From positions 1-56,093 of IMG/VR virus record IMGVR_UViG_3300005805_000110: a DNA stretch of 56,093 bases, one strand, 5' to 3'. A model generated the notes under the pieces. That model was not told the DNA's origin. It searched no databases and worked only from the letters and a program-made list of their open reading frames with translations. The translations under genes and the position numbers were made by a program. This DNA comes from a virus. Lineage: Duplodnaviria > Caudoviricetes. Shown piece after piece: positions 1 through 56,093 of the stretch (position 1 is its first letter; every line of letters begins with the position of its first letter).

Positions 1-11
1 TTGGATTTGAG

Positions 12-296
12 TTGGTTGATAAAAGACCAGATATGACTCTGGTGAAAGAAAGTGTAAAGTTTCTCAATAAAAATCCAAAGTTTGTTTCTGACTCTGAATG
101 TTATGCTTCTGCTGTTGGATATGTTGGAGATGTCAACTATGTGAAAGAACGGGTAGAAGGTGAATTCCCACAAGTATCTGGCAGAACTTATTATCAACAT
201 CAAGTTCTTGGAAAAGATAAGACTTTTTACAACTATGAAGGAGAACAATTTACTCCTCAAGAACTCGCAGAAAGACTGGAAAATGAAACTCTGTAG
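12..296 (+). CDS. hypothetical phage protein
   Basis: 94-aa ORF, stop overlaps the next ORF; start uncertain. Confidence 0.55.
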   Translation: MVDKRPDMTLVKESVKFLNKNPKFVSDSECYASAVGYVGDVNYVKERVEGEFPQVSGRTYYQHQVLGKDKTFYNYEGEQFTPQELAERLENETL

Positions 297-483
297 TGAT
301 TGTAAGTATTATCGCAAAGATTGGTGGGAACATCTTGTTCACAAAACTGATTATTGGGATACTTGTATGCGACCAAACGATAATAATCCTGTAAGTGGAA
401 TCCCAAATCATTATCGTTGTGGATACGAGAGAGGATATGAATATCTTTGTGGACCTGAAGGAACTTATTGGGAGAAAAAATAA
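283..483 (+). CDS. small Cys-rich hypothetical protein (66 aa)
   Basis: ATG at 283 within the track ORF 160..483; MKLCSDCKYY...C...C...CGPEG pattern. Confidence 0.6.
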   Translation: MKLCSDCKYYRKDWWEHLVHKTDYWDTCMRPNDNNPVSGIPNHYRCGYERGYEYLCGPEGTYWEKK

Positions 484-492
484 ATCAGTAGA

Positions 493-499
493 ATAAATA
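493..499 (+). promoter_or_regulatory. T4-type late promoter (ATAAATA)
   Basis: matches the gp55 consensus TATAAATA core, about 25 nt upstream of the LamG gene. Confidence 0.6.
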
Positions 500-523
500 C
501 TCTTATGTTTAAGTAGTTGTAAA

Positions 524-1234
524 GTGGGATTATATCACTCACCAAGAATAGTCACTGACGGACTTGTCTTATGTCTTGATGCTGGGAATGCTAAGAGTTA
601 TCCTGGTTCTGGAACCACTTGGACTGATTTGAGTGCTAATGGGAATAATGGAACTCTTACAAATGGACCGACTTATAGTAGTTCTAATGGTGGGTCTATA
701 GTTTTTGATGGAGTTGATGATCATACACAAACATCTTATAACTTGGGATGGAATAATACTAATAGCGTTAGTATTATTATTTTTGTTAATCCCACAGGAA
801 ATGGTCCATTTTTAGGAAAATCATCTTATGAGTGGAGATTTAACAAACCCTCCGACACATCTTTTACATTTACACATTGGGATACTACACCTGGAGGTCA
901 ACATACTAATGGACCAGTTATAACAATAAATGATATGTTTACAAATGGACTTTGGGTATCCATAGGGTTTGTGTGGAATCATTTGGAAAATAAAGTTTTC
1001 ATTTATAAAAATGGAGTTTTATATAATTCGTATAATTGGGTAGATGCTTCTATTAACCGTGTTTTAAGTGAAGGTGTTAAAATCGGAGGCAACATATATG
1101 GTAGTGGAAGCGGGAGCGGCGGAGGTTCTTATTTTAATGGAAGAATAGGACCACTATTAACATATAACAGAGCACTCACAGCAGAAGAAATTCAACAAAA
1201 CTTTAATGCACTTAAAGGAAGGTTTGGAAACTAA
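524..1234 (+). CDS. LamG/concanavalin A-like lectin domain virion protein, paralog 1
   Basis: GLVLCLDAGN..SYPGSGTTWTDLS, FDGVDD and C-terminal YNRALTAEEIQQNFNALKGRFG motifs. Confidence 0.8.
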   Translation: MGLYHSPRIVTDGLVLCLDAGNAKSYPGSGTTWTDLSANGNNGTLTNGPTYSSSNGGSIVFDGVDDHTQTSYNLGWNNTNSVSIIIFVNPTGNGPFLGKSSYEWRFNKPSDTSFTFTHWDTTPGGQHTNGPVITINDMFTNGLWVSIGFVWNHLENKVFIYKNGVLYNSYNWVDASINRVLSEGVKIGGNIYGSGSGSGGGSYFNGRIGPLLTYNRALTAEEIQQNFNALKGRFGN

Positions 1235-1260
1235 ATAAGACAAGGAGATATTGAGAGAGA

Positions 1261-1944
1261 ATGGGAATTGCTTATAATCCACGCATAGTGACTGATGGAT
1301 TAGTTCTTGCACTTGATGCTGGGAATACTAAGAGTTATCCTGGAAGTGGAAATACTTGGACTGATTTGAGTGGTAATGTGAATAATGGAACTCTTCAAAA
1401 TTCACCAACATATGATACAAATAATCTTGGAAGTTTTTCTTTAGATGGAGTTGATGATAGAATTTTAATTTCTTGCAATAACTCAACAATAAGAACTTTT
1501 AATTCTACGACGCAATTTATAATTAAACTCCCAGTTTATTCTGGAGGTCAGAGATGTATTCTTTCTTATAGAACAGGAGGTGGCGGGGGATTATATATTG
1601 GAAAGGCAAGCAATGGGATTTTTTGTTATTATAATGAACTTTCACCATCTCCAGCATATACTGTAGGAAATATTGCAAGTAATGCGACTGTAATTTGTAC
1701 TGTAACTTGTGATGCTACTAATAATCTATTGAGTACTTATATTAACGGAACTCTTGCAGGAAGTGCTAGTAGAACTGGGTGGATTTCTACATATCATACT
1801 AGTTTATATTTGGGTTGGGATGCAGGTGGAACAAATGAATATATGTTAGGAAACTTTTATCAATTTTCTCATTATAATCGTGTTCTCACAGCATCAGAAA
1901 TCCAACAAAACTATAATGCTCTTCGTGGTCGTTTCTCAATCTAA
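1261..1944 (+). CDS. LamG/concanavalin A-like lectin domain virion protein, paralog 2
   Basis: same conserved N- and C-termini as 524..1234; CTAAATA at 1231-1237 upstream. Confidence 0.8.
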   Translation: MGIAYNPRIVTDGLVLALDAGNTKSYPGSGNTWTDLSGNVNNGTLQNSPTYDTNNLGSFSLDGVDDRILISCNNSTIRTFNSTTQFIIKLPVYSGGQRCILSYRTGGGGGLYIGKASNGIFCYYNELSPSPAYTVGNIASNATVICTVTCDATNNLLSTYINGTLAGSASRTGWISTYHTSLYLGWDAGGTNEYMLGNFYQFSHYNRVLTASEIQQNYNALRGRFSI

Positions 1945-1959
1945 ATACTTAAAAAAACT

Positions 1960-2214
1960 ATGTACGACCAACGCAACTTCGCAATCTTTTCACTCACAGA
2001 GATAGATAAGATTGACTTCTCACAAGTATTAGAAACTTCTGCTGAAACACTACGCAAATCAGTAGATGAAACCAAGACATTTGTGAAATGGGATGGTGGA
2101 GTAGCACCAGAGTTTGTTTCAGAACTCACAACACTTGAAGGACCTTATACTTACGCAGAAATTTTAGATATTCTCTCCACATCCGAATGGACAGCACCTA
2201 TGGAGGAGATGTGA
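1960..2214 (+). CDS. small acidic protein of the kind found beside cyanophage lectin/fibre genes
   Basis: IDFSQVLETSAETLRKSVDETKTFVKW...GPYTY; CTAAATA at 1941-1947 upstream. Confidence 0.65.
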   Translation: MYDQRNFAIFSLTEIDKIDFSQVLETSAETLRKSVDETKTFVKWDGGVAPEFVSELTTLEGPYTYAEILDILSTSEWTAPMEEM

Positions 2215-2215
2215 G

Positions 2216-3430
2216 GTGGGAGCACACTCTGGACCTGATATAAATGAGAATGGTTTAGTATTAGCACTTGATGGTGCGAACTATAGAAGTTTTAAAGGTG
2301 AAGCAACTACTAATTATTATTCAACTCCAGAAACTTTGACGGATGGAAGAGTTGGAACTACTTCTGGAGGAACTTATACAGATTTTACTACTGATGGACC
2401 TAGTGGTGGAAGATTTACTAGATGGACTAATAATACTGGAACAAGTGGAACCACTGCTTGGCATTGGGGTATTGGATATACTAACACTGGATTAACCACA
2501 GGACAAACACTTACTGTAAGTTTTTATGCAAGATGTCCAAATGGCACATTATCAAATATAACATTAAACTCTCCAGATAGCCTTGCAATAAATGCAACAC
2601 TTGACTCTACTTGGAGAAGATATAGTGGACAAATAATTTATGGTGGAGATTATACATCTACACCATTTTTTAGAATTAATAGGTCAAATAGCAATTCATA
2701 TACAAACGGTGCAACTTATGATATTGCCAATATTCAAATTGAAACAAAGTCTTATGCAACTACATTTACCACAGGAACAAGAGGAACCACAGTCGCAACA
2801 GGTGGTGGTTGGGCAGACTTAACAGGAAATGGAAATAATGGAGAGTTGGTGAATGGTGTTAGAGAAAGTGCTAATAACTTAGGTTCTTTGAGTTTTGATG
2901 GTGTGGATGATTATGTCATTGCAGGAACATTATCAGGGTCTTTTGCTTCTTTCACTTTAATTACTTGGTTTTATCCAACAGTTGTTGTAAATTATAATAA
3001 TGTATTAGACTGTAATTCTGGTTATTATACTTCTGGAAATATAGGACCAAGATTAGAAATGAATAGTAGTGGAACTCTTGGGTGGGTTTATTCAAATATA
3101 ACGGGAGATAATAATCAATTTTATGCACATAATGTTGTAAGCAGTGGATTATCAGCAAATAAATGGCATTGTGCTGCTATTACTTATAATGGAGGAACAA
3201 ATACTTCAGTAACTTATTACAACGGAAATGCGACTGGTTTATCTAGGAGCACTATTGGAAGTCCAACTGGATTTGTGGGTTCAATTAATAGTTTGAATAT
3301 TGGAAGAGGATTTGTTAATAGTAGATATTTTCAAGGAAGAATTACTCAAACACAAATATACAACAGAGCACTTACAGCATCAGAAATTCAACAAAACTTC
3401 AACGTAACAAGAGGAAGGTTCGGTATCTAA
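2216..3430 (+). CDS. LamG-like lectin protein, paralog 3, with an inserted carbohydrate-binding-module-like domain
   Basis: conserved termini; about 170-aa insert (TLTVSFYAR...WRRYS...IQIETKSYAT) before WADLTGNGNNG. Confidence 0.75.
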   Translation: MGAHSGPDINENGLVLALDGANYRSFKGEATTNYYSTPETLTDGRVGTTSGGTYTDFTTDGPSGGRFTRWTNNTGTSGTTAWHWGIGYTNTGLTTGQTLTVSFYARCPNGTLSNITLNSPDSLAINATLDSTWRRYSGQIIYGGDYTSTPFFRINRSNSNSYTNGATYDIANIQIETKSYATTFTTGTRGTTVATGGGWADLTGNGNNGELVNGVRESANNLGSLSFDGVDDYVIAGTLSGSFASFTLITWFYPTVVVNYNNVLDCNSGYYTSGNIGPRLEMNSSGTLGWVYSNITGDNNQFYAHNVVSSGLSANKWHCAAITYNGGTNTSVTYYNGNATGLSRSTIGSPTGFVGSINSLNIGRGFVNSRYFQGRITQTQIYNRALTASEIQQNFNVTRGRFGI

Positions 3431-3485
3431 CCACTTCCCAAACTGTCTACGAGACCCTTTACAGGGTCTTTTTTTGTGCTATAAT
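3431..3485 (+). promoter_or_regulatory. terminator hairpin fused to an extended -10 promoter (PeSL-like)
   Basis: stem AGACCCT 3452-3458 / AGGGTCT 3463-3469 followed by a T-run, then TGCTATAAT 3477-3485. Confidence 0.7.
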
Positions 3486-3508
3486 GACTTGTAGATTAAA
3501 GAACCAAA

Positions 3509-4087
3509 ATGAGCAAGTACAAAGATTACGATTACGAAGACAAGTATGACCACGATGACGATGACTACGATGATAATGACCGTAGTGATGAATTTGAATT
3601 TGAAGTCGTAATTGATATCACTGCTAATAACACTACCAATAATACTACTAACAACACGACAATTATCAATAACACGACTGTAATTGATAATATCATCAAT
3701 AATAATGTAGAAACCAAGAACTACATCTATGGAACTCGTTTCAAAGATTATTTGATTGGAACTGATGCTGATGATGTAATCTATGGGTATAATGCGAATG
3801 ATACCCTAATCGGTGGTCTTGGTGCCGATAAACTAATTGGCGGTAGAGGTAAGAATAAGTATTCTTCTGCTCCCGATGATGCTACTGACCTTATCTACAT
3901 TCGCAAAGATAATAAGGTAGATAAAATCACAAGTATTGGACTTGAGGATAGAGTTGTAATCAAAGGAAATCGCATTTCAATTAGTGAAACTGATAGTGGT
4001 ATTGGTATTTTCTACAAGGACAAACTACAAGCACTTTATACTGGTGATGAACTCACTTTTGCAGAATTTAAATCTATCGTGGTTTGA
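3509..4087 (+). CDS. hemolysin-type (RTX) Ca2+-binding repeat protein with acidic N-terminus
   Basis: GTDADDVIYG, GYNANDTLIG and GGLGADKLIG nonapeptides; D-rich and N/T-rich low-complexity N-terminus. Confidence 0.75.
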   Translation: MSKYKDYDYEDKYDHDDDDYDDNDRSDEFEFEVVIDITANNTTNNTTNNTTIINNTTVIDNIINNNVETKNYIYGTRFKDYLIGTDADDVIYGYNANDTLIGGLGADKLIGGRGKNKYSSAPDDATDLIYIRKDNKVDKITSIGLEDRVVIKGNRISISETDSGIGIFYKDKLQALYTGDELTFAEFKSIVV

Positions 4088-4109
4088 GTTAAAAATAGCT
4101 TGATATTTT

Positions 4110-4448
4110 ATGAGATTTGAAACTCAATCAAAATTGGAAGATTTCCTTGATGGATTTCGTAATGTCCTCTATATTCTTGACTGTTATAATGACGGTGATG
4201 AATGGGGTTATGGGGAGTTCTGGGAGAGTTTGAGTATCGGTTGGTTTCAAGAATATATCTATCCTTATGATGACACATACAATCTAACTATCAGTCCAGA
4301 ACGCAAGTTGAGACTAGCACAAGAACTACCAAAGATTACTCTATCAGTAGAGGATTATGATGAACTTGTGCGAAGAATCAATGAACCACCAGATCCTGCT
4401 GTAACTGAAAGAATTAAACAACTAATGAACCGTCCTTCACCTTGGTAG
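4110..4448 (+). CDS. hypothetical protein with DUF1778/TacA-like C-terminus
   Basis: ITLSVEDYDELVRRINEPPDP. Confidence 0.55.
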   Translation: MRFETQSKLEDFLDGFRNVLYILDCYNDGDEWGYGEFWESLSIGWFQEYIYPYDDTYNLTISPERKLRLAQELPKITLSVEDYDELVRRINEPPDPAVTERIKQLMNRPSPW

Positions 4449-4481
4449 TATAATAAGCAAAAAAGTCTAAAATTTTTTTAT

Positions 4482-5048
4482 ATGATTAATTATCCTCTAG
4501 TTATCGAAAATGTTTTACCAGTAAAGAAATTCATTACTTTGAGTGATGAATTGGAGAAAGGGTGGGCTTTATCAAATTTTTCAGATAACATAAAATATTC
4601 AAATTATAAAAATTTTTGGGGAATGTTGGAAAAAGAGAATGATATATTATTGATTGATTCTGGTATTGATATTAAGTTAAAAATACAAAAGTTTTTAAAA
4701 AAAAATATTAGACTAATTAGGTGTCATATAAATGGACAAACTTTTGGTCAGTCTGGGAAATTTCATGTAGATTATTATGAAGATAATATATGGACATTTA
4801 TTTTATTTTGCTGCAAATATTGGGAAACTAACTGGGGAGGAGAGTTTGTTTGCTACAATCCAATAGAAAAAAATTATAAGTATGTTCCATATATTCCAAA
4901 TACTGGATGTTTGATTCCATCAAATTGGCAACACTATGGATCTTCTCCAAATGATCAAACTAGCTCACTTAGAGTGAGCATTGGGTTCAGTTATTGTGAC
5001 GAATTAATTTATGATGAAATGAAATCCAAATGCTTACTAATACTTTAA
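4482..5048 (+). CDS. 2OG-Fe(II) oxygenase
   Basis: FHVD (HxD), WGGEF, distal His (WQHYG), RxS (LRVS). Confidence 0.85.
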   Translation: MINYPLVIENVLPVKKFITLSDELEKGWALSNFSDNIKYSNYKNFWGMLEKENDILLIDSGIDIKLKIQKFLKKNIRLIRCHINGQTFGQSGKFHVDYYEDNIWTFILFCCKYWETNWGGEFVCYNPIEKNYKYVPYIPNTGCLIPSNWQHYGSSPNDQTSSLRVSIGFSYCDELIYDEMKSKCLLIL

Positions 5049-5052
5049 AATA

Positions 5053-5226
5053 ATGACTGAAAAATCTAAAATCTTCTACAATATCTGGTGCTGTGCATAC
5101 CAACGAAGACATATGTATCGTGGAACACCACGAGAAGAACGAGAACATAGTACAATTCGTATGTGTCTAGATATGAAGGATGTGAAATTTTATCAGTTTG
5201 ATACAGAGAAACCTCATTATGTTTAG
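5053..5226 (+). CDS. small hypothetical protein (57 aa, not in ORF track)
   Basis: translated by eye: MTEKSKIFYNIWCCAYQRR...KPHYV; fills the intergenic gap. Confidence 0.55.
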   Translation: MTEKSKIFYNIWCCAYQRRHMYRGTPREEREHSTIRMCLDMKDVKFYQFDTEKPHYV

Positions 5227-5596
5227 TACACCAGTTAGAGGAACACATCCAAATAAAACCAAGATGAATTGGTGTGAGTATTGGATTGGCCATTGTTGGA
5301 TGACAGGATGGCAAAGTATGCGAATGACATTTCGCATATGGGCAAATTTAATGACCTCAGACTATGATAGTTATGCTTTACTAAAAGAAGATGATCCCGA
5401 AACAGAGTGTATTGAATGGTTCTGGGGAACTCTTGGTGAAGATGAAGTTTATCCTAAAGAATTTCTTGAATACTTGATGCAGATGGTGGATGATATTGAG
5501 ACTGGTAAGGAGAAAGTTATTCCTATGGATGAGGATTTCTTTAATAGATTAAAAGACCTTACTGATGATGTGGAGTTAGATGATGGGGATGTTTGA
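5219..5596 (+). CDS. hypothetical cyanophage protein
   Basis: Trp-rich and acidic ORF; start uncertain. Confidence 0.6.
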   Translation: MFSTPVRGTHPNKTKMNWCEYWIGHCWMTGWQSMRMTFRIWANLMTSDYDSYALLKEDDPETECIEWFWGTLGEDEVYPKEFLEYLMQMVDDIETGKEKVIPMDEDFFNRLKDLTDDVELDDGDV

Positions 5597-5981
5597 CTAC
5601 GTTCGTTCTTCTTACGATCTTGGTGAACAGTTTACCGATGTAGAACTGCAAACGAAAGATATAGAAGAAGGATATTCTGGAACTATGACTCACTTTTGGA
5701 TTGATCCTGCTGGTTATTTGTGGTGCCCCAACTATATTGGAACTAATACTTTTGAAGTTATTGAGAAAGATGATCCACGTTATAGTCCTAAACATTTATT
5801 TCTAAACTTTGAGTGGATTCCTACAGGACAAAACGGTAAATATAGAGTTCATCCAATTACCAAATATATTAAAGTTTACCCTTCAACTTGGAATGGTGAA
5901 TGGACTAATTGGCCAACACTAAAATTACACTTCAAACAAGGAAAACTGCAAGATTATGAAGACATCACAGGACAATGTTGA
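5580..5981 (+). CDS. hypothetical phage protein (MGMFDYV family)
   Basis: MGMFDYV...LQTKDI pattern typical of phage hypotheticals. Confidence 0.65.
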   Translation: MMGMFDYVRSSYDLGEQFTDVELQTKDIEEGYSGTMTHFWIDPAGYLWCPNYIGTNTFEVIEKDDPRYSPKHLFLNFEWIPTGQNGKYRVHPITKYIKVYPSTWNGEWTNWPTLKLHFKQGKLQDYEDITGQC

Positions 5982-6279
5982 TCTATTCCCTTTCGAATCT
6001 TTTGGTGTAAGATTGGAGCATATAAATGAAAAAAGAATCTGTTGGTTCAAGGATGATTATGACTTGCAAAAATACTTAGAAAGGTATAAACTGGACAAGA
6101 GAACTATTAGAATTGATTACCGTGATGGAGAACCCACTAAACCCAGTCAAAAACGTAAGAGAAGTGTGGAGCAAAAACCTGAACCAAAAAGTAAAAGAAG
6201 TTCTGGTACAAGTAAAGGACGAACCACCCGCATGGATTCCACTTCAAACTCTTCTGGCACTACAAAACGCAAAAAATGA
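5956..6279 (+). CDS. hypothetical protein with basic C-terminus
   Basis: LFPFESFGVRLEH...CWFKDDYDLQKYLERYKL. Confidence 0.6.
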   Translation: MKTSQDNVDLFPFESFGVRLEHINEKRICWFKDDYDLQKYLERYKLDKRTIRIDYRDGEPTKPSQKRKRSVEQKPEPKSKRSSGTSKGRTTRMDSTSNSSGTTKRKK

Positions 6280-6423
6280 CCTGTAAAATTAATCTTATTC
6301 TTGCTCTGCAACAAATTGAGAATATCTCTAATCTTGTGAGAGAGAATAATTATGAAGCATTCTTTACATCACATCTGCTTCCTATTAAATTTGAAATCGA
6401 AAGACAAATAACATTACAAAATC

Positions 6424-6639
6424 ATGGAAAAGAAACTATATGATGATTGCTTCTATGTGGAGCAGAAACGATGGGGAACCTGGCAGTCTCATTATCCTGA
6501 CGGAAAGGGTATTATCACATCACTGACTGAAGAAGAATGTGTTCGTAGCACTCGTTGGTATTTGAAAGCAAAACAGGAGGGTGTATTTGACAAAACACCA
6601 GAAAAAACTTATGATTCAACTGTTGGAGGAAAACTATGA
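6424..6639 (+). CDS. hypothetical cyanophage protein
   Basis: 71 aa ending YDSTVGGKL; tightly packed with neighbours. Confidence 0.6.
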   Translation: MEKKLYDDCFYVEQKRWGTWQSHYPDGKGIITSLTEEECVRSTRWYLKAKQEGVFDKTPEKTYDSTVGGKL

Positions 6640-7069
6640 CTACAAGAACTTTTGTTGATAAAAATGGCAACTCTTGGGAATGGGAAGAGACCCCAGAAAC
6701 AATTGAAGCACTTAAACAACTACACAATACTGTGAAGCAAGTAAATGAAAATAAGACTAACGCCAAATCAGCAAATGTGGGCTAATATCTTTCGTTGTGC
6801 TGTAGAAAGGTCCAACATTTATTTTAAAGAGAAAGACCTTGACCGCCACGCAAGAGAACATACTACAGTTGTAGTAGCACTTCAAAAAGGAGAACAGTTT
6901 TGGAAAGAACTTCTGTAGAATATCCATATCACGTTCTTGATGAAACAACTCCTTGGTATGAGTGGTTGACTTATTGTGAGATATGTTATCAATTAAACGT
7001 CCCAGGGCAACCTTCTCTGGGACGTTATATGGCATTTAGACGTTATTTGAAATCTGTAGGACTATTGTA

Positions 7070-7300
7070 ATGATTCGTAAATTTATAAAATGGTTTGTTA
7101 CTTCTTCACCTAAGCCTATTGTAGAGGAAGTTGATTTATATGCTAAAATTGTAGAACTTGAAAATCGTATTGCTAAACTTGAAGAAGAAAATGTAGAGAC
7201 ATCAAACTGCATCTACGAACTTGGAAATTCTATTCAAGCAGTTGATACTCGTATAGATATAGTTGCAGAAAATCCTTGGGAGAGGCAGTTTAATGTATGA
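7070..7300 (+). CDS. coiled-coil hypothetical protein
   Basis: heptads IVELENRIAKLEEEN. Confidence 0.6.
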   Translation: MIRKFIKWFVTSSPKPIVEEVDLYAKIVELENRIAKLEEENVETSNCIYELGNSIQAVDTRIDIVAENPWERQFNV

Positions 7301-7469
7301 ATTGGATGACTTTGAACGCGCACTTGCACACTTTGGAACAAGAGTTGAAATTATCATTGCACTTGAGATGGGTGGAAAGTTAGATGCTGACACTGCTTAC
7401 AAAAATATTAAATACGAACTTAAAGAACTCAAAAAAGTTAGAAAGAAGCACAACAAGGAAGTGCAGTAA
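7293..7469 (+). CDS. hypothetical cyanophage protein
   Basis: MYELDDFERALAHFGTRVEIIIALEMGGK; internal ATG at 7293. Confidence 0.6.
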   Translation: MYELDDFERALAHFGTRVEIIIALEMGGKLDADTAYKNIKYELKELKKVRKKHNKEVQ

Positions 7470-7577
7470 ATGTGAAGAGTTGTTGCCCCTTGACGAAACA
7501 CACTTTCAGGTGGTAAAATCATTTAGAAGTGGTTTCTCCTACTACTGCTTGGAATGTTCTAAACCTAAACCCAGAGA

Positions 7578-8162
7578 TTGATTATGGATTACAAAAAGTA
7601 TTCACTTGAAAATCTTGAAAAGTGGATTGAAGATGCAATCAATAGTAGTGAAGCATCACCACAGGAAATTTTTGATGTTATCAAAAATGTGGTGACGGAT
7701 AATTACTACTGCTATAAAAATCATACTGCAAGATGCTATGAACTTCTTACACTTTTGAATGGTAATGGTAAAGATCATATTACCTTCTCTGGTGATTGGT
7801 CGGCAAAAAACTATACCATAGATCCTTATGGAAATGAAGTAAAGGTTTGTGATAAAGATGATAAGTTTCCCGATTATCAAAAAGCATGGAAAGATTTCTG
7901 GGAAGAAAATTATTACCCTGAAGAGCATCAGCAATACAGTGAAGAAGAATTAAATGCGATGTGTGATAAAGCAGCATCAGAGCAAGATAAAGTAGTAAAG
8001 TGGCAACTTCCTGTAGAAGTTGATGGATTAAGTGGAGAGTGTTATGTCAATCTTCCTGATGACTTATTGGAAGCAGCAAATATTAAGGAAAATGATCTGG
8101 TTGAATGGATTGATCATAAAGACGGTAGTTTTGAATTGAGGAAAGTAAATGGCACTAAGTGA
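7578..8162 (+). CDS. protein with C-terminal AbrB/MazE-like (swapped-hairpin) DNA-binding domain
   Basis: YVNLPDDLLEAANIKENDLVEWIDHKDGSFELRKV. Confidence 0.6.
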   Translation: MIMDYKKYSLENLEKWIEDAINSSEASPQEIFDVIKNVVTDNYYCYKNHTARCYELLTLLNGNGKDHITFSGDWSAKNYTIDPYGNEVKVCDKDDKFPDYQKAWKDFWEENYYPEEHQQYSEEELNAMCDKAASEQDKVVKWQLPVEVDGLSGECYVNLPDDLLEAANIKENDLVEWIDHKDGSFELRKVNGTK

Positions 8163-8379
8163 ATCAGTTGAAAGTAGTTTGAAAGAAGCAGAAGCAAGTT
8201 TACGTAATGCACTAGCATATGCTGCACGACAAGAAAAACCTTTTGTAAGCCGTGAGATTTCGGAAATGATTTGTCGTATTGATAGTCTAATTAAAACCGA
8301 TCAACTTCTAGACAAACTTGAAGATAGGATGAAAGGATTTGGTGATGATAAAGGTTCTTTTGGAACTTTCTTTAGTTAA
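8149..8379 (+). CDS. hypothetical cyanophage protein
   Basis: MALSESVESSLKEAEASLRNALAYAARQE, helical. Confidence 0.65.
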   Translation: MALSESVESSLKEAEASLRNALAYAARQEKPFVSREISEMICRIDSLIKTDQLLDKLEDRMKGFGDDKGSFGTFFS

Positions 8380-8471
8380 GAAGTGTTACTACACTCTAAA
8401 GACAATATTAAGAAATACCACATTTGCCTTAAATAGTGTTAGGATTTCAAGACAAATACGGGAGCAAAGGT

Positions 8472-8636
8472 ATGACTCTTCCATCTAAAGGACAGCAAAA
8501 TTTAAGCGAAGAAGAGTGGTATGAAATGACAGCTCTTAAAAATGTAATCAATCAAAGACCACAAGCAGTTGTTCCAGAGAAAATGGAAAAGTTTACTGAA
8601 TATCTGGTAAGAAGTTTGAGAGAAAGAGGTGGTTGA
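8472..8636 (+). CDS. small hypothetical protein
   Basis: ATG at 8472 downstream of GGAG. Confidence 0.5.
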   Translation: MTLPSKGQQNLSEEEWYEMTALKNVINQRPQAVVPEKMEKFTEYLVRSLRERGG

Positions 8637-8665
8637 AATAAATATTATCAACAGGATACAAAACA

Positions 8666-8878
8666 ATGGAAAACATAGACAAGCACATCCAAAGAGATGA
8701 AGATCTTTTGAGTGATCCTATGATTTCTCCTCAATCAAGAAGACACACAGAGGAAGAACTGGAAGCACTCAAGGCATACAAAGAAAACCATCCAAATGAT
8801 GATCACGATCCAACACCTTTAGAACTTTATTGTGATTCAAATCCCAATGCATTAGAATGTAGAGTTTACGAAGATTAA
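8666..8878 (+). CDS. cp12: phage CP12 (Calvin-cycle inhibitor, auxiliary metabolic gene)
   Basis: C-terminal DPTPLELYCDSNPNALECRVYED with the CP12 C-x8-C motif; late promoter ATAAATA at 8638-8644. Confidence 0.9.
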   Translation: MENIDKHIQRDEDLLSDPMISPQSRRHTEEELEALKAYKENHPNDDHDPTPLELYCDSNPNALECRVYED

Positions 8879-8955
8879 TTAAACTGGGCTCTTTATTAGT
8901 GCCAAGATGAATAAAACAACACAATTATATCCAATGGCACTTCACATTTTCGAAT

Positions 8956-9636
8956 ATGTTATTTCAAGTTGATCATACAACAGCATCAGTCACAGATTTT
9001 TCTGTTGTAGAGGTTCCTTTTAATGTTGTAGCACCTTTTATCGAAAAATGGCACTATAGTCATAGTGCAAAAGGGCAATCTCCTAAGAATTGTTTTGCAC
9101 TGATGCATGAAGGTGAAATGATTGGTGCAATGATTTATGGTTTCTTTGCAATGAGAAATCAGTGGAAAAAGTATTCAATCTATGGAGTAGATGATGAGTT
9201 TGAAGTAATAGAATTGCGCAGGTTAGTTTGTATCGACGAAACTCCTAGAAATACTGAATCTTATTTCATCGGTCAAACAATTAAGCATCTGAAGAAGAAT
9301 ACTAACTATAAAATTATTGTTTCATATGCTGATCCTCATCATGGTCATGCAGGAACTATCTACAAAGCAACTAACTTTTATCATGTTGGAATGACATCAC
9401 CTGGTAAGATTATTGATTATAATGGTAAGAGATATCATGATAAATGTGTCCGAGATATTAATAAAGCACATTTAAGAAAGACTGGAGAAAGAATACTCGC
9501 ACAATCTGCAGTTAGACTTGTGAATGCTCTTGAAAGTGGAGAAGCAAAGATGGTAGAGACCCCAGGAAAGCATATCTATGTGATGCCTTTGTGCAAAAAG
9601 TCAAAGAAATTGATAGAACAAAGTCTTGCTGATTAA
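8956..9636 (+). CDS. Mom-like GNAT-fold DNA modification protein
   Basis: FIEKWHYS, ELRRLV, PRNTESYFI, VSYADPHHGHAGTIYKATNF. Confidence 0.75.
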   Translation: MLFQVDHTTASVTDFSVVEVPFNVVAPFIEKWHYSHSAKGQSPKNCFALMHEGEMIGAMIYGFFAMRNQWKKYSIYGVDDEFEVIELRRLVCIDETPRNTESYFIGQTIKHLKKNTNYKIIVSYADPHHGHAGTIYKATNFYHVGMTSPGKIIDYNGKRYHDKCVRDINKAHLRKTGERILAQSAVRLVNALESGEAKMVETPGKHIYVMPLCKKSKKLIEQSLAD

Positions 9637-9665
9637 AACTGGGCCCCTGAAAGTGTCCTTATAGT
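9637..9665 (+). promoter_or_regulatory. 29-bp cassette element copy 1
   Basis: aactgggcccctgaaagtgtccttatagt directly after the stop at 9636. Confidence 0.9.
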
Positions 9666-9683
9666 GTAAGCACAACTCTCGAA

Positions 9684-10094
9684 ATGGCAACTCGCGGCAG
9701 AATTGGTATCGAACTTTCTGATGGTTCTGTACTTTCAGCATACCATCATTGGGACTCGTATCCCGAATGGTTGGGTCGTATTCTGAAAACTCACTATAAT
9801 AGCAAAGAACTTGCTGCCGAACTGATTGATGGTGGTGATATGAGTTCTGCTTGGACTAATGCTGGTTTCAATAATGAAACGGTTGCTCAAGGTCCACTAT
9901 ATTACTCTCAGCGTGGCGATGACTGTCCTCCTCGCCTTGATGCTGACCTGTGTGAGTATCTGCTGCCTGATAACAGCGAAGAATATGCATATGTCTTCCG
10001 CAATGGTGAGTGGGTATGCTATAATATGCATCAGTTTGATGATTCCAAACTTCCTGAAATCGTCGAAATCCCTTCTGCTGCTCTTGCTGTTTAA
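9684..10094 (+). CDS. conserved phage hypothetical protein (MATRGRIG...HWDSYP family)
   Basis: TRGRIGI, YHHWDSYPEWLG, EEYAYVF. Confidence 0.75.
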   Translation: MATRGRIGIELSDGSVLSAYHHWDSYPEWLGRILKTHYNSKELAAELIDGGDMSSAWTNAGFNNETVAQGPLYYSQRGDDCPPRLDADLCEYLLPDNSEEYAYVFRNGEWVCYNMHQFDDSKLPEIVEIPSAALAV

Positions 10095-10097
10095 TCT

Positions 10098-10289
10098 ATG
10101 AAAACTTCTACTGCTGTTGGTGTTATTGCTGGTGCTATTGTTCTCGTAACTGCCAGCATCTTATTTGAAGCATGGTTACTTGGACTTATTTTGTCTTGGT
10201 TTAGTGTATCTTTGACGTTCTGGCAGAACCTTGCTATTGTGGTTCTTGCTAATATGATCTTCAAAAATACTGGAGGATCTTCTAAATGA
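10098..10289 (+). CDS. small membrane protein
   Basis: two hydrophobic segments. Confidence 0.6.
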   Translation: MKTSTAVGVIAGAIVLVTASILFEAWLLGLILSWFSVSLTFWQNLAIVVLANMIFKNTGGSSK

Positions 10290-10528
10290 ATCGCAAGTAC
10301 ATCATCACATTTGCATTAGGTTTTGCTGCTATGATTGGTTGGAATGTGTTTCTAGTTCAACGTGATGAACAACTTCATAAAGCATATTATCGTTCAGAGG
10401 CTATAGAGAATCTGAAGAAACCTCCATCTAAAGAGATTAGGTGATTTACTTTCTCATTATCTCTGCAGGATTTGGATGGTTCTTTACTGTCCTGTTCTCA
10501 AAACATTTTAACTATCTGGACAAGAACA

Positions 10529-10666
10529 ATGATTCCAAAAAGCATCCGCGATCTTATCAAAAAAGCAGAAATGAACAAAGTAGCAGAGGAGTTTTGGAAA
10601 GAGGTTGAAGCAGAAGCAACAAAGCTTGAGGTTCCTGTTGATTATTATCTTGCGGAGTTTTACTAA
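10529..10666 (+). CDS. small hypothetical protein (VDYYLAEF family)
   Basis: internal ATG at 10529; resembles 20115..20255. Confidence 0.55.
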   Translation: MIPKSIRDLIKKAEMNKVAEEFWKEVEAEATKLEVPVDYYLAEFY

Positions 10667-10738
10667 TGACTTTCTTTTTCGGAGCACTTGCTGGTATTCT
10701 AGTTACACTAGGAGTTGTATTTGTTGTCTCTAACGATA

Positions 10739-10767
10739 TTGACAACAACACTGATTTTCGTTAAACT
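10739..10767 (+). promoter_or_regulatory. sigma70-type promoter
   Basis: TTGACA-N17-TAAACT, then GGAG and ATG 10791. Confidence 0.65.
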
Positions 10768-10790
10768 GAAGGAGTAATTTACAAATAACA

Positions 10791-11033
10791 ATGGCACAAA
10801 AGTTTCTTTACATCGTTGATCACTACATTCCTTTTCCTTCCAGTGAATATGGTGGTATTTGGAATGTTATTGCAGAACATGATGATGAATGTTTTGATTT
10901 GATTTCTGCAGAAGATGAAGATGATTTTTATGATGAACATTATAAAGTTCTTCGTGAGAATATTTTGAATGCACGAAAGTTTGCTCTTGCAGAAGATGTA
11001 GAGTCTGTTATTGTTGAGGAGTTTACTACCTGA
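10791..11033 (+). CDS. hypothetical cyanophage protein
   Basis: YIVDHYIPFPSSEYGGIWNVIA. Confidence 0.7.
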   Translation: MAQKFLYIVDHYIPFPSSEYGGIWNVIAEHDDECFDLISAEDEDDFYDEHYKVLRENILNARKFALAEDVESVIVEEFTT

Positions 11034-11192
11034 TTATGACACATCACGTTGGCCACACTAACAAAATGCTGTTCGACCTGAAAGTACAGTATCAAGCACA
11101 AATCAGTCGTCTTCAGAATAAGATCAGTGAACAAGAGCAAGAGATTGCTAAACTTAAAACTTTAATTTCTCTTCTTACTATTGAACGTGAGT

Positions 11193-11474
11193 ATGATTGC
11201 TGAATTTCCACATAAAGCACCAAAAGATTATAGTTATGAGTTTGAAGAGTTCAAGCGTGGTGTGGTCTCTATTTGGTTGCGTTGTCATCGCAAGTTTGAT
11301 TACAATAATGGTGCCACAACTAGAACCATCTGGGGGTTTTACAAATCCAAAACTAAAGAATACTTCGCCCCAATTAATAGTAAGACCATCGGTGCTTGTG
11401 TAAATATCAAGGATACGCGGAATTATACCGCAATGCCGCTGAAACTTAATCCTTTAGAAGCAGCATTTGTATGA
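11193..11474 (+). CDS. hypothetical cyanophage protein
   Basis: FPHKAPKDYSYE...TIWGFY...TAMPLKLNPLEAAF. Confidence 0.7.
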   Translation: MIAEFPHKAPKDYSYEFEEFKRGVVSIWLRCHRKFDYNNGATTRTIWGFYKSKTKEYFAPINSKTIGACVNIKDTRNYTAMPLKLNPLEAAFV

Positions 11475-11734
11475 CATACGAACCACAAGTAAACGATTAT
11501 GTTGAATGGACAAAAGGTGTTGAAGGTTGGATTTATTTCAAAGATAATGAATACATTACCATTGAGTATGTTGTTCGTCCAAAAGATGAAGTAAATCTTC
11601 TATGCTGTCCTATTCATAGAAATGAAAGATTGCTTGTTGTTTGTTATGTTGAACAATGGAAAGAATTAAAATACATCAAGTCGCGTCAATCAATCTATGA
11701 AGAAACAGAAAAGTATTTGGCGATTGCTTGCTAA
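11471..11734 (+). CDS. hypothetical protein
   Basis: YEPQVNDYVEW..GVEGWIYF; ATGA overlap. Confidence 0.65.
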   Translation: MTYEPQVNDYVEWTKGVEGWIYFKDNEYITIEYVVRPKDEVNLLCCPIHRNERLLVVCYVEQWKELKYIKSRQSIYEETEKYLAIAC

Positions 11735-11975
11735 AGCATTAGGAGAGAAAGCAAGCAAATGTGACAAAGAAGCGGATAGAATAGCACTCATTCGCTTACT
11801 AATTACCGCACAAATTCTTATCACGAACTTCTTTATCATCTATGGAGTAGTAAGAGTAAATCATTTTCCAATAGATAAGAATCAAAAAATTGAAGTTGTA
11901 ATTGATGCATCTACTCTTCCTGTTTATGAGCAACCACCAAAGAGAGATGTGAACAAACCGTTTGAATTTGAATGA
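11697..11975 (+). CDS. hypothetical membrane-anchored protein
   Basis: WRLLAKALGEKA...ITNFFIIYGV. Confidence 0.6.
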   Translation: MKKQKSIWRLLAKALGEKASKCDKEADRIALIRLLITAQILITNFFIIYGVVRVNHFPIDKNQKIEVVIDASTLPVYEQPPKRDVNKPFEFE

Positions 11976-12003
11976 ACTGGGCCCCTTAAATTGTACTAAT
12001 AGT
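11975..12003 (+). promoter_or_regulatory. 29-bp cassette element copy 2
   Basis: aactgggccccttaaattgtactaatagt. Confidence 0.85.
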
Positions 12004-12009
12004 GTAAGC

Positions 12010-12156
12010 ATGAACGATTCTATGGACTGCTTTGATGACATCCAAATTGAGGAAACTCATGGTTTTGATTTCATCGAACAAGATTTGTCTGACCTCATTG
12101 AAGAGGAAAACAATTTCAATATGAACGAATACCTCAACAGCAACTACGATTACTGA
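12010..12156 (+). CDS. small acidic protein
   Basis: MNDSMDCFDDIQIEE; ATG 6 nt after the element. Confidence 0.55.
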   Translation: MNDSMDCFDDIQIEETHGFDFIEQDLSDLIEEENNFNMNEYLNSNYDY

Positions 12157-12158
12157 TT

Positions 12159-12356
12159 ATGACTGAACACATTCCTAACGTGCTTCCTCACATCCAAGAA
12201 CTAAAAGATACCTGGAGGCGGCAAGATTTTACATTTAGCAAACAACAACAGGAAGAATATGACCTCTTGCTTGCTACTCGCCGCGAACGTGTCAAGCAAT
12301 TTTATGCTGAAGGTCGCGTCTTTAAAGGTTCATATAAAGTAAAAGAAGAAATCTAG
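12159..12356 (+). CDS. hypothetical protein
   Basis: 65-aa ORF. Confidence 0.6.
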   Translation: MTEHIPNVLPHIQELKDTWRRQDFTFSKQQQEEYDLLLATRRERVKQFYAEGRVFKGSYKVKEEI

Positions 12357-12361
12357 TACTA

Positions 12362-12391
12362 TGAGTGTACAGTTTCTCTACTGTACACTCA
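12362..12391. terminator. perfect 12-bp hairpin upstream of a late promoter
   Basis: TGAGTGTACAGT / ACTGTACACTCA with 6-nt loop; CTAAATA at 12399-12405; no clear U-tail. Confidence 0.55.
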
Positions 12392-12431
12392 CTCTTGACT
12401 AAATACCTGAAAAGGTCTATAGTGTAAAGAG

Positions 12432-13067
12432 ATGAAAACATTTCAGGAGTTTGTTTTGATTGCTGAGGCAGCTTATGATGCTAGCGTCATGAGTTCATCA
12501 CAAATCCGTCGCGGTGGCGATGGTACAAAAATTGGAGCTGAGCGAAAGAAAACTGCTCCTGAAATGAGAAGAATGAAGTCAGTTAGAGATCCTGAGACTG
12601 GCAAAGTTAAGAGAGTACCTGTTAGTTACAAGGAAAGAACTGATGTAGGTTCTCAGAGACAAGCATCCACGAGAGTGCAACAACCTGAACAGGAAAGAGG
12701 CAGCAAAGAAGTTGCTCAATCCTATGCAGAAAAAGTAAAAGCAGAAAGAAGAAAAGCAGCACAAGCAAGAATTGCTGCAAAGAAATCAGGTAAACCAGCA
12801 CCTGCAGAGAAACCAAAACCACAAGAAGTAGAGAAGACAGCATCAAAGCTTCTCTCAAAGAAAGCACCACCAGAAAAGAAAACTTCTGGTGATAAAGAAG
12901 ATCACATGATTAAAGGTTCTCTACTTCCAAAAGGAGAAAAGAGACCTTATACTAGAGATGAGAAAAAGAGAATTGTTAGAACTGGTAAGAGATTGCAGGC
13001 AGATTTGCAAAAAGGAAAAGAGAAAGCTTCCAGCAATTATCAATCATCACTCACACCAGGCAAGTAG
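12432..13067 (+). CDS. basic putative internal head protein with T4-like capsid-targeting N-terminus
   Basis: MKTFQEFVLIAE resembles the T4 internal-protein signal MKTYQEFIAE; K/R-rich; late promoter upstream. Confidence 0.6.
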   Translation: MKTFQEFVLIAEAAYDASVMSSSQIRRGGDGTKIGAERKKTAPEMRRMKSVRDPETGKVKRVPVSYKERTDVGSQRQASTRVQQPEQERGSKEVAQSYAEKVKAERRKAAQARIAAKKSGKPAPAEKPKPQEVEKTASKLLSKKAPPEKKTSGDKEDHMIKGSLLPKGEKRPYTRDEKKRIVRTGKRLQADLQKGKEKASSNYQSSLTPGK

Positions 13068-13068
13068 T

Positions 13069-13097
13069 AACTGGGCCCTTGAAAGTGTACCAGTGGT
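13069..13097 (+). promoter_or_regulatory. 29-bp cassette element copy 3
   Basis: aactgggcccttgaaagtgtaccagtggt. Confidence 0.9.
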
Positions 13098-13118
13098 ATA
13101 ACCACTGACACAAGATAA

Positions 13119-13286
13119 ATGCTCTGGCAAGATCGCAACGGAACCTGGCACAGCACAATCTCTCCGATTGATATGAAGATCAACCGAGCACTGATTGATG
13201 CTAAAGCAAACGGAACACTTGATACCTGGGATGACTCAAAAGGTTCTCTCTTTGATCAAATGTTTGCAGAGTTTTATGCTGATTGA
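13119..13286 (+). CDS. small hypothetical protein (55 aa, not in ORF track)
   Basis: MLWQDRNGTWHS...AEFYAD downstream of the element. Confidence 0.6.
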   Translation: MLWQDRNGTWHSTISPIDMKINRALIDAKANGTLDTWDDSKGSLFDQMFAEFYAD

Positions 13287-13362
13287 TTAAACCTCACCAG
13301 CACGCTCAGATTGACCTCTAAGCGTGCTATTTTTGTCTTTAGATACCAAACCACTGAAAACA

Positions 13363-13560
13363 ATGAATTACGTTCAAATCCCTGATTATATCTTTGATAG
13401 GATCATCAAAAACCTGCAGAGAGGTTATGATATATGCAGTGCAGTTGATTCTGATTCTGAAGAAACTGAGAAGTCTCCTTACTATGCAAATGGGTACAGT
13501 CGTGGTACAATACAGAGTGTACTTGAAGATCTTAAGAGATACAAAGAAGTCAGTAATTGA
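13363..13560 (+). CDS. hypothetical protein
   Basis: MNYVQIPD...SPYYANGYSR; upstream hairpin AGCACGCT/AGCGTGCT at 13299-13328. Confidence 0.6.
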   Translation: MNYVQIPDYIFDRIIKNLQRGYDICSAVDSDSEETEKSPYYANGYSRGTIQSVLEDLKRYKEVSN

Positions 13561-13589
13561 TACTGGGCCCTTTAAATTGCACCTATAGT
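13561..13589 (+). promoter_or_regulatory. 29-bp cassette element copy 4 (followed directly by ATG)
   Basis: tactgggccctttaaattgcacctatagt-ATG. Confidence 0.85.
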
Positions 13590-14837
13590 ATGAGCACCAA
13601 CATTATGAACATTCAACTTCGTCCGCATCAGGAACGTGGTGTTGCTGCTATGCAACAGCATGATAAAGGTCAGATTATTGTTCCTACTGGTGGTGGTAAG
13701 ACTCTGAAGATGATCTATGATGCTCTGCGCGAGTTCCAGTCAGAAACTCCACAGACCATTGTTGTTGTTGCTCCTCGCATTCTGCTAGCAGAGCAACTCT
13801 CTTCTGAGTTTCTGGAGTTTATCACCAACGCTGCTGTATTTCACGTTCACAGTGGAGAAACTCATCATGAGTCTTCTACTCGCCCGCGTGAGATTCGCAA
13901 CTGGATTGATGCTAATGCCAACAATCATCGCTTGATTGTAACTACCTACAACTCTCTGTCCCGTCTTCAAGCAGCAGAGATTGAGGTTGATACCATTTAC
14001 TTTGACGAGGCACATAATTCAGTTCAGCGTCACTTTTTTCCTGCAACTGAGCACTTTGCTGCTAACGCACGTCGCTGCTACTTTTTCACTGCCACACCGA
14101 AACATTCTCTCGCTGTTGGTAAGGCAGGCATGAATGATTCTGCAGTTTATGGTCAGGTAATTTGCAAAGTTCCTGCTCCTGAGTTAGTTGAAGGCGGTTA
14201 CATTGTTCCACCTAAAGTTATCGTCAAGCAACTGGCTATGGTACAAGGTAAGCAGACAAACTTTGACCGTGATTCTGAGAATCTGCTGGAAACCATTGAT
14301 GAGAACAAGGTGGGCAAGATTCTCATCTGTGCTAAGGCAACCAAGCAAATTGTGTCGCTGGTGACTGAAACTGACTTCTGCTTCCAGTTAGAGTCTCGCG
14401 GTTATTCTTGGATGTATATCACTGCCAAGACTGGTGCTGTGATTGATGGCAAGAAGGTCAACCGTGAGGTATTCTTTGACACGCTATCTGCATGGGGAAA
14501 GGATAACGACAAGAAGTTTGTTGTGCTACATCATAGCATCCTCGCAGAAGGTATCAACGTCAGCGGTCTGGAAGCAGTTCTTTTCCTCCGCAATATGGAC
14601 TTCATTGGTATCTCTCAAACCATCGGCCGTTGCATCCGTTTGCATCACGATGATGCTCAAGGTATGCGCGATGGACGTATTGAACCTGGCAACCTGAGTC
14701 AGTATAGCAAATCATTCGGTCTGGTTTGTGTACCTGTCTACAGCAAGGTTGGCATCAGCACCGCTCGCGCTGTTCAGTCTGTGGTTGATACAATCTTCCA
14801 GAAAGGAGAACCTGCTATCTCGGTGGTGAGGCGGTGA
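13590..14837 (+). CDS. superfamily 2 (DEAH, ResIII-like) helicase
   Basis: LRPHQ, PTGGGKT, VVAP, DEAH, TATP, EGINV, QTIGRCIR. Confidence 0.92.
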   Translation: MSTNIMNIQLRPHQERGVAAMQQHDKGQIIVPTGGGKTLKMIYDALREFQSETPQTIVVVAPRILLAEQLSSEFLEFITNAAVFHVHSGETHHESSTRPREIRNWIDANANNHRLIVTTYNSLSRLQAAEIEVDTIYFDEAHNSVQRHFFPATEHFAANARRCYFFTATPKHSLAVGKAGMNDSAVYGQVICKVPAPELVEGGYIVPPKVIVKQLAMVQGKQTNFDRDSENLLETIDENKVGKILICAKATKQIVSLVTETDFCFQLESRGYSWMYITAKTGAVIDGKKVNREVFFDTLSAWGKDNDKKFVVLHHSILAEGINVSGLEAVLFLRNMDFIGISQTIGRCIRLHHDDAQGMRDGRIEPGNLSQYSKSFGLVCVPVYSKVGISTARAVQSVVDTIFQKGEPAISVVRR

Positions 14838-14860
14838 GTCTCACCAAGACTCCAGTGGCC

Positions 14861-14886
14861 ATCAGGTGTAAAAACCTGATTTTTTT
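14861..14886 (+). terminator. rho-independent terminator
   Basis: ATCAGGT-gtaaaa-ACCTGAT followed by a T-run. Confidence 0.65.
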
Positions 14887-14949
14887 GCAATTTCATGTCA
14901 CAGGTGTCATAGGTCATCTGCTGCAACCAAATCAACGATTTTTCTCAAA

Positions 14950-15480
14950 ATGAACTCCAAGAACTGGAAAGCATACTGCCAAACTACATTCAACTCACTG
15001 CGAGCAAACGTAGAGAACTGGGGCGACCCTGATTTCTTCCGACCCATCACACGTTTGTATTACATTGGTGTATTTGATTGTGCTCAAGTCAATCATCTTG
15101 GTCTGATAAGTGAGAGAGCAAAAGATAATCCAAAAGAGCGCACTCACGATCACTGTTTGTCTCCACAATTCATCGGTCGGATGATTATGGACAACCCAGA
15201 CAAATACCTCTCTGATTATGATGTATTTGAGAACCTGTTTTGGTTGTCCTGCTCCACAATTACAGTGACAAAGGATGAGAATAAGAGACTGAGTATGCTG
15301 ACTGAGAATAATGGAACAGATTACATTGTTCACGTTCCAACTAATCTCAAGTATCAGCATCTTGGCATCAAACTATACCAAAAGAATGGCGCAAGGTGGG
15401 AAAATGCTGTAGAATATGAGGACAACATTATCTCTGCTCCTGCAGATCTGTTGGAATATGAAAAGAGGTTTTTGGTATGA
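14950..15480 (+). CDS. hypothetical protein, possible His-Me finger nuclease-like fold
   Basis: RTHDHCLSPQ...ITVTKDENKRL. Confidence 0.55.
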   Translation: MNSKNWKAYCQTTFNSLRANVENWGDPDFFRPITRLYYIGVFDCAQVNHLGLISERAKDNPKERTHDHCLSPQFIGRMIMDNPDKYLSDYDVFENLFWLSCSTITVTKDENKRLSMLTENNGTDYIVHVPTNLKYQHLGIKLYQKNGARWENAVEYEDNIISAPADLLEYEKRFLV

Positions 15481-15656
15481 TTGAAGGATTCATTATAGGC
15501 AGAGGTGAATACGCTGCTATACCATTTGGAAAGTCTCAACTGATGGTTATTCACAACGGCCAGCAGTTGAAGGTGTGTAGGACTGAAAGTTCTGCACGAA
15601 AGTTTATAGAAGACCACAAGAAAGGTAAGAGTACAGCAAAGTTGCCTGTTGATTGA
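15477..15656 (+). CDS. small hypothetical protein (59 aa, not in ORF track)
   Basis: MIEGFIIGRGEYAAIPFG...; ATGA overlap; stop abuts the element. Confidence 0.6.
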   Translation: MIEGFIIGRGEYAAIPFGKSQLMVIHNGQQLKVCRTESSARKFIEDHKKGKSTAKLPVD

Positions 15657-15685
15657 AACTGGGCCCTTGAAAGTGTCCTAGTAGT
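15657..15685 (+). promoter_or_regulatory. 29-bp cassette element copy 5
   Basis: aactgggcccttgaaagtgtcctagtagt. Confidence 0.9.
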
Positions 15686-15703
15686 GTAAGACGCATTCAC
15701 TCT

Positions 15704-15961
15704 ATGCCTCGCGCTCGCAAGCAAATCGCAAATGTTCCTGCTGTTGTTGTTCCTGAAGTGAAAGTTCCTGAGGTTCTCATCACTCGCCAGCAATATATTC
15801 AAGACATTAAGGTTCGCTGGCAAATCCATCAATATGAGGTTAACAAACTTCGTGAAGATGTGGTTAAGTTCAATCAAACTGTTTCTCCTTATGTGAAGCA
15901 AGCATTTGATTATATCACTGAAAAGTATCACCAATTAGTTTCACGCCAAGTGACTGCTTGA
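15704..15961 (+). CDS. hypothetical protein
   Basis: LITRQQYIQDIKVRWQIHQYE. Confidence 0.65.
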   Translation: MPRARKQIANVPAVVVPEVKVPEVLITRQQYIQDIKVRWQIHQYEVNKLREDVVKFNQTVSPYVKQAFDYITEKYHQLVSRQVTA

Positions 15962-15971
15962 TGATGCAATC

Positions 15972-15996
15972 GGCACTCTCAATGAGTGCCTTTTTT
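15972..15996 (+). terminator. rho-independent terminator
   Basis: GGCACTC-tcaat-GAGTGCC-TTTTTT. Confidence 0.8.
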
Positions 15997-16007
15997 AGTA
16001 TAAATCC

Positions 16008-16036
16008 AACTGGGCCCTTGAAAGTGTACCTATAGT
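16008..16036 (+). promoter_or_regulatory. 29-bp cassette element copy 6 (followed directly by ATG)
   Basis: aactgggcccttgaaagtgtacctatagt-ATG. Confidence 0.9.
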
Positions 16037-16957
16037 ATGAGTAAGAAACCAATGCAAAACAAACATCTAGAACATCCTGAAGATTGCATCCTAACTGGTG
16101 ATCTTTCTGTTCTTGATTGGTTCTCTGAAACTAAAAGCACCATCAGCATCAAGATGGACGGTTCTCCTGCTATTGTTTGGGGTACAAATCCGCAGAATGG
16201 TAAGTTTTTTGTTTGTACCAAAGCAGCATTTAACAAACAAAAGATTCGCCTTTGCTATACCAAAGATGATGTTTTTACGCACTTTGGTCATCAACCTAAG
16301 GTAGCACAAATCCTTATTTCTTGTCTTGATTTCCTGCCTAAGACTATGGCAGTGATGCAAGGTGATTTTATTGGTTTTGGTGGTGGATTGGATACATTCA
16401 CTCCCAATACGATTACCTATAAGTTTTCTGCTCCAGTTTATCAGGACATTATCATCTGCCCTCACACATTCTATTGTGGTGCTGATGATATTCGTGAGAT
16501 GATTGCATCTCCTCTGACTACCAAACTCATTAGCACCAAACATTGCTTGTTTGTGCAGCCTGAAGTGGAATTGAATCCTTATCGTGAAGATCTGGAGGAT
16601 GTGTGTAAGTTTGCTAAGCAGATGAGCACTCTATGTGAGTTTGTGAGCGACAAGAAAGCATCACAAATCAAAAAGGAGATCAATGCCTGCATCCGTGAAG
16701 GTATTGACGTGGATGAGAATGAAATTGCAGAAAAATGTGATTGTGACAAATATCTCATCTCTTTGTGGAAATTGGTTGCATCTATCAAGATGGATTTGTT
16801 CCTGTTCGTTGATAGTAGCACAGACATTCGTTGTGAGATTGATGGTAAGTTCAGCGACCATGAAGGTTATGTCATCCAGAACAAGTTTGGCACCTATAAA
16901 TTAGTTGATCGCGAAACATTCTCTCATGCGAACTTTACCATTGCAAAGAACTGGTGA
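16037..16957 (+). CDS. ligase-like covalent nucleotidyltransferase-fold protein (DUF6267-like)
   Basis: HLEHPED, SIKMDGSP (KxDG), MQGDF, HEGYV, YKLVDR. Confidence 0.65.
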   Translation: MSKKPMQNKHLEHPEDCILTGDLSVLDWFSETKSTISIKMDGSPAIVWGTNPQNGKFFVCTKAAFNKQKIRLCYTKDDVFTHFGHQPKVAQILISCLDFLPKTMAVMQGDFIGFGGGLDTFTPNTITYKFSAPVYQDIIICPHTFYCGADDIREMIASPLTTKLISTKHCLFVQPEVELNPYREDLEDVCKFAKQMSTLCEFVSDKKASQIKKEINACIREGIDVDENEIAEKCDCDKYLISLWKLVASIKMDLFLFVDSSTDIRCEIDGKFSDHEGYVIQNKFGTYKLVDRETFSHANFTIAKNW

Positions 16958-16961
16958 ATGT

Positions 16962-16990
16962 AACTGGGCCCTTGAAAGTGTGCTTATAGT
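16962..16990 (+). promoter_or_regulatory. 29-bp cassette element copy 7 (followed directly by ATG)
   Basis: aactgggcccttgaaagtgtgcttatagt-ATG. Confidence 0.9.
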
Positions 16991-17422
16991 ATGAGCGCAA
17001 CTACAATGCAAGCACAAGCACAACAAACTATTGCAGAGAATGTGTATAAGCACACTCTAATGTTGATTGAAGCACTGAAGCAAAACTACACTCAGTCCTC
17101 TATTCGAGGACATCAAAAGTTCGTTGATGATGCTGATACTCAAGAGTATCATCAGCGTTGCATTGATGAACTCAAGAATGGTATTTGTCCGATTGATTAT
17201 GTGATTGAGTCTGGCAAAAAGTATCATAAAGTTATCTTTGTTAATGGTAATGGATCTCGCAGTGTTCATGCGTTCATAGATAAGAATACTGGCGAGGTTT
17301 ACAAGTCTGCCAGTTGGAAATCTCCTGCCAAAGGTGTTCGTTATGATCTGCGATTGATTAAAGATCGTGAATGGTTGCTTGAGAATGCTGATTGGAGTGG
17401 TGGTTATTTGTACGCAAAATGA
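16991..17422 (+). CDS. conserved phage hypothetical protein
   Basis: GKKYHKV...SVHAFIDKNTGEVYKSASWKSPAKGVRY...ADWSGGYLY. Confidence 0.75.
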   Translation: MSATTMQAQAQQTIAENVYKHTLMLIEALKQNYTQSSIRGHQKFVDDADTQEYHQRCIDELKNGICPIDYVIESGKKYHKVIFVNGNGSRSVHAFIDKNTGEVYKSASWKSPAKGVRYDLRLIKDREWLLENADWSGGYLYAK

Positions 17423-17503
17423 CGATTCTAACTTGGTTATTTGTATGGATTTTGGTATCCATTCCCATTGGAATTATCACTGGCAAATTGATTGAAACTC
17501 CTG

Positions 17504-17761
17504 ATGATGACTAACTCTAATCTCTCAAAGATCCGTCCTAAGTTGAGAACAACTGGCCGTGTGTCAGGCAACTTCGGAAAATCGAAAGTTCGTGCAGGTT
17601 CTCCACTCAATGAGATCGGTGGTGATGGTAACATAGGTGCCACACAAGATGATTATCTAAATCGTCTGTATTATGCTTTTGATAATACTACCGATCCTAA
17701 ACTTCAACGCTTCATTTACTCCGAAATCCGTAAGATTCACATTCAAAGAGGAACCTGGTGA
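17504..17761 (+). CDS. hypothetical protein
   Basis: NSNLSKIRPKLRTTGRVSGNFGK. Confidence 0.6.
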   Translation: MMTNSNLSKIRPKLRTTGRVSGNFGKSKVRAGSPLNEIGGDGNIGATQDDYLNRLYYAFDNTTDPKLQRFIYSEIRKIHIQRGTW

Positions 17762-18237
17762 TGGCAACTTACAAAGCAGAGATTAAAACAGTTCCGACTG
17801 GTACAGCATACACAGTTACCGTAGAATCAGGTTCTATGTCAACTGCAAAGCAAGAGATTGAGCATCTATATGATCCTATCTACATTCGCAATTTGCGTGA
17901 AGCAAGAGGAGGAAACTCATCAGGATCTGGTGTTGGTGATGTAGGTGGAACTGTAGGTCTGATTGGATTAGTTGCTGCTGCGTGGGCGTTTGTATCATTT
18001 ACTCCATGGATTTTGATGGGTTTAGGTGGTGCTGCTGGTCTATGGATTGGTGAGAAAGTAACAGGACAAAGTGTAGAAGAATATACAACAAGAGGAGATG
18101 ATAAAGGTCATACAAAGGCAGCAATCGTTCTTGCATTGACATTACTTGCTGGTGGATTTGGTTTTGTCAAAGGTGATGAAATCAAGAAAGGATTTGATGC
18201 TCCTGATGCACCTACACAAGTGCAATCTGCCAAGTAA
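17758..18237 (+). CDS. membrane protein
   Basis: Gly-rich hydrophobic segments. Confidence 0.65.
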   Translation: MMATYKAEIKTVPTGTAYTVTVESGSMSTAKQEIEHLYDPIYIRNLREARGGNSSGSGVGDVGGTVGLIGLVAAAWAFVSFTPWILMGLGGAAGLWIGEKVTGQSVEEYTTRGDDKGHTKAAIVLALTLLAGGFGFVKGDEIKKGFDAPDAPTQVQSAK

Positions 18238-18240
18238 CTT

Positions 18241-18269
18241 AACTGGGCCCTTGAAAGTGTACCAGTAGT
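18241..18269 (+). promoter_or_regulatory. 29-bp cassette element copy 8
   Basis: exact consensus. Confidence 0.92.
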
Positions 18270-18289
18270 ATAACCACTGTTTCCCTGTT

Positions 18290-18457
18290 ATGTTCGTTTC
18301 CTGGTCTTGTGCTCCTAAGTCTAATCCTGAGGATCGCGAGTTCTTTACATCTGAAGATAATGCTGTTGATGTAGCATTTGATTGGAGTGTTGATCTTCAT
18401 GGCGAATCAATCATTGTGTTTCGTAATGATACTCAATGGATGGAAGTTACTGCCTGA
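18290..18457 (+). CDS. small hypothetical protein (55 aa, single-gene cassette, not in ORF track)
   Basis: MFVSWSCAP...WMEVTA between two elements. Confidence 0.65.
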   Translation: MFVSWSCAPKSNPEDREFFTSEDNAVDVAFDWSVDLHGESIIVFRNDTQWMEVTA

Positions 18458-18461
18458 TAGC

Positions 18462-18490
18462 AACTGGGCCCTTGAAAGTGTACCAGTAGT
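18462..18490 (+). promoter_or_regulatory. 29-bp cassette element copy 9 (followed directly by ATG)
   Basis: exact consensus-ATG. Confidence 0.92.
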
Positions 18491-18730
18491 ATGAGCACTG
18501 AACAAATGACTGAAGTTTTTCACTACGCTACCAACTGGAAAGAAGGTACGGTCCGCCAAATGTTCATTCAGCAAGTAACACCTGAATGGCAAGAATGCGA
18601 TCACAAATATGTTGCGATTGCTGTCAATCCAGAGAAGAACACTAGCATGGTGGTGAGCAAGCCACGCTCACATTATGATACTCTTCAGTGGGTTCGTCGC
18701 TGGTGTGGTTCATTCTCTCTGCTGTATTGA
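18491..18730 (+). CDS. hypothetical protein
   Basis: 79-aa ORF starting at the element edge. Confidence 0.65.
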   Translation: MSTEQMTEVFHYATNWKEGTVRQMFIQQVTPEWQECDHKYVAIAVNPEKNTSMVVSKPRSHYDTLQWVRRWCGSFSLLY

Positions 18731-18897
18731 TTGATTATGATTACACTTGCTATTGGTGGAGTTATTGTCACCATATTCTGCACCATGTTTTATCTTGAGG
18801 ATCGCGATGGTGGTGGTCTTTATGATCCCGACCCATCTGCATCTTACCGTTACAAAAACTCAAAAACAAAAGTTTAAAGTTACTCACCTCTTATAGT

Positions 18898-19080
18898 ATG
18901 ACCAACACTTCTAACCCCTACGTTCAAAACCTGATTGAGATGGGTTATGACGAGAAAGACTGCCAAATGGTAGCATCTGCGGGTGTTAAGAAACAGTTTC
19001 CTCTTAACATTCACGGTCGAGTTTACAACACTGAAGCTGAGTATAAAGAGGCACTTGCTGACTTTATCAACGGACTCTGA
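18898..19080 (+). CDS. hypothetical protein
   Basis: NPYVQNLIEMGYDEKDC; preceded by ttatagt-ATG (degenerate element end). Confidence 0.6.
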   Translation: MTNTSNPYVQNLIEMGYDEKDCQMVASAGVKKQFPLNIHGRVYNTEAEYKEALADFINGL

Positions 19081-19084
19081 TAGT

Positions 19085-19113
19085 TATTGGGCCCTTCAAA
19101 GTGTACCAGTAGT
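19085..19113 (+). promoter_or_regulatory. 29-bp cassette element copy 10 (followed directly by ATG)
   Basis: tattgggcccttcaaagtgtaccagtagt-ATG. Confidence 0.9.
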
Positions 19114-19281
19114 ATGACTGAAACATTCACCGTCCGTTTCGTATCCGATGCACTCAATTCTCCTGAGTACATTGGACCTTTCTACTCTGAAGATGATGCC
19201 CAAGATTATGCTGATGACCGCAACAGTTCTTTAGCATTATCTGGTGTTCCTTCCTGGGTTGCTTGTTACTCTGTTGTTTGA
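19114..19281 (+). CDS. small hypothetical protein
   Basis: MTETFTVRF...YIGPFYSEDDAQDYA. Confidence 0.6.
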   Translation: MTETFTVRFVSDALNSPEYIGPFYSEDDAQDYADDRNSSLALSGVPSWVACYSVV

Positions 19282-19287
19282 TTGATT

Positions 19288-19437
19288 ATGACTACCAAAA
19301 CTTGGGTTGTTAAACTTGAGATTGTGATTGATGAGAATACTCATCCTCGCAAGTTTATTCCCGATGCTATTGCTGAATGTCTGAATCTTGAAGAAGGTGA
19401 AGACATTATTGATTACAACTTTGTGTGTCTTAATTGA
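19288..19437 (+). CDS. small hypothetical protein (49 aa, not in ORF track)
   Basis: MTTKTWVVKLEIVIDENTHP... Confidence 0.5.
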   Translation: MTTKTWVVKLEIVIDENTHPRKFIPDAIAECLNLEEGEDIIDYNFVCLN

Positions 19438-19444
19438 TTCTGAA

Positions 19445-19585
19445 ATGAGAATTGCATTTTTGATTGCAACTTTAGCACTTGGACTTAAGGTATGTCTAGC
19501 AGCAAATGCTACCACCAATGAGTATCAGGAACAGCAAGCTGATCGTTTCTGTGAAGTTAATCCTAACTATTGCACCGCAAAGTGA
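19445..19585 (+). CDS. small signal-peptide-like protein
   Basis: MRIAFLIATLALGL...FCEVNPNYC. Confidence 0.55.
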   Translation: MRIAFLIATLALGLKVCLAANATTNEYQEQQADRFCEVNPNYCTAK

Positions 19586-19758
19586 AACAAACTCTCATCA
19601 AACCAACTATTCTCAAGATCAACAATCGTCTTGTGAAGAAATACGAACCCGTACAAAAACCGGTTAATTCCTGGGCAGAGATTAGTCGTCGAATTGATGA
19701 ACTTTTTGATCAATCTTTGGATGATTATACTCTACTCCACAAACCTCACAATGAGTAT

Positions 19759-19787
19759 TATTGGGCCCTTGAAAGTGTACCAGTAGT
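19759..19787 (+). promoter_or_regulatory. 29-bp cassette element copy 11 (followed directly by ATG)
   Basis: tattgggcccttgaaagtgtaccagtagt-ATG. Confidence 0.9.
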
Positions 19788-19973
19788 ATGACAAGCAACC
19801 AAGATCAAATGTTTATTCTCAACGACACTGCAAAGAAAGATCCAGCAGTGCAACTTGCGATGGCAAACTATGTCAAACAGTTGAAGCGTGAAGAAGCACG
19901 TCGGCAAGCAATTCTGTCTGGAGAATATATTCCTCATCCCGAAACTGTTTGGAACATCTCTGACCGCGATTGA
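19788..19973 (+). CDS. hypothetical protein
   Basis: 61 aa ending WNISDRD. Confidence 0.6.
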   Translation: MTSNQDQMFILNDTAKKDPAVQLAMANYVKQLKREEARRQAILSGEYIPHPETVWNISDRD

Positions 19974-20114
19974 TGTCACGGAGACTAACATTCAGATCAC
20001 CTTCTAAAGTGAAGACAATTCTATTGATTTTTGCTGTTGCGTTTATACTCTCACCAGGAGTTCGCAACACTACTGCAAGCACATTAAACACTGTAGCAGA
20101 CATTATTCAACCAA

Positions 20115-20255
20115 ATGATTGAGACTGATTTTTACATTTTGACTAGCAAACAGTATCAAGAGTTTTGTATTGAAGCACAGAAGATTGGTGTAAGTATTGA
20201 TTACTTTCTCGATGAGTTTTGTGATGTGATTGGACCATACATCTGCAATGATTAG
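20115..20255 (+). CDS. small hypothetical protein (46 aa, IDYFLDEF family, not in ORF track)
   Basis: EAQKIGVSIDYFLDEF; stop abuts the element. Confidence 0.55.
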   Translation: MIETDFYILTSKQYQEFCIEAQKIGVSIDYFLDEFCDVIGPYICND

Positions 20256-20284
20256 AATTGGGCCCTTGAAAGTGTACCAGTAGT
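20256..20284 (+). promoter_or_regulatory. 29-bp cassette element copy 12 (followed directly by ATG)
   Basis: aattgggcccttgaaagtgtaccagtagt-ATG. Confidence 0.9.
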
Positions 20285-20572
20285 ATGAACATCACTGACC
20301 TCTACGACAGCATCAAACTCAGCGAGCAGATTGCTCTCGAAAACTATCAACAACTCAACGGTGTTGTTGATTATCGGTTGCCTGGAGTTTGTAACCATTA
20401 CTTCGCAAAGTACGATTTGAATGGTACACGAGATGGCGAAGTTTGCCTGACTTGTAAGGTTAGCAAGACTGTAAAAGGACAGTTGCGTTATACCTTCCAA
20501 ATCAATGGTAAGCGTATTGCAGAGAAGCAAATCGCTGCTGAGTTTAATGCTCTCGGTGCTTTCACTAACTGA
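20285..20572 (+). CDS. hypothetical protein
   Basis: 95-aa ORF starting at the element edge. Confidence 0.65.
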   Translation: MNITDLYDSIKLSEQIALENYQQLNGVVDYRLPGVCNHYFAKYDLNGTRDGEVCLTCKVSKTVKGQLRYTFQINGKRIAEKQIAAEFNALGAFTN

Positions 20573-20593
20573 TTCCAACTACACTGACACAAA

Positions 20594-20800
20594 ATGACAT
20601 TTACTGAACAACTGATTGCAAAAGGTTATGTCTTCAATGATGAGGATTATGATGGTTGTTATGTAAAGGAAGATGCTGATGGTTTCATTCATCTTTATCA
20701 GGAGAATGAGGATGATGAGACTGATACTCTCTGGAATTATGTAAAGATGACTGAGGATTATGATGTCATCGAAGAAAAGACTTTCACTGCTCCTAACTGA
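20594..20800 (+). CDS. acidic hypothetical protein
   Basis: D/E-rich 68 aa; stop abuts the element. Confidence 0.65.
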   Translation: MTFTEQLIAKGYVFNDEDYDGCYVKEDADGFIHLYQENEDDETDTLWNYVKMTEDYDVIEEKTFTAPN

Positions 20801-20829
20801 AACTGGGCCCTTGAAAGTGTACCAGTAGT
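20801..20829 (+). promoter_or_regulatory. 29-bp cassette element copy 13
   Basis: exact consensus. Confidence 0.92.
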
Positions 20830-20864
20830 ATAAGCACACAACCAACCACTTCTAACTAACACAA

Positions 20865-21050
20865 ATGACTAACACTTTTAACCGCGAAGAACTTGTTGAA
20901 GCATACATCGACCGTTTGCTTGACAACATGAGCACCAAAGATTTGATGCGTATTGTTGGTGATCAAATGGAAGAAAATCTCACCAGTTATACTGACGAAG
21001 AGTTAATCTCTGAAGTTCAAGAATACTACCCTGACCTGATTGAAGGTTGA
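20865..21050 (+). CDS. acidic hypothetical protein (single-gene cassette)
   Basis: NREELVEAYIDRLLDNM...EVQEYYPDLI. Confidence 0.65.
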   Translation: MTNTFNREELVEAYIDRLLDNMSTKDLMRIVGDQMEENLTSYTDEELISEVQEYYPDLIEG

Positions 21051-21054
21051 TAAG

Positions 21055-21083
21055 AACTGGGCCCTTGAAAGTGTACCAGTAGT
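21055..21083 (+). promoter_or_regulatory. 29-bp cassette element copy 14
   Basis: exact consensus. Confidence 0.92.
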
Positions 21084-21104
21084 ATCACCACTGAACTTCC
21101 CACA

Positions 21105-21416
21105 ATGCGCAAGATCGAAACACAAATGAATCGTGCAATCTCCCAAGAGATTGATTGGAAAAAGGATAACACTGAAGTTATCAACATTGAAGGTGTAAGT
21201 TTCGTCTATCTGTATAGCAATCTGATTGCAATGGTAGGTGATACCTGGCTTGAATTGTTCGATGGCGGACATCAAACAAACACTACGAAATCACGTTTGA
21301 ATGCTATTCTCTCAGAGCACGGCAATAGCGAGTATGTGTATCAAAAGAACTTCAACTGGTTTGTGTCTACTAAGTATGGCGACATTCCTTTCGGTAATGG
21401 TATCAAACTGAACTGA
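21105..21416 (+). CDS. conserved phage hypothetical protein
   Basis: MRKIETQMNRAI...DGGHQTNTTKSRLNAIL...YQKNFNWFV. Confidence 0.75.
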   Translation: MRKIETQMNRAISQEIDWKKDNTEVINIEGVSFVYLYSNLIAMVGDTWLELFDGGHQTNTTKSRLNAILSEHGNSEYVYQKNFNWFVSTKYGDIPFGNGIKLN

Positions 21417-21419
21417 GTT

Positions 21420-21599
21420 ATGAACGATCAACTTCAGCAAATCTGCCTAGACAAAGCACAACAAATCGCAAGTGAAATCAACGGTGATTTGTATTATGTT
21501 CCCCAAGAAGATATTGATCAACTGTTATCTCAACTCACTGAAGATAATGTAGAAGAGATTGCTGAAGATCTTGCAGAATTAGCACACTGGTTTAACTGA
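21420..21599 (+). CDS. small acidic protein (59 aa, not in ORF track)
   Basis: MNDQLQQICLDK...ELAHWFN. Confidence 0.55.
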   Translation: MNDQLQQICLDKAQQIASEINGDLYYVPQEDIDQLLSQLTEDNVEEIAEDLAELAHWFN

Positions 21600-21605
21600 A
21601 ACTTC

Positions 21606-21791
21606 ATGACTTGGTATATTCAAATTCAAGACAAGGATAATAATGTTCTTGTACTCAATCATGCACTCGGAGAATATAAGAAGTATTCCAAACGAATTGA
21701 TAACAAAGCAGATCAAATCGTAGCACAATTCCCATCAGCACATCGTTGGGAAGTAAGACCAAATCCTTATACTCACAAAGCAATTCTCTGA
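21606..21791 (+). CDS. hypothetical protein
   Basis: 61-aa ORF. Confidence 0.55.
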   Translation: MTWYIQIQDKDNNVLVLNHALGEYKKYSKRIDNKADQIVAQFPSAHRWEVRPNPYTHKAIL

Positions 21792-21997
21792 TGAAACCTT
21801 TTCTGAACATTACGTTTGCGATTGAACTCTTTGTGCTTACTTGTCTTGCTACAGTAGCAGTCAGAGCAGAATCAAACAGTAATGAAAACGTCAATAAGTT
21901 CTGTGCTTATGTTGTAGGAATACCCTATGCTAGTGATAACTTTACTGATGAAGAATGGCAAAGGTTTGTATATTGTAGAGATAAGTTGAGTGATTGA
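21791..21997 (+). CDS. small secreted/membrane protein
   Basis: hydrophobic N-terminus, FCAYVVGIPYASDNFTDEEWQRF. Confidence 0.55.
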   Translation: MKPFLNITFAIELFVLTCLATVAVRAESNSNENVNKFCAYVVGIPYASDNFTDEEWQRFVYCRDKLSD

Positions 21998-22075
21998 TTA
22001 TATGCCTTTTTTTGCTGATTTAATGCTTAAAATGTTAGGAAATGAATAAAAAAGCCTTTTTTAATTATAGCTAAG

Positions 22076-22118
22076 TTTTCAACATAGTTGTGGAAAAGTA
22101 TGTTGAAACTGTGGAAAA
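22076..22118. promoter_or_regulatory. cluster of cyanobacterial-type DnaA boxes
   Basis: TGTGGAAAA (=TTTTCCACA) at 22089-22097 and 22110-22118; near matches TTTTCAACA 22076-22084 and TGTTGAAAC 22101-22109. Confidence 0.55.
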
Positions 22119-22125
22119 AGACTTC

Positions 22126-22224
22126 TTAAATCCTCTGAGACCTGGTAACTTATGTGCTTTAAATGTGCTGAGACCTAGCAACTTATGTCTTTTAAATCCT
22201 CTGAGACCTTGTTATCTTTGCGTG
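22126..22224. repeat. three tandem 33-bp repeats
   Basis: ttaaatcctctgagacctggtaacttatgtgct / ttaaatgtgctgagacctagcaacttatgtctt / ttaaatcctctgagaccttgttatctttgcgtg. Confidence 0.9.
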
Positions 22225-22225
22225 C

Positions 22226-22254
22226 AAGCTATCACACATCCGCACAAATGTCAA
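22226..22254 (-). promoter_or_regulatory. leftward sigma70-type promoter pointing into the repeats
   Basis: minus strand TTGACA-N17-TAGCTT. Confidence 0.5.
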
Positions 22255-22327
22255 GCACCCCCTGATCAGAAAATCCACACAGACACCTCAAAAAGTATAA
22301 GCACTTCTCATAAATACTCTGAACTCC

Positions 22328-22356
22328 TTGACACCTATCTGCAGGCATCTTATACT
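22328..22356 (+). promoter_or_regulatory. near-consensus sigma70 promoter
   Basis: TTGACA-N17-TATACT, then GGAG and ATG 22386. Confidence 0.8.
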
Positions 22357-22385
22357 ATCTACAGTAACACTCACGGAGCACACTT

Positions 22386-22559
22386 ATGTCAGTTGCGTAT
22401 CGTCAGGCACAGAGAGTTAAGTATCGTGTGACCTTAGAGCTAGAAGTATTTGAAGACATGAATCCACATCAAATTCAGTGGGACAGAGTACTAGACCTCG
22501 AACCTGCTGAGAAGTGTGAGGCATATGTAGAGGACTTAAGTACACCTGACCGCTGGTGA
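22386..22559 (+). CDS. small hypothetical protein (57 aa, not in ORF track)
   Basis: MSVAYRQAQRVKYRVTLELEVFEDMNPHQIQW...; promoter and SD present. Confidence 0.7.
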   Translation: MSVAYRQAQRVKYRVTLELEVFEDMNPHQIQWDRVLDLEPAEKCEAYVEDLSTPDRW

Positions 22560-22567
22560 GTGAGTGT

Positions 22568-22596
22568 TACTGGGCCCTTGAAAGTGTATCAGTAGT
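22568..22596 (+). promoter_or_regulatory. 29-bp cassette element copy 15
   Basis: tactgggcccttgaaagtgtatcagtagt. Confidence 0.9.
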
Positions 22597-22619
22597 ATAA
22601 GCACCGCACTCAAAGATTC

Positions 22620-22823
22620 ATGAGTTCCGCACTTCAACTGATCGAACTGATTGATGATCTTAAGGCAGAGGGCTTGAGTCCTAAAGTAACAGTGCTGCCC
22701 TCTGCAGTACGTTATACTCGCAAGTCTGTTTTAGGCGTCAAGATGAGAGCATCACGTCGTCGCAGTGGTAAAGCTCAGATGCAGGATTGCAACAAGTTTT
22801 ATCACTCTTCTGGCCACAACTGA
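22620..22823 (+). CDS. basic hypothetical protein (single-gene cassette)
   Basis: 67 aa between two elements. Confidence 0.6.
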   Translation: MSSALQLIELIDDLKAEGLSPKVTVLPSAVRYTRKSVLGVKMRASRRRSGKAQMQDCNKFYHSSGHN

Positions 22824-22827
22824 TAAC

Positions 22828-22856
22828 AACTGGGCCCTTGAAAGTGTCCTAGTAGT
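22828..22856 (+). promoter_or_regulatory. 29-bp cassette element copy 16
   Basis: aactgggcccttgaaagtgtcctagtagt. Confidence 0.9.
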
Positions 22857-22876
22857 ATAAGCACAACACTCAAACG

Positions 22877-23122
22877 ATGACTGTCACTTACCAACGCAAT
22901 CTCCTCTCCACTGAGTATAATGGTTGGGAGAATTATGAGACCTGGAATGTTGCTCTGTGGATCAACAATGATGAAGGTTTGTATCACCTAGCAATGGAGT
23001 GTGGTGATTATCAAACCTTCTGTGATTGTGTCGGTTCTGATGCAGTAACTGGTGATGGGGTTAAGTATAATGACCCCAAGGTAAATGTGGTCCAACTGAA
23101 TAGCGATGTGTTCGATTTCTGA
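22877..23122 (+). CDS. conserved phage hypothetical protein (YNGWxNYETW family)
   Basis: YNGWENYETWNVALWINNDEGLY. Confidence 0.75.
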   Translation: MTVTYQRNLLSTEYNGWENYETWNVALWINNDEGLYHLAMECGDYQTFCDCVGSDAVTGDGVKYNDPKVNVVQLNSDVFDF

Positions 23123-23142
23123 CCTTAAGTATCACTCACTCC

Positions 23143-23331
23143 ATGTTCGTTTCTAACACTGAGACCCGCGCATTCTTCGTTCAACAAGCAAAGTCTGGTA
23201 GGTGGAATGTATGGGTCTTTCAGAGAGAAACCGAAGACGGTTACAAGTATTCCGTCAAGCAAACATTGAAGGATCCTGATGATGCTTACTCTTGGGGTCT
23301 AAATTACGTCAACCACATCATTCGTTATTAA
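23143..23331 (+). CDS. hypothetical protein
   Basis: 62-aa ORF. Confidence 0.6.
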   Translation: MFVSNTETRAFFVQQAKSGRWNVWVFQRETEDGYKYSVKQTLKDPDDAYSWGLNYVNHIIRY

Positions 23332-23338
23332 CACTCAA

Positions 23339-23500
23339 ATGACACAATCACGCACCGTCACCTTCACTAACGTACAAGACAATGTGGAGCGTACTGTAGA
23401 GTTTCCCACTATCAATCAAGCAATGCAATTTGTCAGCACTTTGCATATCGCTGGTGTGCAAGCAGTAGTTAATCTTCTCCCTGAAGATATCGCTGCCTGA
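23339..23500 (+). CDS. small hypothetical protein (53 aa, not in ORF track)
   Basis: MTQSRTVTFTNVQDNVERTVEFP... Confidence 0.55.
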   Translation: MTQSRTVTFTNVQDNVERTVEFPTINQAMQFVSTLHIAGVQAVVNLLPEDIAA

Positions 23501-23567
23501 TATCACTCACTCCTGTCGCATGAGTATAAACTAGGCACTCACAGTTCACTACACTCTCTTCTTCATT

Positions 23568-23708
23568 ATGTCCAAGCAAGTGATGATCTCGATGCTGGCT
23601 CAAGGTAACACTGGCAGCGAAATCTTGTCGATCCTTGATACACTCATCTCTGATAATGTATCGGAGGAAATGTATAACGAACCGACTGCAGATGTGATCG
23701 AGTTCTGA
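23568..23708 (+). CDS. small hypothetical protein (46 aa, not in ORF track)
   Basis: MSKQVMISMLAQGNTGSEILSILD... Confidence 0.55.
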   Translation: MSKQVMISMLAQGNTGSEILSILDTLISDNVSEEMYNEPTADVIEF

Positions 23709-23709
23709 T

Positions 23710-23830
23710 AGTCTACTGTGCGTGCCTTGCTTGACTGTGAGGCACGCATATGTTAGACTTTATGCGTGCACTTATTCGGCAGTGTTTTATGCCGTTCGTT
23801 TATAGCGCCGCGCGGCGTTGCGTATATAAA
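23710..23830 (+). other. structured non-coding region with embedded promoter and GC palindrome
   Basis: stem TGCGTGCCT/AGGCACGCA; TTGACT-N17-TAGACT; CGGCA/TGCCG; CGCCGCGCGGCG. Confidence 0.6.
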
Positions 23831-23907
23831 AAAGCACCACTACTGTAACCTACAGAGGTGACAAATCGACCAAGCTATATCAATCTCATAAAAAAATTCC
23901 CGGAAGT

Positions 23908-24069
23908 ATGACAGCACTCAAAAACCGCCGACAGAGAGTACCTTACTGGAATTTTTGGAGAGTGATACTTGCAGGTTGGATAATCAGGTATCCAAAGACA
24001 ATGAGTAGAGTGGTACTAGTACCTCTTGGATTTTTGATTGTATTGATATATAATGCAAGTAAGAATTAG
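23908..24069 (+). CDS. small membrane protein (53 aa, not in ORF track)
   Basis: PYWNFWRVILAGWIIRYP...LGFLIVLIY. Confidence 0.55.
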   Translation: MTALKNRRQRVPYWNFWRVILAGWIIRYPKTMSRVVLVPLGFLIVLIYNASKN

Positions 24070-24104
24070 AATTTCTTACAAAAAATTCCGGAGATATTTT
24101 TCAT

Positions 24105-24296
24105 ATGGAGAAGGTTTATCACATCTATGCAAAGGATAGATGTTTATTTCACTCAATAAAAGAAGAGGATTTTCAAGCAACTTGGAGCACACTCAGCAAT
24201 ATGGTAGGTTTAATGAAGACAGACTATAGTGTTGAGGATTTATCATATGAAGAATTGTATGTAAGTAAGGAGACGATTTTAAATTCATCACATTGA
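24105..24296 (+). CDS. hypothetical cyanophage protein
   Basis: VYHIYAKDRCL...MVGLMKTDY...LSYEEL. Confidence 0.65.
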   Translation: MEKVYHIYAKDRCLFHSIKEEDFQATWSTLSNMVGLMKTDYSVEDLSYEELYVSKETILNSSH

Positions 24297-24322
24297 CAAG
24301 AGCATATATAGACTGTTAAAAT
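24293..24322 (+). promoter_or_regulatory. sigma70-type promoter
   Basis: TTGACA-N18-TAAAAT with extended TG. Confidence 0.6.
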
Positions 24323-24345
24323 TGAACTGAAAGTTTATTTTTCTT

Positions 24346-25119
24346 ATGGCAAAAGGATTTACTGTAAAAGCAAAAACTCCGATTAAATCTGAAGAAACCC
24401 CTGAGTGGGATTACAACGCGATTAAGGAGCGAATGAGAGGCAAGTCAATTGTTTTTTGTCTTCCTGGTCGTGGATGTTCTTTTATTTTTCTAAAAGCATT
24501 TGTACAACTTTGTTTTGATCTTGTACAGAATGGAATGAGTATTCAGATTAGTCAAGATTACTCATCAATGGTTAACTTTGCACGATGTAAGTGTTTAGGT
24601 GCAAATGTACTTCGTGGTCCGAAGCAAGTACCTTGGGATGGAAAACTTGAATATGATTATCAACTATGGATTGATAGTGATATTGTTTTTGATTCAAATA
24701 AGTTCTGGCAACTTTGTGATCTTGCTTTGAATGAAGAAGGAGAAGAGAAGCAAATTGCTGCTGGTTGGTATTGTACTGAAGACGGTCGTACTACATCAGT
24801 TGCACATTGGCTTGAAGAGGAAGAATTCCGTCAGAATGGTGGAGTTATGAACCATGAGACTGTAGAATCGATCAGCAAGCGGCGTAAGCCTTTCACTGTA
24901 GATTATACAGGTTTTGGATGGGTGCTCATTAAAAAGGGTGTATTTGAGAATCTTGAGTATCCATGGTTTGCGCCAAAGATGCAAGTATTTGAATCTGGTG
25001 CGGTTCAAGATATGTGTGGAGAGGATGTTTCATTCTGTCTTGATGCAAAAGAGGCAGGGTTTGATATCTGGTGTGATCCGCGAATTCGTGTGGGGCATGA
25101 AAAAACTCGCGTAATCTGA
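24346..25119 (+). CDS. GT-A fold glycosyltransferase-like protein
   Basis: VNFARCKC, LWIDSD (DxD), YTGFGWVLI, GEDVSFC, RVGHEK. Confidence 0.8.
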   Translation: MAKGFTVKAKTPIKSEETPEWDYNAIKERMRGKSIVFCLPGRGCSFIFLKAFVQLCFDLVQNGMSIQISQDYSSMVNFARCKCLGANVLRGPKQVPWDGKLEYDYQLWIDSDIVFDSNKFWQLCDLALNEEGEEKQIAAGWYCTEDGRTTSVAHWLEEEEFRQNGGVMNHETVESISKRRKPFTVDYTGFGWVLIKKGVFENLEYPWFAPKMQVFESGAVQDMCGEDVSFCLDAKEAGFDIWCDPRIRVGHEKTRVI

Positions 25120-25277
25120 TGAACTATAACGTACTTTATAAAGGACGTAAAATTTATTTGAACCTCAGTGCCGAAGAGTGTACTGAGGTTCTTCAAGATC
25201 TCGCAGAAAAATTCTATTCTGGAGATGATATTAATCCTAATTTAATTGAACTGGAGGAAATTCATGGCACTGAATAA
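25119..25277 (+). CDS. small hypothetical protein (52 aa, not in ORF track)
   Basis: MNYNVLYKGRKIY...; TGATG overlap. Confidence 0.6.
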   Translation: MNYNVLYKGRKIYLNLSAEECTEVLQDLAEKFYSGDDINPNLIELEEIHGTE

Positions 25278-25398
25278 AACTATTTTTGAACCTGGTGCTC
25301 CTAAGAAGACACGTCAAGGTCGTTCTCCTCGTACTTTATTAAGTGCGACCTCTCGTAATGGTAAAAAGAAAAAGTATCGCGGACAAGGTAAAGGTTAA
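25264..25398 (+). CDS. small basic protein (44 aa, not in ORF track)
   Basis: PKKTRQGRS...KKKYRGQG; GGAGG SD. Confidence 0.65.
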   Translation: MALNKTIFEPGAPKKTRQGRSPRTLLSATSRNGKKKKYRGQGKG

Positions 25399-25910
25399 TG
25401 AAAAAACTTTTCTTTATTTCTGAAGATAAGGAAAAGGCACTTATTCAAGAGATGGCATATAAGATTAAAAAAGCAACTATTGATATTCATCCATCTAATA
25501 CTTGCTTTTTGTGTGTCTCTCCAGACTACTCTAGTATTGTTACACAACATCTCTCGCATTCACTCACCATGAATGGAGAGATTTTTCATATAGAGTCAGT
25601 TAATGTGCCCTTTCCTGATGAAGATGTAAAAGAATATTATGATGATTTTTATCAAAATTTTAAAAAATGGCAAAAAAAGTGGGAAAATTTTGTTCTGATT
25701 GAAGCTGGTGTAATACGTGGCGGTAATTATACTTGGATTATTGATATTATTAATCAGGTTTCTAATAAAAATTTGAATAAGGTATACACGATTGCTTTAT
25801 GTGAGAATATTCATAGTAAATTTAAGAGTGATTTGGTGTCATTATACTATGATGATGAGGTTGAGGATCTTCATTTTTGGTGGGAACAACCTAATAATCA
25901 TTGGAAATAG
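25398..25910 (+). CDS. phosphoribosyltransferase-fold protein
   Basis: FVLIEAGVIRGGNY resembles a degenerate PRPP-binding loop; C-terminal FWWE. Confidence 0.55.
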   Translation: MKKLFFISEDKEKALIQEMAYKIKKATIDIHPSNTCFLCVSPDYSSIVTQHLSHSLTMNGEIFHIESVNVPFPDEDVKEYYDDFYQNFKKWQKKWENFVLIEAGVIRGGNYTWIIDIINQVSNKNLNKVYTIALCENIHSKFKSDLVSLYYDDEVEDLHFWWEQPNNHWK

Positions 25911-25969
25911 ATAATAGTGGGATAGAAACACCCGTAAAAAGTTCTGATTTCACAAATCAGGAGTAAAAA

Positions 25970-26212
25970 ATGACCAAAAAAGTCGATAAAGATGAAAATT
26001 TCATGAAAAATGAGTGGGGAACTGAATTTTTAGCATCAGAATATGGGTGGGAAGAAAAAATTTCAAAGCAAAAGATGCTTCGTGAAATTTCAAATGATGA
26101 TATGACACCAAAAAAACATGATTTTGCTCTACAAAAAGAATTGCACTCAAAAATTCGTAATGATCAAGACTATGATGACTGGGAATATGGTACAGAACCT
26201 ATTTTTGGATGA
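25970..26212 (+). CDS. hypothetical cyanophage protein upstream of gp25
   Basis: MLREISND..TPKKHD...DYDDWEYGTEP. Confidence 0.7.
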   Translation: MTKKVDKDENFMKNEWGTEFLASEYGWEEKISKQKMLREISNDDMTPKKHDFALQKELHSKIRNDQDYDDWEYGTEPIFG

Positions 26213-26218
26213 TAAATA
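26212..26218 (+). promoter_or_regulatory. T4-type late promoter
   Basis: ATAAATA upstream of gp25. Confidence 0.65.
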
Positions 26219-26239
26219 AGATAGAATTAAACCTCTCTG

Positions 26240-26641
26240 ATGCCAATAGAGCGAGTTAGTAAAGAATTTAAAGATATTAGTCTGTCATTACAGGTTAATC
26301 CTTTGAATTATGATTTAATTGATATAAAAAATGAAACAGCAATTGCTCGCTCTATTCGTAATCTTGTATTTACGCTACCAGGTGAAAGATTTTTTAATGA
26401 AAATTTAGGTTCAAAAACATCAAAAAGTCTTTTCGAAAACATTGATAATGTTTCTGCATCTATTCTTCAAGATGAGATAAAAAATACGATAGAAAATTAT
26501 GAGCCAAGAGTTGATTTGATTAGTGTAGATATTCAACCAAATTATGATGACTATGAATTTAATGTTACAGTGAGGTATTATATTGTTGGAATTGATGCAT
26601 TACCCCAACAACTTACATTTGCACTGCAATCAACACGATAA
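26240..26641 (+). CDS. gp25: baseplate wedge subunit gp25
   Basis: FKDISL, AIARSIRNLV..PGERFF, IENYEPRV. Confidence 0.92.
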   Translation: MPIERVSKEFKDISLSLQVNPLNYDLIDIKNETAIARSIRNLVFTLPGERFFNENLGSKTSKSLFENIDNVSASILQDEIKNTIENYEPRVDLISVDIQPNYDDYEFNVTVRYYIVGIDALPQQLTFALQSTR

Positions 26642-28551
26642 TGTCACTAGTTAACTTTACAAATCTAGACTTTGATCAAATAAAAACATCTATTCGGGAT
26701 TATTTGAGATCTAACTCAAATTTTACTGATTATGACTTTGAAGGATCTAACATGTCTGTTATCATAGACATGTTGGCATATAATACCTACATTTCATCAT
26801 ATAATGCAAATATGGTGAGTAATGAGGTGTTCATTGATAGTGCAACACTTAGAGAAAATATCGTAGCATTAGCAAGAAATATTGGATATATTCCGAGTTC
26901 AAGAAAAGCAGCAAAAGCAAATATTAGTTTTTTTGTAGAAGTTTCAAATCCATTAACTAAACTAGTTACACTTAAGAGTGGAACAGTTTGTAATACATCA
27001 AGTTTTGGAAGATCTTCATACGTTTTTTCTATTTTAGATGATATAACTGTTCCTGTTGTGAATGGAATTGCATTTTTTGATGGGATAGAAATATATGAAG
27101 GATCCTATTTAAGTACAAATTTTACTGTTAATACACTTAATAGTGAGTCTAATAATCAAAGATTCATATTAGAAAATAGAGGAATAGATACTAGAACTCT
27201 AAAGGTTTTGGTAAGAGATACGCGATCAAACACTAGTGCAAAAAGATTTGTAAACTCTACCAATATTTTAGATGTAACTTCAACATCAAAAGTATTCTTT
27301 TTACAAGAAATAGAAGATGAAAGATATGAATTAATATTTGGTGATGGTGTTTTTGGTGAGAAATTAGTAGAAAACAATTACATAGAGGTTTCTTACTTAA
27401 TTTCTAATGGTCAAGAAGGAAATGGATTTTCTTCTTTTAATTTCTCAGGTATCTTAGTTGATAATAATGGAACCTCGATTACTGGATCAGTATCTTTACT
27501 AACAACTAATCTAGGATCATCCGGTGGTTCTGAAATTGAATCAATTAATTCGATCAGAAATTTTGCTCCGAGAGCATATGCATCACAAAATAGAGCTGTG
27601 ACAGCATCGGATTATGAGACTTTAATACCAAAAATTTATCCAGAAACTGAGTCTGTAAGTGCTTTTGGTGGTGAAGAATTGAATCCTCCACAATATGGAA
27701 AAGTTTTCATAACAATAAAACCATTTTTTGGCAGTTTCTTATCAAATACTATAAAAGATAATATTAAAGCAGAATTAAGAAAATATGCTGTAGCAGGTAT
27801 TGTTCCTGAGATTTTAGACTTAAAATATATTTACTTAGAACTCAATTCTAATGTTTATTATGACACCAATTCATCTTTAAGTGCTGATAGTATAAGATCT
27901 AAAGTAATTGGTAACATTGAAAAATACGCAGATTCTGAAGAATTGAATAAGTATGGAGCAAGATTTAAATATAGTAAATATCAAAAACTCATTGACGATA
28001 GTGATGCTTCGATTACATCAAATATCACTAGAGTTGAAATGAGGAGAGATCTTAAAATATCTCAAAATCAATTTGCAGAATATGAGATTTGTTTTAGGAA
28101 TCAATTTCATATAAAAAATGCTTTAGGATATAATATAAAATCTTCTGGATTTAAAGTAAGTGGAATATCAAATACCGTTTATATCAGTGATACTCCAAAT
28201 TCAAATAATCTAACAGGATCTTTGTTTTTGTTCTACTTAGATTCAGATACAAATCCTGTTGTTGTTAAAGGATCAGTAGGAACAGTTGATTATGTAAATG
28301 GAGAAATTTTATTAAATCCAATAAAGATAATTTCTGCAGAAAAGACGGATGAAGGAACACCAGTTATCGAAATATCTGTAGCTCCAGAATCAAATGATGT
28401 TCTTGGAATACAGGACTTGTATTTGCAGATAGATACTAATAAGTTAGAAGTAAATACTATACCAGATAATATACAGTCTGGTTCAGATACTTCTGGTTCA
28501 AACTATATAATCTCTTCCAGTTACTTAAACGGCAATCTAGTAAGAAAATAA
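26641..28551 (+). CDS. gp6: baseplate wedge subunit gp6
   Basis: LDFDQIK, DYDFEGS, FIDSATLR, FGDG, QNRAVTASDY. Confidence 0.95.
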   Translation: MSLVNFTNLDFDQIKTSIRDYLRSNSNFTDYDFEGSNMSVIIDMLAYNTYISSYNANMVSNEVFIDSATLRENIVALARNIGYIPSSRKAAKANISFFVEVSNPLTKLVTLKSGTVCNTSSFGRSSYVFSILDDITVPVVNGIAFFDGIEIYEGSYLSTNFTVNTLNSESNNQRFILENRGIDTRTLKVLVRDTRSNTSAKRFVNSTNILDVTSTSKVFFLQEIEDERYELIFGDGVFGEKLVENNYIEVSYLISNGQEGNGFSSFNFSGILVDNNGTSITGSVSLLTTNLGSSGGSEIESINSIRNFAPRAYASQNRAVTASDYETLIPKIYPETESVSAFGGEELNPPQYGKVFITIKPFFGSFLSNTIKDNIKAELRKYAVAGIVPEILDLKYIYLELNSNVYYDTNSSLSADSIRSKVIGNIEKYADSEELNKYGARFKYSKYQKLIDDSDASITSNITRVEMRRDLKISQNQFAEYEICFRNQFHIKNALGYNIKSSGFKVSGISNTVYISDTPNSNNLTGSLFLFYLDSDTNPVVVKGSVGTVDYVNGEILLNPIKIISAEKTDEGTPVIEISVAPESNDVLGIQDLYLQIDTNKLEVNTIPDNIQSGSDTSGSNYIISSSYLNGNLVRK

Positions 28552-28554
28552 TAA

Positions 28555-31500
28555 ATGGAAACTAACAAGATCAAAATTAGTTCAATTGTAGAAAGTCAAC
28601 TTCCTCTTTTTGTAAGAGAAGAATATCCTCTAGTATCAGAACTTCTTACAGAATACTATAGGTCTCTGGAATCAAAAGGATCTTCATATGATATTTTACA
28701 AAATATTGATCAGTATGTAAAAGTAAATAATCTAGCGAATCTGATAGAAAAAACTAGAATTATTGCAGATGTATCATTCAGTAGTGATGTCATTCAAGTT
28801 GATAATACTAATGGATTTCCACAAACATATGGAATTATACAAATCAATAATGAAATAATACTTTATAAATCAAAATCAGAAAACACATTTAACGAATGTG
28901 TAAGAGGATTTAGTGGTATAACAGAATATTCGGTAGGAAATTCTGAAGATCTTTCCTTTACTTCTACAGAAATACAAGAACATCCAAATGGATCTGAAGT
29001 TATAAACTTAAGTGCTTTATTTTTAAAGGAATTTTTTATTAAGGTTAAAAAGCAATTCACATATGGATTTGATAATAGAGAATTATATACTGACGTTAAT
29101 CAAAATCTCTTTTTAAAGCAATCTAAGGATTTTTATACTTCTAAGGGAACTGACAGATCTTTTGAGATACTTTTTAGAGTTTTATATGGAAAAGATGTTG
29201 AAGTTATTCTTCCTAGAGATTATTTGATAGAGCCTTCAAATGCACAATATAGAGTTACAAGAAATTTTGTTGTCGAACCTCTTCAAGGAAACATACAAGA
29301 TTTATTGAATAAAACAGTATTTCAAAATCAATATGGAGATATACCAAAATCTTTTGGTACTGTAGCAGATATTCAAAAAACTATAAGGAATGAAAAAGAA
29401 TATTATACTTTAATGCTTGATTATGACTTTGATAAGGATATCAATGTATCTGGATCAATATTTGGAGATTTAAAAATACATCCAAAAACAATGATTTTGG
29501 ATGATGTGCAAATTTCATCGGACAATATTATAGTAGATTCTACTATTGGATTTCCAGAGTCTGGAGAATTGAAGATTGAAAATGATGATATATCGTTAAT
29601 TGTAACTTACAGTGGAAAAACTATAAATCAATTCTTAAATTGCAGTAATGTTGATCAATTAATTCCATTTGGCTCAGACGTATCTTTAAACACATATGCA
29701 TATGGATATGATTCTGAAGGAAATGAAATTAAGTTTAGGTTTACTGGAGTAGTTGAAGATGTCACATTGCCAACTAATAGTAAATATTATGAAAAAGGAG
29801 ATTCTGCAAAGTTATTAACTTTAGGATATAATAAAAATTATCTGAAAGATAATAATTGGATATTTAATACTAGAGTTAAATGTAAGGTAAAGTCTCTTAC
29901 ATCAAATGGAGAATTTAAATATACAATTGAAACTTATGATGATAATGGAATATATGAAGGCGATAGTGTAAGAATAGAATATATCAATTCATCTACTGGA
30001 ACAAGAGAAATTAGTGTTATTGACAAAGTTAGAATACCTACTGGCAGTTCTCCAGGAAAGATTTGTCAAATACAAACAAATGGTTTTAATATTTCTTCAA
30101 TACTTTATATTGAGAAAATTATTTCGAAATTTTCAAATAAATTTGTTTCCGATGTATTAAATGTATATAGAGATTTTAATTCTGGTGAAGTATATACAAC
30201 ATCTGCATCACTACCTTCATATGGATCGTATTCAGATGAGAATGTTGAAGACTTTAAAGTAACTTTAAATGGACGTTTTTCTGGAGAAACTTTAAGAATA
30301 GTAAATAATGGCCAAAGTCACGGATTTTTAACAGGAGATCCTGTACTCTATTTGGCAGAAGATGAATCTTCTCAAAATAATAGACTTAATATTCCATCTG
30401 GAATTTATTTTGCAAAAAAGATCAGCAATACGCAAATAAAATTAGCAAGAAGTAAGTCTGATATTAAATTTGAAAGGTTTGTTTCTGTTGGAGCAACTAC
30501 TTTAACAAATAGTACTAATACTATAAGTTTAGCAAAATTTGCAAAGAAAAACAATATACCTTCAGAAATTGACAATCAAAATTTAGTTAAAGTAATTAAA
30601 TCTCCAGAAAATGATGGAAAAAAATATGAAACTATATCTGGTACGACAGGAATACTCGTTAATGGTGTAGAAATATTAAATTATAAATCTGATGATTTTA
30701 TTTACTATGGACCAATAAAATCTGTCGATATAATTTCTCCCGGAAATAATTATGATGTAATCAATCCACCGCAATTAGAAATATTATCAGCATCAGTTGG
30801 TTTATCTAGTGCTCTTGGATACTGTGGAGTGGAGGGATCTTTACAAAAAATCAATATTATCGATGGTGGATTTGATTATATCGAAACTCCAGTAATTACA
30901 ATTACCGGTGGCGGTGGAGAAGGAGCTACTGCCATAGCTAAAATGGAAAATTATGAACATTTTGTTGATTTTAATCCATCTTCTTCCAATACTAGATTTA
31001 ATTTAGTAGGATTGGCAGGTACAAATATAATAGGTTTTTCGACATATCACAAGTTTAGAGATAATGAGTCTATTGTCTATTTGCCCGGCGAAAATACTGC
31101 AGTTGGTGGATTGTCCACAGAAGCAAAGTATTACATTAAAGTAATTGATGGTTATAGAATTAAACTTTATGAAACCTCCATTAATTCTATTACGGACACC
31201 AATCCAATTAATATAACTTCATATGGAAGTGGAAATCAGAGATTTAAATCCACAACCATAAAGAAAAAAGTAGGTTCCATTATAGTAAATAATCAAGGTT
31301 CTGGATATAAGAGTAAAAGAATATTAGTACCTTCTTCTGGTATTAATACTTCCACAGATACTATAGAAGTATATGACAATCCATATAATAGTGGAGATAT
31401 AATTTACTATTATGGTGGAAATCAAAATATATCTGGATTGAGTACTGGAAGATATATCGTAACCAAAATTGATGAAGATTCTTTTAAATTATCTAGTATT

Positions 31501-34500
31501 GGTATTGGATCAACTTCTCCCAACTTTTTCTATGAAACGAAGCAATATATTAATTTTAAATCAAGGGGATCTGGTAATCATCTATTTGATTATGAACCAG
31601 TATCTGTTATAATTTCTGGAAAAATTGGAATATCCACTTTATCAGAAGTAAGTGGCAATGCAACAGTTCAACCAATTTTTAGAGGAAAAGTAGTATCATC
31701 TTTCATTTATCGTGGTGGTGTCGGATATGGTTCATCAGAAATTATTAATTATAATAAGCAACCAGAATATAACTTAAAATCGGGAAATGGAGCATCTATA
31801 AAACCTATTGTATCTAATGGAAAAATAATAGATATTATTATTTCAGAAAAGGGTAGTGAATATAACTCTCCGCCTGATTTGGTTATTAAAGGCTTTGGTG
31901 TTGGCGCATCACTGGTTCCAATCATACAAAATGGACAAATAGTTGAAGTTAAAATTCTAAGTGGAGGAATTGGTTATGAACAAAAAAATACAAGTATTGA
32001 AGTCTTACCTGCAGGCAGTGGAGCCAAATTAAATTTTAATCTACAAATTTGGACAATAAACAAATTTCAAAGATTGCTACAAACTTCCAAACTAGCACTA
32101 AATGATAGTGTAGTTTTTGTTGGAAATGATAAAGAATATGGATTAGAATATACACATTTATATGCACCTAGATCTTTAAGAAAGAAAGTATTTTGTAAAG
32201 ATGTAGATGATGGGAAAGAAATTTATAGAAGTGATTATCAAAATGATTTTGAATCTAAAAAATACCATTCACCCTTGCTTGGTTGGGCATATGATGGAAA
32301 TCCCATATATGGTCCATATGGATATGATTCTACGACAAATAAAACTGTAAGATTGATAGAAAGTGGTTATCTTGATCCGATAGATAATCAAGCAAATAGA
32401 CCCAATAAAAATACATTTCCTGCAGGTTACTTTGTTGAGGACTATAAATTTAATAACCAAGGAGATTTAGATGAACATAATGGAAGATTTTGCGTAACTC
32501 CAGAGTTTCCAAACGGAACTTATGCATATTTTATGACTTTAGAGTCCACAGAACCTAATCAAACTTCTGGATTTTTTGCTGGAAATAAAAAACCAAGATT
32601 TCCTTATATAATAGGAAATTCATTCAAGTCAAAACCAATAGACTTTAACTTTAATAGAGTTAATCAAAGTACATTTGATTTTACAAAAGATAGTATAGTA
32701 AGAAATACAAAACCATATAATACTTCATCAAAAACATCAATTTATAAATTTTTTGATAGAATATCAGATCCAGAATTACAGAATTTTAAAGTAGATAGTA
32801 CTAACAGAGGATCAATAAGTTCGGTACAAATAATATCAGGTGGAGAAAATTATAAATCTGGTGATAGAGTTATCTTTAATAATGAAAATTCTGGAGGATT
32901 TTCCGCATCAGCTAAGGTCGATTATGTAAAAGGAAAATCTGTATCAGCAATTTCACAAAGTACTATAAAGATACAAGATGTAGAGTTTTATCCTTCTGAT
33001 GATACAAATAAAATTGTTGGATTTTCTACAGTTCCACATGAACTTTCTAATGGTGATTTAGTATTTCTTGATTCACTATCAAATTATGATCCATTTTTAA
33101 AAAAATCATTTAATATTGAGTCAAGATCTAACAATTTTGTCCTTGTTTTGGATGTCGATGATGCATCTGTAACAGGATTTACAACATATTTTTATGTTTC
33201 TGGATTCCTAGAGTACCCATCAATTAGAGAAAATGATATCCTATCAATAAATTCGGAAAAGGTAAAGGTTCTTAATATAGATAAAGATTCCGGTAGAATT
33301 AGAGTACTCAGAGAACAAGATTCTACAGTATCAACTGCACATTCTGCTTTTATTACTACATTACAAGAAAATCCAAGGAAATTTTTCATTACTCTCGAAA
33401 ATAGAGCAAAAAATCAAAATTATAAACTAAATCGTGAGTTATATTTTGATCCAAATGAGGCTTTGGGGATTGGAACATATGCTGGACTTGAATACACCTT
33501 AACATTTTCAAATCCTGGAGTTGGAATAACATCATTGATTATCCCACAAAAATCAATATTTTTAAAAGATCATGGATTAAATACAGGTGATCAAATAAAA
33601 TATAAAGCAAACAACGGAGAATCAATTTTAGTATCTACAGATGGTTCAAACAATTTTAATTTGGATGAAACAAGTGATTTGTATGTTGCTAAAATATCTA
33701 ATGATTTAATTGGAATATCTACAGTAAAAGTTGGTTTAGGAACAACAGGATCTTTTGTTGGAATATCACAAACCGCATCTACTTTATTTTTTGTTGGTAT
33801 TGGAACTGGAGACCACCATAGTTTCCAAACCACGTTTGATAACCTCTCAAAGGGTAATGTAATAAGAAACAGAGTAACGGTATCTACTGCTTCAACTCAT
33901 TCTCTACAAAGAGGTGATAATATTGAACTAAAAGTGCTGTCAGGATTAACTACGACCATATTTGTAAAATACGATGATTATAATCGCAGATTGGTAGTAA
34001 ATCCAAGAGACTTTTCTTCTATTGACCTTGAAAATAATTTAATAACTATAACAAATCATAAGTATACTAATGGACAAAAATTAATACATACATCTTCTTC
34101 ACCAGCAAGTGGATTAGAAAATGAAGCATTTTATTATGCAATAGTTTATGATGATGATAGGATTAGACTTGCAACGTCTTATTATAATTCCATAAATCAA
34201 GATTTTATCAATATTGAAACTTCTTCTTTTGGAACTTTATCTGAAATAAATCCAAAAATAAGTGTAATAAAAAATCAAAAGGTAGTAATAGATTTATCAG
34301 ACTCTTCATTATCACAACCTTCTGGTATTGGAAGTGTATCTGCATTTGATTTTGAATTTTACACTGATCAAAGTTTTTCAAGCAATTATTTTCCAATTGG
34401 CGTAAATGGCATTTCTAAAATATCAAGATTTGGTGAGATTGGTGTTTCTCCTTCTGCAAGAGTTGAATTTACAATTGATGAAGATTTTCCAAATGAAATT

Positions 34501-36234
34501 TGGTATAATTTGGTCCCAAGACTAGATTTAAATTTGATTGCATCTAAAAATGAATATAATGTTGATTATGAGGTAATTGAAAACAACAAAATATCATTTG
34601 TCAATAACATATTGAATGGAAGAAAATTGATCGTTGGAGTTGAATCGAGTACATTTAGTTTTAATAATGAGTATAATTATGAATCAAATACTTATACACA
34701 AGGACAATCTTATATAGAGTATATTACAAATTCTACAAATGAAGTTGGCGAGATCGCAAGTATAAATGTGACCTCTAGTGGAATGAGATATCAAAGACTA
34801 CCATCAATTTCTACTATATCTTCTTCTACTGGCAGTGGAGCAATATTGTTACCAAAAAGTGAATCTATTGGAAAAATAAATTCAATGAATATTGTCGATA
34901 TTGGATATAATTATCCTATCGACAATACAATTAAACCATTAATTAAATATCCCACAATAATGAGAGTAATTCCACTCTCGGCATTGAAGTCTATTGATGT
35001 TATCTCTCCAGGATTAAATTATAGCACAACTCCAGATTTAGTATTGATAGATGGCTTTACAAATGAAATTGTCGATGATGTAGTTTTAAACTATGATATG
35101 CCATCATTCAAAGTTGATATAGTAAAAAATACGACTGGCATTTATAATGTTACACCAAAAATTATAGCAATAAACAACTCAAATGGACTTGGAATAAGTT
35201 CTGTTAATTATGAATCTTCAAGTAAAATTGTAAAAGCATATTTAACAAAACAATTTAGTAGTCCTGCCGATTTTCCATTTAGTATAGGTGAAAATGTATT
35301 GATTGAAGGTATTTCTATATTAGAATCAAATAAAAAGGGATATAATTCCAAAGATTATAATTATTCACTATTTCCTATAGTTGGTTTAAATACTAGTACT
35401 GGTGGTTCTAATGCATATGTTGAATATTCTTTAGAAGGAAAATTAACCGAAGGTACTATAGGTACTTTTGATTCTAGAAATTCTTTAGGACAAATTATTC
35501 CAGAAAGATTTTTACCTACTTTTAAAATTACTTTATCCAAAAATTCATTTATTGTAGGAGAAAAAGTAACCGTTGGTACAGATGTGCAAGGAAACGTAAC
35601 AAAGTTTGATGAAAAAAATGAATTTTTAACTATAGAAACAAAAGATGATTTTATTGTAGATTCATTAGTAGTTGGAAATACTTCAAAATCTCAAGCATTT
35701 GTTAAAGAAATTTTTGAAAACGAAGATTTTTGTGAAATCGGTTCTTCTTCTATTGTCAAAAATGGTTGGAAAAGAGAAACTGGATTTTTAAACAATGACT
35801 TACAAAGAGTTCAGGATAGCGATTATTATCAAAAATTCTCATACTCTTTAAAATCAGAAATTCCAATACAAGAATGGAATGATGTAGTAAGTAACCTAAA
35901 TCATACTTTAGGATTTAAAAAATTCAGTGATTTAATTATAGACTCTTCATCGGATATTTCTGGTATTCAAACATCACAAACTGCAGGATCTTTCTCTGCA
36001 ATATGTGACTTAAATAGTACTGTAGATGTTGACTGTATACAAGACTATGATCTGGTAGCAGAAAATAGCCTTTACGTAAATGATATATTGACATCTGATG
36101 AAATTATATTTAATTCCACACTTTTACAAGATTATTCAGAATCTATTGGTAATAAGGTTTTGATTATAGATGATATAAGTGCAGAATTTAATAAATCGGA
36201 AAATAGAACATCTGTAACCTCATTTAACATATAA
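28555..36234 (+). CDS. gp7: very large baseplate wedge initiator (gp7-like) with repeated beta modules and a YHYH-like segment
   Basis: position after gp6; FYTSKGTDRSFEILFRVLYG; QDSDYYQKFSYSLKS; SPLLGWAYDGNPIYGPYG...DLDEHNGRF. Confidence 0.8.
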   Translation: METNKIKISSIVESQLPLFVREEYPLVSELLTEYYRSLESKGSSYDILQNIDQYVKVNNLANLIEKTRIIADVSFSSDVIQVDNTNGFPQTYGIIQINNEIILYKSKSENTFNECVRGFSGITEYSVGNSEDLSFTSTEIQEHPNGSEVINLSALFLKEFFIKVKKQFTYGFDNRELYTDVNQNLFLKQSKDFYTSKGTDRSFEILFRVLYGKDVEVILPRDYLIEPSNAQYRVTRNFVVEPLQGNIQDLLNKTVFQNQYGDIPKSFGTVADIQKTIRNEKEYYTLMLDYDFDKDINVSGSIFGDLKIHPKTMILDDVQISSDNIIVDSTIGFPESGELKIENDDISLIVTYSGKTINQFLNCSNVDQLIPFGSDVSLNTYAYGYDSEGNEIKFRFTGVVEDVTLPTNSKYYEKGDSAKLLTLGYNKNYLKDNNWIFNTRVKCKVKSLTSNGEFKYTIETYDDNGIYEGDSVRIEYINSSTGTREISVIDKVRIPTGSSPGKICQIQTNGFNISSILYIEKIISKFSNKFVSDVLNVYRDFNSGEVYTTSASLPSYGSYSDENVEDFKVTLNGRFSGETLRIVNNGQSHGFLTGDPVLYLAEDESSQNNRLNIPSGIYFAKKISNTQIKLARSKSDIKFERFVSVGATTLTNSTNTISLAKFAKKNNIPSEIDNQNLVKVIKSPENDGKKYETISGTTGILVNGVEILNYKSDDFIYYGPIKSVDIISPGNNYDVINPPQLEILSASVGLSSALGYCGVEGSLQKINIIDGGFDYIETPVITITGGGGEGATAIAKMENYEHFVDFNPSSSNTRFNLVGLAGTNIIGFSTYHKFRDNESIVYLPGENTAVGGLSTEAKYYIKVIDGYRIKLYETSINSITDTNPINITSYGSGNQRFKSTTIKKKVGSIIVNNQGSGYKSKRILVPSSGINTSTDTIEVYDNPYNSGDIIYYYGGNQNISGLSTGRYIVTKIDEDSFKLSSIGIGSTSPNFFYETKQYINFKSRGSGNHLFDYEPVSVIISGKIGISTLSEVSGNATVQPIFRGKVVSSFIYRGGVGYGSSEIINYNKQPEYNLKSGNGASIKPIVSNGKIIDIIISEKGSEYNSPPDLVIKGFGVGASLVPIIQNGQIVEVKILSGGIGYEQKNTSIEVLPAGSGAKLNFNLQIWTINKFQRLLQTSKLALNDSVVFVGNDKEYGLEYTHLYAPRSLRKKVFCKDVDDGKEIYRSDYQNDFESKKYHSPLLGWAYDGNPIYGPYGYDSTTNKTVRLIESGYLDPIDNQANRPNKNTFPAGYFVEDYKFNNQGDLDEHNGRFCVTPEFPNGTYAYFMTLESTEPNQTSGFFAGNKKPRFPYIIGNSFKSKPIDFNFNRVNQSTFDFTKDSIVRNTKPYNTSSKTSIYKFFDRISDPELQNFKVDSTNRGSISSVQIISGGENYKSGDRVIFNNENSGGFSASAKVDYVKGKSVSAISQSTIKIQDVEFYPSDDTNKIVGFSTVPHELSNGDLVFLDSLSNYDPFLKKSFNIESRSNNFVLVLDVDDASVTGFTTYFYVSGFLEYPSIRENDILSINSEKVKVLNIDKDSGRIRVLREQDSTVSTAHSAFITTLQENPRKFFITLENRAKNQNYKLNRELYFDPNEALGIGTYAGLEYTLTFSNPGVGITSLIIPQKSIFLKDHGLNTGDQIKYKANNGESILVSTDGSNNFNLDETSDLYVAKISNDLIGISTVKVGLGTTGSFVGISQTASTLFFVGIGTGDHHSFQTTFDNLSKGNVIRNRVTVSTASTHSLQRGDNIELKVLSGLTTTIFVKYDDYNRRLVVNPRDFSSIDLENNLITITNHKYTNGQKLIHTSSSPASGLENEAFYYAIVYDDDRIRLATSYYNSINQDFINIETSSFGTLSEINPKISVIKNQKVVIDLSDSSLSQPSGIGSVSAFDFEFYTDQSFSSNYFPIGVNGISKISRFGEIGVSPSARVEFTIDEDFPNEIWYNLVPRLDLNLIASKNEYNVDYEVIENNKISFVNNILNGRKLIVGVESSTFSFNNEYNYESNTYTQGQSYIEYITNSTNEVGEIASINVTSSGMRYQRLPSISTISSSTGSGAILLPKSESIGKINSMNIVDIGYNYPIDNTIKPLIKYPTIMRVIPLSALKSIDVISPGLNYSTTPDLVLIDGFTNEIVDDVVLNYDMPSFKVDIVKNTTGIYNVTPKIIAINNSNGLGISSVNYESSSKIVKAYLTKQFSSPADFPFSIGENVLIEGISILESNKKGYNSKDYNYSLFPIVGLNTSTGGSNAYVEYSLEGKLTEGTIGTFDSRNSLGQIIPERFLPTFKITLSKNSFIVGEKVTVGTDVQGNVTKFDEKNEFLTIETKDDFIVDSLVVGNTSKSQAFVKEIFENEDFCEIGSSSIVKNGWKRETGFLNNDLQRVQDSDYYQKFSYSLKSEIPIQEWNDVVSNLNHTLGFKKFSDLIIDSSSDISGIQTSQTAGSFSAICDLNSTVDVDCIQDYDLVAENSLYVNDILTSDEIIFNSTLLQDYSESIGNKVLIIDDISAEFNKSENRTSVTSFNI

Positions 36235-36240
36235 CTCAAC

Positions 36241-39200
36241 ATGACAACTAAAGTTAGATCAAAAAAGTTTTTTCTCGCAGTTCAGGACACTAGATTTGAA
36301 GATAGAGTTCAGTCTTCTGTGTTGTCATTGTTGACTGATGGAAATGAGATAAATTTAAATCAATATGGAAAAATTTTTACAGAGGATGACCTTGGAAGTT
36401 TTGATGTAACCAAAAACAATGATCAAGCACTACTGGAATTTTATCCATTAGATGGAAGAAAAACTGAATATCAATATAGTTTTATATCATACGATACTAA
36501 GCAAAATATTTTTGATTTCGATTCATATGACTTTGGTAATACAGTAAGTGTTGCATCTACATTTTCTGCTGTTGGATCCGCATCTTCTTCAATTGTATAT
36601 AAAGTTCCATCAAATTTTACTTCATCCAAAATTTTAGTTGAATTATCTTCAAGTTCTGGTTTAAACTATGAGTATAATGAAATTAACTTAGTATTTGATG
36701 GATCCAACATTTATTCTTCAGAGTTTGGTAGAATAACCATATCAGATGACCCAGATAAAATTATTTCAGGAATTGGAACTTATGAGTTAGTTCAGTCAGC
36801 CTCTGGATTGGATTTAGTTTTTTATTCAAATATTTCAGAATCACTCAATTGTAACGCATTAGGTGTTTCTATTGCAAACAAAGATCTTACAACAGTTAGT
36901 TCTAAACAACTAAAATATGCTGATATAGGATCTAAAAATGTATCCATATCAGCATCGCCTTCACCAACTAGTCAACTTGTTACTTCATACCCATCAAATT
37001 ATAATTTCGGATATTTTATTGTCCAAATAACTGATAATACAAATAATAAAATTCAACTTTCAGAAATTGCAATACTCAATAATGAAATAACATCGACTAT
37101 TATTGAGTATAGTAATTTATATTCTGATGCATCATTAGGTTCTTTTGATTCTGCCGTTTCTTCTTCCATAGAATTATTATTTACACCAAATCCAGATATT
37201 GATGTTTCTATTACTTTACTTCAACATTCTGTTTCATACTTAGAATTCTCTTCTTCTCCCACTTCTATTGATTTTAAAAATTCTGAAATAAGTACAGGAA
37301 TAAGCAAATTTTCTTTAAGTAGTGATTCTAATTTTAAAAAAGAGTTTGAATTGAATCATAAATTTGCTCCAATTTTTGAAAAAAGATTTAATGGTTCTGA
37401 AGAATATACCTCTACCAATTTATCCGGAGTAGACTTGACAAGGGATTTAATTTATATTCCTGGTCACTTTTTTACTAGTGGAGAAAAAGTTACTTATAGA
37501 TCAGAGTTATTTTCATTTGTAGAGTTATTATCAACTCAAACATCATCTCCTGCAGGAATAGGCACTAATAAAATAGTCGTTGATTCTACATTAGGAATTA
37601 AAGTAAATGACTATTTTGGAGATACATACATTCCGATTACTGAAATAAGTTCAAATACAGTATCTCTTGCTAGCACAATTTCATCAGAAATATTTGTAGG
37701 AGCTGCTGTCACTTTTTATGGACTATTTGAATCAGATTCTTCGACCAGTTCAACTTCTACTAGCGTTGGAATTGTAACTACATATATTTCTGGGATTGGT
37801 TTAACTGATAAACTATCTGGAGAACTTTATGTCTATAAGTATGATACTAAGTTTATTGGTTTGTGCACTTCTCCATCTGATGCACTATCAACAACTCCAA
37901 GTTTAATTGATTTAAATTCAGTTGGAATTGGTGATAATCATTATATTACTGCAACAAATCATGATTCAAGGTGTATTATTCTTATCGATAACGTTATTCA
38001 GTCTCCTATAGTATCTACGGGAGTAACAGCATCCATTGAAAATGATTTAGGAATTTTAGATACAACTTTATATTTTTCTGGAATAAGTTCCTTTTTTAGT
38101 GGAAATTTGATAAAAATAGATAATGAAATTATGAAAATAACTTCGGTTGGTGTCGGAAGCACTACATCTGTTGAAGTTGAGAGGCCTCTTTTAGGAACAG
38201 TTTTATCTACACACTCCAAAAATTCTCTGATAACCAAATTAAAAGGAAATTATAATATATTAAGAAACAAAATATATTTCTCAGAAGCGCCATATGGACC
38301 AATATATGATGAAGTAAATGGAGATATTAATATTAGGTCAACTTTCCAAGGAAGGGTTTTCTTAAGATCTGGAATTTCTGGGTCAAATGAAAGTACTTAC
38401 GAAAAAAATTACATCTTTGATGATATAAGTTCTGAATTTAATGCAGTAAAAAGAGATTTTTCATTAACTTCTCTAAATCAAAATATTACAGGATTTTCTA
38501 CTTCTAATTCTATACTATTGATCAATAATATATTCCAAAGTCCAGAAGATGATTACAATTTATCAGAACCTTCTGCAAATACTGAACTCAATTTCACAGG
38601 AACTGCTACATCAGCACTTTATGATCCAAATAATGCAGGAGTCCCTAGAGGTGGCGTAATAGTATCCTTTGGATCAAGTAATGGATTTGGGTATCAATCA
38701 TTAGTATCTGCTGGAGGGACTGCCATAGTATCCATAGCAGGGACAATACAGTCAATTAGTATTGGAAATAGTGGTTCTGGATATAGATATGGTTCTCAAC
38801 CTATTGTACGTGTTGGTGTTCAAACTTCAAGTACAGGTATTCCAAATATAGAATATGTTGGCATTGCATCAATTGCAAATGGAAATATTGTTAGTGTTGC
38901 TATAACAAATCCTGGAGGTGGATATACTGCATCAAATCCACCTCAAGTTGTTTTTGATGCACCATTATCATATTCAAACCTCAACTTAATACACACTTCA
39001 TCAAGTAGTGGTATTGGGTCTCAAGCAAAAATTGATATTGTAGTTGGACAAGGATCTAGTGTTATAGATTTTACAATCACTAATTATGGGTATTCATATA
39101 AGGAAGGTGATATATTAACGATAGAATCTGGAGGATTGAGTGGAATACCTACTGATACTTCAAAACCATTTGATCCCTTTTTAATCACAGTCGAAAAAAC

Positions 39201-40737
39201 TTACACTGATAGTTTTAGTGGGTGGTCAGTAGGAGAACTTCAAAAATTAGATGATATTGACTCATTATTTGATGGATTTAGAAGAACTTTTCCGATTAGT
39301 AATAATACAAATAGATTTGCAATAATTTCAAGAAATGGATCTGATATAGATTTAAAATCGGTTTTACTAATTTTTATCAATGATGTTTTACAAGAACCCG
39401 ATGTTGCATATACTTTTACTGGAGGGAGTTTAATTACATTTACCGAAGCACCAAAAAGTGGAGATAAATGTAAAATAATTTTTTATAAGGGAACTCCAGG
39501 TATTGACGTTGTTGATGTGGATATACTAGAAACTATTAAAATTGGAGATACTTTAGAGATTATTGGAGATGAATATCAATTAAAAGAAAAAAATAGACTT
39601 GTAACTGATATTATTCTACCTGATACATTGGAAACAAATCCATATAATTCTGTAGGAATTACTTCAAATATTGAATTCTTAAGACCAGTAAAGTGGTGCA
39701 AGCAAAGAAATGATACAATGATTGGTGGAATTGAAATTAACAAAAACAGAATAAATTATGAACCTAATATTTTTCCTCTAAGTAATTTAATTCAATCAGT
39801 TGGTATTGGATCGACTGAAATTTTTGTAGATTCTGTCAAGACTATATTTGATCCAGAAAATGAAAATATTTCGGCAGATTTTATCAGTAAAATTGAAATA
39901 ATAGATAATACAACATTATCTGTTGCAATAGCAACTGCTATAGTTTCTTCTGGTGGAACAATACAATCGGTGGATATAATTAGTGGTGGAATTGGATATG
40001 GAATAACTCCTTCCGTTTCTATTCAAAATCCTATTGGTATTGGATCAATAGGAAGAGCATCTTTAAATGCTTCCATTACATCCGGTACAGTTACCTCTAT
40101 TGATGTTTCTTCTGCAGGTTATGGATATACATACACAAATCCACCTATAATTTTAATAGAACCACCAACTTTAACTAAAGAATATATTGAAGGTGTTTCT
40201 TACTCTGGAGATTTTGGAATAATTACTGGTATTAATACCACTAGTGTTGGATTGGCTTTAACCGGTTTGGTATTTGACTTATATATACCACAAGATTCCT
40301 ACTTAAGAGATTCATTTGTAACAAATCCAACTATAAATGAGAGTGAAATAAAGCAGGGATATTACTTTAAAGTATCAAACTCCAATGTTGGCAATGGTGT
40401 TACTTCTTTAAGGAATGATGGAACTATAATTGGAATAGGAACAACAGGATTAGATAATGTATATCAAGTTATTTCAGTTTCTACAGGAACTACAGATGTG
40501 TATGGAGTAGGTAGTGCCACGGTTGTTAAAGTAACAGTGAGCGTTTCTAATTATAATGGATTGTCTGGTATTGGATATAGTTCTTACTATGGCGATTATA
40601 GTTGGGGACTTATAAATGTTCCGAATACTATTAATGCCTTCTCTGTTAATAGTGATTATGGAATTGTTGGCCTAAATAGCACTCCTATTGTAAGAAGATA
40701 TAATGAGTTGGCAATTGAAAATTATAATAGTCTATAA
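36241..40737 (+). CDS. large virion structural (baseplate/fibre-associated) protein
   Basis: 1498 aa, S/T/G-rich, repeated I.NxGxGY motifs, located between gp7 and gp8. Confidence 0.75.
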   Translation: MTTKVRSKKFFLAVQDTRFEDRVQSSVLSLLTDGNEINLNQYGKIFTEDDLGSFDVTKNNDQALLEFYPLDGRKTEYQYSFISYDTKQNIFDFDSYDFGNTVSVASTFSAVGSASSSIVYKVPSNFTSSKILVELSSSSGLNYEYNEINLVFDGSNIYSSEFGRITISDDPDKIISGIGTYELVQSASGLDLVFYSNISESLNCNALGVSIANKDLTTVSSKQLKYADIGSKNVSISASPSPTSQLVTSYPSNYNFGYFIVQITDNTNNKIQLSEIAILNNEITSTIIEYSNLYSDASLGSFDSAVSSSIELLFTPNPDIDVSITLLQHSVSYLEFSSSPTSIDFKNSEISTGISKFSLSSDSNFKKEFELNHKFAPIFEKRFNGSEEYTSTNLSGVDLTRDLIYIPGHFFTSGEKVTYRSELFSFVELLSTQTSSPAGIGTNKIVVDSTLGIKVNDYFGDTYIPITEISSNTVSLASTISSEIFVGAAVTFYGLFESDSSTSSTSTSVGIVTTYISGIGLTDKLSGELYVYKYDTKFIGLCTSPSDALSTTPSLIDLNSVGIGDNHYITATNHDSRCIILIDNVIQSPIVSTGVTASIENDLGILDTTLYFSGISSFFSGNLIKIDNEIMKITSVGVGSTTSVEVERPLLGTVLSTHSKNSLITKLKGNYNILRNKIYFSEAPYGPIYDEVNGDINIRSTFQGRVFLRSGISGSNESTYEKNYIFDDISSEFNAVKRDFSLTSLNQNITGFSTSNSILLINNIFQSPEDDYNLSEPSANTELNFTGTATSALYDPNNAGVPRGGVIVSFGSSNGFGYQSLVSAGGTAIVSIAGTIQSISIGNSGSGYRYGSQPIVRVGVQTSSTGIPNIEYVGIASIANGNIVSVAITNPGGGYTASNPPQVVFDAPLSYSNLNLIHTSSSSGIGSQAKIDIVVGQGSSVIDFTITNYGYSYKEGDILTIESGGLSGIPTDTSKPFDPFLITVEKTYTDSFSGWSVGELQKLDDIDSLFDGFRRTFPISNNTNRFAIISRNGSDIDLKSVLLIFINDVLQEPDVAYTFTGGSLITFTEAPKSGDKCKIIFYKGTPGIDVVDVDILETIKIGDTLEIIGDEYQLKEKNRLVTDIILPDTLETNPYNSVGITSNIEFLRPVKWCKQRNDTMIGGIEINKNRINYEPNIFPLSNLIQSVGIGSTEIFVDSVKTIFDPENENISADFISKIEIIDNTTLSVAIATAIVSSGGTIQSVDIISGGIGYGITPSVSIQNPIGIGSIGRASLNASITSGTVTSIDVSSAGYGYTYTNPPIILIEPPTLTKEYIEGVSYSGDFGIITGINTTSVGLALTGLVFDLYIPQDSYLRDSFVTNPTINESEIKQGYYFKVSNSNVGNGVTSLRNDGTIIGIGTTGLDNVYQVISVSTGTTDVYGVGSATVVKVTVSVSNYNGLSGIGYSSYYGDYSWGLINVPNTINAFSVNSDYGIVGLNSTPIVRRYNELAIENYNSL

Positions 40738-40743
40738 AGTCTA

Positions 40744-40750
40744 ATAAATA
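40744..40750 (+). promoter_or_regulatory. T4-type late promoter
   Basis: ATAAATA upstream of gp8. Confidence 0.65.
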
Positions 40751-40769
40751 TAAAAAAAACTATAAATCA

Positions 40770-42311
40770 ATGTCTGCGATTATAACAGATCAATTCAGAA
40801 TATTAAGTGCGGAGAATTTTTTAACCTCTATTGCATCGACTTCAAATAGTTACTATTCTTTTGTAGGGTTAACAAATTCGGTTGATTATAAATCTGACTG
40901 GGAAACTTCTCCATTGGATCCCATAGATTCATTTGACAATTATAATGATATTTGGGATACAATAGTTGCGTTGAAAAAAATAAACTCAAATGATGTTAGA
41001 CAAGTTGTAAGAAAAATAACTTGGACATCTGGAAATACTTATGATATGTATAGACATGACATAAGTAGAAATAATCTATCAAAACCTTCCAGTAAAACGA
41101 GTTTATATGAGTCTAATTTCTATGTCATGAATAGTGATTATAGAGTTTATATTTGTCTTCAAAATGGAACAGATCCAGAAAATCCAAATGGAAGGCCTTC
41201 ATTAGATGAACCAACTTTTACAGATCTGGAACCAAAATCTGCAGGTGTTAGTGGAGATGGATATATTTGGAAGTATCTATATACCATAAAACCTAGTGAT
41301 ATTGTAAAATTTGAATCTCTTGACTATATGCCAACACCAAAAGATTGGTTAACAAGTGAGGAAAGTTCTTCTATAAGAAATAATGCAGATCCTGCGGTTA
41401 GTGGTCAAATTAAGATAATTACGATTACTAATAGAGGAAGTGGTTTATCAAATTCTTTAATAACTTATACTAATGTACCAATTGTAGGTGACGGATCTGG
41501 AGCAGAGGCTACAATTGTTATTGGAAATGATGGAACGGTTGAATCGATTGATGTTACTAATGGTGGACAAAATTATACTTACGGTACTGTAGATTTGAGT
41601 AGTGCAGGAATATCAGGATCACTTTTACCAACTTTTGACGTAATTATTCCTCCTCCGGGTGGACATGGAAAAAATGTATACAGTGAACTTGGGGCAAAAA
41701 ATGTCTTAGTCTATTCTAGAATAGAAAATGATAATTTAAATCCCGATTTTGTTACCGGAAATAAAATAGCAAGAGTTGGAATAATTAAAAATCCAGAATC
41801 TTTTGATTCCTCCACTATTTTGATGGATGCAAAAGCAAGTAATACATACGCAATCAAGCTAACAGGCAATTTTAGTTCTGCATCATTTGATCCAAATTCC
41901 ACTATTACACAAACAATATCTGGAGTAGGAACTGCAGTTGGTAGAGTTGTTTCATATGATAATAAAACTGGAGTTTTAAAGTATTGGCAAGATAGGACTA
42001 ATGTTGGATTTCAAACTGGAAATAGTTCTCTTGGATTTTCTCCAGACTTTGGTTATGATTTAATTAGATTTTCTTCTTCTGGCGGAACAGTGAACGGCAG
42101 CATAAATAATTTATCAATAGATGTAGGTTTTACTGGATTCACTACAACTATAAACATGATGACATACAATCTTGGGCAATACTTTACTAATGGTATATCA
42201 AGTCCAGAAGTTAAAAAGTATTCGGGAGAAATGATTTACATTGATAATAGACCATCTATTACCAGGTCAATAAATCAAAAAGAAGATATTAAAGTCATTT
42301 TGCAATTCTAA
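40770..42311 (+). CDS. gp8: baseplate wedge subunit gp8
   Basis: MSAIITDQFRI, YRVYICL, DGYIWKYLY, IYIDNR..ITRS.NQKEDIK. Confidence 0.92.
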   Translation: MSAIITDQFRILSAENFLTSIASTSNSYYSFVGLTNSVDYKSDWETSPLDPIDSFDNYNDIWDTIVALKKINSNDVRQVVRKITWTSGNTYDMYRHDISRNNLSKPSSKTSLYESNFYVMNSDYRVYICLQNGTDPENPNGRPSLDEPTFTDLEPKSAGVSGDGYIWKYLYTIKPSDIVKFESLDYMPTPKDWLTSEESSSIRNNADPAVSGQIKIITITNRGSGLSNSLITYTNVPIVGDGSGAEATIVIGNDGTVESIDVTNGGQNYTYGTVDLSSAGISGSLLPTFDVIIPPPGGHGKNVYSELGAKNVLVYSRIENDNLNPDFVTGNKIARVGIIKNPESFDSSTILMDAKASNTYAIKLTGNFSSASFDPNSTITQTISGVGTAVGRVVSYDNKTGVLKYWQDRTNVGFQTGNSSLGFSPDFGYDLIRFSSSGGTVNGSINNLSIDVGFTGFTTTINMMTYNLGQYFTNGISSPEVKKYSGEMIYIDNRPSITRSINQKEDIKVILQF

Positions 42312-42320
42312 TTAAAAGTC

Positions 42321-45300
42321 ATGCCTCAAGAAACTAATCTCAACGTATCACCTTATTTTGACGATTTTGACATTAATAAAGGATACTATAAAGTCCTTTT
42401 TAAACCAGGATATCCAGTTCAAGCTAGAGAACTTACTACTATACAATCCATACTACAAAATCAAATTGAACAATTTGGCAATCATATTTTCAAAGAAGGA
42501 TCTGTTGTCATTCCGGGAAATATAGTTTATAAAAATGATTTAAACAGTGTTATTGTAGAAGAAAGTTATCAAGGAGTTCCTTCATATTATTATCTTGATA
42601 GTTTGTTGGGTTCAAGAATAAGAGGTCAGACGAGTGGAGTAACGGCAACTCTTGAAAATTACATAAAATCTGGAAACGGTGTAGAGAAAACAACTTTATT
42701 TGTAAAGTATCTATCATCTGATACTGAAACGAATTCGCAAAGAACTTTTCTAAACGGAGAAACTTTACTATTAGATCAAAATGCGGAAGTATTAGATCCA
42801 AATACGGTAGATGATGATGATGAACCTTCCGAACTTTTAATTCAAAGTGGTGAAGCATTTGCAAACATAGTTTCTGAGAATGCAATATCTTTAGGATCTG
42901 CTGTTTATTTGGAGGAGGGAGTTTATTTCCTTCGTGGATATTTTGTAAACGTTCCTACAAGTATTTTATACCTAGATCCATACTCCAATTTTCCAAGTGC
43001 TAAGGTTGGATTTAGAATATATGAAGATATAAAAACAGTAGTTGATGATGATACATTATATGATAACGCACAAGGATTTTCCAATTACTCTGCACCTGGA
43101 TCCGATAGATTTTCTATTTTTGTAAAACTAGATCAAGTTCCATTAGATTCTAATGATACTGATAATTTTGTTCAGTTATTAGAAGTTAATGGTGGACAAC
43201 TCATAAGTTTAAGAAACACACCAGAATATAACATATTATCACAAGAACTTGCAAGAAGAACATTTAATGAGTCTGGAAATTATTACGTAAATCCTCCAAT
43301 TGTAAGAGTTAATGAGAGTCTGAATGATTTTAAAGGCAATAATGGATTATTTAATGAAAATCAATTAACATATGAGGACAATGTTCCCAATGAAAACCTA
43401 GGAACTTATAGCGTTTCCCCACTTATAGCATATGTAAGTGGATTTGAAATTGAAAGAATTAGTACATCACTTTTAGATTTTCCCAAACCAAGAGATACAA
43501 AAACATTAGTTGACCAAAGTATAAATTATTTTACTGGACCAACATTAACTCTAAACAGAGTGTATGGTTCGCCTATAGTTAGTATTGCAAATACTTATTA
43601 TGTAAGTCTTAGAGATAGTAGAGTAGGAGTATCTCCAACGTCTGCACCAGGAAACGAAATTGGTCTTGCCAGAGTTTACGATTTTGCTTTGGAGTCTGGT
43701 TCATATACAACATCAAATCCAGATGAAAATCAGTGGGACATTGCACTTTATGATATTCAAACTTATACTACTTTGACACTAAATGAACCAATAACTTTAG
43801 ATACTCCAACTCACATTAAAGGAAAAGAAAGCGGTGCTGTTGGGTTCTTAAGATATGATGTTTCCTCCGGATTAGCTCTTACAGTTTATACAACGAATGG
43901 AAGTTTTTCACTAGGAGAAAAACTTATTTTTGATGGAGTAGAAAATACAAGAGTGACAAGATCAGTAAAAAGTTATGGTATATCTGATGTAAAATCACTT
44001 TATGGTGTAGTTGGAAGTGCTTATACTTTTACTGCAGATACTATTCAAGTTCCATCAATTCAAGTAGGTCAAGTAGAAATAACAGAAGAATCTTCTGGAA
44101 TTAGTACGGTAACAACGACAAATACTTTCTTTTCAGGTGTCGTTGATGTAGGCAATTTAGTTGCATTCTCAAATCCAGGATCTGAGGTAAACAATTTTGC
44201 AAAGGTATTGTCAGTATCCGATAGATCTTTGACAATTGGTGGAGTAACTAGTGTTGCTGGAGTATGTGAAGGTTCTCTTCCACTATCCACAATAAATCCA
44301 TCAGATTTTAGAATTATTAGCACACCTTTACAGTCATCAGAAGATAATTCTTTATATACACTATTACCAAAGTCTTATATTTCTAATGTAGATTTAACAA
44401 AATCTCAATTAACCATAAGAAAACAATTTGATGTTACAATATCATCAAATTCAACTGGAACAATAACTGCAGAATCTAATGAAACATTTTTACCATTTGA
44501 TGAAGAGAGATATGCTTTAATAAGAGAAGATGGTGTTACTGAAGCACTAGATGCCGATAAATTTGAATTTACTTCCGGTTCAAATTCTTTATCGATTAAT
44601 GGTCTTTCTGGTAATGGAAATGCAAAATTAATAGCAACACTTAGAAAAATAAATGTAAAATCCAAAACTAAAAATAGAAATAGAATAAAGACGCTTATTA
44701 TTGACAAATCAAATAATTCTTCTTCTGGAATTGGATCAACTACTTTAAATGATGGACTTCTATATGGAAATTATCCTTATGGAACCAGAGTACAAGACGA
44801 AGAGATTTGTTTACTTGAGCCAGACGTAACTAAAATATATGGAATATTTGAATCTAATGATTTTTCTACTCCAGATATTCCATCTTTAATATTGACTTCT
44901 TTAAATGGAATTACAGGAAAAACTGGTGATCTTTTGGTTGGTGAGGAATTTATTGGCGAAAGAAGCAATTCTATTGGTATTTACGTAGAAAAGATTAATG
45001 ACTTATCAGTAGGATTTAATTATTTAAATTCCAATTCATTTATTGTAGGAGAAACGATAAGATTTAGAGAATCCGGTATTACTGCAACTATTGTATCTCT
45101 GGGAACTGGTGATAATGATATCAGTTCTTCGTTCAATTTTGATTCAAATCAAAAAGAAACAATTTATGATTACTCTAAGTTAATTAGACGTAAAAATGCA
45201 AAAAAACCGACAAAAAAATTAAAAATTGTTTTAGAATCTGCAAGTTTTTCAAATTCTGATGATGGAGATATAACAACAATAAATTCATACAATCAGTTTA

Positions 45301-47624
45301 ATTATGGTAAAATAAGCAATATTTATGATAATCTGAGAAATTCTGATATTCTGGACATTAGACCAAGAGTTTCTCCTATTGTACCAACAAACAATTCAAG
45401 ATCGCCTTTTGAATTCTTAGCAAGAAATTTTACAGAATTTGGCAATTCTGCTTCTAATGTTTTAGCTTCAGATGAATCTATTCTATTGTCATATTCTTAT
45501 TACTTACCAAGAATTGATTCTATAGTTCTTGGTAAAGATGGTTCATTACAAGTAAAAACAGGAATCTCTGCAGAGGAACCACAACCACCTCTCATAAATG
45601 AAGATGTCCTACAAGTTGCCAGTGTATATCTTCCACCATATCTAACCAATATTAATGATGTTGGGATTGATTTGAAAGAGCATAAAAGATATAGAATGTC
45701 CGACATTACAAAACTTGAAGACCGAATTGATAACTTAGAATATTATACAACATTATCTTTATTGGAAGTAAACACTTCTACACTTTCTGTTACAGATAGA
45801 AGCGGTGTTAATAGATTTAAATCCGGATTTTTTGTTGATAATTTTTCAACAAAAGATGTACAAGATATATTTGCAGTCTATAGAAATTCTATAGACGTTG
45901 ATAATTTAGAGTTAAGACCTAATCACTACACAACATCAGTAGATTTATTGTTAGGAACTAATTCTTCAGATCCATTACAAGATAGAAGAGTAGATAATAA
46001 CTTAGTTGGATCTGGCATAAAAAGAACCGGTCAATTAGTAACATTGGATTATGAAGAGGTTGTAGAACTAGTTCAACCATATGCATCTAGAGCAGTAAAT
46101 GTAAATCCATATATTGAGGAGTTTTATAATGGAACGATTTCACTATTTCCATCTTCTGATGTTTGGTTGGATCAAGTCAGAAATGCATCTAATGAAGTTT
46201 TTGTAGGTAGAGATTTGGACGAATTGTCAAAACTTCTTGAATATGATCCACAAAGTGGATTTGCTGGAGGTGAATGGAATTCTGCAGAAAATATTTGGAT
46301 TATACCAGAACAAAGAACATCTTTTGGTGATAGAGTACTTGATACCAGTATTATTCCTTACATGAGATCAAGAAATATAGAATTTACAGCTAATAGATTA
46401 AAACCATTAACAAGAGTTTATTCATTTTTTGATGGTGTTGATTTAAGTAAATTCATTATACCAAAATTGATCGAAATTAGTATGGAAAGAGGTAGTTTTG
46501 TAGAAGGAGAAACAGTTGTAGGTAGTTTTGATGTTGCATCACCAACATTTAATCGCTGTGGTATAGATAATACACCTATCGGAAGTATTTTAATACCAAC
46601 AATAACATTTAGAGTTGCCAAGCAAAATCATAAGTATGGTGACTACTTAAATCCTACTGACATTTATACAAAAAATCCATACGATTCAAATACAGATATT
46701 CCATCAGTTTATAGTTCCACCTCAACTGTTCTTAATGTTGATACGTACAGTTTATCCAATCAACCACAAGGAGAATTTTATGGGTACATTTCTACTGGAA
46801 TGAAATTGAGAGGACAAACCAGTGGAGCGTCTGCATCTGTTACTAATGTTAGGTTAATAACAGATGCGAGTGGAACGGTTATCGGATCATTTTTTATTCC
46901 AAATCCAAATGTAGATGTTAATCCAAGATTTGAATGTGGAAGTAAGATTTTTAGATTAACCAGTAGTGAATCTAATTCGTTAATATATGGAACTTACACA
47001 ACTAGTGCTGAAGAAAGATATGTTTCTGAAGGAAAAATTAATACAGTTCAAGAAAATGTCATTGTTTCAAGACCTATTAGACTAGAAGTACCACAAGATG
47101 AACCAGTGGTTCCCGGACCAGGATCTCCAGAACCACCACCATCTACACCAGGCCCAGTTTCAACACCATCATCACCATCATCACCATCATTTACACCACC
47201 ACCATCACCAATCAATGTAGCATCAACACCAGCGGCACCAGTAAAAGGAACCACACCACCAACTGTTCTTTACTATAATTATAATAATCCAAAGTTAGCT
47301 CAAGGTGGAGCAAATAGATTAACGGATCTTGCTCAATCAGCAGGTCTTCCTAATAAACTGATTAACAAAATCGGTACTGATATGACAGCAAGACAAGAAA
47401 GAAGAATTGTTAACGCAATTAATAATTCTGATTTTGCATCATCAAATAATATTTCCGTATCGACAGGCAATACTAAAAATGGTACAAAAACTACCGTTGC
47501 GGGTAATAGCGTTTCTACTGCAGGATCAACTGCAGGAAAGGGAGCAACTAACGCAAAAATTAATGAACCACCTAGAGCAGCTGATAAAAACACAGGCAAA
47601 AGAGGTGGAGGTAAAAAAAATTAA
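42321..47624 (+). CDS. large virion structural protein (DUF4815-like), N-terminal part
   Basis: MPQETNLNVSPYFDDF, PGYPVQARELT, RFKSGFFVDNF, IPYMRSR; Pro-rich and basic tail. Confidence 0.8.
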   Translation: MPQETNLNVSPYFDDFDINKGYYKVLFKPGYPVQARELTTIQSILQNQIEQFGNHIFKEGSVVIPGNIVYKNDLNSVIVEESYQGVPSYYYLDSLLGSRIRGQTSGVTATLENYIKSGNGVEKTTLFVKYLSSDTETNSQRTFLNGETLLLDQNAEVLDPNTVDDDDEPSELLIQSGEAFANIVSENAISLGSAVYLEEGVYFLRGYFVNVPTSILYLDPYSNFPSAKVGFRIYEDIKTVVDDDTLYDNAQGFSNYSAPGSDRFSIFVKLDQVPLDSNDTDNFVQLLEVNGGQLISLRNTPEYNILSQELARRTFNESGNYYVNPPIVRVNESLNDFKGNNGLFNENQLTYEDNVPNENLGTYSVSPLIAYVSGFEIERISTSLLDFPKPRDTKTLVDQSINYFTGPTLTLNRVYGSPIVSIANTYYVSLRDSRVGVSPTSAPGNEIGLARVYDFALESGSYTTSNPDENQWDIALYDIQTYTTLTLNEPITLDTPTHIKGKESGAVGFLRYDVSSGLALTVYTTNGSFSLGEKLIFDGVENTRVTRSVKSYGISDVKSLYGVVGSAYTFTADTIQVPSIQVGQVEITEESSGISTVTTTNTFFSGVVDVGNLVAFSNPGSEVNNFAKVLSVSDRSLTIGGVTSVAGVCEGSLPLSTINPSDFRIISTPLQSSEDNSLYTLLPKSYISNVDLTKSQLTIRKQFDVTISSNSTGTITAESNETFLPFDEERYALIREDGVTEALDADKFEFTSGSNSLSINGLSGNGNAKLIATLRKINVKSKTKNRNRIKTLIIDKSNNSSSGIGSTTLNDGLLYGNYPYGTRVQDEEICLLEPDVTKIYGIFESNDFSTPDIPSLILTSLNGITGKTGDLLVGEEFIGERSNSIGIYVEKINDLSVGFNYLNSNSFIVGETIRFRESGITATIVSLGTGDNDISSSFNFDSNQKETIYDYSKLIRRKNAKKPTKKLKIVLESASFSNSDDGDITTINSYNQFNYGKISNIYDNLRNSDILDIRPRVSPIVPTNNSRSPFEFLARNFTEFGNSASNVLASDESILLSYSYYLPRIDSIVLGKDGSLQVKTGISAEEPQPPLINEDVLQVASVYLPPYLTNINDVGIDLKEHKRYRMSDITKLEDRIDNLEYYTTLSLLEVNTSTLSVTDRSGVNRFKSGFFVDNFSTKDVQDIFAVYRNSIDVDNLELRPNHYTTSVDLLLGTNSSDPLQDRRVDNNLVGSGIKRTGQLVTLDYEEVVELVQPYASRAVNVNPYIEEFYNGTISLFPSSDVWLDQVRNASNEVFVGRDLDELSKLLEYDPQSGFAGGEWNSAENIWIIPEQRTSFGDRVLDTSIIPYMRSRNIEFTANRLKPLTRVYSFFDGVDLSKFIIPKLIEISMERGSFVEGETVVGSFDVASPTFNRCGIDNTPIGSILIPTITFRVAKQNHKYGDYLNPTDIYTKNPYDSNTDIPSVYSSTSTVLNVDTYSLSNQPQGEFYGYISTGMKLRGQTSGASASVTNVRLITDASGTVIGSFFIPNPNVDVNPRFECGSKIFRLTSSESNSLIYGTYTTSAEERYVSEGKINTVQENVIVSRPIRLEVPQDEPVVPGPGSPEPPPSTPGPVSTPSSPSSPSFTPPPSPINVASTPAAPVKGTTPPTVLYYNYNNPKLAQGGANRLTDLAQSAGLPNKLINKIGTDMTARQERRIVNAINNSDFASSNNISVSTGNTKNGTKTTVAGNSVSTAGSTAGKGATNAKINEPPRAADKNTGKRGGGKKN

Positions 47625-47646
47625 TACTACAGGTTATGATTTAACG

Positions 47647-47653
47647 ATAAATA
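47647..47653 (+). promoter_or_regulatory. T4-type late promoter
   Basis: ATAAATA upstream of 47676. Confidence 0.55.
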
Positions 47654-47675
47654 AAAATAACAAAAAAGTAAAAAA

Positions 47676-50198
47676 ATGAATGTTATAGATCCACTGGCAC
47701 AATCTTTTTATGTTGAAAATAGGGATGGAATTTTTGTTACATCTGTTGATTTATACTTTTTATCAAAGGATGAAGATTTGCCAGTAACTGTTCAACTTAG
47801 ACCAATGGAGCTTGGACTTCCAACCAAAAAAGTCTATCCATTTGCAGAAGTTGTAATAGATCCAAAAGATATTCAAGCATACACAGACGCATCTGTTCCA
47901 ACTAGAGTAACATTTCCTTCCCCAGTTTATTTGGTGGGCCAAAAGTTTCATGCTTTAGTTATAATATCACAGTCCCAAAATTATAATGTTTGGGTTTCCA
48001 GATTAGGTGAAGTTGATGTTTCTACTTTATCTGGTCAAGAATCTACGCAACTAATAGTCACTAAACAACCAATTTCTGGTGGTCTTTTTAAATCACAAAA
48101 TGCATCGACTTGGAATGAAAGTCCATATGAAGATTTGAAATTTGCCCTATATAGAGCAAATTTCACAGAAACTCAAGGTAATGTTTCATTCTATAATCCA
48201 GACCTAAGTGTAGGTAATGATCAGGTAGCCACTTTAGTTAAAGATCCTTTAGAATTTTCATCAAATAAAGTGAGAGTTGCATTAGCATCTACTGTTCAAG
48301 ATATAGACCTTACGTTCGGAAATACTATTCTACAAAAAGATGTAAATGTAACTGGAAATTATGTATCTTCCGCAGGAGTTGCTGCAACAGTATTTTTAAC
48401 TATAGTAAACCCGGGAATTGGTTATACACCATCAGATGGTAGTGAATATACTTTTACTGATGTACCACTCACTTCACTTACCGGTAATGGTAGAGACGCA
48501 ATTGCAAATATTACTATAGGATCGATAGGTTCTGATGTAGGTGTTGCTATTGCAGCAACAATAACATATGGAGGAACTGGTTATGTTATTGGTGATGTTT
48601 TAACAGCACAAATTGGAAACGAACCTTTAGGTAGAAATTTACAACTTTCTATATCAGAACTAGAAGGAATAAATGAATTAATAATTGACAATGTTCAGGG
48701 AGAATTTGAAGCAGGGACAGCAAATCAAATTCTAATTATTAATAATTCTGGGATAACTACGGATTTGAATTGTGCAGTTGGTGGTAATGTTCTTATACCA
48801 GCAGATGGAATTCAAGTTGAATCTGATGGATTGCATATTAAAGTAAACCATAAAAATCATAGTATGCACGCCGGCGAAAATATTGTAAGCATATCAAATG
48901 CTATAACTGACACAAAACCCATTAAATTATCATCCGATTACTCTGGAGATTCTACTGAAAATATTTTGGTAGATAACACAACTAATTTTTCTACATTTGA
49001 AAATGTAGAGGTTGGACCAACCAATCCAGGATATATTTTAATTGGAAATGAGATTATCTCTTATGAAGGAGTTACTGCAACTTCATTAACTGGAATAACT
49101 AGAGGTATTGACCAAACAAGATCTTTTTCTTACTCACAAGAAACGCCAGTATACAAATACGAATTAAATGGAATCTCGCTGAGGAGAATTAATACCACAC
49201 ATACTCTTCAGGATGCAACCGTTATAGATCCTATAGGATTTGATCACTATACTATAAAACTTGATACATCACAAGCAGGAAAAACAGATCCTCTTCCATA
49301 CGGACAAGTTGATAGGAGTGTGGGTTTAACTTTCCCCAAACTTCATGCAAATGAAGATAAATCTGCAGGAGGAAATTCTATAAATTGCACACAAAATATT
49401 CAATATGAAATAGCAAATCCAAATATTCAAACAACATCAATAAATGGAACAAATATTACTGCATCAATGAGAACCGTATCTGGAACTAGTATTAATGGTA
49501 CAGAAACTTCATTCCAAGATAAAGGATTTACTAATGTGAAATTATATCAAAATAATTATTTTGATTCACCAAGGTTGATTTGTTCTAAATTAAATGAAAA
49601 TGAAAGATTAATTAACCTACCAGGGAAAAAATCATTAACCGTTGATTTATCTTTAGAGACAACAAGTTCTTACATATCACCAGTTGTTGATTTAGATCGT
49701 GCTTCGGTTGTATTTACTACTAATAGAATTAATAGTCCAATAGAAAATTATGCTACAGATAATAGAGTGAGTACTGTTTCTGATGATCCATCGTCCTTCA
49801 TTTATGCAACAAATACAATTCAGTTGGAAATTCCAGCAACTTCGTTGAAGGTATTTGTTACCGCATACGTTAATGTATTCAGCGATCTTAGGGCCTTATA
49901 TGCTATTAAAAGTTCTGCCAATGAAGATTCTTTATTCTATCCTTTCCCTGGTTATTCAAACCTAACAGATGATGGTAGAGTAATTTCACAATCACTAAGT
50001 GATGGAACTCCCGATAAAAACGTTGTAAAAACAAATTCTGTCGGTTATAATGCTAGTGATTTAGAATATAAAGAATATGAATTTACAATATCAGACCTTT
50101 CACCATTTAGATATTTTAGCATCAAACTAGTTGGATCTGGAACAAATCAGGCTTTCCCACCAAGATTATCTGATCTTAGAGTTATTGCATTAGCTTAA
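47676..50198 (+). CDS. virion structural protein (C-terminal partner of the preceding ORF)
   Basis: DPLAQSFYV, GLFKSQNASTW, EDLKF, PPRLSDLRVIALA. Confidence 0.8.
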   Translation: MNVIDPLAQSFYVENRDGIFVTSVDLYFLSKDEDLPVTVQLRPMELGLPTKKVYPFAEVVIDPKDIQAYTDASVPTRVTFPSPVYLVGQKFHALVIISQSQNYNVWVSRLGEVDVSTLSGQESTQLIVTKQPISGGLFKSQNASTWNESPYEDLKFALYRANFTETQGNVSFYNPDLSVGNDQVATLVKDPLEFSSNKVRVALASTVQDIDLTFGNTILQKDVNVTGNYVSSAGVAATVFLTIVNPGIGYTPSDGSEYTFTDVPLTSLTGNGRDAIANITIGSIGSDVGVAIAATITYGGTGYVIGDVLTAQIGNEPLGRNLQLSISELEGINELIIDNVQGEFEAGTANQILIINNSGITTDLNCAVGGNVLIPADGIQVESDGLHIKVNHKNHSMHAGENIVSISNAITDTKPIKLSSDYSGDSTENILVDNTTNFSTFENVEVGPTNPGYILIGNEIISYEGVTATSLTGITRGIDQTRSFSYSQETPVYKYELNGISLRRINTTHTLQDATVIDPIGFDHYTIKLDTSQAGKTDPLPYGQVDRSVGLTFPKLHANEDKSAGGNSINCTQNIQYEIANPNIQTTSINGTNITASMRTVSGTSINGTETSFQDKGFTNVKLYQNNYFDSPRLICSKLNENERLINLPGKKSLTVDLSLETTSSYISPVVDLDRASVVFTTNRINSPIENYATDNRVSTVSDDPSSFIYATNTIQLEIPATSLKVFVTAYVNVFSDLRALYAIKSSANEDSLFYPFPGYSNLTDDGRVISQSLSDGTPDKNVVKTNSVGYNASDLEYKEYEFTISDLSPFRYFSIKLVGSGTNQAFPPRLSDLRVIALA

Positions 50199-50199
50199 T

Positions 50200-50427
50200 A
50201 TGTCATACTTAAAAGTAGAAGGTCATTCAAATCTAGTAAGAGATGAAAAAACAAAAGCAGTTTTAAATACCAATATGTCAGATTATGATCAATATATGAA
50301 ACTGAAAAAAATAAGAGAAAATAGCAATAAAAAAATTGAAGATTTGGAAGAAGATATGACTGGAATTAAGAATGAACTACAAGAAATAAAGTCTTTATTG
50401 AGGAATTTATTAGATGGATCCAAATAA
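50200..50427 (+). CDS. conserved small coiled-coil protein upstream of gp13
   Basis: KVEGHSNLVRD...IKNELQEIKSLL. Confidence 0.75.
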   Translation: MSYLKVEGHSNLVRDEKTKAVLNTNMSDYDQYMKLKKIRENSNKKIEDLEEDMTGIKNELQEIKSLLRNLLDGSK

Positions 50428-50578
50428 AATAGATTTAGATAATATTAATAAAATGTTTGAATATGAAAAATTATCTAGAGATATAGATAGTATAGGTGAT
50501 ATTGAAACTGTTAGAAATTTTGCTAAAGCATATATTAAATTATATTTAAAACAACAAGAAGTAATTTTAAACTTGTAA
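50414..50578 (+). CDS. small helical protein (54 aa, not in ORF track)
   Basis: MDPNKIDLDNINKMFEYEKLSRDID...YIKLYLKQQEV. Confidence 0.65.
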   Translation: MDPNKIDLDNINKMFEYEKLSRDIDSIGDIETVRNFAKAYIKLYLKQQEVILNL

Positions 50579-50579
50579 C

Positions 50580-51428
50580 ATGGCGCAACCTTCCAGCAGA
50601 CAAGAATTAATTGATTATTGCAAGAGAAAACTGGGAGCGCCAGTTTTAGAAATTAATGTTGCTGATGAGCAAATTGACGATTTAATCGATGATGCAATAC
50701 AATTCTTTCAAGAAAGACATTTTGATGGTGTAGGTCAAGTATATCTCAAATATCAAATAACTCAAGAAGATATTGATAGAGGAAGAGCTCCTGGTGGAAA
50801 TAGTTCTACTGCTGGAATAGTACAAACTTCTGCAACTGCAAATATTGCAGGAACTGCTACAACTTTTACATATAAAGAAAATAGTAATTTTTTACAGGTT
50901 CCACCTTCAATTATTGGAATTCAAAAAATTTATCATTTTGATGGAACTAACACTACAACAAATAATATGTTTAGTGTTAAGTATCAATTATTTTTAAACG
51001 ATATTTACTATTGGGGTTCTACCGAAATATTGACTTATGCGATGGTAAAGACATATCTGGAGGATATTGATTTCTTACTTACAACACAGAAGCAGATAAG
51101 ATTTAATCAGAGGATGGATAGATTATATCTAGATATTGATTGGGGAAGTGTTGTTGCTGGAGATTATTTAATTATAGATTGTTATAGATCTTTAGATCCA
51201 AATGATTTTCCACGAGTTTGGAATGATTCATTTTTAAAACCTTACTTAACCGCACTGATAAAGCGTCAGTGGGGACAAAATCTAATAAAGTTCCAAGGAG
51301 TAAAACTTCCAGGAGGAGTAGAACTTAATGGTAGGCAAATGTATGACGATGGCCAAAAAGAACTTGATATGATAATGGAAAAAATGTCCAATACATATGA
51401 ATTACCTCCTCTGGATATGATTGGGTAA
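50580..51428 (+). CDS. gp13: neck protein gp13
   Basis: LIDYCKRKLGAPVLEINV, KRQWGQNL.KF.GVKLPGGVELNG. Confidence 0.95.
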   Translation: MAQPSSRQELIDYCKRKLGAPVLEINVADEQIDDLIDDAIQFFQERHFDGVGQVYLKYQITQEDIDRGRAPGGNSSTAGIVQTSATANIAGTATTFTYKENSNFLQVPPSIIGIQKIYHFDGTNTTTNNMFSVKYQLFLNDIYYWGSTEILTYAMVKTYLEDIDFLLTTQKQIRFNQRMDRLYLDIDWGSVVAGDYLIIDCYRSLDPNDFPRVWNDSFLKPYLTALIKRQWGQNLIKFQGVKLPGGVELNGRQMYDDGQKELDMIMEKMSNTYELPPLDMIG

Positions 51429-51433
51429 GAAAT

Positions 51434-52816
51434 ATGCTAAATCCATTTTTTCAACAAGGTTCTAAAACTGAACAAAATCTAATTCAAGATTTAATTAATG
51501 AGCAATTGAAAATATATGGCATTGATGTTTATTATTTACCAAGAAAATATATAACTTCCAAAACAATATTAAAAGAAGTAATAGAATCTAAATTTGAAAA
51601 TGCTTTTCCTATTGAAGCATATGTTGACACTTATGATGGTTATAGTGGTCTTGGAACTTTGATGTCAAAGTTTGGTATTCAAGAATTAGACGATTTAACT
51701 ATCACAATATCCAAAGAAAGGTTTGAAACATATATTACACCTCTTATCCAAAATATTCCCAATATAGAATTGCCAACTAGACCAAAAGAAGGAGATTTAA
51801 TTTATTTTCCTTTAGGTGATAGATTATTTGAAATTAAGTATGTAGAACATGAAAAACCTTTTTATCAACTACAAAAAAATTATGTATATCAATTGACATG
51901 CGAATTATTCAGATATGAGGATGAGATAATTGATACGACAATAAATGATATTGATGATAATGTAATAGATTCTGGTTACATACAAACACTTACATTAACT
52001 GGAGCTGCAATTACTGCTACAGCAAATGCGCAAATATTTAATGGTGGCGTCCGAAAGATTACCGTAACAAATAGAGGAAGTGGATATAATAAAGTTCCTA
52101 GAGTAGCAATATCTTCTCCTCCTGCCGGTGGATTAACAGCAACTGGTATTGCTACAATGATATCAGGAATTGTGGATTGTGAAGGACTTTTATCTGATAG
52201 AGTTCAAGCAGTTCAAATAACTAATTCTGGATATGGTTATACAGTGGCACCTAATGTTTCTTTTGTTGGTGGTGGTGGTAATGGCGCAACAGCAACCGCA
52301 GAAATTGCAGATGGTGTCGTTGGTATTATAACTATAACCAATGGAGGTTCTGGTTACATAGAACCTCCATCTGTTCTTATAGAAGGAGTTCAATCTATAG
52401 ATGGGAAACCTGCTGTTGCATCTGCCATTATTAATAATGCTGGAATAGTAACGTCTATTAGAATAGATGATACTGGAAAAGGATACATATCAACTCCATC
52501 AGTAATAATAGATTCTCCACCCTCCTCTGGAATTGGAACATTTATATTCAATGAAATTGTTACTGGATCAATCAGTGGAGTTACCGGAAGAGTAAATTCT
52601 TGGAATGCTGTTACAAATGAATTAAAAGTGTCCAATCTCACTGGAAGTTTTAGTATAGGTGAAGATATAGTTGGTTCAAAAAGTGGAACAATTAGAAGTT
52701 TGAGATTAATAGATAAATTTAATACTACAGACCCATACGCAGAAAATGATACTATTGAGTATGAAGCAGATTCAATTTTAGATTTTAGTGAAGGAAATCC
52801 TTTTGGAACTCCGTGA
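51434..52816 (+). CDS. gp14: neck protein gp14
   Basis: EQNLIQDLINE, RPKEGDLIYFP, PFYQL, DFSEGNPFG. Confidence 0.93.
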   Translation: MLNPFFQQGSKTEQNLIQDLINEQLKIYGIDVYYLPRKYITSKTILKEVIESKFENAFPIEAYVDTYDGYSGLGTLMSKFGIQELDDLTITISKERFETYITPLIQNIPNIELPTRPKEGDLIYFPLGDRLFEIKYVEHEKPFYQLQKNYVYQLTCELFRYEDEIIDTTINDIDDNVIDSGYIQTLTLTGAAITATANAQIFNGGVRKITVTNRGSGYNKVPRVAISSPPAGGLTATGIATMISGIVDCEGLLSDRVQAVQITNSGYGYTVAPNVSFVGGGGNGATATAEIADGVVGIITITNGGSGYIEPPSVLIEGVQSIDGKPAVASAIINNAGIVTSIRIDDTGKGYISTPSVIIDSPPSSGIGTFIFNEIVTGSISGVTGRVNSWNAVTNELKVSNLTGSFSIGEDIVGSKSGTIRSLRLIDKFNTTDPYAENDTIEYEADSILDFSEGNPFGTP

Positions 52817-52817
52817 C

Positions 52818-52825
52818 TATAAATA
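52818..52825 (+). promoter_or_regulatory. T4-type late promoter
   Basis: perfect TATAAATA. Confidence 0.8.
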
Positions 52826-52858
52826 TCTAATATATAAGAATAATTAATTCTCTTCAAA

Positions 52859-53872
52859 ATGTTTGAATATTTTTATCACGAAATATTAAGAAAGACTGTA
52901 GTATCCTTTGGCACTCTTTTTAACAATATTTCAATAAAGCACAAAAATAACTCCGGAGATACAGTAAGTGAACTAAAAGTTCCTCTTGCATACGGACCAA
53001 CGCAGAAATTTTTAGCAAGACTGGAACAGTCTCCTGATTTAAATAAACCAGTTCAAATGACTCTTCCGAGAATGTCATTTGAATTTATTGGATTAAATTA
53101 TGATCCACAAAGAAAAGTAACTTCAACTCAAACATTTATATCATCTTCAGCATCAAATAAAAGTCAAGAAAAAAAGGCTTATATGCCAGTTCCATATAAT
53201 ATGGAATTTGAATTAAGCATAATGACTAAGTTAAATGATGATATGCTACAAATTATTGAGCAAATACTTCCTTATTTTCAACCATCATACAATTTATCCG
53301 TAAATTTGGTTGAAGAAATTGGAGAAAAGCGAGATATTCCTATTGTATTAGGAAGCATTACAATGAATGATGATTATGAGGGCGATTTTACAACTAGAAG
53401 AGCATTAATATACACATTAAGATTTACTGCAAAAATATATCTATTTGGTCCTGTTTCTTCTGCATCTCAAGATATCATCAAAAAAGTTTCTGTTGGTTAT
53501 ATATCAGCATCTTCATCTGGAGTGGATGCAAAATCTGGAGGAAGAGATCTTCAATACTCGGTGGAACCTACTGCAACTAAAAATTATACTGGAATAAGTA
53601 TAACTACATTATCTTCCGATGTAGAAAAAACCGATTCATATATAACTGTTGAAGATGCTTCGTCAATTTTACCAAATACATATATTACAATTGATGAAGA
53701 AACAATATACATAAAATCGAAGACGGATAATAAATTATCCGTAACAAGAGGTTCGAATGGAACTGTGGCATCTTCACATGTTTCTGGTTCTTCAGTTCTT
53801 GGAATAACAGAACAAGATAACAATATGATAGAAGTTGGTGATGATTTTGGATTTAGTGGTGGGTTTTCATGA
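52859..53872 (+). CDS. gp15: tail sheath stabilizer/completion protein gp15
   Basis: YFYHEILRK, VPLAYGP, LPRMSFE, IEQILPYFQP. Confidence 0.95.
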   Translation: MFEYFYHEILRKTVVSFGTLFNNISIKHKNNSGDTVSELKVPLAYGPTQKFLARLEQSPDLNKPVQMTLPRMSFEFIGLNYDPQRKVTSTQTFISSSASNKSQEKKAYMPVPYNMEFELSIMTKLNDDMLQIIEQILPYFQPSYNLSVNLVEEIGEKRDIPIVLGSITMNDDYEGDFTTRRALIYTLRFTAKIYLFGPVSSASQDIIKKVSVGYISASSSGVDAKSGGRDLQYSVEPTATKNYTGISITTLSSDVEKTDSYITVEDASSILPNTYITIDEETIYIKSKTDNKLSVTRGSNGTVASSHVSGSSVLGITEQDNNMIEVGDDFGFSGGFS

Positions 53873-54318
53873 GAATGACTAAAAAATATAAAAAACTAAA
53901 TGAAGAGTTTAATGTTTCAGATGAAGCAATAAAACCAGAAATAGTTGCGCACGAAACAAATTCTGAAATTGAAATTAAAGATCAAACATCGCCCGCAATG
54001 AAAGATATTGAAAAAGATTATGAATACACAAGAGGAAATTTATATTCATTAATAGAAAAAGGTCAAGAGGCCATTAATGGAATCTTAGAACTGGCGCAAG
54101 AAAGCGAAATGCCAAGAGCATATGAAGTTGCAGGCCAACTTATAAAAAATGTTGCCGATGCAACAGACAAATTGATGGATTTGCAAAAGAAATTGAAAGA
54201 AGTGGAAGAAGGAAAGACTCCAAAAGGTCCAACAAATGTTACAAATGCACTGTTTGTCGGTTCAACAGCAGAATTAGCAAAACTTTTAAAAAAGCAGTCT
54301 AATGAAGAAAACGTTTAG
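53869..54318 (+). CDS. gp16: terminase small subunit gp16
   Basis: DYEYTRGNL, PRAYEVAGQLIK, NALFVGSTAEL. Confidence 0.93.
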   Translation: MRMTKKYKKLNEEFNVSDEAIKPEIVAHETNSEIEIKDQTSPAMKDIEKDYEYTRGNLYSLIEKGQEAINGILELAQESEMPRAYEVAGQLIKNVADATDKLMDLQKKLKEVEEGKTPKGPTNVTNALFVGSTAELAKLLKKQSNEENV

Positions 54319-54460
54319 ACAGTTTAGAGAAGAGTGGAGTAATAAATATAAAAAGAATATTGATTGCTCAAATCCAAAAGGTTTTTCTCAACGTGCTCAT
54401 TGTGCAGCGAGAAGAAAAAGAGCAAAAGGCGAAGAAACTAAATCAAAATCAGTTGAATGA
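54302..54460 (+). CDS. small basic protein (52 aa, not in ORF track)
   Basis: MKKTFRQFREEWSNKYKKNIDCSNPKGFSQRAHC. Confidence 0.65.
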   Translation: MKKTFRQFREEWSNKYKKNIDCSNPKGFSQRAHCAARRKRAKGEETKSKSVE

Positions 54461-55560
54461 AAAACCAAAAATTCTCACACAAAACATCACACCTAAAAGG
54501 TAAACAGCATCAGTTAGATCCAAACTTGGATTTAAAACAATCTGTTTATCATGCAACTATTCAGTATGTTGATTGGGATAATGATGGTGATGTTGATGAA
54601 TATGATAAGAAACCTAAATTAGTTCCAGATGAAAATCCAAATGCAAATTTTGCGACTACATCCAAAAAATTAATCGCAAAACAAAAAGGAGAATTGAAGC
54701 ACACTAAGAGAGGTATAGCTTATGAAGAAAAGATTGCTTCTAATATAATTGATGAACAATCCGATGAGAAAAGATACTGCCCAATGTGCAAAAAAAGAGA
54801 GAAAAGAATGGAATGTTCTTATGGACCTTCTATGTGGGATGCAGTAACTATTGGTGGAGTTTCAGAAGCAAAAAAAGGTCCTTGCTGGACCGGTTATAAG
54901 CAAATTGGAATGAAAAAGAAAAATGGTAAAAAAGTTCCAAATTGTGTTCCCGAAGAAGTAAATCTACTAGTTTCCGAAGAAAGTGATAAAGTTTGTGAAG
55001 TGTGTGGAAAGTCTCCTTGCGAATGTTCCCCAAAGATACCAATGGGAGGAAGTTCTGCAAAACTAGGATCTGATAAAAATTATGTAAAACCAATGTCAGA
55101 ATCAGTAAGAATTCCAGCAAAAACTGGAAATATTATTCTGGTCACTCTGACTTGGAGAGGAAAATATTTTACTATGAAAATGTTCTTTCCACAAACTACC
55201 AAACCAAGTAGAATGGAAGTTCAGGATCAAATTGATAAGGTTTATCCAGGTTCTAGAGTTCAGTCATATTATGTTTCCGATATCAAACCCGGAGAGCAGT
55301 TTCTTCAAATCGAAGGTGCTGCATGGACTAAAAAAGAAGGACAGAACCAAGAAGGTGGTCTAAACGAAAAAGGTCGCAAATCATATGAGGAAGAAAATAC
55401 AGGTTCGGATTTAAAAGCACCTTCTAAGAAAGTCGGCAATCCTCGTCGCGCTTCATTCTGTGCAAGAATGAAGGGTATGAAGAAAAAACTAACTTCTACC
55501 AAAACTGCTAACGATCCTGATAGCAGAATCAATAAGTCACTTAGAGCTTGGAACTGCTAA
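54457..55560 (+). CDS. modular putative head-associated protein (DUF6321-like C-terminus)
   Basis: CWTGYKQ.GMKKK.GK.VPNCVPE; GGLNEKGRKSY...RRASFCARM...SLRAWNC. Confidence 0.65.
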   Translation: MKNQKFSHKTSHLKGKQHQLDPNLDLKQSVYHATIQYVDWDNDGDVDEYDKKPKLVPDENPNANFATTSKKLIAKQKGELKHTKRGIAYEEKIASNIIDEQSDEKRYCPMCKKREKRMECSYGPSMWDAVTIGGVSEAKKGPCWTGYKQIGMKKKNGKKVPNCVPEEVNLLVSEESDKVCEVCGKSPCECSPKIPMGGSSAKLGSDKNYVKPMSESVRIPAKTGNIILVTLTWRGKYFTMKMFFPQTTKPSRMEVQDQIDKVYPGSRVQSYYVSDIKPGEQFLQIEGAAWTKKEGQNQEGGLNEKGRKSYEEENTGSDLKAPSKKVGNPRRASFCARMKGMKKKLTSTKTANDPDSRINKSLRAWNC

Positions 55561-55868
55561 TGAAAAGTTTTAAACAATTTCTATCAGAGTCAGTAAATAT
55601 CTCCGGAGATTTCAACGGAAATCTTTACATTAATAGTTCAGAACCAGAAATAACTAAAGAATCTTTTGTTGCTGATGTGGTTTGGGAAGGAAAAATATAC
55701 AGAATGGAAATAGAAGGTGCAATGATGAATAAAAATGAACTTGCAGAGCATCTTCAAGGAGAATATCCTGGAGCGATTGTCCATAACATCTATCCAGCAT
55801 CTCAACAAACATCAAGAATTAAAAACGTACAAAGATATCAACCAGAAAGATTAACATGGGGTGAATGA
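55560..55868 (+). CDS. putative internal head protein
   Basis: MKSFKQFLSE N-terminus. Confidence 0.6.
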   Translation: MKSFKQFLSESVNISGDFNGNLYINSSEPEITKESFVADVVWEGKIYRMEIEGAMMNKNELAEHLQGEYPGAIVHNIYPASQQTSRIKNVQRYQPERLTWGE

Positions 55869-55871
55869 TTA

Positions 55872-56093
55872 ATGGCTCAGTGGAATATACAAACTCAAGA
55901 TTATCTTAATCAAGAGAGAAGTTTATTTGAAGTATTTTTACAGGCAGATAGACAAGGAAAGATATTTGAACCTTTAGGTCAAGGATTTAGTGGGGACTTA
56001 TTTGGAAGACTTAAGGTTTCCAATCCACTAACTCTTTTCGATTCTTCACATATTTACTATCAAGATGGAGATTTTGATGATGTAATAGTAGGA
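55872..56093 (+). CDS. hypothetical protein, truncated by the window end
   Basis: MAQWNIQTQDYLNQERSLFEV...DLFGRLKVSNPLTLFDS, open to the end. Confidence 0.65.
   Translation, partial: MAQWNIQTQDYLNQERSLFEVFLQADRQGKIFEPLGQGFSGDLFGRLKVSNPLTLFDSSHIYYQDGDFDDVIVG

Follow-up and report, generated by a model that had tools for sequence, protein, structure and literature searches.

Background

In the T7 group of phages, a variable promoter part co-evolves with the specificity determinant of the phage polymerase, whereby lineage-private promoters arise. Phage T4 injects Alt, a protein which favours early promoters and acts by ADP-ribosylation; we know of no T4 internal protein that reads promoters. 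For the T4-like cyanophages, work by Doron et al. from 2016 reportedly identified a non-host-like motif which drives the early genes of Syn9 and P-TIM40 and is conserved within this group; to our knowledge, the abstract of that work names neither a private box nor a reader protein. Promoter-early stem-loop (PeSL) and PmSL cassettes are described for the T4-type phages RB49/phi1, T4/PST and KVP40/nt-1 (Comeau et al. 2014, PMC4122927; Arbiol et al. 2010, PMC2839356). T4 middle promoters combine (PMC5780444, PMC4122927) a -10 element TAnnnT with a MotA box near -30 that replaces the -35 element, and cyanomyoviruses lack both motA and asiA (review PMC2984593).

A repeat array in an uncultured cyanomyovirus

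The window analysed here is the whole of record IMGVR_UViG_3300005805_000110 (56,093 bp, estimated to be 26% complete), its source being an uncultured T4-like cyanomyovirus of Kyanoviridae type. A first-pass annotation had described 16 copies of a 29-bp element on one strand (+), which lie at intervals of about 0.2-2.3 kb, nearly all start just after the previous stop codon and are absent from the 32-kb structural region (Table 1).

Table 1. Features of the repeat array, positions 9637 to 22864 of the window.
Positions	Strand	Feature	Remarks
9637..9673	+	element copy 1	distal box GGGCCC, AAAGTG box, -10-like TAGTGT; first in the unit that begins at 9684
11975..12011	+	element copy 2	degenerate: TTAAATTG
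12399..12407	+	late-promoter-like motif CTAAATACC	25-33 nt before ATG of candidate reader; kept in 26/26 evaluable relatives
12432..13067	+	candidate reader	211-aa basic protein
13069..13105	+	element copy 3	-10-like TGGTAT; 1 nt past stop of candidate reader
13561..13597	+	element copy 4	heads UvsW-like helicase
15657..15693	+	element copy 5	
15972..15990	+	terminator-like hairpin	7 pairs, T-run; only one adjoining a copy
16008..16044	+	element copy 6	heads DUF6267 gene (anchor for relatives)
16962..16998	+	element copy 7	
18241..18277	+	element copy 8	left arm of element-to-element indel vs locus L085
18462..18498	+	element copy 9	right arm of L085 indel
19085..19121	+	element copy 10	
19759..19795	+	element copy 11	
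20256..20292	+	element copy 12	only ATG of next gene (20285) overlaps -10-like hexamer
20801..20837	+	element copy 13	
21055..21091	+	element copy 14	heads Kyano_Gp96-family gene
22568..22604	+	element copy 15	
22828..22864	+	element copy 16	

A search with the 29-mer (at most 3 mismatches) returned 12 matches, every one of them on the + strand, against none in 100 shuffles, and the 17-mer core TGGGCCCTTGAAAGTGT, again with at most 3 mismatches, matched on the + strand at exactly the 16 places described, where 0.17 matches were expected. The repeat is thus real. The element itself proved to be longer than described, as conservation runs on through T(A/G)GT(A/G)T as well as (A/G)T(A/G)A(G/C)CAC, and its conserved unit measures about 37 bp rather than 29. 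When both strands of the window were scanned with a 37-nt weight matrix, the same 16 sites were recovered at 49-66 bits and all other sites scored below 5 bits, from which it follows that the structural region is indeed free of copies. The copies are spaced by 221-2338 bp, and of the 15 copies that could be evaluated, 14 start between -1 and 8 nt from the previous stop codon, the copy at 16008 (46 nt) being different and that at 19759 non-evaluable. Likewise, the units at 18290, 20865 and 22620 were confirmed to hold a single gene each.

Element anatomy and probable promoter function

Each unit is composed of a private distal box (GGGCCC in this genome), a common AAAGTG box and a -10-like TAGT(A/G)T. 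The distal box spans 10-12 nt at roughly -36 to -25, that is the place of a -35 hexamer or of the T4 MotA box, while the AAAGTG box, which is found family-wide, sits about 6 nt upstream of the -10-like hexamer. The latter fits the TAnnnT consensus in 15 of the 16 copies and ends in T in all of them, and the first ATG past it lies 15-23 nt beyond the 29-mer in 12/16. Given the -10-like hexamer, the single orientation and the fixed start-codon distance, the 16 repeats are very probably promoters, and most likely they are virus-specific gene start signals which head groups of small genes. The promoter role that had been proposed is thus well backed by anatomy and by the comparison with relatives, from which promoter activity would follow; no Rfam family matches the element. 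One exception concerns gene 20285, which, owing to the position of its sole ATG, is either translated from read-through mRNA only or indicates that the -10 assignment is off. The block headed by the array is probably an early, host-takeover block, judging from synteny and gene content; this label draws on the syntenic position of the Syn9 region and on the early-gene motif reported by Doron et al.

As had been stated, the stem-loop of PeSLs is lacking, which holds for 15 copies, but one copy does have a terminator hairpin upstream. That this is the only terminator within the array suggests that the copies are probably transcribed from upstream too, a point which would suit an element acting on mRNA, namely as an operator or a translation-initiation region lying between a stop and a start codon, to which the basic helix of the candidate reader discussed below would bind as an arginine/lysine-rich RNA-binding peptide, in a manner comparable to T4 RegA translational repression. 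The tight placement behind stop codons and the ATG which directly follows the 29-mer in 7/16 copies would also be accounted for. Nonetheless such an action is highly improbable: RNAalifold detected no conserved fold among the element copies (-0.46 kcal/mol, 0 compensatory pairs), the remaining 9/16 copies have no ATG at the element end, the hexamer is conserved as a -10 box would be, and a distinct leader of about 20 nt with an AAGGA Shine-Dalgarno-like motif comes after the homologous element of isolate P-TIM68.

The distal box in relatives

Loci of relatives were anchored on the DUF6267 gene, and about 50 of the 63 relatives listed carry the same architecture before the orthologous gene. In the genomes of relatives the element precedes many genes each, with arrays standing before orthologous genes, and in four cultured cyanophages it likewise stands before orthologous genes. 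In two relatives rated 100% complete (219 and 222.5 kb), copies are restricted to one block of 15-17 kb. The distal box was found to be near-invariant inside one genome and swapped wholesale between related genomes; in each of 14 genomes its degree of conservation matches that of the AAAGTG and -10 boxes, the 6-nt spacer being less conserved, which suggests that the private box is under selection. Among 80 loci, the majority box types were B (27), A (13), none (10), G (6), B2 (6), C (5), D (5), F (4), unclassified (3) and D2 (1). Matches to the shared motif number 6, 4 and 9, clustered, in isolates carrying the candidate reader gene discussed below, as compared to none in Syn9 and three scattered ones in T4, neither of which has a clustered array. 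In the Syn9 region examined, -35/-10-like hexamers come after an upstream box of the GTGTCCAC type, which is not the architecture of the array. The epithet phage-specific, given to the element at first, is better supported than could be known then, the distal box being genome-private and co-varying with a phage protein.

A candidate reader of the distal box

The new point of this analysis is a candidate reader for the private box, encoded within the array (K+R 25%, pI 10.2). It has no known DNA-binding domain and no relative in Pfam, PHROG or PDB, and its structure model is of low confidence (pLDDT 63). Its C-terminal helix co-varies with the distal box: the identity of the C-terminal 50 aa amounts to 0.77 within a box type versus 0.26 between box types (+0.50), whereas the same gap ranges from -0.06 to +0.09 for 17 other genes, including genes equally close to elements. 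Mantel tests on 79 unique pairs gave r 0.47 for the C-terminus versus 0.21 for the N-terminus, and on the independent locus set alone r 0.36 versus 0.20, with 0 of 2000 permutations reaching the observed value in each of the four tests; the weak correlation of the N-terminus implies that some shared descent is left in this signal. In four isolates the protein matches the metagenomic class having the same box. The gene was found in 0 of 10 loci with Syn9-like promoters, and Syn9 is not among the protein's matches. It is fairly probable from this co-variation that the protein reads the distal box, whereby the correspondence is not one-to-one, as classes B, B2 and C have one broad C-terminal class in common.

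Co-variation could also arise by hitch-hiking if the gene's 3' end were inherited together with the adjoining element copy, which begins 1 nt past the stop in the window and 0-23 nt past it in relatives where it directly follows; the weak N-terminal correlation fits this as well. Such inheritance is quite improbable as the cause, given that the box type of each locus was taken from the consensus of at least three elements and not from the adjacent copy, and that the equally close genes 11697, 13324, 16037, 17492, 18491, 20285 and 21105 show C-terminal gaps of -0.03 to +0.04. Moreover, the middle of the protein is a mosaic across box types, so intragenic recombination has uncoupled it from the box while the C-terminus stays coupled.

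With respect to its delivery, the N-terminus MKTFQEF..(L/I)xE-A of the candidate reader matches MKTYQEFIAE-A of T4 IPII/IPIII, and M1, F4, F7 and E12 are invariant across 24 sequences. A review states for IPIII that the first 10 residues are enough for head targeting, residues 4 and 7 counting for targeting and residues 8 and 10 for processing (PMC9026906). The motif (C/A)TAAATA(C/A/T), which was compared with the T4/S-PM2 late promoter consensus quoted in PMC2984593, lies 24-35 nt upstream of the gene in 26/26 evaluable loci and also precedes structural genes in the window. The candidate reader hence appears to be virion-borne, and late expression would be equally compatible with a late repressor and with an injected activator. 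That it is injected and activates is put forward tentatively, its probability falling somewhat short of even.

Conversely, host RNA polymerase might read the -10 and AAAGTG boxes unaided, with the distal box as operator for the late basic protein, which would shut the block off late or, when delivered by the virion, silence related phages of its own type on superinfection; the private boxes would then be immunity-like specificities. In marine picocyanobacterial promoters the -10 element alone is often sufficient. The late-type motif before the gene, the overlap of the distal box with the place where RNA polymerase would bind and the co-occurrence of box types in contigs of the same sample prefix all agree with an operator, and diversifying operator-repressor pairs would easily be explained by escape from cross-repression. 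Two observations, neither of them decisive, speak against it and leave it unlikely: a late repressor would need no capsid-targeting N-terminus, and relatives without the protein carry ordinary -35/-10 promoters instead of the box, which fits a factor that replaces -35 recognition.

Possible role of the repeats in recombination

The further proposal that the element is a recombination handle is supported in part. Homology breakpoints among relatives were found at 87 of 459 element junctions versus 75 of 864 other junctions within arrays (odds ratio 2.46, about 2.2-fold commoner at elements), these counts being phylogenetically non-independent. Locus L085 has a single hybrid element which is flanked on the left as copy 18241 is and on the right as copy 18462 is, the flanks being 97% identical, as in a clean element-to-element indel. 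In addition, copy L114:17104 is chimeric (distal half B-type, proximal half F-type), and both foreign-type copies and relocated single-gene units occur among relatives. Against a recombination role, 166 of 276 within-array breakpoints (~60%) lie away from elements, the window-centred junction test was non-significant (0.82 vs 0.64, p 0.08) and, between L121 and L125, which are 99.5% identical, replacement boundaries fall inside genes.

These latter findings fit repeats that are promoters only, with recombination happening anywhere; their link with differences in gene content would then arise from transcription units being natural modules kept whole by selection, and from the promoter being the sole conserved stretch in which alignments can end. 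Selection for intact transcription units could yield the same breakpoint pattern, and 32 genes with near-equal identity within and between box types point to pervasive general recombination. Weighed against the L085 indel, the chimeric copy and the excess of breakpoints, promoters without such a role are considered rather unlikely, and the view that the repeats bias recombination is slightly favoured over its opposite. An integron-like or transposon-like site-specific system, suggested by repeat-delimited single-gene units in one orientation, is scarcely credible: inverted repeats and an attC-like fold are absent, in line with the first-pass annotation, neither integrase nor transposase was found among 49 array ORFs (Pfam) or 59 window ORFs (PHROGs), and the copies have a -10 box at fixed start-codon distance.

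Proposed mechanism

From sequence comparison we infer that the repeats act as promoters and do so early, and that the protein binds DNA, is packaged and injected, and activates instead of repressing. Here, the 16 repeats would drive a single uninterrupted block of small genes, most of them unknown, with the -10-like TAGT(A/G)T presumably being recognised by the host's RNA polymerase carrying its primary sigma factor and the distal box by the product of ORF 12432-13067, whose basic C-terminal helix would contact it. Made from a late promoter, this protein is proposed to enter the capsid via its T4-type capsid-targeting N-terminus and to be injected along with the DNA, so that it would already be there when the early promoters of the next cell must fire. 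Being the sole sequence common to otherwise unrelated gene units, the repeats may further serve as short homology patches at which units are gained, lost, reordered and exchanged. As a whole (promoters, injected reader and homology patches), this explanation is regarded as the best one with somewhat better than even confidence.

Comparison with known systems

The array lies in the syntenic block that surrounds the UvsW-like helicase and precedes gp25/gp6. Like T4 MotA/AsiA-dependent promoters it combines a -10 TAnnnT with a factor box replacing the -35 element, recognition of which would be supplied by a phage protein; the array ORFs yielded no homologue of MotA or AsiA, and the candidate reader is unrelated to both, apparently late-made and virion-borne, and of a specificity that varies between close relatives. 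With T4 IPI-III/Alt it has in common the N-terminus MKT(F/Y)QEF...(L/I)xE-A, a basic character and a late-type promoter, but similarity to the T4 internal proteins ends after the first 10-13 residues. The T7 group shares with the array repeated phage promoters whose variable part tracks a phage protein; there the promoters are read by a single-subunit polymerase which the phage itself encodes, none of which was found in the window, and here the candidate is a basic protein. Compared with PeSLs, 15 of the 16 copies are without the defining stem-loop terminator, and a genome-private box takes the place of the sigma-70 -35 hexamer at 17 bp. PeSL/PmSL cassettes and the array are alike in that short conserved promoter units lie between small non-essential genes in a hyperplastic region of a T4-like phage, near or at indels, replacements and displaced ORFs, and in that a unit between two copies can vanish leaving one copy; the functional analogy of the array to PeSLs is close.

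Genomic setting

The window, which is the entire public record (56,093 bp, estimated completeness 26%), was assigned to a T4-like cyanomyovirus based on PHROG and Pfam matches to gp25, gp6, a giant gp7-like protein, gp8 and neck, sheath-terminator and small terminase proteins, next to which a UvsW-like helicase, denV, a Mom-like protein and Kyano_Gp96 were matched. By gp6 the closest cultured phages are P-TIM68, S-SM2, S-B05 and Bellamy, with amino-acid identities of only about 59%, and comparison of the array with cultured phages at the DNA level returned just three matches of about 100 bp at about 81% identity. The array region (9637-23500) is richer in G+C (40.4%) than the sequence before it (34.8%) or the structural region (31.3%). 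Among the features listed below, two adjoining ORFs match the gp7-like family phrog_2885, whose gene may be split or divergent in its middle.

Features of the window
Feature	Coordinates	Strand	Remarks
ORF, weak MazE/AbrB-like C-terminal match	7578-8162	+	E 9e-4, under Pfam cut-off
Mom-family DNA-modification gene	8956-9636	+	abuts first element copy at its end
Element array	9637-22864	+	16 copies, named by start coordinate
Sigma-70-type site	10739-10767	+	precedes ORF 10791
Sigma-70-like match, rejected as reader promoter	12395-12423
Candidate reader ORF	12432-13067	+	211 aa, K+R 25%, pI 10.2
Terminator hairpin	15972-15990		before copy 16008
DUF6267 gene	16037-16957		headed by copy 16008
Unit absent from relative L085	18290-18457		between copies 18241 and 18462
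Sigma-70-type site	22328-22356	+	precedes ORF 22386
Sigma-70-type site	24293-24322	+	precedes ORF 24346
gp7-like ORF	28555-36234	+	2559 aa; phrog_2885 positions 7-2556
gp7-like ORF	36241-40737	+	1498 aa; phrog_2885 positions 3544-4176
ORF, phrog_1742	55560-55868	+	102 aa, among late genes; starts MKSFKQFLSE-S
Structural genes preceded by late-type motif	524, 1261, 1960, 26240, 40770, 47676, 52859

Anatomy of the repeat

The first-pass annotation had described 16 plus-strand copies of a 29-bp element, absent from the structural region. A search with the 29-mer at up to three mismatches yielded 12 matches (0 in shuffles), and the 17-mer core TGGGCCCTTGAAAGTGT recovered all 16 (0.17 in shuffles), each on the plus strand and exactly at the positions described. 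The 16 sites served to build a 37-nt weight matrix; their own scores under it are 49-66 bits, and no other position on either strand of the whole record exceeds 5 bits, which confirms that the structural region is free of copies. The proposed length of 29 bp turned out to be too short, as conservation extends past the 29-mer, and the layout is better given as AACTGGGCCCTTGAAAGTG, followed by six variable nucleotides, TAGT(A/G)T and (A/G)T(A/G)A(G/C)CAC. The hexamer reads TAGT(A/G)T in 15 of the 16 copies and TGGTAT in the remaining one, in agreement with the TAnnnT consensus of a -10 box.

As had been described, copies directly follow the previous stop codon (distance -1 to 8 nt in 14 of 15 evaluable copies). 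The first ATG downstream of the hexamer lies 15-23 nt beyond the 29-mer in 12 of the 16 copies; in seven copies an ATG stands immediately 3' of the 29-mer and overlaps the hexamer, five of these having a second in-frame ATG 15-21 nt further on. For the gene at 20285 the ATG overlapping the hexamer is the sole one, which counts against a simple promoter reading. The absence of a PeSL-type stem-loop was borne out, with a terminator hairpin located upstream of only one copy, and terminator-like sites being about as frequent in the array region (10) as in shuffles (9.8). Likewise, no attC-like inverted-repeat structure was identified, RNAalifold revealing neither a stable nor a co-varying fold, and an Rfam search of the element gave no family match.

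Two internal motifs were considered and dismissed. TTGAAA within the element is not a -35 box, because only 9 nt separate it from the hexamer, and its TTG is missing from most other box types. The inverted repeat ACTGG...CCAGT of type-A copies is disrupted in copies carrying CCTATAGT or CCTTATAGT, with no compensatory change. Separately, three near-consensus sigma-70-type sites (TTGACA, a spacer of 17-18 nt and TA..(A/C)T, matching at 10-11 of 12 positions) were observed within or just past the array, and these may represent a second, host-type promoter class.

A distal box common to the copies within a genome

The exact core was found in 82 more IMG/VR contig stretches, with several copies per contig and a single strand within each. 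For 80 loci collected around homologues of the DUF6267 gene (72-89% identity to the window gene), the element preceding this gene in most cases keeps its proximal half, [C/T/G]AAA(G/C/T)TG-N6-TAGT(A/G)T, whereas the distal 10-17 nt differ. Within a genome, one distal box is common to all copies, and the loci were grouped into box types accordingly.

Majority box types in the 80 loci around DUF6267 gene homologues
Type	Box	Loci of 80
B	GTTACTCACCTC	27
A	CTGGGCCC	13
No box	Syn9-like -35/-10 promoters	10
G	G-rich ..ACGCC	6
B2		6
C	ACTTAGCTC	5
D	GTTAGGATCGTC	5
F	GGGGGCCTT	4
Unclassified		3
D2		1

Among the copies of a genome, the distal box equals the AAAGTG and -10 boxes in conservation and the spacer falls behind, a pattern seen in all 14 genomes; this speaks for selection acting on the box in each of them rather than for mere homogenisation. 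In two relatives of 100% completeness (219 and 222.5 kb) all copies reside in a single block of 15-17 kb. The element family is also present in the cultured phages P-TIM68, S-SM2, SynMITS9220M01 and S-B05, and in P-TIM68 the element is followed by a leader of about 20 nt with AAGGA and then by the ATG. P-TIM68 is grown on Prochlorococcus MIT9515 and S-SM2 on Synechococcus WH8017. The syntenic block of Syn9 has a different layout, with 0 matches to the shared-half pattern in Syn9, and distant relatives (L129, L132, L159, L139, L143, L153) possess, instead of the element, a (T/A)(G/C)(T/A)CCAC box upstream of the DUF6267 gene, followed by -35/-10-like hexamers or a long hairpin, an arrangement resembling that of Syn9.

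Possible recombination role of the element

The first-pass annotation had further suggested the element to serve as a recombination handle, and this idea was upheld in part. A clean case is the relative L085, which lacks one unit of the window and holds a single element flanked on the left like copy 18241 and on the right like copy 18462, the flanks being 97% identical. Overall, 23% of 330 unique breakpoints (HSPs at least 90% identical) fall in element windows making up 3.8% of bases, and within arrays the junctions with a breakpoint were 87 of 459 at elements and 75 of 864 elsewhere (odds ratio 2.46, Fisher 1.4e-7, the counts not being phylogenetically independent). Foreign-type and chimeric copies were found (L114:16869, L114:17104, L121:15898, L101:4885), single-gene units are relocated between genomes, and box type is discordant with a quick DUF6267 tree, requiring 25 changes as compared to a minimum of 9 and a shuffled value of 49.6. 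Against this role, 166 of 276 array breakpoints lie off element junctions, a junction test centred on the window was not significant (p 0.08), and in the 99.5% identical pair L121/L125 a replaced block has both ends within genes. A similar breakpoint pattern could arise if selection keeps units whole. In S-B05, an annotated homing endonuclease gene (10624-11106) was observed in the syntenic array beside the helicase, a further means by which genes come and go locally in such regions.

A basic protein co-varies with the distal box

Compared as whole genes, 32 array genes have nearly the same identity among loci of one box type as among loci of different types (gaps from -0.11 to +0.08), and so the array genes shuffle freely relative to box type. 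No gene stands out at this level (maximum +0.08), and a gene restricted to type-A genomes was sought among the relatives with none found; co-variation became apparent only when the C-terminus was analysed separately. The candidate reader, i.e., the basic protein proposed to read the distal box, shows 77% identity within but 26% between types in its C-terminal 50 residues (gap +0.50), whereas for 17 other genes, including genes ending equally near an element, the gap ranges from -0.06 to +0.09. The middle region of the protein is a mosaic that cuts across the types, and the link between protein and box is thus not one of simple shared descent.

An independent second set of 80 loci, fetched with the reader protein, shows the same pattern. 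With 79 unique pairs the Mantel correlation with the box is 0.47 for the C-terminal 60 residues and 0.21 for the N-terminal 100, and with the second set alone (54 pairs) it is 0.36 and 0.20, none of 2000 permutations reaching the observed value in any of the four tests. Pairs with at least nine of ten box positions identical have a mean identity of 0.61 in the C-terminal 60 and 0.64 in the N-terminal 100 residues; with at most five of ten identical, the means are 0.23 and 0.56. The variable segment can be written as [S/T]xxE[R/K]x6G.., and its variants follow the box, the four isolates P-TIM68, S-SM2, SynMITS9220M01 and S-B05 matching the helix-box classes listed below.

Correspondence of helix and distal box
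Helix	Box
EKKxxVRxGK	GGGCCC
ERD..	CTCACCTC
ERKAL.KKGE	GGGGGG(T/A)CG
ERNKQTRE	GTTAGGATCGTC
ERL(H/K)VTR	TTGGATC(C/G)TC
ERM..	GTTAGT(T/A)ACCTC

The gene is missing from all ten loci with Syn9-like promoters, and homologues occur in only ten of 50,697 phage records, as compared to 465 for the neighbouring DUF6267 gene. Counterparts of the candidate reader in the isolates include P-TIM68 gp045, SSM2_065 and SynMITS9220M01_053. Among 813 homologues none carries a Pfam domain, and searches of Pfam, PHROGs, PDB profiles and the ESM Atlas were uninformative for the reader. The AlphaFold model is of low confidence (pLDDT 63, too uncertain for a fold search), with residues 175-193 modelled as one helix at pLDDT of about 80.

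The candidate reader resembles an internal head protein

In 26 of 26 evaluable loci, (C/A)TAAATA(C/A/T) is located 24-35 nt before the reader ATG, and the identical motif precedes seven structural genes of the window. It is similar to the late promoters of T4, TATAAATA, and S-PM2, NATAAATA (PMC2984593), which suggests late expression of the reader. The sigma-70-like match just upstream of the gene was rejected as its promoter, being not kept in relatives and overlapping the conserved late-type motif. About 10-35 nt before the gene in relatives (e.g., L118:6390-6423), the late-type motif CTAAATACT has AGTGTTTAG, a near-perfect inverted repeat, about 7 nt downstream of it; the repeat is kept in most loci, is less clear in the window, and may act at the late promoter or 5' leader as a hairpin or as a binding site.

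The reader N-terminus reads MKTFQEF..(L/I)xE-A, and comparison with translated T4 ipII and ipIII revealed MKTYQEFIAE-A at the start of IPII and IPIII; M1, F4, F7 and E12 are invariant across 24 members of the reader family. According to PMC9026906, the first 10 residues of IPIII are enough for head targeting, positions 4 and 7 of the propeptide matter for targeting and 8 and 10 for processing, and other basic proteins with such propeptides occur in related phages. Because of the late-type motif together with this capsid-targeting-type N-terminus, the reader looks like an internal head protein, one that would be synthesised late, taken into the capsid and delivered to the cell along with the DNA. 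A capsid-targeting-like N-terminus was also observed for the phrog_1742 ORF, whose product may be another internal head protein.

Proposed mechanism and significance

The suggested mechanism assumes that the repeats are promoters, in which host polymerase would read the -10 box and the private box would replace the -35 region. An internal head protein bearing a targeting peptide of the T4 type would enter the cell with the DNA and steer host RNA polymerase to the early-promoter array, whereby one basic helix would read the private box near -30, a scheme in which the geometry is MotA-like and the delivery Alt-like. Promoter activity, timing, DNA binding and injection are all inferred. The main rival assigns the same protein the role of a late or virion-borne repressor, the box then being its operator. 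Returning to the injected specificity factor, helix and box would diversify jointly into many specificities among co-occurring phages, giving rise to transcriptional incompatibility groups, and gene-unit exchange would then be confined to the shared promoter half. This would explain why the repeats double as recombination seams. Taken as a whole, the idea that a T4-like cyanophage lineage without Alt, MotA and AsiA ships a capsid-borne promoter-specificity factor, injected and reading the private box near -30 of its early promoters with a single basic helix that co-diversified with the box, is put forward tentatively, as a possible rather than a probable account.

T4-like cyanophages rank with the most abundant viruses that infect phototrophs in lakes and the sea. 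How these phages begin their infection programme without the Alt, Mod, MotA and AsiA of T4 was left open (PMC2984593). The present work offers a specific candidate protein whose helix can be read against the box, and four cultured carriers (P-TIM68, S-SM2, SynMITS9220M01, S-B05) render the reader question directly testable. An injected reader, if true, would be a new means by which a phage keeps its early promoters to itself, and cyanobacterial genetics would gain a collection of short promoter/factor pairs that are orthogonal to one another. Independent of the reader, the array shows accessory genes packaged as self-expressing units that are mobile between phages.

Comparison with known systems

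In PeSLs the promoter is directly preceded by a stem-loop terminator, which is absent here in 15 of 16 copies, and neighbouring copies form mini-circles. PeSLs also have sigma-70-like -35 and -10 boxes 17 bp apart (PMC4122927), whereas the element has the -10-like hexamer only, with CTGGGC in place of the -35 and unrelated sequences there in relatives; a sigma-70 consensus scan called 0 of the 16 copies. The hyperplastic location of PeSLs near indels, replacements and displaced ORFs is shared by the array. The array works like PeSLs yet lacks the stem-loop and the sigma-70 -35, both of which belong to the features that define a PeSL. Of integron attC sites, neither the folding imperfect inverted repeats nor, among the 49 array ORFs (Pfam) and the 59 window ORFs (PHROGs), the integrase is found here. 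With T4 middle promoters the element shares a TAnnnT -10 and a factor box near -30, assuming a start 6-8 nt past the hexamer, but its box sequences differ from the MotA box TGCTT, and no match to MotA or AsiA was found among the 49 array ORFs.

An early-gene element of cyanophages (Syn9, P-TIM40), directly upstream of mapped early transcription start sites, was reportedly described by Doron et al. 2016, and the array probably corresponds to it. A description of that motif was not found in the openly accessible article texts searched, including the review PMC6359870, nor was one of this repeat or of a reader protein. With T4-type internal proteins, which are present in virions and cleaved by the prohead protease, the reader ORF shares the N-terminal targeting propeptide ending in (L/I)xE, the basic composition and the late-type motif, from which its late expression is presumed. 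As far as the searches show, the pairing of a private promoter box with a protein that varies along with it and seems to be carried in the capsid has not been described.
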